64,000 bases of DNA from Lingula anatina (taxonomy: Eukaryota; Animalia; Brachiopoda). The notes beneath the pieces were generated by a model that made no database searches, was not told where the DNA came from, and was given only the letters and a program-made list of their open reading frames with translations. Positions 1 to 64,000 of this stretch are shown here, in pieces; the first letter of the stretch is position 1; each line of letters opens with the position of its first letter. The DNA lies in contig CM120640.1 of the NCBI GenBank assembly GCA_051362555.1, forward strand, positions 14,570,001-14,634,000, read 5' to 3'. The translations under genes and the position numbers were made by a program.

Positions 1-216
1 AGGTTTCTGTATAAGCGTGGAGAAATTTTAATTTTCTTTACACTTGACGTGTAGGCTGTTCTTGTGCCATGTTTTGCTGTACACTAGTTTTTGTTTTCCT
101 ATCTTCGTTCTCGCATGGACGCCTTCCTAAACTTGAGTCTGTTTTATTTGTGTTTCGAACAAATACTTTTCGCAAGCAACAAAGATCAGTTAACATTGTG
201 CAAAAGTTGTCTTTTT

Positions 217-290
217 AATAATAATAATAATAATATAATAATAATAATTTATTGAGCACTGAAATGTTTTTACATTTAGAGGCTCTCTAA
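217..290 (-). repeat. 3' tail of a non-LTR retroelement (copy 1)
   Basis: Reverse complement reads TAGAGAGCC..AAATGTA..CATTTCAGTGCTCAATAAA followed by (TTA)n. The same motif recurs at 2449-2620. Confidence 0.55.
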
Positions 291-2448
291 CTACTATACA
301 TTATACATACGAAAAGATAGTAATGATAGTAAGTAAATGAAAGAGAGAAAAAAAATTATACTTATATAATGTTACACAATATACATTCTCTTAATATGCA
401 GGTGAGATGCATCTTAACGACAGTATCCTATTTATTTTCACTACCTGTCTCTTTTAAGGGCAAAAGATGAAAATCAGCCTGAGTTGGTCAGCGAAATGCC
501 CATCTTATGAATCATACAGCAATAGTAGATACCTTTCAATGTTGATAACAGTTTGGTAAAATGACCAGTTATCACTAAATCAATATAGTATTGTACAGTA
601 CTGTGAACAGGCACATTTAATTATTCCCATTTCATTTGTCTTGGAAGAATACGAACCACACCTGTAAAATAAGTTCAAAACTTTGTGAACAACAGAGATA
701 CCGTGTAAAGAAAAAAACGAGCTTGAAGCAAGAAACAAATATGGATCAAGGAAAAGATCAGAAAGATGGTGATTGTTTGCCTGAGTTTAAACTAGGTTTA
801 GCTGCTTTGTTAATCTTGTTAATGAGATTTTACTAAGGGTTATTTGTCGCCTTATTAGTTCATATTGTCGTTTTCTCTTTTTGAGATTTTATCAATATTT
901 CTGCTTTAAAAATCAAAATATAGACAATAATGCAACGGATGCAAACTCGGCTTAGGTAATCTAGTAAAAATTAAAAAGTAAGACCTATCGAGGACGAATG
1001 TGTATTAAAACTCAATTTAGAGTTATAACCGTTGTGTGCTACAAATTTTAATGTGTTTTTCGCACCAAGATCACGCATAATCTTACTGTAGGATCGCTAA
1101 AATATTATTATGTTGATTGAAATCATATTTTATCGAACTCCGTACGTTCATTTTGACTCTGGCTAAGCCAATTAACATTACACGGCTACTGGTGCGCCTC
1201 ATCTTAAACGATCCGCAGTAAGACCCCGGGTACCTCAATCAATATTAGGCAAGTCTAGGATTAATTGTTGATTGGTAGCCCACGTTCCGCCTACCTTCGG
1301 ATTCTGATTAAATCGATAAGACTGACGCAGGTAGAGTAGATTGATGATCAGATAAATCCGTGAAAGGCACCAGAAGCTTAATTACTGAGTAGCCGTAGGT
1401 ACATGTACTTGACCGTTGACACCTGGACTTAATGATAGTTAGATAAGATCACCTTATTTGTCCAACGTGCGTTTCCGGGGGGGGGGGGGGGGGGGGTAAG
1501 TGAGTTTTTAATTTTTCACTCTGGCAATTTGTTGATTATCGTCCCTTTCTATGTTTCTGATCCCCTTATTCTTATAACAATAGGCTGTTCCAACAACAGC
1601 TGAAAACAAAGTAGAATATACCTGGTAATATACACCGATTTTAAGCTGTTGTTAGAAGAGGCAATTAGCTGCTGCGGAAGATATGGAAAAGCGTTCAAGT
1701 TGCACGTAAATTCTTGGATACCAGTACCTATGTCATTTAAACGCAAGTGTTAATTTTCCAGAAGCTCGTCCCTGTCCATCAAGTTACACAATCCCACAAA
1801 GCCGCCATTCATTAACACTTAATTAGTGATGAGTAACGACGAAGCTGTGAAGACGCGCCCAAGCAGGGTGCAAAGCAATCAAAAAAGGCGACGCAAACAA
1901 CTTTTTGTTTTCTTGTCATACCATACTCTAAATAAAGCGGAAACAGGACTGATCTTTTCAGTTTTGAGCGTGGGAAACTTATTTCAAATAACTAGAATGA
2001 AAGCTACTGAACGCAATTTCTGACGTAATATATATATATATATTGACTACAGTAAACTTAGAACATATAGATTACTTTAAAAAAACTTTAATTTGAAAAA
2101 ACGATACACCCATCAATAGCAATTGTCGTTTTTTCTGTGCTACTTCCCAGTAATCATTCCATAAGCCCAGAAAATGAGAAAGAATATTGCACGCTGTTGG
2201 TAAATACATCCAGAGGGCAATTTCGAAAAGAAATGAGCATCTGCCACACTGAAGTAGTCTCTTCCTGCTATATTATATGTACCATAAGCATGCCACATTA
2301 GATACATATAGCTATAAGCCTATAAAAGTAAAATGTGTGTTCTCCCAGTGTATTGACCTATTTACAATTGTAAAAAGTATTTTTAATCACTGTATTAGTA
2401 GTAATCCATAGTGATATCTATCTATTTATTTATTTATCTATTTGTAGT

Positions 2449-2620
2449 ATAGAGGGCTAACAAATGTAACTGTTACATTTAATGCTCGAATAAATTATTA
2501 TTATTATATTATAAGTATTTGTATAGTTTTGTATATTTGTTATAAAGTTATTATCATTAGAGTAGAGAGCCTGTAAAATGTAACTTGTACACATTTTAGT
2601 GCTCAATAAAGATTATTTAT
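2449..2620 (+). repeat. Two direct copies of the same non-LTR retroelement 3' tail
   Basis: TAGAGGGCTAACAAATGTAAC..TGCTCGAATAAATTATT and TAGAGAGCCTGTAAAATGTAAC..TGCTCAATAAAGATTATT. Confidence 0.55.
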
Positions 2621-4261
2621 ATTGAAAAAGCAAATACGATATAATCGATTCTGTCACATTTCCTGCAAAATATATTTCATTCGGAAGCGTGGCGCAAATC
2701 ATCGACGTCACAAACTCCATCATTAACGCCTGTTCATACTTTATCATAAGTTTACAATCGATTCCAGTTGTATTTTCCTACACTTCGTTTTACAAATGGT
2801 CCATCTTATTACGTCTTTGTGAAAATGTTTAGCGTCATTTCATTGACCCGCTAACAAATAACACCATTCTTTCATACACCTGCATAGATTACATCATTCG
2901 AAGATATGGCCACTCTAACTCATTCTCTTTTATTAATCGGTCGCAAGGGCATGGTGTGAGAACCCGAGAGAAAATTTTCAAATTAGCACTCTCTATTACA
3001 ATCTAATTATTCCTTTGGGCCTAGTAGGCTAACGAACCATGTTGTTTATGATGGTATTTTTATCTAAATATTTTGAGATAGGGATACCGTCATCTTATAC
3101 AAGGATAGTGTTTAATTTATCGATCTGAAACGTGTATAGTTATGTGTTAAGATCTCATGCAAGTCAAATTACAAGCAGTTTAATTTCATCTTATTACAAA
3201 AAGTAAGTATTTTCAAGACAATCAATACATTAGTCTTGATTATTTACTTTGTATCTCCTTCAGATGATCAAGAGGAACGATTAAGTCTCGAACAAAGGGC
3301 ACCGTTGGTGTGTTCTACTTTAGTCCTTTTGAAAAGACGGTGAAAGGTCCGAAGGATGTGGTCAAAAAAAAAAAAAAAAGCGGGAGGACTATGTTCACAC
3401 ATGTTGTATTATTGATTTAACACATTGATCAATTTTATTTTTTTTTAATTACTGAGATTGGTATTTAAGCGAATTATATACCCAACAACATAAATAACTT
3501 GGAAATTCGGGACAACTTTGAGGGAAAAGAGTAAACCAGCGATGTCTGTGGGAAACCAAAGATAGAGGGGTCCCTGAATGGCCCTGGCGTGGAAAGGAGG
3601 AAACTGTCACCCAGATAGAGAGTATTGTTACTGTGAGCCATCACAAAGGAGACTACAATGGAGATATACGAACACGGTTGATTCGTTCAAGGGCTTGTAC
3701 TTCTACATGGTGCAGTGTAGACAAACACGTGAATCGCCAGCATCTAACATGTGGAAACTTTTATTTTCTATAGATTCACGTGTTGACATACCTTTCGCTC
3801 AACCGTTTCGTTCACCCTTGAGAGTGAACTTAAGTTCAAATTCAATAACCTGATGAATAATTACGACACGATCATGTGCTCAGTCAACAAGAAATCACCT
3901 AGTGTTGTCCAAGTGACAGTCGAATTTACGATAGAGCGCATCGATTGAACAGGGAAATCTGCATGATTAAGATTACATGCATGAAAGTCTAGTCCATACT
4001 TTAAAATAATAACAGACTTAATTCTATATCAACTTTTGCTGTTTTTTTCCTGTAACTTTATCAACAGCAGCAAGAAAATGTAGCAGTCTTCTTTTCAGTC
4101 TGATTATCTTTTGCGTGGTTCTCCCCTGTGCTAATTACAGCGAGTGTACAGTCATGCACATAAGAAGTCTTGAAAAATACTCTTGAGAGCGAGGTAATAG
4201 TGTTTCAAGTACACCACTGTTTGAGACCATTCGTTTCGTAGATTTTAAGATTAAAAATAAT

Positions 4262-4309
4262 TTACCACAAGGCTGAAGGTGATGGGAAATACGACATATC
4301 CTTGGGAAC
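4262..4309 (-). CDS. APGWa: GWamide precursor, putative terminal exon 3 (VPKDMSYFPSPSALW* if the internal donor is used; otherwise 3' UTR)
   Basis: Strong acceptor TTTCTTTTATTTTTTCCAG| at 4310. The phase-0 frame is open for 15 codons to TAA. Confidence 0.5.
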   Translation of the reverse strand, partial: VPKDMSYFPSPSALW

Positions 4310-5359
4310 CTGGAAAAAATAAAAGAAATTTGAGGAAGCACAACATTTTGCTCCCATTCTTGATAACGCTACTATTAATTTAGTTTGTCGAGTTTTGATT
4401 ATAGCTTTCTTAATATTCACAAATATCTAATTAAAGGAAATAAGGATCAAGCTGGTGATGTAGGGCCTACTGCCAATTGCATATAGATTGCCGCTAGAAG
4501 GAAGATTGGATTCACCAGAAGTTAAAAAAAGATAACAATCATAAGATGTTATACAGGTAGGTCTAATTATCAGACCAAACATAAAAATTGAAACGAAATA
4601 TTGAGGCCTAACTCCCACGCGCTAATCTTTTACCCAACCCGTGCAATCCCGTCCACTGTATTCTGTTCTGTCCAGTTAACTTAGAAATGAGGTAAGCTGG
4701 TGACGTGACAATGACAATGAAAACTTTAAATTTTTCATGCAAAATGACCAGATACAATTTAGACAGTAAAAACGTACACAGAATGATGTGGAGGAGAAGT
4801 AAATCTGATACAGACGAGATGGATTGAAAAGTTTTATATAGCATATTCTTTTTTATGTTAAATTAATAGGTAATTTTATTTTAAAGAGCTTTTATGAATT
4901 TCAACTGTATTTTCTCAGGTTTTACCCTCTCATAAGCCTCAGTAGGGTGGGTTTTATTTTTAAACGTGAGACGTAAATAAAACCATTATTATTATTATTA
5001 GTTAGAGGGAGTCCCATGTGACACATTGATTTGTTCAGGTAAGTGCCATTCTAGATTTTGACTATTACTTCACGCTATCCCAAATCTGTATGAATGGTGG
5101 ACTCTCTGTGAATTGGAACCTCAGTTTATTTTAAAACACCGGGAGAAAAGTGACCACCAGATGGCACCACGATAGTAGTCATGTAGAATTGGAGCCTCGT
5201 ATTCGTTTCTTGTGGAATAGCATTGAAAATAAGGGTCGCAAGCAAGTGTTTCCTTCCTAAAGCACGACTTAAAATAATTAAACTTGGCATTAAATTTTGA
5301 TTGTAACGCACAAAAACATTGTATTGGTTCACGATTGTCTTGTTGTAACTTACCTGTTT

Positions 5360-5446
5360 TTAGTCTATTAACAAGCTCATTCGTACTTGGGCAAGCATTT
5401 TACTAATAACTTCCCTCTCTAAATCACACGATTCATAGGTCAATAT
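5360..5446 (-). CDS. APGWa: GWamide precursor, coding exon 2 (ILTYESCDLEREVISKMLAQVRMSLLID*)
   Basis: Acceptor TTATTTTTTTCCAG| at 5447. The phase-0 frame is open and supplies a second Cys. Strong donor CAG|GTAAGT at 5354/5353 just after the stop, and a weaker internal donor CAA|GTACGA at 5387/5386. Confidence 0.75.
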   Translation of the reverse strand: MLTYESCDLEREVISKMLAQVRMSLLID

Positions 5447-6627
5447 CTGGAAAAAAATAAACAGGGGATCAGTTCATACGATTGTAGTGAGTTTCTACAA
5501 GTTTGAGGTTTTGTCGTAGAATTATATCCTGCATTGATATGCACTGACTGAGATATTCGTATTATGGAAGGTAAGATATATGAAAGGTACATGTATGTGC
5601 TCCACTATGGCCTCCACTGTAACTTCCCCCAAGCCCCCCCCCCCCGACCTGCCCAACTAACCACAATAGCCTGCCTCTGGGCATAATGTCAGCCTAACCC
5701 TTTTTCGCCTGGCAACGCCACATTCATCCCAATTAATGCGAAGTTTACAAAGCGTGGCGGGAAATAGAACGTTCTATGCTGGGAATGAACTTAAATGTAT
5801 GCTATCCGGTATGTATCCGAAAATCGAATTTTTAAAATTTTAAAAGCAATTTTATATTTCTCAAGATTTCTTGCTTGACCCGCCCCTAAAGTTTGATTTT
5901 TTATCAATTCTAATCTAGTAATTCAGCTCTTAACGCCTTACTTACAAATAAGACAGCTCTATCTTTCTGCACATTTCAAAAGGAAATATCATCGACACAA
6001 GATACTTTGAGGGGTTTTATCTTTCCAACTTCAACCTTAAAAACGATAAGTAACTTTGAAGGGTATGTAGGCATTAAAATATGACTTTGAGAAATTTTCA
6101 AGCACTTACAGTATACTCTTTTAAAGGTGACCGGTGTAAATCGTATAAAATTTGAAAGGTTCTTCAAAGAGAGAGAAAATGAGGAAACTATTTTTGCATT
6201 GTAAACTCTCTTTAAAAAAACATAAAATACAAAATAAATATACACAAATAATCTATGTACTACGAAAAGAAAGAAAGGAAGAAAACGCCACTAAACTGTA
6301 CACAGTGCTAATGGCAATATAAATGAAAAAAAAATAAATATCTAGATATCCCAAAATAGGGCCTACTGATACGGGTTAATTAGTGAAAGAATTATCGCAG
6401 TAGAACGCGGGGACGGATAAATTGATTCTTAACGTTCACCTTATAGTCTATTAACAAGAACTTACGTGAGGTTAGGACGCCTGCCTACCGATGAAGTGTG
6501 ATGGAACGGCACTGACTATCGATAAGTGCCACCATGGGGATAAATTAAGGCTTGAGGTGTTCAAACGCCAAGTAGTCGATTGTGAATCGGGAACCGGTAT
6601 ACATGTATCCCTGACAGTGTGGTACAA

Positions 6628-6914
6628 CAGTGGTCGCATTCAGAACAGATGATCCTCGGATCTACTGATCCGCAGATCAAATATGGCGGGCCCTACATAA
6701 AAGCAAGACCGCCTAATCCTTTAATGGTTTCCCAGCCTTCACACGGATTAAATTTCGCCTTCGAGGTGTAATTGCTAGGCCCTTGCAGGGAAGGCGCATG
6801 TGAAGGCAGGGGGATCTTTAAAGGATTATTTGGTATTGTTTTTTGGTAGGGTCGTCCATATTTAGTTTGCGTATCAGAAAGACCGCGGGTCATCTGTTGT
6901 GAATGCGACCACTG
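6628..6914. mobile_element. MITE-like element with about 60-bp imperfect TIRs in intron 1 of the GWamide gene
   Basis: CAGTGGTCGCATTCAGAACAGATGA... pairs with ...TCATCTGTTGTGAATGCGACCACTG. An extra partial inverted copy lies at about 6970-7000. No clear TSD. Confidence 0.65.
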
Positions 6915-8089
6915 AGCGGGGCATCTATTCAGTGTCTAATCGGGAATTAAGCGGAAAGCTTTTTAGTGAGTCGCCATATTTGATCGCGGATGAGTTAATC
7001 CGCTGTGTCTTGACCAAACACATTCTTATCCACACATTTCGTTCATAGTTGACATGGATTTATGTCTATGGTGATAAGGAAGATGTTATGTACTAATTTA
7101 CTGCGCAAAGTAGACATGACGTTAATGGCTTTAACTTTCCATGAAAACAACTTCGCTGAGAGCCATCCATGACCTCATACTCAGTCGATCGGGACACCGT
7201 TCTCCATTAAAATTAGTCATAAGTCGCCAATTTACAATCGGTTTTGACATTTTCGTACGAATTCCTATTTAAAAAGAATCTAAAACATGGATATCAGCCT
7301 GTCCCAGAGTGTATCCTGTAAGAGTGAATTATTCCTCCCTAGATAAAGATGCGCACATATGAGCAAAAATATAAGTTTTTTTTTTATAGTTTGACGTCAT
7401 TGTCGGGAGACCGTCACAGGTCCTTGAGGGAGTCAACCAAAATGGAGAGAAGTGTCTGCTACTGAGCAGACGACTCCCTGATTACTGTGATGTTTGATGA
7501 AAGGTCAGGAATGGAGATCACATAATGGGCCCAAAATGCGAGATATGGGAAAGGATTTCGGCCATGGAAAGGCGGGAAGAAGACATCGATCTGCGAATGA
7601 AAATCAACAAAACTCGTCGAAATTCGGTAGACCTTCTTTGACATCGAAAAGTTTTTGAACCTTTTACCGTAAAAAATGCAAGAAGCAATATTTCCAAATA
7701 TCACCGAAATGAATTCTCAACCTAAACAAATTAAACAAAATCTATAGTGAAGGTAATATGTAAAATTAATGGACTGATTGGAAAATTTCATCGTAAAATG
7801 AGACAAGAAGATTTGCGAAGAAGGCCGTGTCTTGATTTTGAAATTCCAAGTAAACATTGAATACTGTGCTTCTACCGAAACCTGTTGCATTATTATCATC
7901 TTTACACGCAACATGCTTATTTAAAGTTGAGGTGATATACATCTTTCATTCTACACATTTAAAGGCAATGGCATCCGTGCAAAAGTCATAGAAGTAGAGT
8001 ACAGCAATTTTATGAAATTATAGAAGTAAAACGTTTTTGAGTGAAGCTATCGGTTAAACATTTCTTAGTAAAAGTGAATTTTTCCTCAC

Positions 8090-8767
8090 CTTCACAAACA
8101 TGTCCAGCATCCGAGAGAATGCTTCTATATTGTTTTGACACTGTGCTGATTTGTCCCTTATGTCCGTGGACTCTTTATTTGAAACTGGAGAAGATAAGTC
8201 TGTTGCTGATGCGGAGGAATTTCCTGGGAGAAAACGCCTGTTGTAGTCCATCTGAGGGGCGTCCTCTACATCTGCGACATCGTCACTTTTGAGAATACGT
8301 TTTCCCCAGCCTAAGCCTTTTTTTAACTCCGGGACCAAAATTTGATTACGTTTTCCCCACCCTGCTGGTGCTCTTTCTCGCTTCCCCCACCCCATAGCGC
8401 GTCGGACCGGGGACTCATTGAAAAAAGAGCGTTTACCCCATCCCATCGCTCGTTTCACCTCTTCCAGGTCGAGAGTAGTGGATCTTTTGCCCCACCCTCG
8501 TTTGTCCATCGTGCTTGCCATGTCACTGCCGGAGAAGCGTTTTCCCCAGCCACGATTTGGCCGATCCATATCATCGCCGTTATTGCCAGGAGGATTTTGA
8601 GACAGTGAATCGACAGCCGAAAGCAGGTACGAAATATCGCTCACTTGTGGCTCGCTGCGTTTTCCCCATCCCATTCTTCTTCTATATCTGTCGCCGCCTT
8701 GCACATAGCAAGATGAGAAGAGAAGTGAGTATACAAGCAGTTCGACTATTACCAAAAACGACTTCAT
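8090..8767 (-). CDS. APGWa: GWamide (APGWamide/RGWamide-family) neuropeptide precursor, coding exon 1 (226 codons)
   Basis: Signal peptide MKSFLVIVELLVYSLLFSSCYVQG, then seven GW-G-KR amidation/cleavage units (MGW, ..NRGW, GW, AMGW x2, APAGW, GLGW) with spacers. Ends ...CQNNIEAFSRMLDMFVK at donor AAG|GTGAGG (intron starts at 8089, phase 0). Confidence 0.92.
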
Positions 8768-8792
8768 TTTTCCTCACTGGTGGTGGAGATCT

Positions 8793-8890
8793 AACTGGCT
8801 ACAGTCGAGGTATGTTACGGAATTTATATTCTCTCGTTGCCATCAGTGTCAACCCACTGCCAGTCCACGCCGCACGCTATGGTTGCGTCA
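8793..8890 (-). promoter_or_regulatory. Core promoter of the GWamide precursor gene (TATA + Inr-like + CRE-like site)
   Basis: TATAAA at 8828-8823, Inr-like CCAGTT with its A at 8796 (32 nt downstream), TGACGCAA at 8890-8883, ATG at 8767. Confidence 0.6.
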
Positions 8891-9543
8891 GTCTTCAACG
8901 GGTCTTTGGCAGAGGAGAGTGTATTCAAAATCGGTGACTGACAACATTTGTTGGTGCCAAAATTAATCTCAAAAAAGTTCGATTGCAATTACAAGCAGCG
9001 TAATTATCTCTCAGAGGACTTGGTAATTAAAATTGGAACTTCTTAACGTGGTGCCTGTCATAGTTGTAAGTGTGCGAGATTAAATATTGATAGGTTGGTT
9101 GAACGGGAAATTAGAAAACGCCTGCAGACGCTTAAGACGAAAAATATTCCTGAAGGCGATGACTATAGAACGAAACATATCTTCATTGAGTTAACGCGTT
9201 TGGGAAAATATTAATAAGAAGCTTTATTGTTGAAGGGCATGAAAGTTTTAGCGGGCCATTGAAATTGAAAGAAAAACTATCTATTAGCTTGAATATTTTT
9301 TAACGAGAACAGACAAAAATGGCTTGCCTTTTAGAACGCTGCAGGTGCAAATAAAAAAATTGGTAGCATATTGCGTCACACTGTTTTTTTTTGTCAGAAT
9401 TTAGTGCTATTGAATGTATCACATTTTGTAATAGGCTACATTTTCAGGTTTAGATTAAACATTCCAAAACTGAAAGTGCAACTGAAGAAGAAGAAGAAAA
9501 AGAAAGAAGAATAACAAAGAAGGAGTAGAAATGAATTATTTTC

Positions 9544-9583
9544 ATTATTATTATTATTATTATTATTATCATAAATGTTATTG

Positions 9584-9622
<39 letters not shown>

Positions 9623-9624
9623 TT
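9544..9624. repeat. (TTA)n/(TTTA)n microsatellite
   Basis: Direct reading. Confidence 0.9.
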
Positions 9625-12600
9625 CAGGGGTGGATTTAGGCCGTCTTCTGAGTCTTCCGGAACACGGTAAGATTTTCAAGTTTACATTGACGGGTATCTA
9701 ATTTTTTTCTGTCGGAAGACGGTCAAAAAATGGAGGATGGATCAACAAATATAATATGGAAGACTGTCAGAAAATATTTATTTATTTACAGAACGGGCCG
9801 TGAAAAAACCGTGAAAAAATTAGGCGCATGATTTGAATGATGAAATGTTGAGGCATAAACTTGAAAACAATGCAAAACATTCGTGGGTGAAGATAGGTGC
9901 TTTGATTATATCATCTAAAATTTATCACTCAATCAAAGTGACGTTCCAGGGTTCAGGCGTAGGCCGGAGATGACCCGCGTCCCTTAATTCTTGAAGCACT
10001 TTATCACGTGGGTTCCTCCCGATTGACTTCCCCAACAAGAGTAGGTATGCCTTTTTTTCTCCTTCTGTGAGGTCCATTACAGTTATTTATTTCAGTTTCC
10101 CCTTTTTTTTCAAAACGTCCCCCGAAATAGAAATTAGTATTGGAGACTTACGTGGTAAGCCCACGGTGTGCACAAAGCACGTCAAGACGGAATGTGCTAT
10201 CTTTCAATATTTCAAGAAAGGAACACGTTGATTAAAAGCTAGATATCTTGTATAGCAGAATATTGCTCAAAAGAGAAAGGGAATATCATTGAACATCATT
10301 GAACATCATTGATATCACTATTTCAGTGACTAAAGGGATACATTGAAACACAGAATCCCGACTGCATTTTCCCTGATTCACTATTATTTGGTACCTTAAA
10401 GTACAATAAAAATGCTTCATTGCGTAAATCTATAACTGGGATTACGCTACTGCGCATATTTTTGTACCCTTTGTGGCCAAGTGCATTACGTGTATGTAAA
10501 AACGCAGTTACTATCTTGATGGCCAACACGCTGTTGCTGTTTTTTTTTTGGCTATGCCTTGCTGCTGACCTTATTCGATTGATTACCTATATTTGTAATT
10601 AGAGACACCATATTTGTTAGACCGAGGCCGTATTAAGAGACGCTGGATGAGTGTCTTCGACAAAATGCCAAGCCATAGATCTACAGTGTCTAAATGTTCC
10701 CATATTAGTTAATTGCGGTACTTATACAATCGTTAAATTCATGGATAGGTATATTAGCTTAAATAAAAAGTTTATGGCCTAATCAAAACCATAACAAATT
10801 AAAAACAGCGACTCAAGTTACAGGATCCTATTAGTATTTACACTTAAAAGAGCATTTTTAAAGGCGTGTTTGAACTGACGGCCCTGGACCATTAGATTGC
10901 TGAACATGGGCTTCTAGTGCTGAGGCACCACGAAACTTCTTTGCTATTGGGTGACGTAAACTACAAATGATTTGTCTTAGTGCCGACCCTCTTGGCTTGA
11001 GTACAAATGGATTCCACTACTACATATTCTTCCCCTAGGCTAGAATATAAATGGTTACGTGCATTGATTGAAGACTGGTTTTGCGAGAAAATGTATTTTT
11101 AAACAGATTTCGTAATTTCATTTCTCAAAAAATGTCACGTGCCTTTAGAGACAGGACGAATCATCCGTAAAGGAGATGAGGACAATTTTAGGACTACAAA
11201 AATCCAACGAACAAACACCACTTTTTTTATTATCCTTGCTTAGAGATCTGGGGATCCGTCTCTAGAGAATAAGGATTGCCTACTAATAAGCCCAGTCAAT
11301 ATTTTCTCGACTCGACACTGTAGCCACCTTTTACTTTCAATCTTACTGCTTTTTTGCATCATAACCAAATTATTTGTTATTCCTCAAGGACTACATTTAC
11401 CAGAAAGAATGCCAGTAATAAAAACTATGGGAATATAGAAATGAAATCGTTGCATTAAAATAAGTATAGGCGAGATAAACGATATTGCCAAAGTAGTATA
11501 ACGCCTGGCACCAACACGGCCATCCCCAGGGAACCCGCACTGACGTTTATCGTGTTCTTCCCACTTGCGGAACAAACAAAACGTTTCTATTTAAAGAAAA
11601 ACATGGACATTTTGTTATATTTTTAGCGTATTTCACCATGTTTCGCAATACGTTTGATCGCAAAATTAGGTTTGAACGCGGAGCAGTTGTTTTACGCTTC
11701 TCATTTGGAGCATCCTTTCCCTTGCGTCATTTTAGTCAAAGTTGATTGGAAATGACCTTTAAAGTGCACGTGTTAATTGTGGAAAATTGACAATTAGCTG
11801 TTTTGTTTCTTTCCCCCAAGCAGTGGTTGATGTTTTTAAAGTTAAAAATTCATTTAACATAAAATATCCATCTATGTATAACTTGTGTATCATGTACGTC
11901 ATGTAACATCTATCTCTCTACACTGCCCACCAAATCTAACCTGAGGCCAACTTAGGCTTTTAATTGAATACACTAATGAACCCTGGATAACAAGAAAAGG
12001 GAGGGGTATTGATTCCTGGAGAACGGTTTTCGTAGAAACAGCGCAGAATGCGATCCTAGATTTTTCGCACAACAAAGAATGCGAAACCAAAGCTTGACTA
12101 ATTCTTCTCTCCTTGTTGCAGTCATAATACATTGGTGCAGATGCCTGTGTGGAGTGCCACGCGACTGATTATGCCTTGCCACACGCACTCACTTCTATAT
12201 TGCTACCTACGATGCATAGTGCAACATATCCATTTTTTTTCTGACACGCTATAGAATCCCTTAGAACAAATAAAATGATGTCAGGACACCTCAGTTAATA
12301 TGCTTGGATGCAAATGCGTGCACTTACGAACCCCAAGTGTTTTGCTATAGGCCAAAAGCCAAAAGAAGTTAAAATATCACAGAACCTACTAGTATTGTGT
12401 TATTCCGCACCTTGGCTGTAACAGTGCCTTTCCCTTTTGTATCAGAAGCATTCACTTTTAGTCGAATGAATGCATTTTGTATACATAAGACAAAATAAGG
12501 TCATAACTCAAAGTTATTGTGCTGTTACAAGGCATTCACCTTTCGACTTCTTATCAAAATTCTCAACTGACCAGTGTCATTTATTGACAGGAAGAGAATT

Positions 12601-13720
12601 GCGGTAGTTGAGATAGCTTCGCATTTTTATTCAAGTTGAACCGCCGTCGCAATAACATATATTTGTGTATTCTTCTGAAATGTCCAGCCAATCAAACTTT
12701 CCTTATGACCGTTACTTTCACGATTTGCTAGCAAAATATTCACATTAAAACGCGTAAAAAATTTAAAGGCATATCTTATATAAGATCTGAAGCTATGGAA
12801 ATTGTAAAGGTACTTTCTTTTTTCTTACATCTGTTAGAATCCTCTTTTTTTTACGCGGGAGTACACGCTCACGGTACACTTGTCTATATATCTTTTGTCA
12901 AAGGTTGAAAATTAAGTGTAAACTCCTACAGTGTACTTTAAGAAACATAATCCTCAAACCAAAATCGGAATTAACGCCCTAGATGATAAAAGAAGCAACT
13001 TGAGCGTTTCTGTCTGATTGATAATGTTTGTTCTTTCACTTACGTTTACATGAGGGATAAGTGTGATCCAGTATTAGCTGGCAGTGGTCTGTGAAAGGCG
13101 ACATGTATTCTGTCATTTTAGGTGGGGTTGAGGTTAAGGCAGCAAGCCATCCGGAGTCTTCTCAGTTTCCTCTCTCTGTAGTTTGAGTAAATTTTATAAT
13201 TACCCACGAAAAAAAGGAACACGATATATTTAAAAAATCCTGCGCGTCATACCCGTATTTAATTTCATAACCCTTGATATTTATGTGACAACAAAAAAAA
13301 TATAAATAATTATTAGATGGCACTGTACTATACGCAATTTTCCGGTAATTTATGTCGCAGTTCATGTAATTCACCAACACCACAGAAAGAAAAACAAATA
13401 GGAATGAAAGCAAAATAACCCATTCAGCCATGAATAACAACGAGTATTACCATACGCTTTTGAATCCTACTGCGATTTGTGCTCATATTGAGCCTATGTA
13501 CACTCTTAATTTGTGAGGCTTTTAATGGATGGGCAAACAAGGGTGCTTGATGAACAAATATGAGTGAGGGATCGGGCTAGTTCGAGGTAGCACAACCACT
13601 GAAGTGATTATTAAGCGACGTTGGTCCCCTTAGCGACAGTCCACCAAATTGATAACTGACCAGACATCAGTACCCACGGGGAAGAAGAGCCACTTACTGC
13701 AGGATCTTCTTGTTGTCACC

Positions 13721-13824
13721 ATGCCGCTTCCCCAGATAGACATCGGGGTGCGCAACACCACTTCACTGAGCGACCTGAAGAGGCTGCGTTCCTTTATGAA
13801 CGACTATATAGTTAAAGAACGCAG
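13721..13824 (+). CDS. Uncharacterised Lys/Arg-rich protein, exon 1 (MPLPQIDIGVRNTTSLSDLKRLRSFMNDYIVKER)
   Basis: Kozak-like GTCACC-ATG, open frame, donor CAG|GTAAGT, phase 2. Confidence 0.75.
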
Positions 13825-14450
13825 GTAAGTCGAGTTCAGGCTTTGTTATAGTGTTGGTTACCGCCAGGTGTCTGATTTATTTTGCCTTAGATCATTTTAA
13901 ATTACAAAATAACCAAAACTTTCGGATGATAGATTTACACTATCCATGTATATCTTGAATTGTTGAAGTATTGTTATACACTGTATGTGCCTTGACTTAT
14001 TTCATCACAATGGTAAACAGGAAAAAAACGGAAGTTTTGCTGAAAGATTCATGAATAAAAGCTTATTAGGAACTTATTTCTACAATTATGTTTTCTTCCC
14101 GACTGTAAAAATGGCAAGTCAACCAGATCGGCAAAATTATGGAAATAGATCTATCATATTCATTTCATTGTTGAAGGGAGATATTTTTTGTCTGTATTTT
14201 ATTTTTTTTCTAACCTAAGGTAACAAAAAATAAAAAAAATATTATAACAATATTAAGTAATGAATTGCACAAATAACGAAGAAGCAACTTAAGAACTTTT
14301 ATTCAGCAGTAGTAAGGAGTTACACAAAGGAAAGCGTGTTTGATTATCGAGTGGAGTAGGTTTATTGAGTTTTGCCACTCGTTCTCCCCAAAAACTCTCC
14401 TCTAAACATTTGCTTCTTTTCATTTTCCAATTACTCCATGTTGTTTACAG

Positions 14451-14569
14451 ACGGAAGCAAAAACTAAGTAAAAGCGATGAACACCTTCCAATATTAAGTT
14501 TTGATTCCACGTCCTCAGTGCGAGGGGATGGCATGGCAGTGAATCTGCAAGGAGAAGCAACAAAATCTG
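14451..14569 (+). CDS. Uncharacterised Lys/Arg-rich protein, exon 2
   Basis: Acceptor TTGTTTACAG|, donor CTG|GTAAGA. The 119 nt convert phase 2 to phase 1 with an open frame (RKQKLSKSDEHLPIL...EATKS). Confidence 0.75.
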
Positions 14570-14998
14570 GTAAGAGCCAAATGCAACCAGTATCAATAGT
14601 GATTTTTATTTGATAAACTTCTCACTGAAAGGCAAAGGTATCCAAAAAATCCTGTCCTTTCCTGGCACCCCAAATGGCCATCAAACACCAACCCCCATTC
14701 ATTATAAGACGATTTTAATTAAAATTCTTTTCGGTAGGTTTTGGAGCCATACCTATCTTTCACTAGATTCCTTCTTCCCACGATTTTGGACAGTAATCTC
14801 ATATAGGAGTTAAAGAATGAAGAATAGTATTCATATATTAAACTTCACTACATAAATTATATGAATACATGCTGAAAATTCATAATATGCGCTGAAAATC
14901 CATAACATGCGGATCCAGAATATATAAAGAATGATGGGATGGGTGACCCCCGTTCGAAGTACAATGGTTCGAGAAAAAAAAAACTTTCTTTTTTACAG

Positions 14999-15106
14999 TT
15001 TACCGATCCGAATTGAAGTTTGAGCCTATACTTACATCTGCTGGGCGTAAAGCAAAGTTCGGACCCGCACCGGGCAGACCAAACAACAAAAAACACGGCG
15101 AGTCCG
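14999..15106 (+). CDS. Uncharacterised Lys/Arg-rich protein, exon 3
   Basis: Acceptor CTTTCTTTTTTACAG|, donor CCG|GTAAGT. 108-nt symmetric phase 1-1 exon with an open frame (YRSELKFEPILTSAGRK...HGES). Confidence 0.75.
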
Positions 15107-16145
15107 GTAAGTTTACAGTCATCGCGTATGTAACGTTTATCTTTATGTGCGCCTCTCTTTCAATTGCATTAGAGAAGCTCAATGACAAGCTCTGATATTG
15201 TGCCTCTTTTGAAAAAAGTATATACCAGAAATATACTTCAACTTTTGTTTTTTTTTTTTCAATGAGATATATCACATAATCCCAGCATATTAATGTTGGA
15301 TCAACATGTATAAATCCAGAAAATTTTAATTATATGCTTGTTTATGGAGGCTTAAAATTAAGATCAGATGGTTATATGCCCATGTGAAGAACGTGTATTA
15401 TTTTTGTTACGTTTGTTATCGATTAGACTTCTTTGACTTATGACTTTGAAAACCTTTTAGATTAGTTGTAAGTGATATTCTGTTCTTCTCGTTAATTTAT
15501 AATGACACAAGTCAGTTGTTTATGGCAACTGAAGTAACGTTTCTATTATCCACAAACACGTTTGAGCGCAGCGCCTTTGCGTGTAGGAATTATCAATTTG
15601 GCAATGGTCAGTAAAAGTTAAGTTTAAAAAATTATTTTCTTTCACAAACAAGAAAAAAAAACTGTAGACATAACGCTTTATTTTTTAACCGAAAACTCCC
15701 CACAAGGTTGAATAGTCGACTGAGTATTAGCATTTAAATCCTTTGTTTCCTTGCGACTGTCACGGTCAGTGACCTTTCTCAGACTGACGTTTGAGATGAC
15801 CACTAAATACGACGTCAGGCATTAATAAACGCGCACACCACTCATCCGCAGGCGGAAAGAGTTTTCATCATAACTACAAACTGCGTGGGCAGAACAGGTT
15901 ATCTGCACCTTTATTGGGTGGATTGAAAGTAAAGTGATAAAAATGTTTCATAAAATATTTATTCTTTCACATTAAGCGCCATCATTTTCCAACAAATCTA
16001 TCATCTCTCTTCAAGAGTGTGGTGTTTTCTACATTAAAAAATTGACAGTAAGAGAGTGGAAGACCGAATGTAATTTTGATAACCGCATAATGCATTTTGT
16101 ACTTTATTTTTGAGTCAATCATGATTCTTTTTTTTTAATTTTCAG

Positions 16146-17140
16146 TGTCAAACGTTAATGCAGATACCAAAGGAAAGATGGCACCAAAAGACGAAAACTC
16201 CGCAAAATTAAATCAAAACATCACAGATAAAGACAAACCAAAGCCACCAAAAAAGAAAAAAGAGAAAGAACAGAATCTTCATAGTGAACAAGAAGGAAAA
16301 GAAAAACTTACACTAGGTAAAAGTGAACTCATTCCAGAGAAGAAGCTGTTAGAGAGGCGGTCTTCCTTCATTGAACTATTTAAACAAAAGCCAAAAAACC
16401 AACACCAAACCGCTAAACCTCCGGCGGACTATGAGCCCCCACAAGTTCATTCCAGTCTTGATTTCCCAAGTCCTTACGTGTCACAACTGGGACACCCGAT
16501 GCACAGACACTTACGATCACAAACTCAAATTGCTGTGCGACCCTCACCCGAGGAAGAGGAAAGGATGATCGATATCCAACGCCGAAAAATCGTCCGTTCT
16601 CGCTCTGTTCAAGCAAAAAGATCTGCAGCAAGCGCCTTGCTTGCTCGTGACAAAAAGACTTTGCAATTTAAGCGAGCCAAGGCCGTTTACAAAGTGAATG
16701 TCGAAGAGGAGCGTGCTTTGAGGCAAAAGACGTTTTATGATTCATTGGAAAAACTTCAGCTTCAACATGTAATGGATCATAATAAACGCATCAAAGACGA
16801 AAGCCGAAAAAGAGATGAGGCATTAAACAAAAGACACCGAGAACTTACAGAACTTCACGACAGATTTGAAAGAGAACGCACTCAACGGTGGAACTCTCAG
16901 TACGTTTCTTCAAAGAGGTTTAACACTGATATCAAAATTGTTGCAAAGAAAGAGAAAAGCGACCATGCAAAACCAAGAAAACAAAAGAAAAATTCATACT
17001 TGCACTTTAGCAAGTCTAAAGTCCATGCTCAGAACGTTGAGAGGTATTCATCCCTTTTCAGCAGTGGTACATCCGGGCACCCCCGATGGGGTCCCGTGGC
17101 GTCACCTGCTCTACAAGTTGCCCTGATGGGAATGACGTAA
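16146..17140 (+). CDS. Uncharacterised Lys/Arg-rich, probably coiled-coil protein, terminal exon 4 (whole protein 441 aa)
   Basis: Acceptor TTTTTTTAATTTTCAG| with phase 1 matching the upstream exons. 995-nt open frame with an E/K/R-rich helical stretch. AATAAA at 17996-18001. Confidence 0.85.
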
Positions 17141-17360
17141 TCTGGGACAATCCAATCTTCGGATGTGACATTTTTTATTTATTTATTTATTTATTTTTGC
17201 GTTTTATGAAAAAAAAGCAACAAACAACAACTTGGCACTTCGCGGCCACCATAATCACACCTGCCACATATGTTGAACCCTTCACTGTATTACAAGTAGT
17301 TAGGTTACCAAGCTGCACTAGGACCCATATATAGGGCCTACATTGATGATGGGTGTTGGA

Positions 17361-17539
17361 TACCCTCTACCAGGGCGAGTGATGGATTTTTTTACAGATA
17401 TTCACAGATATGTCTCTAGCTAGATAGATAGTCATTTACAGCTGAACTCATGGGTTTAGCTGAAAATGACCATCTATCTAGCTAGAGACATATCTGTGCA
17501 TATCTGTAAAAAATCTATCACTCACCCTGGTAGAGGGTA
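17361..17539. mobile_element. 179-bp fold-back MITE with 9-bp TSD (Mutator-like)
   Basis: Near-perfect palindrome TACCCTCTACCAGGG...CCCTGGTAGAGGGTA, flanked by GGTGTTGGA at 17352-17360 and 17540-17548. Confidence 0.85.
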
Positions 17540-18151
17540 GGTGTTGGATCTTACTCGTGATTGAAAGCACACATGATGTTAACGCGAACTCGAGATTGAC
17601 TAAGCCGCACATAGTACATGTAGCAACTCTCTCTTCTCGTAAGGTATAAGCTGTGAGTAGAAGGTTATTGCTAACGTCTGTACCAACTCCTATGAATATC
17701 ATTGTTATTTGCCTTCAACGTAAAGATGTAAGGACTTGGTAGTATACTTCGACATAGTGGAATTTATCTCTGTTTGTAGAAGAAATCAGATCACAGCAAA
17801 TATTCTTTAAAATAGCGCAGGTTACAAGCATCCGCACTGAATTTTTTAGGCCAGGTTTTACCAAAGAGTAAGAAAAAGAATAATCCACTAAAATTTATTG
17901 ACGAATCATAAATATGATAAAAAAACTACAACCCAAAGCTTCAATCGCTTTCATCATTTGTTTAACATAAGGTTGGTTTTTTATTTGGTCCGCTCAATAA
18001 AAATGAAATACAGCGTATAAGCTAAAGACTCCCTGTACTGAAAGATCATCCTTTTTTGAGATGTGTAATTTCATTATACGTCAGTTGTTGCTCAAATGAG
18101 AACATGGTGCCTACTGTGAAATAATCTCAGTTAAAGTAACTGTAGCGATAG

Positions 18152-18327
18152 ATTTCTATGTATGTTATGTAATAAGAATCGGAACTTCACATTGGTGAGA
18201 ATACTGATTTATTCTATTTATGTATATATAAAATACGTATAACTATACATTTCTATGTATGCTTTGTAATAAGAATCGGAGTGAAGACTTCACATCAGAA
18301 GTTCACATTGGCGAGAATACCGATTTG
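18152..18327. repeat. Local imperfect tandem duplication (about 97-bp period)
   Basis: ATTTCTATGTATG..TGTAATAAGAATCGGA..TTCACATTGG.GAGAATAC.GATTT occurs twice. Confidence 0.8.
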
Positions 18328-21025
18328 TTCTTTTTGCGTATAAATAAAATACACTTCAAATACAATCTTAGGGTCATTTTGTTGCCCCTCCCCCGCCCCC
18401 CATGATAGAGTTCTCTTCCCATTCATTTGTACAGGTAAGCCTCGCCCTAGATTTTGACACCGGCTTGCAATTGGAGAAGTCTGATTTGTCATCTCCAGAA
18501 TTCATCAGTGAAAGGGTTAACAGGTGAAGACGGCCATAATTGTCTGCTTCACAAGAAGATCTTTAACAACGCTTGCCGGTGCCTCAAGCTGATTTCCACG
18601 TATCTACACCACTAAAATAAAACAGTCAGTCACCCCTCTGTCGATGCGAAGTAATTTGCTGGGAACAAAAGAAAAAAAAGCACAATTATATGAGAGCTTG
18701 CTTGATCGAGGAGAAGGTGCCTCCCCAGGCTCCGATGAACACTCATTATCACTTATTGTAAATACAGATGTTGGTGTGAATAAATTTATTGCACCTGGAT
18801 GCTGGTAACAATTATTCATATCTTGCTACAATAAATGTTAAGTAATTTCTCCACGTACTTCATGTTTCTGATGCTTAAGGGCAGGAATGTGCTTAAAATA
18901 TACAGTTTTGACAATTTTTTTTATATCTTTGGCTGATAAAATGCTGTTACGATAACACTGTTGCTGTGGTCATTGGAAGCAATTAGTACTGGAATGTACT
19001 GTAGAATCATATCAGCCTTTTTTTTTTCATTTCTCAAGATTAATTGCATGGATATTTTTGTTTGTTTATTTGTTTGTTTGTTCGTTTGTTTGTTTGTTTT
19101 GGCTTGTGCATATTTGAACATTGGCCCCTATTCTGAAAACGCCATTCCTTCATTTGATTGCACAATCTACCAATGAGTTAGCACATTACATGCAAATTAG
19201 CACGCAGACAGCCCTGTGAATATGTGCGCCCCTGAATAACACATTTTCCGCAATATTCAATCCCAGTGAATGCAATATTCATCGCTTATGGTTTCAGGAG
19301 ACCAAGAAAACATTAGGATCATTTGGCAGCACTTCCACGGGACTGAGTTTTTTCTTTTAGTTTTTTCCTCCACAGAGGCTGAGTTAAAAGGGGCAATCGG
19401 TGCTTTTTCTAAACGATACTTCAAGAAGAAGCGCAGTGATCGAGTTAGTCATACGCTTTACAATAAATACATAATAAGATAATTGGTAATATAATAAATA
19501 ACTTCTGTTCACTTTCTACCCACGATTTGGTATTGATATTGGTTCAGTCGACGCGTAGATAGGCCTCACTGCAATATAGGATAGAGAATAATGATTGTTC
19601 TTGCGCTCAATCGTGCAGGCCTTTTTTTGCATAGAATGAAATGAAAATTTACACACATACTACAAACATGCACGCACACACACACACATACAACACAAAA
19701 CATAAAAAATTATCTATTAGGGTGCACCGCACCCTAATAGATAAATGCTTAATACCATTCTCGATATAAACTTTCAGCGACCTTGTATAAAAAGGCAAAA
19801 TTTTAACGAAGCATACCATGCTATAGAAAAGAAGTAGGAAATGCTTTATCCCAGATGGTAGTATGTATTCCACAGGTAAAAATATACACACCGCATGATA
19901 CAAGTAAACAGATAATCCGAACGGTGATATAATTATTACCTACATAATTACATATACTGTGGTTACATAATTGATATTTAGAAACATTGAAATAAATAGA
20001 GCGATTATTAGCAATATAGGCCATAAATGGAACATTGCCATAAATAGAGCGGTTATAGGCCTTACAGGCTATAGCTTAATATTTTCATTGTGCATGAAGA
20101 ATTGTAAGAAGGATGATACAATTTATTGGTTTGAGTCAAAGAGTTGGAATTTCAAAAACAACATCGCTTTATTAAAGCTGAAGCCATTTTTTGTTCTTGT
20201 AAAGCTGTCCAGATCTCCATATTAATGTTTGTGTAAAGGCCATGCCTTCCACCACACAGTGAACTACATGTATCATTGTTTCAAAATAATTCATTAATTC
20301 AGGCGCACTTCCATTCAATTCATTACAAAATTTAAATCTGATTTCAATTATTCCCCATGCGAAGTGTTTTAGTCTGGCTGCAGAGTTTTATTAAAATATT
20401 TATAGCCTTTACTATTTTTTACTGACAGAGGAAAGAAGGGGTGAGACATTATTTTCACGACTCAAATTAAATCTGCATGCAAAAAAGTCAGTCAGTAGAA
20501 AGGACTTTATAACTGCACCTTCTTCAAATTTCTGGTCGTTAATTTGACCTTCTTAATTTTCCAGGGGAGGTAAGCGGGTCCTACATGTGCAAATATAATT
20601 TTTTTATGGGGAAATAATGTAACGAAAGTCTGTGGTATTTCTTCAAGAAATCCTATTTGAAACTGTATGGTGGCATTTGATCAGACTTAGTGGCAAAAGT
20701 TTGACACAACTACTCGCTTAAAGAAATACGTGATTATCTTTCATTTCCTAGGATGGGCGTGTTTGCATAAAACATTTCTCAGTCAACAAACGATCCGAAT
20801 CGGCTGTGTGTCCGTGTCCCTTTTCCTTCGCCATATTGTTTTCTAACGGGGCGAGCCCCCTCTGCCGCATGGATTTGTATTTGATTTATACACATCAACT
20901 GTCCCAGTATGAATCACAACAATGATTCCACAACTTTCCAGGAATCAAATAATATGATAGAGATAAAGAGAGAGAAAATAAAACCATTGGGAGTGAGTCA
21001 CACAGAATACATCTTTACTAGCCGT

Positions 21026-21548
21026 CTCAGCCAGCACACACATCTAGGACCCAGATGGGTACAATGTAGGTGGTGGGATTGCTAGGCAGATGCTAAACTC
21101 CGTGGCCTTATCTGGGTCCCTGATGGGTCTTATATGGGCCTGCCTATTTCATGGGTCACTGCACTTTGTATACAATGTATGTAGAGATTCCTCATGTCTG
21201 TTGTTGAGACTGCATGTTTGAGACTATATATATATATATATGCAACATTTGAGCCTATTTTTGAGTAAATTGGAGCTTATGATTATACCTGTACTTTGTC
21301 CGAATTTTAATCTTTAAATATCTTAATCCCTAAAAAGGCTGCCCATTTTGTGGCCTTCTATCACCAAACCCCCTACATTAGCCCACGTCGGACCATATAC
21401 AGGTAAATCTTATACAGGACACTAATTTTAGTCTATCTGTGCTTGCCCACATGAGACCCACATAAAGCCCATTGACAAATCTATCTGGGACCCACATCAC
21501 AGCCCATGTAAGCCCTCATATGGGACCCATCATTGTGTGTAGACTGGG
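21026..21548. mobile_element. Degenerate non-autonomous DNA transposon (CCCAG-type termini, CMC/EnSpm-like)
   Basis: Imperfect termini CTCAGCCAGCACACA / TGTGTGTAGACTGGG, CGT on both flanks, and many subterminal GGGNCCCA(C/T)AT motifs in both orientations. Confidence 0.55.
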
Positions 21549-23540
21549 CGTACGGTATCTTTAGAGCCAGGGATTAGAAATTATTGTTAGGCATGTCGTT
21601 TTCTTCCTTTTCCTAACCTTAGCATTTCACATATATCTTTGACTTTCTCATCTTTCATCTTTCCTCTATACTTCGGTCGTGTGTTCTTTTCCACAATTTA
21701 CGGGGAATTTCTTCATTGGAGTCCTGTTCACACTGTATCAAGAAGTAAATTGAAGTAAATTGATCTCAGATCTCCCCACTATACAAACCATTTGATCATA
21801 AATCTTGGTAAGTCTTACACTTTGAAAATAAAACGTGGTTAACTGGGGCGTGCGCGAATAAAGCATACGCCCATTGCCCGTTACGTCTGAAGTTATCAGA
21901 AATCTGGTTGCGTGGATTTCTAACCCGCGACATGTCGTGAAACCAATTAATTTCAATCCTTGAACATTGGAGGGTAAGGATTTGCTCACCAGTAAAGATC
22001 GTCTCTCAATTATAAAGATAATAATCTTGTTCCTGGTAGAAGCACAGACACTGGTTATAGTTGAGGGTTAATAGTTCTCATTCCCTGAATGTAACGCTGA
22101 TGCTTACTTTTGCCGATTCTAAGTCTTTACAGTAGTCGTAATGAATATTCGCATTGTTTATGCCAGGCAGTGACAGTATGATCTCAGTAACATTGTATCA
22201 AATTTGCGTGATCCGTAATCGTCAAGATTAGTCAGTTACTAAATTTAGAAACCAATCACTACCCTTTAGCCTCTTAAATGTCAAATTACTGCTGAGAGAC
22301 TAATGAATTTTTCCTCTCCGCGTGGTTCTTGTTATTCACAACTCGCACTGTTGTTAATTAACACACGCCTAAATGCCACACGTGCAGGCGAACCAAAGAG
22401 ACTCACAACCCACGCTTTAACCGAGTTGTCAATTAAGCATCCTGTGAAACAGTGATATATGTGTTTATTCATATGTTTGTGTGTGTGCGTGTTTGTGTGA
22501 GGTTTATGGTTATTACCACCGGGCTCTCTTCTGCTAAGACATGTAGTTATTCAATTATGCATGATGCATTTGGTCGCTTGCTGTGCTGCTTACTGCGACT
22601 AGTGAAAATCTAGTACATATTTCACCAATAGCATTAGTCAACAGAACCTCATTAGTTAGGTACGTAGTGGACGAATTTTTGTTGGAACGGATTTTGATCA
22701 CGTGTTCGACACGTTTCCTTCGATTCTCAATCTCAAAGTTATTCATTGATCTATATCGCTGTATCCGAACATGTTTTTCAGATGATGCTTTGAAAGTTTC
22801 TGTGGACCTACTCTCCACCAGAGGTTCCTCTGTTCTTGATCATGTCAAATCCCACAGAGGTCCTTCGGCAAATTTTCTAACTGATTCAAACATTGGCCCT
22901 TCTGTCATTTGACAGTTTTAACAATGTCAGTTTTCTACTTTTGCTTGCTTTAGTGTATAGGGGCGAAATTCACTGAAATGCTTTTTTTTAGTTACTAACA
23001 TTGCGCAATTTCATTAAATCTCAAAACCAAATAATCTTAATATTTCTTTATTTTTGTCGTCCCATTAGAATTGTATTTGGCATAAATCATATCTATGTAA
23101 TTAGCTTTTATTCCATTTTCAAATGTAATTTGGTATATATCGGAAGTACATATACCGTATATTATTGGATTTCAGTGGGAAACTGAAACAATGCTCTAGC
23201 TCTCTCTCGCTGGCATGGTTATGAACTCTCTCAACATGACATAAACCCCAAACTACGATAGTAATTACACACAACAGCGATTTATTTGGTTTAAAGAGTT
23301 TCTTTATCGGGAAAACGTAATTTGTTTTACACTGCGGCACATTTTCAGTGGGCCAATGGAATTTCCACCTCAATAAATGATCTTTGGGTTAAAAACATCC
23401 TTCCGGTTTCAAAGTCTGAGCAGAAACCATAAGTAACAGTTTGAATAAAAGAAGTCACCGACAATTTAACTGTCATATGCTGAAGGCTGCGCCTGCCTGG
23501 TGCTGCCGACGCTGTATCACTCGAAACAGAGTTTGGTCCT

Positions 23541-23557
23541 TCAAACCCGTGGAGCAT
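23541..23557 (-). CDS. AKH/GnRH-type precursor, coding part of exon 3 (DAPRV*)
   Basis: Acceptor CTTTCCATTTCAG|. Phase 1 gives DAPRV-TGA. AATAAA at 23286-23281. Confidence 0.7.
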
Positions 23558-23731
23558 CTGAAATGGAAAGACGATAAAACCGACCGATTAGAAAATGATA
23601 AGAATTAACAGTTTATACTCTTAAGTTTAATTTCATACATGAGAGTTTCAAAAGTCGTCTCACACCCCAATATACAAAAAGGAGACTAGGTCTACTACAG
23701 TGCATGCCTTTGGTTAATTCAAACCACATAC

Positions 23732-23807
23732 CTTGTTTGGTGAATCCCCGGACTCTGTTTTCCTCGAATTTTCTATTATAACAATAGTCCGTCCTCATGA
23801 TCTCAGC
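23732..23807 (-). CDS. AKH/GnRH-type precursor, coding exon 2 (AEIMRTDYCYNRKFEENRVRGFTKQ)
   Basis: Acceptor TTTTTTCAATCATTCAG|GCT. It yields LLQ|AEIMRTDYC, the helix-E-x-C pattern typical of AKH/RPCH precursor-related peptides. Donor AAG|GTATGT, phase 1. Confidence 0.8.
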
Positions 23808-23885
23808 CTGAATGATTGAAAAAAGCCAATGGACTTAACACTTTTGTAAAGACAAACATTAAAATAAGCAAGAAAGGTATTTTTC

Positions 23886-23888
23886 GTG

Positions 23889-23937
<49 letters not shown>
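23886..23937. repeat. (GT)n microsatellite in intron 1 of the AKH/GnRH-type gene
   Basis: Direct reading. Confidence 0.95.
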
Positions 23938-23940
<3 letters not shown>

Positions 23941-25867
23941 CTTGCTTTCAGCGAATAACCTAAGATGATATTTTTTGTGTGTATTCAGCACTTTGAAATG
24001 ACTTGATATGCTTTAAACAAAAAAGTCAAGTACTGTTATTTGCATCAGGGAATTAACGTAATATGATAAATAGAGCATATAGAAATAAATATGAAAAAAA
24101 TCAGATTGACCCATTAAAATAAGATATTTACAACAACGTTTAAAAACAAGACTTGTTTATTTAATAAGCCCCTCAGGCACCATCTATTCATCCTAAAACT
24201 AGACCTTTAAGGGTACTGACAGGGTTTATGATAATCGAAATATCGGAAATGAGGTTTTTCGTGCAGCTTAATATTCAATTATGTACCTACAATTTTGCTG
24301 ATTAAAAACAATAAAAATCAAGTCGAAAACATAAAATATCCTCTTTTATATATCTCTCACACAGCGACCAATAGTTCAAATAAAGAGAACTTAGATCAGC
24401 GATTATGTAGTAACAATGTTCTTTGACGTTCAGAATTCTAACCGTTTTGCATTCTGTTTCTCATGCTGACAATTATGAACACAGACGCACATTTGACAAC
24501 ACCATTATAACCGCTACACCATCTGTGGTCGTAAAAGATTAAAATAAGATTCAATCTAACACTTTAACATAGCCCTCTGGATGAAAGCATGCTGAAAAGC
24601 ATGTTACACACGTATCTTGCCTATGTGGTAAAACAACAAGCATCAGTGACAGCTGCATCGCCCCATGGGGTAAATGTATCTTTTTCCTTAATAATGGTAT
24701 TCCTATGTAATAAGATAGGGTTTTAGTAGCGTCATTAAACATGGGGAATCTGGGGGCGAAACGATGAAGTAAATAATCAAAATGTAGCTTACTTTGGTAT
24801 ATTTTTGAAAATATTTATATTCATTTAAATTAAAATCCAAATGTAATTAAAAACAGAGTGGTTCTAAAGGTGCACATGACCTAAGTATTAACAAACAACA
24901 GTGCTGTTGACGGCAACACAAAAGTCAATCATCAATAGCAATCATGCTCTTACTTGATATGTCACGAAAGTAAAACGTGTTTAAAGTTATGATCTTTGTG
25001 AAGCTGAAGACGTCTTTAAACATGTCACTGACAACATGAACAACATCAGTGGTCAAGTGGAATCACAAGCTCTTCTATGTAGACATTTTTATCCTTCAGT
25101 TGGAGACAAAGACTTCAAAAGGATGATTCCAAAATATAACTCGAATTGAAGTAGTGTGTGTGCAAAAGGGTGTGATCACTTTCGTGCGTGTCTGTGCGTG
25201 TGCCTGTGGAAAGGCAATGAAGATTCATCTTGCTTCATTTGGTAGGCCCCCAATTAAATAATTTTGAGCGAAGCTAGTGTAGGTGCCTTTACCTTTAAAG
25301 TAAAATATGCGTGAAAATATGAAAATTCCCAAGATGCGATGCACATAGAGCAAACAATAACACTTGCATGGGTTAAAAGAGTCGGCCTACATCACTTGGT
25401 ATATTAGATGCCTGAGAACACAAGGCCATCATGCACAACAAATAAATAAATAAATGAATAAACTTCTTTTCTGAATTTTCTAAATTATGACTTTTGCATG
25501 AAATCTTTGAAATCCTTGTTTTCGTGTCCGTGCGTTTTTGTTTCAACATTTCATAGACATTTCCAGAACTATGTATTCAAATATTGAAAAAAATGCCACT
25601 TATGCCAATTTTGTTTTTATTTGCCAAATCTCGATACCGTCGCACATAGGTTGCATCATACTTGCTACATGATTTGAAAACGATTGCCGAAAAATTGACA
25701 AAAGAATATCATAAAAAATTCTCCACCAAAACCGTATATCGCGCGTTAATTCGTGTTGGCGAAGTGCGCTGTCGCATCACAAGTCTGTCATCCTATCCCC
25801 GGCATGACAGTCTTGTGTGACAACTCCCACTTAAACGACAAAGAAAAGACCAACAACGATCACTTAC

Positions 25868-26092
25868 CTGCAACAGGTCACGTATTAGTTTCATAACTTC
25901 GCTGTTCCTTCGATCATCACAGAGAGAGTCATCTTGGCTGTCTTGGCTGAAAATGCTGGAAGGATTCGTCCTTTTCCCCACCATTCCTGCCGCCCCCCAG
26001 CCGAGCGTTTGGTGCCATTGACAATTTGTATTTTGCAACACCATCACTATCACTGTCACTGATATCCACAACATATTGTGTTTGGTAACCAT
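25868..26092 (-). CDS. AKH/GnRH/corazonin-superfamily neuropeptide precursor, coding exon 1 (75 codons; mature pQWHQTLGWGAAGMV-NH2)
   Basis: Signal peptide MVTKHNMLWISVTVIVMVLQNTNC directly followed by Gln-initiated QWHQTLGWGAAGMV-GKR, then ...LCDDRRNSEVMKLIRDLLQ. Donor CAG|GTAAGT, phase 0. Confidence 0.88.
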
Positions 26093-26149
26093 TCTTGACG
26101 AATATTGTGTACTGTGTTCAAAAACTAATTCTGTTACTGACGGTTTACG

Positions 26150-26186
26150 TGACTTTTGCTCGTCGTCAAGGCTCCAGACTTTATAC
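26150..26186 (-). promoter_or_regulatory. TATA-box core promoter of the AKH/GnRH-type precursor gene
   Basis: GGGTATAAAG with TATAAA at 26185-26180. Predicted start near 26154 (AAAGTC), about 60 nt upstream of the ATG at 26092. Confidence 0.55.
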
Positions 26187-28952
26187 CCTCTGCCGCTCAC
26201 GCAATTTCAAGCGTGGTCGTCCAGCCCAGTTTAATTATGATTATTGTCAGTTAGGTTTATGCCTTGAAACGATATTTGAAATTGTCATTAAATGTCTAAT
26301 ACGATAAACATATCAGTTATGATAATGAAAGAATGCAACTGATATTAACGATCATTAGAACCTGTAAGCTCAGATGAAGTGTAACCCATTGTGCTGTCCA
26401 TTGTATTGTTCTCGGGGATCTGCACGAAAACCTCCTTCAAGAGTCCAAGCACCGATTGGTCTGGTCGGTCGAGTCAGGTACGCCAGGATTTATACGTCGC
26501 CCACTAAACAGCAAACACAGGCTGGCAGCCTGACATTTTAACTAGTGAAATTCCTTTTCCGAGACTTCTGAAAACGCTCACGTTTTTCAAAGCCGCTCGC
26601 AATTGATTCTGACAAGACGACGGTTTATTTTCTTCCGAGTGATTGGCTAGCGGAAGGAAGACGTACTGCGGTCATTTGGTATGGAACAATTGTTTTCATG
26701 CAGTATAGCTCACAAAGAAAGCATACGCGCAAGGACGATCAAACACATTACATAGGCAACCATGCAAGCAACCCTAAGACCACAAAAAATGGCCATCTCT
26801 TTGAACAATCTGAGTGTTAAACGATATAGCAATGTGCTTATGTACATTGAAAAGCGTTTAACAATTTAGTGTGATATCTCGATGAATAAATGGCATTATT
26901 GAGCCGGATGGCGTTGAGGAAGGTATACACCAAGAGAAAACACTTTCCCCTCCACACATAAAGTGCTTAAAACCCACGATTGGGATGCACGGCGCACAGT
27001 TTTCCCTTGTTCTAACAACAATGCCAACCCACGCAAATGAGCGCCAATCCTCAGCGGAATCAGCCACATAACTAAGGAGTCGTTGGAGAATGCTGATGGC
27101 CAAATTATCCATTAGGTTATTGACAGGAAACCTAATTCAGCGATTCTTAAATCTGAAATACATGATTTCATACACATATCGTTAGATCATTTGTTTATAC
27201 GCATCATTTAAAGATTGTTTACTATAGAATCAGGATTTTTTTGGATGGTATGTGTTTGTTGGACAAGTAATCATGGTGCCTTCATTAATGCCTCATAATT
27301 TGGCTACTACATGCCGTTTCCACGGAATCACATTCTAACTATTGATAAATGCTTATGTTCTTTTGAATTTGTCATTAATCACTTAATCCTTGCCATTATG
27401 GGATTGAGATTTAAGTGTAATGGTTGCTCTTTTTACTGTACGTGATTATTTGCCTTCATTAACCACAATTATCATCACTTCTGTTAAAGATTTGATTCGG
27501 TGTGGTCATATTTTAAAGTTGCCATGAATGTCTTAGCTTTGAATCCCCTCTCTCAATCTGTGTTACTGAAAGACCTATAGCTAAGTCTGCGTTCTTTTCC
27601 AAATGTTCCTCACAGTGTGAAATCATCTTCGATTCGTTTTTGAACATAAAAACACCTCGGCGAGAACAGAAGCATGACTTTTCTCTAAACAAAGTTAGGA
27701 AAGAATTAATTGGTTTAAAAATCAAGTATAACACCGTCTTCAATCATTAACTGTACAATACTAGCTATTTCCGCTATCAACTTAACGACATCACTCAGTA
27801 GGTACGTGTGTTCTCATTATTGCACTGTCATGGAATTTGCCAACTTGGACTTTAAAAAGCCGACTAGTCATTCGAAACTTTTTACCTCCACGTTAGTACA
27901 TAGTTGAAGCAAGGCTGCGGTAACAGCTCGTGTGAAAAACGACTGAAAAGCACATTCTTGTTCTAAATACCTAGTTTTTATGACACTTGAAAACTTACGA
28001 TTAAGCTGGACAGCATCTGTCAGTCGACTAGATTTTCTTTAGGATCAGAGGTCTACGGAAGTCTCAAAAGGCGTGTTGTGAAATCTTAGCGTACCTTGTC
28101 CCTTTAGTTCAAACACACTCCGAGCCGACAGTCTCAACCAAACAAGATGTTGTCTTGGTTTACAAAATTGTCGTTTTATGATATCTACATTAGTAATCTC
28201 CTTCGCATTTCCCCCCAATGAATTCCTTTGGGCTATAGTTGGCAGATAATTGATCATGGTTCTGATCGGATCTTGACAAGATTTTGTTTATCCATTTGAT
28301 GCGCGCATCCCTCCGTAACATAAGAAAGGTAATTTATTGCCATTTTGTGAACGGAGGTGTAAGTGATAGTAGTATGTGGTCATAAAAACAAGATTTTGAA
28401 ATTACTTAATTTTCTTGAAAGGGGATAAAGCGCCTTGAACTCGGCACTCTTCCATATGACAGACAAGGTTCTTGAAAATGTTTCAAGGCACGCGCATTGC
28501 CTTAACTTTACTTGCAAAACTACCGAACTTGGATGTGAAATTTACTTCAGTGGTACACATATACATGATTATTCGATTGTCTTGGTAATTCAGCAAATGA
28601 AAGAAATGCAAACTGACACTACGCAGCACGAGCCGATTTTCAATTCAATCAACGCCAACTTCCAAAGAAAGACACCATATACTTTTTCAGAGAAATATAA
28701 AGACTAAGGCGATTTTGATAATTTCTGTGGACACTTCGGTTATTTTTATGCAGCAAACAACGCAAAATTTTGTTGGCTACAAGGCTTATACACGAATAAA
28801 GCATTACAATTACAATGGACAATTATGAAGAAAACGACACAAAACTCGATTTAAATTACTCAGACGTTTGGTGTTATAATAACAAAACGTAGCTCGCTAA
28901 TTTATAAGTGATTAACGTATAAGTTCCTTTATTATTTATTGAGAAACATCTA

Positions 28953-30311
28953 CAGGGGGGTGTCAAAAGTATTGCACCATTTTTCTTTAAGGGGGACAAC
29001 AGATGGATTTGTCAGTCTTTCAATTGTTATTTTATTGAAAACTGATTGTGTCAAGTGAGTATCTTTATTTTAGGTTTACAGAACAATGCGTTGCCCTTAC
29101 ATGCTAATGTGTCAGAATTAATATTTTGTAGGATAGCCACGTGATCTCAATATGGCCACCATCCTTCAAGGCATAGACAGAAAAAGTTCATGAATCTTCT
29201 TGGGGCTATGTTGGCCCAGGGTCTGAAGACATTTTGGATTAAAGCGTTTATGGTAAAGGGGCGATCCTTTGCCACTTGATTTCCAATATCTTGCCATAGG
29301 TTTTCAATGGGGTTTGCGTCTGGTGATTGGGCAGGCCAGTCCACCCTGTTGATACCATGCTGGTAAAGCCTCTCTTGCACTACCCTGGCCCTAAGTGGTG
29401 TAGCGGTATCATCTTGAAATACAAACGGATGGTTCCTGTCCCCAAAGATGTTTTCTACCGATGCTAAAAGGTGCTGTTCGAGAATTTCAATGTATCGCTC
29501 GTGATTCAGGTTTCCATTTATCAACACCAGCTCACCTATACCGTAGAAACCAATCCACACCCACACCATTATTGAAGAGGACTGTCTAGTAAGGAAATGC
29601 ATATTCTTTGGCATATGACAAGTGGATGATGTTCTCCATACCCTCACTTGTCCTCCCACGTTGTTAGCTGAGAATATGGACTCATCAAAAAATAAAAAAA
29701 AAAAAAAATGGCGCCAATTCTGACCCACTGTCCAGGCAATGGTTCTTGCAGCCCATGTCACTCTTCTGCGTCTGTGGTACCAAGGAGATGAGCGGATTCC
29801 TCCTGGCAATCCTTCTGTGAATACCTGAAGCATGGAACCTTCTTTTTACAGTTTTTTTGCTAACCCCGACTTGCAAACTGCACGACCACTGCAACGCTAA
29901 TTTCCTGCACGACTCAAACCTCCTAAGCCTTGACAGTATAAAAAGGCCCACTTCGGTGCAGCTTATGGGCATCATCAGTGTCCTCCATCCTTCTGCAAAC
30001 TCTATACACAGTCTGACGAGAAATACCAAATCTGGCAGCTATCTGGGTAACATTTACACCCTCCTCCCTCAGAGAAACTATTTAATTTCTTCCTTCATTT
30101 GTGAGCTCCCGTACCTTCCCCATGGTGGCAGTATGACAGCTAGAAGGACCTTTTACCTTCGGAGGCACTTTTTATAGTACACATGGATGGATGAAAATTC
30201 ATCAATGGTAAAGCGAGCAATAAACTGAAAAACACGTTGAACTAAAGGGTCCCCCCATGCCACATAGAGCACTATTTACACAGGCGTTGCAATACTTTTG
30301 TCTCCCCTCTG
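28953..30311 (-). mobile_element. Tc1/mariner (DD34E) DNA transposon, both ends intact, decayed
   Basis: 24-bp TIRs CAGGGGGGTGTCAAAAGTATTGCA and reverse complement CAGAGGGGAGACAAAAGTATTGCA, flanked by TA at 28951-52 and 30312-13. Internal transposase remnant. Confidence 0.93.
29147..30123 (-). pseudogene. Tc1-type transposase pseudogene
   Basis: MGKVRELTNEGRN*IVSLREEGVNVTQIAARFGISRQTVYR (HTH region with a premature stop), frameshifts, then FFDES ... FQDDTA-(34 aa)-WPAQSPDANPIENLW catalytic motifs. Confidence 0.9.
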
Positions 30312-31175
30312 TACTTATTATGTAAATGATGAACATAGGCTAAAGGGCAGGCTCAGCACCGATTCAATTAAGTCTATTTCAGACTAACTTTAGACTAAGC
30401 AGGAGGCGACGTGTCGTATCATCCCGGAGTTAAAAGGGCATTCGAGTTGTTGGGTAGAGGTGGGTATATTGACAGATATTACAGATTATCCAGTCTGACC
30501 AAGGCGTGGAACTGCGTCTGATCTTTGGGATTAGGCTTTTTTGAGGAAAATCTTAAATTTTACTTTAGCTCGAAATCAGTTTTGCTGCTCGCAGGGATCT
30601 CTAACCTCTACTTCCTTGAACAAGAGTGTCACCTGGCAGTGACACACAGAAGTATCAATATATTTGTGTCCACAAGATATTATTTATGTAATCATATAGG
30701 CCTACACGCTGAACTAATAATGTTTATGCTGATTCAATAACATGGATATCGAGGTGCCAAGAAGAAAATAGAAATTGCTTCTCCTAAAAAATAACACACA
30801 CAGAATTACAGCGACTGTCCGAATATCAGGACCGTTCACGTGGACACATCTCTATTTCATAATTACATACGAAGCCTTTATCTATGAAAAAGTACAGAAG
30901 AAATGGAAAGAACTGGCCAAGATCCAAATATGACCATAAAATGGCGACAGACTTGTATCATTTGTTTTCTATTCAACTTCCATTGGAACTATACTGTTAT
31001 CTATATTCAAAACACTGATACTTGACCCTAAGAGGTTTTGATAGATAGGTTAATGACAGGTAAAAATCTTAATCTCTTAAAATGCACGATTTGAATCCAA
31101 AATAGGTATATTCAACTTGGGCATGAGAAGCCACTATCATGACTAAAAATAAAAAAAAGAAGAAAAAAAAAAGAA

Positions 31176-31535
31176 AAAAACACTCAGATAGCGCAGACAT
31201 CAGCCAAGGCAGCGCAATTCTCATTATGATAATTTTTATTGATTAATTGATATAACTCAATTATGTAATTCTACCTGACAATCCATTAAGGAATTAATTA
31301 GCCTAATACCCAATATCATTGATTATTGAAGTTATTTATTAATAGATTGACTAAAAGAAAATTAATAAATCAACAATTATAACTATCTCTGCGAAAATAT
31401 CTATTTTCCATTATTGCCTCAAAGTTATTTGTACGTAATGTAATTTTGCGTAATCAACATGATTTCAAGACAGTTAACGCTAAAAAAGCGATATTATTAT
31501 TCTCTCGAGTTGCGAAGCTGAAGAGGATTCAATCA
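31176..31535. mobile_element. Possible Helentron-associated (HINE-like) interspersed element
   Basis: Begins after an A-tract with CACTCAGATAGCGCAGACATCAGCCAAGG, resembling termini of non-autonomous Helentron families. AT-rich body. The assignment is from recall only. Confidence 0.3.
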
Positions 31536-31954
31536 TGCACTTACACCAGTGCGTCTGTTTGCTGTCACTGAGTTGTTTAATGGCTTCGGAAATACACATT
31601 AATTAATCAGCTGGTATTTTCATTGTCTGTGTATGTGATTCACGTATCTTATTTCATAGACTTTGGGGGTGTATATCTGTTCCCTCGATACATGCTAGCC
31701 TACAGTACAAAGGACGCCTTGGGGTTGAATCGTCTATCATATTCCTTCACCGCTCCCTAGGGATCAGCTTAAATCTAAAGTAAAGCAAATCATCAAGTTT
31801 GTACAACACACTGCTTGTCTGACGAATGATAACTGGAGAACTGTCTCTCCTTTCATGGCAGTATTGTCTGGCGATATACTGTACTAACGATATGGACCCG
31901 GAGTCTGGCTCTTATCAGGCTCAGCTGAGAACTTTACAGGAAATGAATTGACTT

Positions 31955-31981
31955 CAGGGGCGGATCCAAGATTATTTGAAT

Positions 31982-32014
<33 letters not shown>

Positions 32015-32020
32015 GCGCGG
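31955..32020 (+). repeat. CAGGGGCGGATCC-headed MITE fragment with poly-G
   Basis: CAGGGGCGGATCCAAGATTATTTGAAT followed by about 32 G. A related head CAGGGGTGGATTTAGG occurs at 9625. Confidence 0.45.
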
Positions 32021-35000
32021 ATGCGATGCTGGTCGATCTTATTTCTTACACGAGACAAAGAGGGAGGGTGTGATCTGGAGCGAAAGACCCACTGCAGAGG
32101 TATATTTCCCCAATTGAACCAGAGCTTACAGAACTTTTTCGACTGAAATTGATGATTCGTAGTGAACATTGTTATTTTCAAAGATGAAGTATCATTTAAA
32201 ATTGCCTTATTTCTCGTTTATAACGACCAAAGACAAAGACGCTGTATTCTAAATATCAAAATATCTCACTCTAAGTATATCTTTATATTCCTAATGCTAA
32301 GATGAATTTATTTCTCCAAGGTGATCATCACATTTACAAAAATCTGACTAGAAACTGTAAAATAAAGATAAAAACAAACAAGTAAAACAAAACAGATAAC
32401 ATTTTCTGATAGTCTTTATCACCTTTTAGATCTGTTTTGTGTTCAAAAAGGTATCCCAGATTAACAAATTGGCGGTACATGTGATTTAAACAACCAATGA
32501 TTTCTTAGGACTGAAATTAATAGAAGTTGAAAAGGTACATTCGCCAGATTAAGTTTATGTCTACTTGATTAATCCAAACTGGAAGTTACCGCTCTAAATG
32601 GTGCTAACATGTGCCAAGCTTCCTCTTGAGATCCTTAACAAAATTAATTTAAATTAATTAGCCAAATAATGCACACGAAAAGTTCCTATCTTGTTTTAGG
32701 ACTGACAGCGTGGCTAACTTAGTAAGACAGGTGCTGCCCCCTGTCTGGCAAAACTGTCAAGTCCCCTTTCTTTTATTTTTAGGGCTCTGTATTGACACAG
32801 AATAAAACTAATGCTGGGTCACTAACACAGGTTTACCTGTTGCTGTAACAAAAACAAATGACGGTCACGTGGTCTATTATAGGCGGGGTTTGTCCATATA
32901 AGGAACATTAGTCTTTTCTAAAAATAAGAAAGACGAGTATGTGTCTTCAGGTTGCAAAAATGCATGTAACTAACAATGAACTATGAATGTATTTTATAGT
33001 GAAGGCCCAACCAGTATACAGTTTCATCTCAAAGGCAGACAATGGGAGTTATAACTTCATATAAAAAAGTTTTCTTTGAAAATATTCACACTTTTCGCTT
33101 AATTATCAATGAATAACATATCCAAAACTGTTCACATGTCTACGATCCATAGGCCGTTCTTTATTTCTTAGTTGCTTAAACCCCTTTACACTGGACGGCG
33201 TCTTTTCTGCGTCATATGTGCGACCATTAAACTGGGATCGCTGTGGTCGTAGAAAGGAGGCACAATTGTCACTTTGGTTGCAAAATGAACGTTCCATAAT
33301 CGACTAGTTGTTGTCACGTAAAGTATTATTTTTTGACTCTCAAACGGGTCCGACGCCGTCCGGTTTAAAGGGGGCTGAATTTGTCAACGCGATCTGAGCT
33401 AGTTTTCTATAAACTATTGACTTTGGCTAAGGTAACCTCTTTGTTCTAGCCCGAGGCTTGGATAATTGGCCAACAAGGACAGCGACCGAAGCACTAACTT
33501 TAATTATTTCAATTTTAATTGTGGCTGAAAAGACCCATTGAAAAATTATCGATGATAACTTAAGATCATGCAGTGGTCATGGGGGCACCAGATGGAGGAG
33601 TAAGTTGACTAGGAGGTCAGCTCACTTTAATAATTGACCTCACGTGCCTCTCATTGCCTCTCAGCCAATGGGCAAACTTAAAAAAAATTGTGATCATGTA
33701 CCAAAAACTCCAATAGCTGTTTTGGTGTTTCTAATCTCATTGTGTTTGTTGTGACAGAGTGGAAGACGCACAATGCTGCCGTACTGATCTCATCTCAGAT
33801 GCGTCAATATCAAAGGCAGTCTGTTGCCGCCATCTTCACACATTTTTTTCTATCGATACAACGTTTGCAAATTGTCTGATTTTAAAACATTTACCGTGCA
33901 AACTGAGTTTTGATTACGCCAATTTCCAAATGCTTGCTTTTAAGTGCAACTGAATGACTCGTCAATTCATCACTTTACTAATGTACCGAACGGCCAACAC
34001 TGCCATCGGAGTATGACCTTGGTTGACGAAAAATGTTTGCTGTTTTGATTATCATTATATTTTTTAAAATTTTTGCTCCCTTTTCTGCTTCAGCTAACAA
34101 TAGTTAACCAATGTATGTTTCATGTTGAATACACGATGCACAAAAGGGACTTAATAAAGTTGTAATTGTTGAACTACATCAAAAACCGTAATAGTATCAG
34201 TTGGTCCACTTAACATTTATTACAACAATTTGACATTTTACAAAAAAATTAATGGAATGTTTTCAGTCAATTACTCATGCTAATGTAAACGTTTAATTAA
34301 TCCGCTGTAACGTGGTGCACGAAATGTTTTTGAATAATGATGAAATGTATACGTTAATGCAACAGCACAAGGGCTGAACGGAATAGCCGCAGAAATGTTC
34401 ATTTGCAAAAGGCCATAAGAAGAAAAAAAAGAAGAAGGGGGATGGATCTACGACTGAACGTCCCACTTAGCTCCGCCGTAGATAAATAAAAAAGGTCAGT
34501 TAACCTGATCTTGAGAGCAGTGGCGGAAGACCGTAAGAATTTTTGAAACCGTAAGGAGCTACGGAGTACGCCGAGTACATGTATGTCTACATTAAATGGC
34601 CAGTACGATTCCGTGCTATTTGGCACGGCCACCGTATATCTCAGCTCAGACGCCGTACGAAAAGGGTATTACGGGCAGTATACGTGTACGTGCACCGTAA
34701 GGGCATCGCATTTCAAATGTAATCTAGGCTTATAACTGATTCCATTTTTACCTAATTCATGTAAACCTTCTCAGATGTATTTTTGGCACAAAAATTGTTC
34801 GATTTTGAGACAGTCTGATATGTTACATGTATTGAAAACAAATGGTTATCGCCCTGAAAAGATGGGTCGGTTTTTACACTGGGGGGCGCCTCCCTTTTTT
34901 GTCATGTCTTTAGGTCATGATTTATTTGTCTCGAAAGATGTCTTTAATTGCTCTCCTGTAGCCAGCAGTACTCTACAATGTCACGATTCTACTCTCAAAA

Positions 35001-37995
35001 CGAAGATAAGTTTATGCCCTTAAGTGTCTGCACAGACATATTGCATTAATTTGAGTTACATTCATGTCACAAGGAAAGGGAAAATGAAAAGGTCAGCCGC
35101 TGTCTGAATGTTTTATTTTTCTGAGCTGCATGGTTATTTTTCTGTGCTACAAGGTAGAGGTAATAAGTCCACTTCCATTTACTACATGTATAGCCGTCTT
35201 TAACAAGAGTAATCATCAGGAACAAAGTGCAAGCCAAAGCCATTTGCTTTACCAGAATGCAGAAATTTAAGTAAGTACAGCATTTACTCAAGATCCACCA
35301 CTGAGTAGGATACAATATTTCAGTAGGAAATATAATGCTAATATAATGCAATTATGCTACTCGCAGTTCCAATATTAACATTTTTAATTTTTGTTGATTG
35401 CCATAAACATGTTTTATAACATGTTATCCTATATTGAGGATATCTTAATGAGTTTTAACAAATCCATATCACAAAGTTAATACGGGTATTGGTTCCTACC
35501 AAAATATATCATTTTTCATTAAGAAGTAGGCAACATGTTCCGTTTTTCTCTCCACTTATAACAAATCCCTGGAAAGGATTAACACATCTCGATAACACCA
35601 TTCCTGGAATGAAATGTGTGCCTTGGCAAGCCAATAATCACGAAACTTACATGGCAATTAAAGTGGGACTTGCATGATCGAGAGTAAATATGATCAAATA
35701 CTTAAAACACTTAACTAGCTTTGGCACCATGCGAACGTCATCGAGTAAGATCTTTTTCAAAGAAACAGGGCACAGTGCGTCATCAGAGATGTCAAAAACT
35801 AAGTGCCCATATTGAGAAGCTATCACCGACAACAGACACCTATTAAAGACATCTAATAACGTGAGATGACGTTTGTTGTAAAAAAATAACTTGTGTATCA
35901 CTTATGAAAGACATGGGCATTTCCTTAGAAGGATGCGGAGGTTTTTGAGCGACCTCCAATTTAATTAAGCAATGTTCAACACTTCCTTAAAAGGATGTGT
36001 AGTTTGTTGAGCAACCTTTAAGTTGATTGAACATTGTCACTGTGTGAACTGTAAAATCTATTTTGATAACAGGTCTCAAGGTAAATTGTGCTAGAAGTCT
36101 TCAAGACACTTTGATTGCAGTACAGGTACATGCTCTTTGTCATAAGAAACTTTACCTGGAACTTGAGTTTATACGTTTACTTGCCAATATGCACGAAACC
36201 GTGGACGTGTTGTAGTGCTATTGGGATCAACCGGAGAGTCTGGTATAACGTAAAGTGAAAACTTATCGGGATGATACCCGACATCCGAGCCACTGATGTT
36301 CCATCCTTGGAATGAAATGTGGGCCTTCGGCTTCATGTATAACGCCCCAAACGTATTTTTTGCGTGTGAGAGACATAGTTGGGTTGTTGTTTATCGGCCT
36401 CATCGCAGTTTTTGTTTACCGGTCACTTTATATCCGCCCCGCAAAAAGAAGTATTTTATTACATGGAATAATACTGTGAGAAAGTCGAGATACACGTCTT
36501 AGCCAAGTAGGAAGTGTAACTATTTTCCATGGCGCCCTTTATGGTACCCTTTATATAAACTTACCTAACACAGAACGTTGTGATTACGTGTCCACAGGGT
36601 CATGTATTTGTTAGACCATCAGCACACCTTAAGAGAGCGTAATAATAACGTTCTTCACTGTCACTGTTATTATCATTAACCCTGCACTTTATATTAAAGT
36701 ATGTTAATTTTAATGAAATTTGCAAATTATACTTTTTTTGTTAATTTTAGATTAAATGGTGATAAAATCAGTGGGTTGAACTTCATATGCAATTTTCCAT
36801 GCTTTTATCCATATTAAGGTGCTCCCAAAACTAATCAAGATCTTCACTCTTAAAACTGATCAGTTAAACTTCGTTCAATATTCAACAATTCACTCGGTCA
36901 ATATACATTCGACTAAATATTCAGTTAACCTAACTGTATCAAAATCAGTAACCGTTTTGTTTATAGTGTGTGTGATTGCATATTGTGCACTGGTGAGCGT
37001 AAGGCCCTATTTTTAATTTTTTTAAAAATATTCTCTAAATGTTATTGTGTAACGTTTCTAAAAATGTTCCAAAAACATTGACAAAACTTTCCTGGGAAAC
37101 AAACTTTATTGTAACATTAACCTAACGTTGCCTTAAGGTTCTCAGAACATTCTTTGTTACAGTCCTACGCACGCTTACAATCCAGTCGTTTGGCGCATAA
37201 TGTGCTATTATGACATAAAGAATCACATACGCATATTGTGATGACGTGTTATTTTCAGGAACCAACGTGACAAAAAGCACATTGCAAATTGAAATGGCTG
37301 TCATAGCCAAGTTTCTAGCACTTAATAATCCACACTGAGTCCCAATCCCAATAATACAGCATTACACACATTTATGTTTTTAAACCAACATTACCTTGGT
37401 TTGGTATTTAGTATCATTTTGCATCGTAGGCCTACCAATTTGCAATTTGAGAAGGGATGGTAGTTTCATTATTCAGAGAGGTTGTGACATTTCAGTAAAA
37501 CATAAAGTATGGTAATTATTTTAAAAGAAAAAAAGGTAATTAAAGGTAATTTTGGGAGAACTTGACCCAACTAAAGCTTTTCTCTCTCTCTCTCTTTTTT
37601 TGGTTGGCCATGTTTTTAATTTTTTTGTTTTCCAATATTCTACATTAGCCGGAACAAAAGCCACCACAAACAAGTTTTGTCACAATACATGGCAATCAGA
37701 AGCGTGTTTTATTTACGTAAAATGTTTATTTCACCCATGGATGTGTTAATCATCAGGCGTTCACAACAAGTGACTGTGTTAGTTGCACAAGATGTCGAGA
37801 AGAAAGCTGACAGGCTGATAATACTTGGTTTATCTTTAAAAAATTAGGTACAGAGATATCAAAAAGTATAAATAATTTATCAGTATCCGAAAACAGTGCA
37901 TAGAACTCATAACTCATAATGCATTTATTATGGTTTCTGTGAATTTTGCTTGATAAGCAAAATGCTGCATATTCTTCTTCCTACCTACTTTCCGA

Positions 37996-38040
37996 TCTAT
38001 CTATCTATCGAACTATCTATCTATCTATCTATCTATCTAT
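37996..38040. repeat. (CTAT)n microsatellite
   Basis: Direct reading. Confidence 0.9.
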
Positions 38041-40000
38041 TGTGTGGCGTTATATTAAAGCACGACACGGTTCATTTCCAACAACCCCATGGAAAATGTT
38101 GAATTAAATGACTTGGAAACCTTATTCTTTTGTTTTGGTTTCTATCCATCAATTAAGGCAAGGAATCGTAGTATAGATTAGAATCTTATCTTCACATCGT
38201 TCCATTTATATTTTAATGTAATATAAAAAGCTAAAGGATACAACCTAGTTTTTGTCGTCAAAATTTTGACGACATTTTAGGATCACTTATGTTACGTGCT
38301 ACTTTGATGCAAATAAACCCAGATGTCTTTGGAATAGCAGCGTTCAAATATATTGCGTGCTTAACATTTCCGTAAAGGATGCCATCTGATATCTGCAGTT
38401 ACCATGCCACTGCTTTAATTGAATTACATCCGTTTTCTTATATTTCCGATATAGGTCATCTTCAATATTAAAACACAAGCTTTACATAAGCGTGCCATGA
38501 AACCATAAGGGGAAACCAGTCTTTGTTAATGAGGCTTCAAAGTGGCTTAGAACGATGCGAACTACGTGGTAACAAGATCGAGTTGGTTATTATCTATGCT
38601 TAGGATTAGAGGCCTGGAAACTGCCACAGTAGGTTGCACATATGTAATTACAAATAAAGCCAACAAATAGCAGGATATAAAGGAAACGGATACAGTTTGG
38701 GTGGACAGAGGGTGCACAACATGCACAGTACTAGTATCACCTACGGTACGTGCTTATATAGTTGCAAAACGGGCTTGTACTGTTGACACGCAGCTTAGAC
38801 ACGTGAGGTGTGAAGCCAACACGCGGGACCATATTCAGGATACATTTCCAAAAGAAAAATGGGAACTGATTTTATCACGAGCCCAAGCAGCAGAATCTGT
38901 ACTTTTCAAATATTGCAAGGATAGGGAAATTGATTCACACACGACATGGACATTTTAGACCATGGAATAGAATTTTGACACAGCAGAAATATGGGAGAAA
39001 GGTAATGTATATACATCTGATTTAAAGCTAAGTCTCTTGGAAAGGTGTTTGATCAATGGGCTGAAGGGTAACTAGAGTCAAGTAGATTTATATGTAGATG
39101 GAGGACAATATCTGGATATTGGAATATTAGCTATAGGTAATAGAATCTCTAAAACATATGGCGCTATATGAAAAGAATTCAGTTAAAGATCACATATATC
39201 ACAAAAAATCAAATCAAGAGGCATAAGTGCTTGTATACAGAACACTGCATGTATGTGAAATGGAATATCGGCAGTTACTATGATTGTCTTGAACATACAT
39301 TGAAACCAATTTAGATTTTACCTATTAGTATACTTAAATAAATTAACTTGATAGTGGTTTACCAACACATTATTGTTTTTCTAAATGCCAGCAATTTTAC
39401 CAGGAACTTTGATGGAAAACATACTGAACTGATTTCTGCGAACTGTTCATCGGAAGGAAAACAAAACCTTACATAAGAGACTGAGTCGAGATATACCTAT
39501 TCCACACCGGCAAGCGTAAAGGATAGAAGAAAAAGCCTACTGAAATAATTCAACTGCCCCCTAATGAACCCTCAACAGTCGTGAGGCAACCGTTATTAAA
39601 TAACTCTTTGGCAGTAGGGGAGCCAGTGCTGAGAAGAAGAAAGAACTATTTGAAGTCTGCGTGATGCTAACAATTGATCCCCTCCTCACCCTCACAGAGC
39701 ACTACCATCCAACCCACGCACAGCTGTCTCTTCAATACATTTCCACGGACTAGGTACTTATTGCCGGTCACATCACTGCAGTATCAGATGACAGCACCGC
39801 TGAAAGCATTCTCGCTGCGGCAATTTCAGTGACAGAAATGATTGGAAAACAGAAATTAGGTTTCTATTATTTGGCAAAACCGTGACGCAGTAGATCTAGT
39901 GTTACAGCGATGGAAAGAAGTCACTCAATAGTATGTATGCACAGCGACCAGTTCCCTTGGCAGCATCAGCACAGATAACAAGCATTTTCTCTTTCTCCAG

Positions 40001-40211
40001 TCTTCTTTTCCCGACTGGATCAGAGAACGAGAACAGCGTGTCGTGTAGCTATTTAATTTAGCTCGACGCATCAATCACATCTGAAAGCATCTGGACCAAT
40101 ATTGGGGATTGCTTTGAGAAGGTTAAACCCACGAATAACATTAGCAGGCTCAAACGTAACCTATCGAACCTGCCAAGACCTAATTACAGACGGTGTAGTG
40201 GTGACGCAAAG
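40001..40211 (+). other. Possible non-coding 5' UTR exon of the GPCR gene
   Basis: Acceptor-like TTTTCTCTTTCTCCAG at 40000 and donor AAG|GTAAGG at 40211/40212. The GPCR exon starts at an acceptor, so upstream exons must exist, but the linkage to this one is inferred only. Confidence 0.3.
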
Positions 40212-41742
40212 GTAAGGCTTTTAATCTTTTCACGGTTTTTAACGAACCGAAATAGATATAACTCTGATATATATTTTATGTTATCTAATATTTATTTGAT
40301 AGCATGAATGCGATTTGAAGGTTCTGTTCAATATGTTTGCAGGAACGTAGTCGCGTATACAATGTAGGCAAATGCACCATTTACAAACGACGTTTCGAAC
40401 GGTTTGTCATTGATTTACCCAGCCACAGGAATATATGTGTGAGTTAATGGCCTGTATTTATAAATAGCACAGAGCAACATATGCTTATTCGTTCCTAAGT
40501 CGGAATTCATTGAGGCGGGCTCATTGCTGACTCGATATCTAATTGAACGTGCTCTCGTTAACAGGTGGTTGTTCATTGCTCTTGGAGAAGACGGTTTTAG
40601 AATGGCACGAAGAGGCACCAGAGCGCAAGAAGTGGTATCTAGTGGCCTAGAACAGCGCCTGTAAGTAAGAAACTGTATCTCTGTATCGAACGAGTCTGAT
40701 TAGCTGTGAGATCACGTCCACATAATGGAGTCGTCTATAGAGAATTGGGTCGGTTCCAATCGTTGTTAAGGTCAAGGAACAATTGTTTATGTTAGAGGCA
40801 TCTAACTGTTGAATATGACCAAATATTTTGCAACCTTGACGTAAGTACTGGATTGAGTGAACGCCGCAAAATTTACATCAATGCTTGGTAAGATCTAGTT
40901 CTGATGTAGAGATATCACGCCTTGAAATGTAGTATGTTGACAAGCCAAGCATTGGATTCCAATTCAAATTTTGTCCGTAGTTCGTGGCATATGTTTGAAT
41001 GATTGTGTGAACCTGCGTCTACTAAAATATTAATCTCCTAAATCTCTGACTGTAACTGATATAGCCTCTTTAAAGATGTCAGTCAAATGTGCACTATTCA
41101 ATAAGCGCGGCTGGTCTATCTCAACTGATATCCATTTGCTCGGTGCACGGCAGCTTATGCACATACGGTCGAATTCGCATTGTACACATGTATAGGCAGA
41201 CAGATCTGTCAGGTTTAATATCTAAGCTAGGAAGTACATACTGCCAATTCAATAGTTAGAATGTCGATATTACCTAGTCAAACGTTTCACTAATAATAAC
41301 GCATTATGAAAGAGACGGCGCCTCTTCTACTGGCACGACATATATGCAGCAGAAAAAATCATAATGGGCATACTTCTAGATGAAAGACACCGGTGTATTC
41401 ATGACACTGCATGTAGAATGCACTGACGTTGAATAATAGATAGTATGAATGCTAGTGTTGCTTCCTCGAAAAAGACGTTTTTGAATGAAAGGCATTAACA
41501 AAAAGACATATATTGGACTGGCCCATTGTCATTGAGATAATTACCACTGTCTGTGTGAAGAAGGTGCAAAAGATGTATGTAGCGTTGGCGTGAATGCAGG
41601 TCTATAAACAACGTGATAAAATTGTAGTTTTATATTTGAAAGAGCTTGATATTCAAGCCTAGTATTCTACATTTATAACGCAACATTGATAAAATGACAA
41701 CACGGCAATATTAATGTCGTAAACCCAGCAAAACCACATATG

Positions 41743-41744
<2 letters not shown>

Positions 41745-41773
<29 letters not shown>
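41745..41773. repeat. (GA)n microsatellite
   Basis: Direct reading. Confidence 0.95.
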
Positions 41774-41776
<3 letters not shown>

Positions 41777-43210
41777 TTGGGATACAAGCTGCAATGTAGC
41801 CAGTGTAATTACCAGCAAAAGCAGCCAAGCTTAACCTTTTCATATGAACAGGCCTAATTTGCGAAAAGAATATATGAAATAAAAAAAAAACTTGCAATCA
41901 ACGACAAATCATTGAAGCGAATCGTAAAAAACATGCATAATTCTGGTGTCATTTTATCCTGTTGTTGTGTTCTAAATGTGCGGCGTATCCAGAGCAGCAT
42001 TATGGAGCATTCCATGACCAACTCGGGAGAGAGTGTGTTTGCCATCATGGCTGCGATTAAAGCCTGTAGTCAACTTACACCAAGCCATTCTTTGCATTTC
42101 CTCTCCACAATATAGATTTCATTGCATTAAACAGATTTCAAAGGAAAAGGATTTCCTTTCATCTCGATTGGTGCAGTCGACAAAATATCATATACAGCCC
42201 GGTTCACTTTTGGTAAGATTCGCGGTAAAGCGCTGGATTACTGATACACATGTAAGTGTATTGATATATATATAACTTTTAAAGCACTAAGCTTTTCGTA
42301 CAATTTACCACAAGCTTCTTTACTATATCTACTTTTATTCTCTTATCTGTGGATAAAGAATAATTGAGAAAGCTTTGATTGTGCAATACTGTTGTGTAAA
42401 ATGTTCTGACCGGAGGATTCGTCTTTTTGCTTATTTCCTTCTTAAATGTTGTCCTTAATGTGAAACCATCCTGGAAGCCATTTCACACGTGGTTCTAGGT
42501 AGTTTTTTTACACAGGTTATTATTGGCCACAGTTGTCAAAAGCTACATTAAATCCCACTGCGGCAATTTCTAATTATTTTACGTCAGTGCCTCACTGTCT
42601 TATTCTTTCTTTGAGTAATGCGTCACGACCTTTTAAAGAAAGTGCTAATTAGAGTAGCTGTCTGTCATGCAGCACTGACATCCATAGAAATTGAAACACG
42701 AACGAAAGATCTACTTAAGGTTATAATTAACACTGCTTCTAAATGAAATTAGGTGGAAAAATACTTTCGATTCTGTATCAATCTCTTTTTTCAACCCGCC
42801 GGGAATTTTGAGGGCATTTATGATCAAATTGCCAATATTCTGTCAAACAGGAGTGATGGTTTTCGTGACACACTTTGCATTGGTATCATTATTTCCATAA
42901 TTGTTTGCCAGGTCTAAACGTATACTGATATGATGAGAGTTTTACTGTGAATTTTATACACGCGTTATCATTTCAGAAACCCATTTCGACCAACATGCTT
43001 TGAAAACAATCATCTGCTTATGTTGTTGGCAGCTAGATTGCCTAGGTATGCTTAAGGTACTTGTTGATTTAAAAAGCATTTAACCATTTGATCGTATTTC
43101 AGTAATGCTGGCTGGCCAGAAAATTAAACAGGTTAAAGGGTTAACAAATTGCGTGCAGATTTTATATTGCCGTTATACAGGTAATAAGATTATGCGGGTT
43201 GCTTCTTTCA

Positions 43211-43252
<42 letters not shown>

Positions 43253-45737
43253 AATGCTGTTTATAAAATAAACTTAGCATTTATGCATTGGCAATGGATG
43301 CGCTTCTGGCATTTGCCGTGTATCACAGCTGATCATTTCCCCTTTGATTCCTCTTGTTTGTTTTTTGTGTGAAATAGAAGAATTTCCGTTTTGAAATATT
43401 TGCTAGGCATGTGTATCTAATGCCAAACACAGAATCGTATTACCGTCAAATACGCTGGAACAAGGGGCGATAGCACAAGGTACGTGAAACAGGTCGTCGC
43501 CAGGTTTGACATATAATCTCTTTACTCGGCAAATGGTACCATGTGCTTTACATATAAGATACATCAAATATATTATATGGCCATGGTCACAAGGGAAGTT
43601 GTGTCTTCTATTTCACGCAAACACATCTTTCATTGATGTGTCTATAGTCCCGTTAAACCGGGCTTGCGACCGCTTGGAGAACGAATTTTGGCTTGCTCTT
43701 ACCATTGGTCGCCCCGCCCGAGGATGCTAGCTGGTGTCCAAATAGTCTCACATTTCTCCTTGTCTTCATCACCCTTCCTCTTCCGCCTAGAGTTTTTTTA
43801 AGTTACTGCCCAAAACCCTCGCAAAAGTCCATGCAACCGCAGGGCATAGCCCTGCGATCGATGGCAAAAGTATACCAGAATCGTTCTCCAAACGGTCGCG
43901 ATTTCACGTTTAGTTAAAATTTGCTGGTTTGGTGTGTAAGCAAGAAAGTATTACGGAAGCATAGAAAACGACCTAGAGTTTCGTGATTTCAGCGGTCGTG
44001 GTAAGGTCAAAGCCCGCTGTTAATATAGCATATGGTAATATGGCAATGAATTTCATCACACAATGTTACGATAAATACAGAATAATTTTGGAGGTTATGC
44101 ACATAAAAATCAAATTCAAAGGAACAAGTTTTAACAGAACTGGTAGAGCATCTCTCCCCTTTACCTCTGCTTGCCATTTCTACGGAAGGAACATAGGAGT
44201 GGGTGACTAACTGAGGTAAAGCCCACTAAAAAAGCTATAGCCTTATTCCCTGATGAAGGTGTCTTTTGAGGCACTGAAACATCGTGGTAGTCACTTTGAT
44301 TTTAGCTGTTGTTGAAAGAATCTCTAATAAGTATATGGTAGAAAATACAGGAAAAGAAAATCACGCGAACTGTTCGTTCAGCCAGCTCCGAGCTGTGTAT
44401 TCGCTAGGTCTTTTTCTGTGAAGTATCAGATTTTTGCTTCTTTTTTTTTTAAACACGGCGTTTGACGTGTTGGACTCATCCGAATTCTCGTGCCTTGAAA
44501 CATTTAGATTACTTATTGATAATATAAATACCAAGGAAAACCTAGATAGAGACACGCCTTTCAATGAATTATTTGCAGATAAGACAGCAACATGCATGTT
44601 TATTGAATTTATGATGGAACAGATTTCAAAAATGAAAGAGTAGATGGAATAGTAATTATAAAAGTAAAAATATCTGATTTGCGCACACGTTTTCTGAAGC
44701 CTACCTCAGAGCTTTCGATCCTGTCCAAAACTTTGGTCATTGATGTTTAACTGAGTGTTAATCATTTTGTACTATGTAATAGCTTTATACAGGTGTCAGC
44801 CTGTCCCGAAATTCACATCAACAGAACAAACGATATAAAAAGTGTTCAAACTCCGCTCTGATTTTAAAAAGATCATCGTGCCATTCTTGTCATCTCGTGA
44901 CCTTTGGTGGAACTTCTCAGGCTTTGGCATAAGCTTCGTGGGCGATGAAAAAACTTTGCAAAGGTTCATTTTCTTGTTGAATTTGTATGTTCATTTTTAC
45001 CTGCCTAAGGCATCTTGTCAAATCGTGAGATATTTGTTTTGTGATCATCGGTGTCGTCGGGATTTTATCGCCTCACGAAGACAATACGAAAGAAACCAAA
45101 ATCTAACAAATTATGTAAGAAAGGCTGAATCACTTTCGTGTATCCATCGTATTAGTACACGTAAAGTGAGCTGCCATAAAAAATGTTCAGGGAACGTTTA
45201 TCCTTTTATAATCTGAAACTACTTTGGGAACATACATATGAGATTTAACAGTAACAGCAAATGGATACCGAAAAACATCAGCAAAATATTTTTACTTAGC
45301 AAAATGGATGAAATGACATAAATAATAGAATCATTATGTAGAACCTCATTATTTGTCTTCTGAATTTCAAAGTGTATCGCACTGTATTGTTATACCTGTG
45401 TAACTGGAATATATTCGATTTTGCAACCCGTTGTTTTCGTGTATTATGGCATCTGTATTACACCTTGCCTTATTATTTATTTATGTATTTAGTTATGTAT
45501 TTATTTTGTTTCTTTTGATGTGCGGTTGTTTGCTGGTAAATGCGTGACCTGCATGGCCGTGCACATTAATTACGATGTCAATAAAAATGTTTTGAAAGAT
45601 ATTTGAACCGACGAAAAGCGTTAATTATCCTTTTTTTGTACATTGTAACTCATATATTATAATTATTGTTTACAAATTAATGCATTCGATTACGTGCACT
45701 TCTTTTTATATTTCAATTTAATTTGTCCTCATGGTGT

Positions 45738-45994
45738 CAGGCCTTTAAACGGATGAGGCGTTTACTAACACTACCCGCAGATCTTTTAGCACTAACGCCC
45801 ATATTAACCACAAAACCCATGGATTAACCAACACATCGTACGATTATTTAGCACCAACAAAGCGATACCTATCACTAACATTTATCTGCTCTGGTAGTGC
45901 TGGTCAATTTGTGGGTTATATGGTTAATATGGGTGTAAGTGGCAAAAGATTTGCGGGTAGTGTTAGTAAATGCATCATACGTTCATAAGGCCTG
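45738..45994. mobile_element. 257-bp MITE with long imperfect TIRs and 5-bp TSD
   Basis: CAGGCCTT...TTTACTAACACTACCCGCAGATCTTT pairs with AAAGATTTGCGGGTAGTGTTAGTAAA...AAGGCCTG. GGTGT on both flanks. Confidence 0.8.
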
Positions 45995-46569
45995 GGTGTG
46001 ATACCCTGTATACACACTCTTATGTATCTATTTCAAATTCAACAGAAGACACATTGAAAACGTCGCATAATATCTCTCTTTCGATAAGAGTAAGATAAAA
46101 GAGAAAAACTATGAGTAATGAAAGAAGCTATTTTGCTAATCTTGATAAAAAGGAAAATTGTGAGACAATAATTTATTGTTTTGTAAAGGCTATCTCTATG
46201 TTAAATTTGAATATTATGAACAAAATTGGTAAACCGTTAGTACAAGGTATCAAAGTGCGATGTCTTCATACCCTAGGGAGCTTTAGAAGGCTAACTTGTC
46301 CATACGTATCTTTTCAATTATTTAAACATTGCCCAGATTGTTAGCAATGGGGGTGGGTGTCCGATTTTTTCTTTTATTTTTCTTTTATTTTTTGCCGATT
46401 TATACATAACCTTTGTTTCCCCCCGTACTTTTACTGAGGATTGTTTTAATTTTATATTACACTTTATACATGATACGTTGAAACCTACTACATGTATACA
46501 TACATTAACGTCACAGGAAAACAGTCAAGTATATCATGGAAAGCCAACGTATCACATTACCTATATATT

Positions 46570-47340
46570 AATCAGCAGAAAACTGAATTAAACGAAGGCG
46601 TGGATTCTAAAATGTCAATAGCGATACACAATGCAGCAGCTTCTGTGTGATGATAAATTACTTACCATGTACTCTTATATATAAGGGACGCCGTAAGTTG
46701 ATCATTTGAAGTGCTAATTAAATCCAGCACTAATTCATATAATTGTACCAACCATCTCTTGACTGAAGTAATGACTCTTACACAAAACAATATTAGGGAA
46801 TTGGAGGATAAGATGAAAGAAATTAAAAAAATAATGATAAGAGGGGTGGATGTTGACAAGATAGGACAGGTGTAACGGTATCTAGGGGAAACACAAGGCG
46901 TAAAAATAAACTAGATTCTGTCCCAAAATTTTCATAAGACAGCGCTTTCAGCATCAGTCAGTGTTTTAAAAATCGTTACTGTGTCATATTTTTTCCTCTT
47001 GGCGAATGCTACTTGTTTGAGAAACCCACCCCTTTTGTGTGCCAATATGTATACCACTTCAAGAGTAATATAAAATGTCATTCTTCCCAGCGAAATTGAT
47101 TTGGACGATCTTTGTTGGCTTACAGTGATGGACGAGCTCATCTAAGATGTCTTGATAGTCTGACTTGACTGAAACCAAATGTCAAAACTTGCGAGGATTC
47201 TCTTCAATCTATTAACTGGTTAAATGTTCTGAGGATAATACTCAGATATTGTTAGACGACCCATTACCAACCAATTTGTAAACTGCAAAGACCCTTTATT
47301 TTGTCATCCTCCCGGTTTTTGGCCAAATGCATTATTTCAA
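46570..47340 (-). mobile_element. Possible highly decayed RNase H-bearing LINE fragment
   Basis: Minus-strand translation TEAAALCIAIDILESTPSFNSVF resembles the AE..AI..AL..I...IFSDS RNase H motif. Many stops and frameshifts. Confidence 0.3.
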
Positions 47341-47676
47341 TATGTTACTTTTCCAGTGAAAAAGATAATTTCTGTGCAATTAATGATTATACAAAGTATA
47401 TCTTTCCAAAGAGGCGAAATGTGTTTTTGTACCATAAGATATGAGGTGTGGCAAAAAATTTAAAAAAAAAAGAAAGAAAAGTCGTCGTGCAGAACAACGT
47501 GTTTAGTCTCTGTAGAAACGTTTTTCTATTTTCAACATGTTACTCTTTATGTCAGTATATGTCACACCAAAGGAGCGTACCACGTGGAATCAGACACGAT
47601 GTTGTTCTACATGAAAACGCCCGTCTTTACTGATATTATTGTTACTGTCGACATTATCATAACTTTTTATCTTGAT

Positions 47677-47718
<42 letters not shown>

Positions 47719-50700
47719 GGAGAAGTTCGTTTAATAGATTGTAAAACAAAGTGACCATGCAAGAGTAGCCGTATCAAATGGGCTTTAGTTATCACATATA
47801 CGGATAAGGGTTGGTGAGTTGAAAGAGGCGGACGGGGGTCGGGGAAAATAAATGGATCTTCTTGATATTCCTGATCCGCCGGTGGATAAATTGTGTGCCA
47901 AAATTATAAGGATGCTTTACGATCAGAAATGGAAAGGAGGAACTTTTGAAATGTGTAATATTTATCTTGAAAGGAATATATATACAAAAAACATTGCATC
48001 CCTTGGAATTGCGACTTGATCAAGACTCAAATAAATGAAAACTGTGTCGATAAGAAAAAAGGATCTTTCTTTTCTTCTTTTTTTTCAAAATCCTCCCCTC
48101 CATTCCTTCCCAAACTCTTAGTTTATCCCATTTTATTTCTGTCAACTTACTGCAGTGAACTTGGAAGATAACAAGGCTATTACAAAGACAAAAATACTTT
48201 TAATATGCCTAGCCTTAATGAAATTGTCATAAGTCGTAAACACTTTTTGATGACGAATGGGGTTCATTGTTATGATATCATGATAAATCGAAGAAACTAA
48301 CAAGGGTTTTTAATGATGGAATATGACATATGTCCCTCAATTTCGTTTTCGTGCAATTAGTCTTATTTATGCACATGTAGGCCTACTGCTTTTTTCTTCA
48401 GTGTATACCTAATGTGTCTCCGCATTCTGTGCCAACAGTATTTTTCAAAACCTGTTGGTTACAGGTGTTCAGGCCAAGTTTATTCTGGCTTGCTGCCAAT
48501 CGCCAAACGTGTAAAGAGAATCCCCACTTGTTATTTCAACTCTTCGTACACATCTCTGTCGGCGTCTTATGCGCTGTACTTTATCTCTAACAGTACCAAA
48601 CGTTACAAAGTTGAATCGCCGCCAGCTGGAAACGCTGAACGTTCATATGTTGCCAAGCTGGTTTTGAACGTGTAATGACACGGACCAAGGTCTCTACAAC
48701 CACACTTTTTCATCAGTTCCAACATAAGAATAATTGAATCTTCAGCAAATAGAAACGTTTCTGTGATACACATTTCGGTCGGACGTAAAGACCAGGGTAT
48801 GGTAAAATAGGCAAATATTTGACGAAGGTAGCTGTGACAAGGAGCTTTGGGAAGCTGGTACAAATGGTGTGCGATACCTCACTTATACATGTATAAGTGA
48901 TTCTTTACCTTAATTAAGTGTAACTGCAGTTAATATATCCTCTGTTATATTGGGTTGGAGACTAGATAGAATATCTGTTGTTATGCTAATGTGTGTTGAA
49001 AATGTAGTAGAAACGAGCCCAATGTAACTGTATTTAACAGTATACCGTAAACAAACTTGACACGTTCATGTGACAACACATTTGTTATTTTTTGAAAATT
49101 TTCATTTATTTTTTCACAAGAATGAGGAAATTTTAGTAGACTTAAAGATTGTATATCTTTAAATAATTTTGCCTAAATATTTCAAAGTAGTGATTTGCTC
49201 TTCGACAGCACGTAGAATCTTTAAGTGATTTTCCAAACAACATAGTACGGCCGGTAAGTCTGTCTACATGTATGGATTATTCCGTCGCCGGGGCTTAAAA
49301 AGCTAATGTTGCATACATGTTTTAAACTAAGAGTTACATATACTATTCCCTGATGAGGATGTGTTTCCTGAAACAAAACCTCATGATGGAACCCTGTAAA
49401 CACCCTTTCGCTACTGTTGATGAGGCTCAATCTGCACAATAAAATGCGTATGGCTTTTGTACAGTGTTCTTTGGAATACAGAGAAACTGAGGTTCATAGA
49501 AAAGGGGAAGCAGAGGCCAGCGAACTTGTCAACGTTATTGAAAAGGTCGTTTTGTCGTTGCTGAGATGCGCCTTTTGCTTATTTAATCAACATCACTTAA
49601 ATGCTACGGACCTGTCAACGCAAATCAGTCCTATAAGGCCACATATTTTTCTCTTTTGGATCGGGGGATTAAACGATACTTCTCTCCCTACGTTGGGTTG
49701 AAAAAACTTTGAAAATGTCTCTATGACATATATCTACTATTTAAAGAAGGAAGGTTTTCTATTAACGCATATGACCCTGTGTCTCAATGTTTGCTGCCTA
49801 TAAATGCTTTCTCGAAAACAATGGCGATTGGATTGAATTAGCGCCCTATCTGATAGACGGGCTGAGTGGTTATTTCATTAATCTCGTTTCCAGCGGGGTC
49901 TTTTTTTTTTTTTTTTTTCATTTGTGACTTACTGAACACGGAGGTGAATGCCAGTGAAACCCAGTTGCCTAAAATTTGTCAGATTGCAATCTTGCGTGCA
50001 CATGACAACGTGACAAAAAGTTCTTGTGCATTCGCAATGTGGACGTTCATTAAAACAGATGTTACGTGTAAGCCGGCAACCAGCTTTTGCTGGGTTGATC
50101 ACAGGCATCTATCAGCCCTTTTGATGTGTTGTTTTCGGATGTATTTGTCATAACAAAACAGCTGGAGTTGGCTTAAAAAGGTGATTAACCGCTCCATCAA
50201 TTTGCAGTCTCAGAAAAGTGATTTGTGTTTTGACATTGACGATTTAATTGAACAGGTTGCTTCGATACTGCATGGACCTGTTTCTTTAGGCACGTAGTCA
50301 AGTTATTGAAGTGTGTTTGCTGCCCAATTTACCTGGGGAACTCAAGTATCGTAATGTTTATTCTACGATTTGAAATAATACATTCTGTCCAGTTCTTATT
50401 TGCTTAGAACCAGCACAAAATCGGCTCGGTCCTTTATACTTTTGAACTGTCTGCTTTTACGAAGGCATCTTTATTCTTTGCCGCTGCGCACCACAGTGGC
50501 CATTCTGATTTTACTTCCAACCCTTTTCTCCTCGAAATCCCTCCAAATCTCGCTTGAATTTACGCGAAGTCGCGATCGAGACTTTAGCCTATCTCGGAGG
50601 AGCACCATTGTGCCCGTGTGGGCAGATTAACACTTGAACTACACGCAATATACAGGTATGTGCATAGGGAGTGTTTCTGCCTAGAGAGTTTGATTTGTGG

Positions 50701-53186
50701 GTGACTTACAAGTACCAATACATTAACAAAGCCAATTCGTTATTTTAATTGGGAATATTTCGAAACAAAGGTTTGGTGGACGCAATGTGGGGGTGGGATG
50801 GGGTGGGCTGTCCTGTGTGGACCGGTTGCAGAAAACGATTTTTGCCATCAGCCTTCATCGCCTGCCAGAGGTGGTGGGGGTACGGGGTACACATTTAGTG
50901 CCTTTTTATTTTGATCAGTGAGAATGATGGTACGTGGTATTTGATATAGCAATCACGTAACTATTGATCGTATCTGGCTTTCGTGAGTGTAAGGCTTTTA
51001 AGCAAGGGGTAGTGGACAGGGAGTCACAAGTCCGGCTGATGAATGGATAGAAACTGAAAGAAGAGATTCTTCTTTCTTTGTTTGTCTCTTTCTTACGAAT
51101 AGCAATCTTTTGCACGACAGCTCCGATTTATCTTATCGCTTCTCGTGGTTTTTCGCGTTTTTCTAGTCTCGCGTGACGTCACTTGCGCCCAACTCGATAT
51201 TTTCCATTCTCAGCTTCTGTCCTCTTTCTTTGCAATAAATGACAAAAGCTTATATCAAAAAATATCCATGTCTATACCCAACTCTAGAGCTTTGTGTGAG
51301 GTAATTTAATACGCACATTTATTTAATAAGACTAAACGATGGTATTTACTTTTATATTTAATTGTTTTTGTTTCCCGGATCTTCCCAGAACCGTAGGAGA
51401 TTCTAGAATAATTTGCATAACATCCTTATTAAAGTCGCCTAGTAACAAGCTATCGCTGTTATGCACTTTTTGGCCTTCCTACGTTTGCCAGACAAGCGTC
51501 TGCTTGCATTTGTACCATATAAACCCAGGAATGTTTTTTTTATTTCTTAGTGATCATCTGCAGTGATAATGGTGCTTTTTAGTGCTGTTGTTACTTGATA
51601 AAAGTAAGCAGAATCGTCTGTCTGAAGGAAATACAAAATACAGGTATATGGCCTTCTTCGAGGCTTTTCAAATTTTATACATGCATGGATAAAGGACGGA
51701 GTCACTCTCAATATAATTATTCACAAAATTATTCCATATTAATACAAAGGGAGAAAAGATATTTGAAAATCATCCCTGTAGTAAAGTGCCCTACTCATCA
51801 TTAAGACAAATTTCCACTCATTGTATGTCCACTGAAATGGGATTTTAAGTATGATTCATCACCTTACTAATGAATTGCAATTTTGTTTTCTTTCGTAGTC
51901 CCATGGCAAATAAAAAACAGATGGATTTCTGTCATCAGAACATAGTTTGCATTGACAGTCTCAGTGACCTTTGCACCTACGCTTTCCAGTATCAGGTTTG
52001 GGCGTCAGAAGTTGCACGGAACCGAAACGACGCCATTCTATCTGGACAATGAAAGGGCACGTATTTTAAGTTATTTTCAGGATATTCTTATCTGTTCCTT
52101 CAATTGTTAAGCTCACAAACCATAGATGTGTCCAAAATATCTGTCTGTTCTCCTTTCTTGATGCCAGAATGTTTCGCCAGGCGTCTTTGAAATTTCTGGA
52201 CAATATCTCCAATCATGCCAAGCCTGAACATAATGTTAATTATAACATTTAAGTGTGCATTGCTTGTTTTCGGAGACCAAATGGTCAAAATATATGTTTT
52301 ATAACTCAATGGATTTTATTTATTCGGCTTGTATTTTTAACCAGAAATATCAACCAATCGATGAAGAGATATCTTCTGAAACACTGTTTCTGGGAGCACA
52401 TTAGAGAAGAGTATTGGCGCGCGGCAGTGTAAATCGATGCAATAGTGATGTGTAGTCACAGTCTGATATTAATGAAATTACTCGCTAACTTTTTGTCGTT
52501 TTAACAATAATATCTGTGAAAATGATGTCCTTAACAGCGGTGAAAAGACATACCCTTATATGGGGTGTTTTTGGCGGTACGTGTTTAAAACCTTTGATGG
52601 TTATGTAATCTTAACAGGCAATTGCGCAGTAGAGAATGTTTTTCTTGGAATTATCGACCAAGTGTATTCATTGTATATGTGTTCTTGACTTTTAGACAGA
52701 AAATTCAGCAAATGATATTATTTAAGCATATCAAATGTATGTTAAGTAAATGTTCGCCGATGCCCACATATCCAAATATTTCTCATCACAGTTTACAACC
52801 GCACTTTAAAAGGAATATCAAATAAATGCTAAGCTGAAAGGGTAAACGGTGTCGATTGCCAGCACGTCCGTTAACGTGTTGACGATAGATTGGGCCGCGA
52901 GGGACGTGTATAGAATAACACACCTGTGAGACCCGTGTGGCCATAGTAATATCTCGAGCACATAACTTTTTGAACGCCATGGTCTGAGGTGTAATGCAAT
53001 GTAGCACTAGAAGTATTACCCTACACGACTAATTTGTATTAAGTCAATAACTGTTTATTATTAAAGCCCAGGGAAGGCTAATAGGAATCAGCGTATTTCC
53101 CAATTGGGCTGTATGACCTTCGGGTCTGAAAGCATTACACATAGATGGCTCTAAAAGTCTATCCATAAATATATTCTATTACTGTC

Positions 53187-53226
<40 letters not shown>

Positions 53227-53233
53227 TAATAAT
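53187..53233. repeat. (TAA)n microsatellite
   Basis: Direct reading. Confidence 0.9.
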
Positions 53234-56200
53234 GTAGTCAAGTAGGCTGCAGATCGTGACAGGAAACTGTGCTGTGGAACTGGTTTTATTGCCTCTATCC
53301 ACGTGTTGGCAGCAATTGCAAATAATAGACATAGACATTTAAATAAATAAATGTATATAACTGACTGAATGGACAAATAAGCCAATGGGTAGGTGGATAA
53401 AGTAGTCAACACATTGGTCTGGTAACAAACTACGACAAATTGTCGTCTGTTCTGGCGTCTTTCTGATGTAAACGGCACTTATCTTTGATGGTAAACTGTG
53501 AGATTTTGTGCCTGTAGCACGGGAACTTGAAAAAAATCCATGGCTTAATCATCGTCGGTGTGATCATCTGAACCCTGCCAATTTGCTGTTACCCATTGGA
53601 AACAGGCGAACAGCAAGTGAAGGACCTCTTTATTTATGGGGTTTTTTATTAACCCCTAATTAACTTTTACTCAATGAATAAAACACACATTGGCTCTCAA
53701 GTATCGAAGTTTGCTTTTGGCAACAAAAATGATCTTAATCCTAGATCTGGTCATTTGGGTATGAAATGAAATATAATGATCGTTTTTATTGAGGGTAATA
53801 TGCCAACAAGGTGATTATAAAAACAAAGATATCGATCAACCCCTGTCTAGGTTGACCTTTGAAGCCTTAATGGTTGTAAATTTTCGTCAACTAGACCGCT
53901 ACGAAGTTACCTAAATTATATGTATATGTGGGAAATGTTTGGTTAATGAGCAAAAATCCAATATCTTAAGTTTTAGGTCGCGACTGTTATTCATGTTAGC
54001 CACTGAATTATCAACTTCACTCCCGGTTTTATGGAAAAGGTCGTCATAATATGGAGACGGGAACCGTTCCAAAATATGCACTGGAAAGCCAATAAGGCTG
54101 GAAAGGCAATAAGTGTTTGAAGTCGCCTGCGCCTTGAGATGCTCATCAATTCCCTGTACAGATGTATCATAGTTCATTATGAAGCCAAACACGTATATAC
54201 AGCAAGGAAACGCTTTTTGCAAGTCAACTGGTACCGATTGTATCAGCGTAAGAATGGGTTGTAATGGACGAACTTGGCCCATTAGTCTGCTTCCACAATC
54301 ATGCAAATTCAATTAGATACCAACCTATTGTTGGTAGCGGGGTTTGGTTCTATTTTCATGACCATATCTTCTGTTCCATCTAAAACTAATACGTCGAAAC
54401 ACTGGCTTTTCAGGTTCTTGAATTTGCTTTTACAGGTAGTTTCTGTGTAATGAGTTTTAAGATAAAAAAAATCATTATTTAGGAATTCTTTATTTAGGAA
54501 TTCTTACTCTTCTTAGTTTTCTACAGCCCATGCGCAAACGTGACCTCCATTTTTGGTTAAGAGTACCGTTGGGCTAGCCTTTATTCACGATTCTGTAATA
54601 CATATGGTTTATGCGTCTTCCTGAAAAATACAGTGACATAAGGAGTTGTCTTGCGGTTTGGGGAAAGTCTACCAAGCTTTTGGCCAAATACCTTGTTTTT
54701 TCATTTTCTTCAATACCCCATTAAGTAAACATTTACATGTATAGTGGAATATTCAGGTACCTAGAAAATTGGGGTGGCTTTTGAATGAATTTTTACTTGA
54801 AACATCCTTTTTCCTTCAGGGTTAAGTATGTAGCTCTCAATATTAGCTGTATATGTTAATGGGTTTAGTGAGCCTTTCAATAAAGTTTATAGACTTGTCT
54901 TAATCTGTCATCATCATACTAATAAACCTGTACTCAAACCCATCAAAAACGCAAATGATTGAACACTTAGTCTCTGATTTTATTAATTTTTTATATAAAG
55001 TTGACAATAAGAATATGTTATCATTTACCTTTGTCGTAATGCTTAATGCTAAAACATAATTGTGTTTTTGGGATGGGTGGCTTGGTTACTTGTACGGTTT
55101 TCATTTTCTCTATTCTTATGTTATTTTGGATTTCCAACTTTCACACATACAGTATATTTCCTTGCATTCTTAAAATGAATTTGCGTTACCTAATTTCCAT
55201 TTATTAAGGGATCCATATGTCACTGTTATTATTGTTTCGACAAAAGTAACTTCAAACCCAGCCATTCAATTGAATCACGCAGGGAATCTGCACTGGTCCC
55301 AGTTTAATGGACACTTCTGCATTAAATATTCAAACAGAAGAGACAGTATACATTTGTGTATTATGCCTTTTTAGTCCAAATTGGTTTCCCAAGTCAAATC
55401 CATTGACATGTATTTTTATCAGCTTGACTTCAGCTTATACCATGTTGAATAACACAGTATAACTGAGGCTTCGTATCCATTTTCTGTCATTGTGATGTAG
55501 TTATACATCTCCTAGAAGATCGATAAAATCCTCTCCAACATTAGATGCCTTAGCGTTCAATACCAATTAACAGGTGAACCATATGTGCTGAACAACGTTT
55601 AAGCAATGAAGGGAAAGGGGATGTAAAGAAAGATATGCCAATGTGTTTTAAGAAATAACACCTTGGTTATTTAAGGTATTGGTAACTGTGGAGAGCCCTT
55701 GATTTTAGGTTTTGACTGTGTGTGTGTGTGGGGGGGGGGGAGGGGGGCAAATACCATAACTAATACACATTTTTTAATCCATACCTCATCAAACGTCACT
55801 TTGATCAACGTATAACATGCAGCTTGAAGCAGATAAAAATGATAGAGTGCTTTAAACTATACCCAATATCCTGTCCAAGCTTAATGCACATGGTTAAAGT
55901 GGAAATAGCGTATTGGAGATCTGTCCATTTGAGTGTTTTTTGTCGGAAATTAACACTTGTTGGTAATTCTACTTTTAACACAAGAACTTTCTTTTTGACA
56001 AGGTGTGGGGTTGGCCTGATCCACATCGTAAAGGTAAGTTTGACAGCCTCGTAGGGTTTGCTTGACAAGTGTTTAGGGCGTCTGTGAATTCGAGCTGCTG
56101 GTCTACTTGACTAGCTATAATGGGACTTTTTAGCCAGGGCCGGTCTCCTGCAATCTAACTTGTTTAAAAATGGACCTATGCGTGCGTAACAACTCCCACG

Positions 56201-57631
56201 ATGCTATATAAATTATAAGAAAATGCACAAGGTATGTCGTTCACTATGGGTGAAGCACACGGTGTTTTAAAGCGTTGTTATTGTCACGGTATACATATAT
56301 CTGTCACTGCAATTCACTTCATAAAACTTACATAAAACAAGCTTCATAAGTAGGGGTTTCTGCTTCAAAGCGGTGAATTATTCAAAGTCTCACTTCAGAT
56401 TTTGAGGTCATGCGCTTCGTATGCAATCTGGTAACGTTACATACTGATTAATATTATGCTGTTATTGCATCTTTATGCTGTTGTTACTTTTTTGGCACCG
56501 CTGTAGCGTTGTTTTGAGTTGCTGACGTTTATCATTATGTAAAATGGCGTGTTGCAAGTACCAGCATGTGATCATAACACATACCACGGCTTAAGGAATA
56601 TTAATTACTGAGCAGGAAAGGCATGATTATTTGAACTAATTCTGTCTATGATTTTACAGCTTATGTTGGATGATGTTCTCCACGGGATCATTATATCAGT
56701 TTGAACTAGGATTCAACTGATTTACCACCTGCTGTGGAGTAGATGAAGTACAATATCAGGTAGATCGTCCTCAGAATGCTTCCAATCAAAACATAATCTC
56801 TGAATAACATCCTTAACTTTGGAGGGGGGGGGGGGTACCAAACATATCTAGATCTAATGCGTGTAAATGTAGAAACCGAATAGAACTTCCGTGAGTCGAA
56901 TTGTTAAGAACTTATTAAAATCTTTGTCAAATGAGGTATTTACCCCTTACACTTCTACTGGATTCTTATACGACTCTAATAAATTCGACATGTCAAAGGC
57001 TAAACCAAATTGATGATTTTGTCAGCCAAGAAATCGCTTTATAACTTCACCTTTTTCAAATTTGTGGTCCTTAACTTGATCTATTTTTCCGACACTCCCA
57101 TTCGTAAAAGTCCGCCAAATGGTGTATTTTACTAAAAATGTACGTGACGTAGGCTATGACGTATTATTGCTGCGCGGAAAATAGCATAAATATTCAAATG
57201 AGGGTTGGCAGAAACGACCAAGGGTTATATATAAACCAGAAAGAAAGCCAAAAATATATGGTCATATATTGTTTTTCGGGATGAATGAATAGACACCCAT
57301 TGTTGTTTCTTTAAGACATTCTACTTTAAAGTATATGATGGCGTTTGGTCGAGTTTGCTGGTATTTATTTGACTTTTTATGTAGCTTTTTAGTGTTTATT
57401 TCCCAATTTTACTTATTTTAGTTGATTGGCTATTATACTGTAACTCATACGTGAATAAATCGGTGTTTGGTAATAGTCCAACAATGCTGCAAAAATCGCA
57501 GGTACAGGCAGCCATTGAAATCACACATAAGCTTTTTCCATATTATTACAAAACTGAAATCTTACACTTTCCCCATGTCATGTAGCTTATTCGAAATCAC
57601 GTAAAAATCAATTTGAGACGAGAGAGAGACA

Positions 57632-57650
57632 GATATATATATATATATAT

Positions 57651-57698
<48 letters not shown>
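57632..57698. repeat. Compound (AT)n-(GA)n microsatellite
   Basis: Direct reading. Confidence 0.9.
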
Positions 57699-57701
<3 letters not shown>

Positions 57702-60282
57702 GGTTCAGCTCAAATCTTTCATTTGTATTCGTGAAAATTTCATATTTAACCATAATTTTCTAAGAATATACACTGCAGTCAACATGATTATGTAGTAGGC
57801 CTAGCATAGTTGCCGGTATGGAACTTAATCTGAAACTGCGGCATGCACAATGCCATAAGCTTCTCTGGCTTAAGGGATGTTATTTTTTAGGATCGTTGTA
57901 GGGTTTCATGTTTTCCCTCGTAGGTAGGCCTATAATAGCTACGTCCTATCACGATGAATATAAAGTAAGCTGATATTTCTTAACATAATTCTTCTTTTAT
58001 AGTACTCATTTATATATTAGTTGATCTTCACAGAAAATGGATAGCAACATGTTATAAGGGAACTACATGTTAACGTTGTCCTTAAGTTAACTTCTTTCAA
58101 GAGTAATGTATTAACGCTAAATTCCATTTAAAGCTAGCTGCTGATGATGGTGACATATTCACAATTCGATTAAATGTCGAACTTGTGTTCATTTTTTTTT
58201 GTAACATTGCATAATGGCAGTGCCGCTGTGAGTAATCACTGGATGCATATTTCGATCGATTTTATATCTGAAAATTCAGCATTGAAATCGGTCAGATCAT
58301 TACTCTAGATAATGATGCGTCAAGATTGTATATCAAACGTCATGGGCCATTTTGCCGTTACCGTTTTTAGGCGAATCTAAAAATATTTAGATTTGTGTCG
58401 TTTATGCATTGTGACATTTGGCCCATCGTGTTTGAGTCTGTTATGGGATTCATGGTTCCTTTTGGCACCTATTGCATATTTATTAAAGTGGCATCAGAAA
58501 TACCAGGTAATATCTCAAACTGACAGGCAGATAAGAAAAGTAATTTATAATTAAAGTGATTTCAGCATCAATTCACACCAAATTAATTTATAAGAACGAT
58601 GGCGACTGTCTCTTTGAACTCATGCATATGATATGCCGACTAATCTTGTTTATGGCTACCACGCCATTCAAAACCCAGTTGTTATATTATGCGTAGCTGT
58701 GGCTTTTGAAAAAGACACAAATGAAGCTAAATTAAACTTCAATTAAGACAATGCATTCACCAAAAAATATGAATTTAATCACTTTGCTCCTCCCGCTGAC
58801 CTTCATCCCTTGGACAAAGTTTTTATGCAGTTGATCATTTTCTTACTTGACCCTCTGACCCCCATCAAACAATTTCCACTCCCGGGTGTAAGTGCGGTGG
58901 TTTCAGGTAAAAGTGATAGATATTAATTATGCGTCCACGAACCCTTGTGGCTTCGAGACTAATCGAGTCCTCCGAAACCTTTCAAACAAGCCAAGCGGCA
59001 TCCGTGTGATGAGGTCGCATTACATTGTATTATCTGGGAGATGGCATTGCGTTTAGACCCAGTACCAGGAGACCCTCTGATGATCAGATCGTGTTCCAGC
59101 TTTGCGAGAAAATGATACATCAAGAGATCATCGTAATTTGGAAACCCTGGGTGCAGGTGGTCTCCACTCCTCCATATTTCCTTTAAGTAGAAAGGGATTG
59201 CGACCTGAAGCTATAATTTACAAGATCGGCAGCACATCTAATATAATTTAAATCCCCATCGTGCCTTCTCGTCTGGCTCACAATACGTTTTATTTGATGA
59301 ATACGGATAGGTCCGCCTCTTATCTGAAATATGTCTATTAACGGCATTGAATCACAATGTCTAGTTTTGATCACCTTTGTCTTCCCTACCACCTCTCAAA
59401 AGACAAACTACGCGTGAAAATTGCCAGGGAACCCATTATCACATACCGAATCTCACAATAATTCAAGACTTTTTAGATCGGTAATGGACGAATTAAAGCA
59501 TAATTCTAAACTGTCTGGAAACGATAGAAAATTTACTCCGATCCAATGAAACCTTACGTCCAGACAACTAAAGACCACCTCCTTCACCATGCGTTGGTAA
59601 CAGATCGTACATTCAACTTTCGTTTACGTTTTTTTAACGACCTCAATCAAAGGATTTGGAAGAAGCAATTGTCGAAATGCACTGTGTGCGCTGTCCATCG
59701 TGGACTATGGGGCTAAATTAGGAAGTTATCTCATGTTGTACACACCATTTCTGCAGTTCCAAAGTGTCTTTTGAAAGGAGTTCGCACAGGACAGTCATGT
59801 CTCATACGTCTCGTGCATTCTCTCGCAATAAACGTTGAGCATGTGCATATTAAAGGATCTAGATTGTATCAAACCTCCTCGACTATATGGTTAAAAGTGA
59901 TAAAGCAAATCTATTCGCTCTTTTTGCTGAAAGATGATCTATGCTGCCTCACAGTGAGTAAAATCGATATTAGATTCAGCGCTTTTTCTCTTTCATTTTG
60001 TGAGCTGCTGAAGTACAGACGACAGTGAAGGGGATCAGGAAACGACAACTTGAACGATGTCTCATCTTGACCGTTCTGTTTCAAGAAGACTTAGGGAATT
60101 GGAAGGTTCTTATACGTCCCTGGACGTGTTGTGTTGAAAAAGTTAATATAAACTCTAGGATTTACTTTGAGAAGTCAACAGCCTTGCGACCCTAAGAGTT
60201 TTGGTGGAGCGGAGGTACTTAACTAATAGATTTTTTTGTTTGACTCTTGTGAAGCGCGTCTCAGTAATCTTCGTTTGATTAC

Positions 60283-60343
60283 TTAGATTAGATTAGATTA
60301 GATTAGGTTAGATTAGATTGATTAGATTAGATTTGATTAGATT
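60283..60343. repeat. (TTAGA)n pentanucleotide microsatellite
   Basis: Direct reading; about 12 imperfect units. Confidence 0.9.
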
Positions 60344-62401
60344 ATCCTTACCTAGCTGAGCGTGTCAGGCGCATTTAGTTGTATTTGAGCAGACACCAAT
60401 GTATTGTAAAGGTGGAGGTCGAGGTTTATCTTAGGTAATGCTTAATGAAGTTATACTTAGACCCTGATAGTCAATCTCAACAGGTTTTTACATGGCAGTG
60501 ACTACCAGGTCTACTGAAACTATAACAGCGGCGTGGTTGTGAGTCAACCTGATACGTTTGCTTTTTCATGAAAATTACCTATTTTCGGGGAAAAATGTCA
60601 CTGATTGCAAATAAACCACTTTGTGTTGAATCCGGAAACGCAAACTTTACGTCACTGGTGAAAGATGATAAGTCCAGAAATGAAGAAGAACTGGAAACCA
60701 ATTTGTTGACATGGAAGCAAATCACTGCGTAATTGATGTTTTCCACAAATGGAAATATATTTCATGACAACACGATACATGTTTTTCTGTTCCCATTCGT
60801 CAAACTGCAAATAAGTCGTCTGCACTGCCGATAAAATGACAGAATAACAAGCGTGCCAGCGTGCCTGGCAGCCGTGCCTGGTTTTCAGCCCAAAGTGTAC
60901 ATGGACGAAGGATGGGTTTATATTTGGCTTCAAGTTGATCACCTCTCTGAACAACATATCATAATTAATGTCATGTACGTGTGAATGTGTGAGTGTGTGA
61001 GTGTGTGTGTGTGCGTGCACGTGCGTGTTTGTGTTTGTGTACCCATGAGAGCACCATTCCGTCCCCTTTTACTAGCAATTAGACGTATTCAGTGGCACTG
61101 TGTAGTTAAGCTTTCACGGTTTACAGCGTGACAAGATTTGTTGGCAGCGCGTGACAGGGATCGCTGAGGATTAGTTATTTAGCACAGCTACTGCATATTA
61201 CCCTCTATCATTCGTATCTTCAGGGAGTTTGCAGAAAAGCATTTGACGCCCTTTTGAATCGTGCAGGTATCGACCCTTATGTGATGATTCAGGCGTATCA
61301 GGGCGTGATGCACAAGCATCTACAAAGGTCTGTCAAACCTGTCTAGAACTGACGATAAGTAGCTTTTGTAGATACTTAAATATGCCTGAATGTAGGAAGG
61401 TTTTATATAGACACACGTGAGATCGAGCGTGATTACATGTCTGTCATCTGAGGAAGAAACACGAAGATGAAACCCTTAGTAACAGATTCTGAGAATATGA
61501 AAGGATCATGGAGATATATTGATGTCGTGTGGCACTGAACCTGGCAAACAATTCCTTGAAAAACAATACGGTGTGTGAACAATCTTTTTTAAAAATACAG
61601 AATTAACGGGAAAAAGTGAAAATCTACACTTTTGCACGTTTTCATTTCCAATTGCTCACGTGAAATGAAGTGCGAGCGGGTTTCTAAGTAATTTAGTTGT
61701 GCTAATGTGTTTTAGGGTAAACGGGGTTCAAAACGATTATATTTTCGTTAATTGGTTTTATTTTGAAGCCACTGGTCATTTGAACCTTATAATCTCTCTC
61801 ATTACTATATTTCATTTGTATGAATTAAAAAAAAATCAGATGCACTTACTGGGCCATGAATAATGGCGCTTCACACCAAGAACTGATACGCGTAGTTGGT
61901 GCGTGCATGGAAACATGTAGAAACAAACATTTAGTCTCATTTTAGTGTTACATAATTTATGTAATTTTTCAGCAACAAATCGGATTTTGTTGTAGAAACC
62001 TCCGAGCGTTCAGCGTTGCCTCTCATCTGTTGGGAACAACCCATTATAGAGCAACACGTCGTAGTTAATTATTTATTTGATAGATGTTTCATTTAGGACA
62101 ACGAATTTTGATGCATTGATATCTGGAGCAGTGCGTAATTAGACTGTGATTGGTTAGCACATAGCGAGCTGCGCCTTCGTAATAGATTAAGAAATCGGCG
62201 CTCTTGCCTTACATTGACAAGGGAAGCCGAGAGGATTGTATGCACTTTCGCTTTTTTGCTTCGAAAGACTATCAACCCATTTTATCTTATTCTTTCAGAC
62301 ACGGATCACGGATGAAGCCGTTTGGAATGTCCAGTTAAGATTTGCACCGGGACTCTTCTGAACGGAACCCCAGTGACCAGACACCTATTTCACCGTTGAA
62401 A

Positions 62402-63625
62402 ATGGAAGAGAACACATCTTTAGCGTGTGTTAATAACTGCTCGACCACGGAGCCACTAGTACGAGGAGTAGACGTCATGAAACTGCCTTGGCTTAGAAGT
62501 ATATTCATTTTGTTTTACTGCGTTATATTCCTTTTAGGGGTAAGTGGAAACTCATTAGTGGTCTTTGTGGTCAGCAGGAATAGACATATGCGCACTATAA
62601 CCAACATATTCATTTGTAACTTGGCCATATCTGACATCCTTATGTGTCTGCTGGCAATCCCATTTACGCCGATGTCATATTTCATGAATACGTGGACATT
62701 CGGCGACGCCATTTGCAAAATCGTACCCATGGTCAGCGGTGTTAGCGTGTTTGTGTCCACCCTAACGTCGATAGCCATTGCAGTGGACCGTTACTTCGTT
62801 ATCGTCCACCCATTTAAGCCGCGGATGAAGGTGTGGCTGTGTTTGTCACTCATTTTGGCCGTGTGGGCGATAGCCATAACGGTATCGATGCCGATAGCCA
62901 TATACCAGCAAGTGAAATGGGAGGAGAAAATACAGGCTTTGGAATGCGGCGAAGAATGGCCCAGAGATTCGGCGAGACAAGTGTTCACTGTCGTCACCAT
63001 GATTCTTCAGTACCTTGTCCCATGTATAATAATAACATTCTGTTATTCCAATGTATCCATGGCACTCCACGAAAGATCAAGAGTGAAGCCCGGTCACAAA
63101 TCCCGTGAGCGCGAGGAGCTGGAAATAAAGAGAAAACGAAGGACAAATAGGATGCTGATCGCTATGGTCGCCATTTTTGTGTGTTGCTGGATGCCGTTGA
63201 ACATATTCCACTTGATTCGCGAGTATCACGTTGTGTCGAACACGTGGCCCCACCAGGCGCTCGTTTTCTTCATTGCCCATGTTATTGCGATGAGCTCGAC
63301 CATATACAACCCCTTTTTGTACGCATGGATGAACGAGAACTTCCGGAAGGAGTTCAAGCAAGTTCCTCCGTTTGTATGCCTTCAGTCAAACCTGTCTGGT
63401 CGGAATGGCTGCCCAACGACCACCCGTGACACCACGATGTCCGTGCTACGACAATCCCCCATAAGGGACGGTCAGTTGCTGACGGAGGCAGGAGACCCAG
63501 AAGAGAAGAGCGACGAAAAAGAGAACGGCGATGTGCATAACGGGGACTGCGAGCTGCAGTGCTTCGTACGAGATAAGGCTCATCATGATTCCGTCAATTC
63601 GGAGATGGAGGAAACGGATCTTTAA
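62402..63625 (+). CDS. sNPFR: Class A neuropeptide GPCR, short neuropeptide F / prolactin-releasing-peptide receptor type (407 aa, intronless CDS)
   Basis: Seven hydrophobic segments. Motifs GN (TM1), TNIFICNLAISD..PFTP (TM2), AVDRY, RKRRTNRMLIAMV..CWMPLN and AHVIAMSSTIYNPFLYAWMNENFRKEF match protostome sNPF receptors. N-terminal NTS/NCS glycosylation sites. Splice acceptor at 62298; first Met after the in-frame stop at 62338 is at 62402. Confidence 0.9.
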   Translation: MEENTSLACVNNCSTTEPLVRGVDVMKLPWLRSIFILFYCVIFLLGVSGNSLVVFVVSRNRHMRTITNIFICNLAISDILMCLLAIPFTPMSYFMNTWTFGDAICKIVPMVSGVSVFVSTLTSIAIAVDRYFVIVHPFKPRMKVWLCLSLILAVWAIAITVSMPIAIYQQVKWEEKIQALECGEEWPRDSARQVFTVVTMILQYLVPCIIITFCYSNVSMALHERSRVKPGHKSREREELEIKRKRRTNRMLIAMVAIFVCCWMPLNIFHLIREYHVVSNTWPHQALVFFIAHVIAMSSTIYNPFLYAWMNENFRKEFKQVPPFVCLQSNLSGRNGCPTTTRDTTMSVLRQSPIRDGQLLTEAGDPEEKSDEKENGDVHNGDCELQCFVRDKAHHDSVNSEMEETDL

Positions 63626-64000
63626 AAAAGCGTATAAAGAAAAGCTATTTTGGGTGACTTATCGATGAACTGCAAAGGCACATTTGACATTGTTTTTAAT
63701 AGAACTGGCAACAATTCAACTGTAACTTGATATACGGGACACAAAAGTGAGATGAATGTTTTGAAGAAAGCTGGGGACTTGACCCATTGGGCACTGTTAT
63801 GTAATCAAGATTGGGATGGAGAGGCTGGTTGAATAAACTGCATAGGGTATAGCTTTTGGGCTGTTTTCGGTGGTTGGAGAAATTACAAACCTTTGAATAA
63901 TGAAGTAGAACATTTTGATTAGGTATGTGCGCTGAGCAATTAGAACCAAACTGCATAATTTGTCTAATGCAACGGGCGTGTGGCTTTGAGTACAAGGCAG

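What the first reader, a model, noticed from the sequence alone, without database searches (positions are those of the whole stretch)
4262..26186. Linked GWamide and AKH/GnRH-type precursor genes with shared exon architecture: possible genomic trace of a common origin
Seen in sequence: two neuropeptide genes on the same strand about 15 kb apart. Each has a TATA box directly before one large exon holding signal peptide, GWG-containing peptide(s), a Cys and an amphipathic helix. Each then has a phase-0 intron, a short exon with a second Cys, and a third short exon. The junctions are CQNNIEAFSRMLDMFVK|ILTYESC (C-x22-C) and CDDRRNSEVMKLIRDLLQ|AEIMRTDYC (C-x25-C). Established: a two-Cys helical C-terminal peptide interrupted by an intron is typical of AKH/RPCH-type precursors, and an APGWamide-AKH/RPCH relationship has been proposed mainly from the short shared PGW-amide ending. 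Inference: these genes are ancient tandem paralogues, one keeping a single pGlu peptide and the other internally multiplying the GW-GKR unit. Linkage plus intron position would be independent evidence for that idea. Caveats: primary-sequence identity is very low and the second intron differs in phase.
Basis: partly seen in the sequence, partly recalled or inferred. Interest (0 to 1): 0.88.

Follow-up and report, generated by a model that had tools for sequence, protein, structure and literature searches.

The report
GWamide gene as hidden GnRH paralogue
Two real neuropeptide genes of a lamp shell, one for GW-amide peptides and one for a GnRH-type hormone, lie 14 kb apart and share a two-cysteine tail split by an intron at the matching place, so the GW-amide family of molluscs and worms likely arose as a copy of a GnRH-type gene and would later have switched to a different receptor family.

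Summary
Both genes are real and published singly: the Lingula anatina RGWamide precursor (LOC106179816) and a GnRH-2-like/proto-AKH precursor (LOC106179818), same strand, about 14 kb apart. RNA reads confirm both GnRH-2 junctions. The RGWamide protein stops in exon 2, so the shared three-exon plan is wrong. Compared directly, the two tails are no closer than chance. Orthologues rescue the claim. The phase-0 donor sits 16 residues after Cys1 in 16 of 17 read-through RGW/APGW proteins, and 8 before Cys2 in three published genes, as in the window's GnRH-2. The GnRH-2 tail fits an RGW/APGW tail profile (28 of 5000 shuffles). Published annelid GnRH-1 and nemertean RGWamide tails share 12 of 26 residues without gaps. 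In the annelid Dimorphilus the two genes carry consecutive protein ids, likely an independent linkage. Against: the RGWamide receptor falls in the MIP/GPR139 clade, not with GnRH receptors. Best reading (0.72): an old tandem paralogue of GnRH/AKH that multiplied its GW-GKR unit and changed receptor. Kinship was proposed in 2002-2023; my searches found no report of the linkage, and this scan had not noted it elsewhere.

The parts
8822..8828 (-). TATA-like box of the RGWamide gene
   Evidence: Seen in sequence; the RefSeq mRNA begins at 8780. Function not tested.
8090..8767 (-). RGWamide precursor coding exon 1: signal peptide, seven GW-GKR units, Cys210 and most of the amphipathic helix
   Evidence: helix predicted for residues 201-229 at pLDDT 73-85; a few reads in one of four runs.
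5447..8089 (-). Phase-0 intron between the two cysteines of the RGWamide precursor, 16 residues after Cys1 and 6 before Cys2
   Evidence: published splice pattern; junction not seen in reads.
5354..5446 (-). RGWamide exon 2 with Cys233 and the stop codon (5362-5360)
   Evidence: the translation equals XP_013419038.1.
4262..4309 (-). Start of a possible untranslated third exon (good acceptor at 4309); not coding in the RefSeq model
   Evidence: Sequence only; no reads.
16139..17140 (+). Intervening 333-codon ORF, probably an exon of an unrelated gene
   Evidence: no Pfam match; expression not tested.
26488..26494 (-). Upstream TATA-like box, possible true promoter of the GnRH-2-like gene
   Evidence: reads of one run reach to about 26400.
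26180..26186 (-).
   Evidence: Seen in sequence; reads of one run extend upstream of it.
25868..26092 (-). GnRH-2-like coding exon 1: signal peptide, predicted 14-residue pGlu peptide pQWHQTLGWGAAGMV-amide, GKR, Cys58, helix
   Evidence: helix 58-94 predicted at low confidence.
23808..25867 (-). Phase-0 intron between the two cysteines, 17 residues after Cys1 and 8 before Cys2
   Evidence: 8 junction reads in 3 of 4 runs.
23732..23807 (-). GnRH-2-like exon 2 with Cys84; followed by a phase-1 intron of 174 nt
23270..23557 (-). GnRH-2-like exon 3: last five codons, stop at 23543-23541, 3' UTR with AATAAA at 23286
   Evidence: 8 junction reads; depth ends in the bin 23236-23369; the 3' end is approximate.

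Best explanation
The window holds the brachiopod RGWamide gene and a GnRH-2-type gene 14 kb apart, and these are likely surviving members of an old tandem duplication of a GnRH/AKH-type gene in early spiralians. Shown: both genes have a signal peptide, W-G-containing amidated peptide(s) and a two-cysteine helical tail split by a phase-0 intron. Inferred steps: (1) a GnRH/AKH gene was copied in tandem; (2) one copy multiplied the end of the peptide with its cleavage site (GW-GKR) inside exon 1 and lost the pGlu N-terminus, while tail and intron stayed; (3) the resulting short W-amides came to act on a receptor of the MIP/proctolin/GPR139-related clade, which prefers aromatic amidated ends, so ligand and receptor have different ancestries. 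The direction GnRH to RGW is inferred from distribution (GnRH is bilaterian-wide, RGW/APGW is spiralian). In the cell, gene 1 is predicted to release seven GW-amides and gene 2 one 14-residue pGlu peptide; the tail likely serves as a disulfide-linked folding or sorting piece, which was not tested.
For: Intron register. A phase-0 donor shows as Val 17 residues after Cys1 in 16 of 17 read-through RGW/APGW representatives, out of 27 examined (6 spliced and 4 without a tail Cys set aside). A GT donor is seen in the DNA at that place in the 2 unspliced loci of 3 fetched. Published genes of a scallop, a nemertean and Capitella have the intron 16 after Cys1 and 8 before Cys2. The window's GnRH-2 has it 17 after and 8 before. 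Li et al. report one shared same-phase intron in oyster, insect and Capitella AKH genes, and a mussel AKH read-through breaks off 17 after Cys1. Tail sequence. The GnRH-2 tail scored against a 20-row RGW/APGW tail profile, Cys columns unscored, is reached by 28 of 5000 shuffles and 0 of 187 other Cys-Cys segments of the window. It is best in the true register of 17 tried, and above 727 of 727 natural 18-mers. HHalign pairs both cysteines. Mussel APGW precursors align to the arthropod AKH Pfam model over positions 5-50 of 51 (E 1.6e-4; E 0.002). By eye, Platynereis GnRH-1 and Lineus RGWamide tails have the same spacing and 12 of 26 identical residues without gaps, and Bombyx AKH-1 and Mytilus RPGWamide share 9 of 11. 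Intermediates. Platynereis GnRH-1 carries an extra GW-GKR unit, a Capitella GnRH has two peptide copies, and a rotifer precursor is reported with AKH plus APGW copies. Linkage. Seen directly here. In Dimorphilus RGWamide and GnRH/AKH-1 are DgyrP11866 and DgyrP11867 of 17,409 peptides, with genome-guided cluster numbers 15155, 15149 and, for the GnRH-2 type, 15182; corazonin is 7207. Chance of consecutive ids is about 1e-4 to 3e-4.
Against: The deorphanised annelid RGWamide receptor and its orthologues group with MIP, proctolin and myosuppressin receptors, and Thiel et al. expect the precursors to have diversified with them. The two window tails are not significantly alike (206 of 2000 shuffles). 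The window's own RGW tail does not beat shuffles against its family profile (1559 of 5000). With the hydrophobic pattern kept, the GnRH-2 score is reached by 321 of 10000 shuffles, and one of six leave-one-out family members scored -16. HHalign is not significant (E 0.06 and 0.14, probability under 1%). The Pfam AKH hits (14 of 27 proteins) are mostly driven by GW-GKR, and the unrelated TRH model hits 17 of 27; neither window protein has a Pfam match. The by-eye pairs were picked as the best-looking and have no E-value. That Dimorphilus ids follow gene order is inferred, not read from coordinates. In Capitella the RGWamide gene and three GnRH-type genes lie on four different contigs, scaffold relation unknown. 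No mollusc linkage could be tested. Corazonin genes share the intron too, so it marks the superfamily, not the GnRH branch.
Confidence: 0.72

Rival explanations
1. Chimera: only the 3' half (helix, intron, second cysteine) came from a neighbouring GnRH-type gene and was joined to a W-amide repeat array of the MIP lineage. The peptides kept their original receptor clade, and no receptor switch is needed.
For: Receptor phylogeny places RGWamide with MIP and proctolin. A W-amide/MIP/GWamide cluster is named in the Platynereis survey. All strong sequence evidence concerns the tail. Adjacent genes can exchange segments.
Against: GnRH-type precursors with added GW-GKR or duplicated peptide units exist, so internal multiplication is an observed route. 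Signal peptide, peptides and Cys1 share one coding exon in both genes. Clustering of repetitive precursors can be spurious, as Thiel et al. note.
Confidence: 0.17
2. Convergence plus chance: a Cys-helix-Cys tail with a late phase-0 intron is a common neuropeptide design, and the two genes lie together by accident or by later co-regulatory clustering.
For: The window pair is not significantly similar. Amphipathic pattern explains part of the profile score. The Atlas search with a tail alone returned glucagon-like clusters at 0.80, not AKH. Two other Dimorphilus neuropeptides lie within 92 ids of each other.
Against: Same intron phase and same distance to Cys2 in both families. Ungapped 12 of 26 identity between orthologue tails. 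The two control families visible in the same supplement, pleurin and CCWamide, have phase-1 or phase-2 introns. Consecutive ids in a second phylum.
Confidence: 0.08
3. Reverse direction (DNA-loss model): AKH/RPCH/GnRH-type genes derive from a multi-copy APGW/LW-amide ancestor by loss of codons.
For: Proposed in 2002/2007 and restated with the rotifer precursor. It also predicts the shared intron.
Against: GnRH and corazonin systems predate the protostome-deuterostome split, whereas RGW/APGW has no deuterostome orthologue.
Confidence: 0.03

Closest known systems
RGWamide/APGWamide precursors (Thiel et al. 2021, PMC8557429)
   Same: Gene 1 is the very Lingula member used there (XP_013419038.1): multiple GW-amides, two C-terminal Cys, one phase-0 intron between them.
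   Different: In the sections and supplement parts read, the paper links the family to the MIP-related receptor expansion and does not compare it with GnRH/AKH or mention the neighbouring gene. The Lingula tail is two residues shorter after the intron than in the other three genes and runs on past Cys2.
Spiralian GnRH-2 / proto-AKH precursors (Thiel et al. 2021; Li et al. 2016, PMC5024129)
   Same: Gene 2 is identical to the published Lingula GnRH-2-like protein: pGlu peptide straight after the signal peptide, Trp at position 8, extended C-terminus, two-Cys tail with the shared phase-0 intron.
   Different: Not a true AKH by the Li et al. rules (14 residues; positions 4-5 are not FS/FT/YS). 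It has an extra phase-1 intron after Cys2. Its exon structure and position were not given in the parts read.
DNA-loss model of APGWamide-RPCH/AKH kinship (Martinez-Perez 2002, 2007, seen only as cited in Cadena-Caballero 2023, PMC10730642)
   Same: Claims a common origin and predicted an APGW intron matching AKH/RPCH introns.
   Different: It rests on active-peptide codons and virtual precursors, calls the Cys region highly variable, and has no synteny (0 occurrences of the word). It runs from multi-copy to single-copy, the reverse of the reading here.
Calcitonin/DH31 and GnRH/corazonin duplications
   Same: Neuropeptide families born by duplication of a precursor gene.
   Different: There the receptors stay within one related group; here the paralogue would have moved to a distant receptor clade.

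Membership tests
RGWamide/APGWamide precursors (gene 1) | Signal peptide and multiple GW-amide copies in the N-terminal region | tested here: met
   Hydrophobic N-terminus and seven GW-GKR units.
RGWamide/APGWamide precursors (gene 1) | Two C-terminal Cys 20-30 residues apart with no peptide copy between | tested here: met
   Cys210 and Cys233, spacing 22.
RGWamide/APGWamide precursors (gene 1) | Single phase-0 coding intron between the two Cys | tested here: met
   GT-AG sites at 8090/5446 give the RefSeq protein; junction reads were not obtained.
RGWamide/APGWamide precursors (gene 1) | Peptides activate the RGWamide receptor | not testable with these tools
   Shown only for Platynereis, as cited.
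GnRH-2 / proto-AKH (gene 2) | [quoted passage not shown] | tested here: met
   14 residues; pQ1, aromatic 2, W8 (rules).
GnRH-2 / proto-AKH (gene 2) | Two-Cys C-terminal peptide with the shared phase-0 intron | tested here: met
   shared intron (figure not seen).
True AKH (gene 2) | 8-10 residues with FS/FT/YS at positions 4-5 | tested here: not met
   14 residues, QT at 4-5.
GnRH/AKH/corazonin superfamily (gene 1 family) | Single N-terminal pGlu peptide after the signal peptide | tested here: not met
   Seven short GW units, none pGlu-led directly after the signal peptide.
GnRH/AKH/corazonin superfamily (gene 1 family) | Homologous two-Cys tail and intron position | tested here: met
   Met for the family through orthologues; the Lingula RGW tail itself is too diverged to score.
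GnRH/AKH/corazonin superfamily (gene 1 family) | Signals through a GnRH-type receptor | not testable with these tools
   Literature says otherwise: the RGWamide receptor is in the MIP/GPR139-related clade. So the gene family is filed as a likely paralogue by descent, not as a member of the signalling system.
Ancient tandem cluster | Linkage conserved in other phyla | tested here: inconclusive
   Consecutive ids in Dimorphilus; different contigs in Capitella; molluscs not testable.

The most novel reading that the evidence does not exclude
Early spiralians carried a three-gene cluster GnRH-1 / RGWamide / GnRH-2, of which Lingula keeps two neighbours and Dimorphilus all three. The APGWamide/RGWamide family is a GnRH/AKH paralogue whose clipped W-amide ends were captured by a receptor of the MIP/GPR139 clade: a neuropeptide that changed receptor family, against the rule of ligand-receptor co-evolution.
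Probability: 0.6. Interest if true: 0.8.

Novelty: new variant of a known kind. Interest (0 to 1): 0.68.

Why it matters
Neuropeptide families are classified on the assumption that ligand and receptor evolve together, and on that basis RGWamide/APGWamide sits with MIP-like systems. If tail, intron and linkage tie its precursor to GnRH/AKH, a well-studied mollusc reproductive peptide is a GnRH relative that swapped receptor. That would settle a proposal open since 2002, with the opposite direction of descent, and show one route from a single-copy hormone to a multi-copy transmitter precursor. The claim is cheap to test with existing chromosome-level genomes and receptor assays.

Tried and rejected
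No whole genome is held for the window, so the rest of the scaffold and a possible GnRH-1 gene elsewhere were not searched. No third GnRH-like precursor was found among 55 G[KR]R sites in six frames of the window. Three homologue searches returned only the two Lingula proteins and one annelid-type relative. No AKH/GnRH-1 protein from another species was obtained as a stored sequence, so the strongest tail comparisons are by eye, and tail-only Pfam or profile-profile scores are missing. The run search listed no RNA holder; nine same-label RNA runs were offered and seven of them laid; gene 1 was nearly uncovered, which says nothing on its splicing. Atlas searches: gene 2 gave corazonin and GnRH clusters at 0.93; a tail alone gave nothing above 0.80. 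PDB sequence search with gene 2 gave only designed repeat proteins and a kinetochore subunit, rejected as helix matches. A homodimer prediction of the GnRH-2 tail gave no answer (score 0.08, mark 0.32). AlphaFold models are low-confidence overall (mean pLDDT 55 and 53) and were not searched by fold. The metagenome scan gave three short contigs (1.4-6.8 kb) with no neighbouring GnRH-like exon. Synteny by accession numbers failed for molluscs: no paper held six accession stems, and the oyster table showed APGWamide and GnRH rows but not the AKH row. Searches for an earlier report of the linkage or an APGWamide receptor paper found none. Rejected: the three-coding-exon model of gene 1, and Pfam AKH hits that cover only GW-GKR units.
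Full report
What is in the window. Two minus-strand genes were rebuilt from the sequence. Gene 1 has a 678-nt coding exon (8767-8090), a 2643-nt phase-0 intron and a second exon in which the frame stops at 5362-5360. Gene 2 has coding exons 26092-25868, 23807-23732 and 23557 onward, with a phase-0 and a phase-1 intron. The products equal two RefSeq proteins named for Lingula anatina, XP_013419038.1 and XP_013419039.1. Thiel et al. 2021 list them as the Lingula RGWamide precursor and a GnRH-2-like precursor. The start codons are 17.3 kb apart and the gene bodies about 14 kb; a plus-strand 333-codon ORF lies between.

Checking the observation. RNA reads confirm both gene-2 junctions, 8 reads each in 3 of 4 runs, all three from one study. 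Gene 1 was almost uncovered in 4 of 4 runs, so its junction rests on the RefSeq model and the published splice pattern. The shared plan is therefore two coding exons split between the cysteines, not three. The two window tails are not alike beyond chance (206 of 2000 shuffles).

Intron position across the family. A search with an annelid-type relative gave 27 RGW/APGW representatives. Four have no cysteine after the last repeat, six are spliced, and 17 appear to read through into the intron. In 16 of these 17 the residue 17 places after Cys1 is Val, the trace of a phase-0 GT. One cluster holds both a read-through and a spliced form that part at that point. Two metagenome loci show the GT donor in DNA at the same place; the third locus is spliced. 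Published scallop, nemertean and Capitella genes have the intron 16 residues after Cys1 and 8 before Cys2. The window's GnRH-2 has it 17 after and 8 before; the window's RGW gene 16 after and 6 before. Li et al. 2016 state that oyster, most insect and Capitella AKH genes, and insect corazonin, share one intron of the same phase; I could not see their figure. In their supplement the oyster AKH has the same 25-residue spacing as the window's GnRH-2, and a mussel AKH taken from genomic DNA breaks off with Val after position 17.

Tail sequence. A profile from 20 stored RGW/APGW tails (the Lingula one left out, Cys columns unscored) scores the GnRH-2 tail at 1.8 against a shuffle mean of -18.3; 28 of 5000 shuffles and 0 of 187 other Cys-Cys segments of the window reach it. 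The 18 columns next to Cys2 score best in the true register of 17 tried and above all 727 18-mers of two natural ORFs; with the hydrophobic pattern kept, 321 of 10000 shuffles reach it. The Lingula RGW tail itself does not beat shuffles (1559 of 5000), and one of six leave-one-out members fails. HHalign pairs both cysteines but without significance. The arthropod AKH Pfam model covers mussel APGW precursors from the last repeat to Cys2 (E 1.6e-4 and 0.002); most of the 14 of 27 hits are repeat-driven, as is the TRH model's 17 of 27. By eye, on published sequences, Platynereis GnRH-1 and Lineus RGWamide tails have equal spacing and 12 of 26 identical residues without a gap, and Bombyx AKH-1 and Mytilus RPGWamide share 9 of 11. 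I chose these as the best-looking pairs, and they have no E-value. Platynereis GnRH-1 also carries a second, GW-GKR-ending unit, a Capitella GnRH has two peptide copies, and a rotifer precursor is reported with AKH plus APGW copies.

Linkage elsewhere. In the neuropeptide list of the Dimorphilus genome paper, RGWamide is DgyrP11866 and GnRH/AKH-1 is DgyrP11867. Their genome-guided Trinity clusters are 15155 and 15149, the GnRH-2 type is 15182, and corazonin is 7207. The annotation has 17,409 peptides, so consecutive ids would arise by chance about 1 to 3 times in 10,000. That both numberings follow genome position is my inference from how such pipelines work (recalled) and from two other entries whose numbers move together (9439/7931 and 9531/8047). 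In Capitella the four genes lie on four different contigs, which neither shows nor excludes linkage. Molluscs could not be tested.

How it most likely came about. A GnRH/AKH-type gene was duplicated in tandem in early spiralians. One copy multiplied the GW-GKR end of its peptide within exon 1, lost the pGlu start, and kept tail and intron. The obstacle is the receptor: the RGWamide receptor groups with MIP, proctolin and myosuppressin receptors, sister to GPR139/142, and Thiel et al. expect precursors to have diversified with that clade. The simplest reconciliation is receptor capture, since that clade responds to aromatic amidated ends. The main rival is a chimera that took only the tail from a neighbouring GnRH gene (0.17). 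Convergence with chance linkage (0.08) and the reverse DNA-loss direction (0.03) fit worse. The tails are predicted helices; their role is untested.

What is known and what is new. Both proteins and the RGW intron are published. APGW-AKH/RPCH kinship, with a predicted shared intron, was proposed in 2002/2007 and restated in 2023. Nine literature searches found no report of the linkage or of the tail-and-intron match between RGWamide and spiralian GnRH. Several key papers are not held, so this may be in print.

Papers seen. PMC8557429: abstract, passages, sections 13 and first part of 14, supplement parts 1, 14, 213, 215 and searches. PMC10730642: abstract, first part of the text, passages, section 12, first part of the discussion. 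PMC5024129: passages, figure legends, supplement passages. PMC7854359 and PMC8398477: passages and supplement passages. PMC4200219 (also its supplement list), PMC6425005, PMC11589774, PMC7270403, PMC5996578, PMC3890597, PMC5747525: passages only. Bauknecht and Jekely 2015 and Jekely 2013 were not held. Martinez-Perez 2002/2007 and Veenstra 2010/2011 were seen only as cited. Figures, the rest of these supplements and those of bioRxiv versions were not seen and may bear on novelty.

Verdict. Observation partly confirmed; interpretation partly supported, and stronger through orthologues than through the window pair. Confidence 0.72, interest 0.68, new variant of a known kind.

Noticed in passing
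window 62339-63625 (+): Single long ORF (428 codons) of a rhodopsin-type GPCR; best solved relatives are the prolactin-releasing peptide and NPY2 receptors, so probably an sNPF/NPY-type receptor, not the receptor of either peptide here.
   Followed up: partly
window 16139-17140 (+), possible upstream exon near 13721-13824: Lys/Glu/Arg-rich ORF between the two neuropeptide genes with a strong acceptor and no Pfam match; the guessed upstream exon does not fit its frame directly. RefSeq protein numbers of the two neuropeptides are consecutive, so it may be annotated otherwise.
   Followed up: partly
window 29147-30038 (-): Overlapping ORFs that read like a frameshifted Tc1/mariner transposase (resemblance recalled, not searched).
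   Followed up: no
window 6640-6990, 2550-2620 and 24250-24330: Short interspersed repeats inside or beside the genes draw many partly matching RNA reads.
   Followed up: no
PMC8557429 supplement, GnRH list: The GnRH-1-like sequences given for the brachiopod Hemithiris and the nemertean Paranemertes are identical over the 58 residues they share and resemble annelid GnRH-1; possible cross-contamination, which would weaken the published spread of GnRH-1.
   Followed up: no
window 26186-26494 (-): Two TATA-like boxes 308 nt apart before gene 2; two upstream ATGs lie between them, and reads of one run cover this stretch, so there may be alternative starts.
   Followed up: partly
window 23200-26200, reads of runs X7-X9: Reads differ from the window at many positions in coding and untranslated parts, suggesting a diverged population or cryptic species under the same label.
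   Followed up: no
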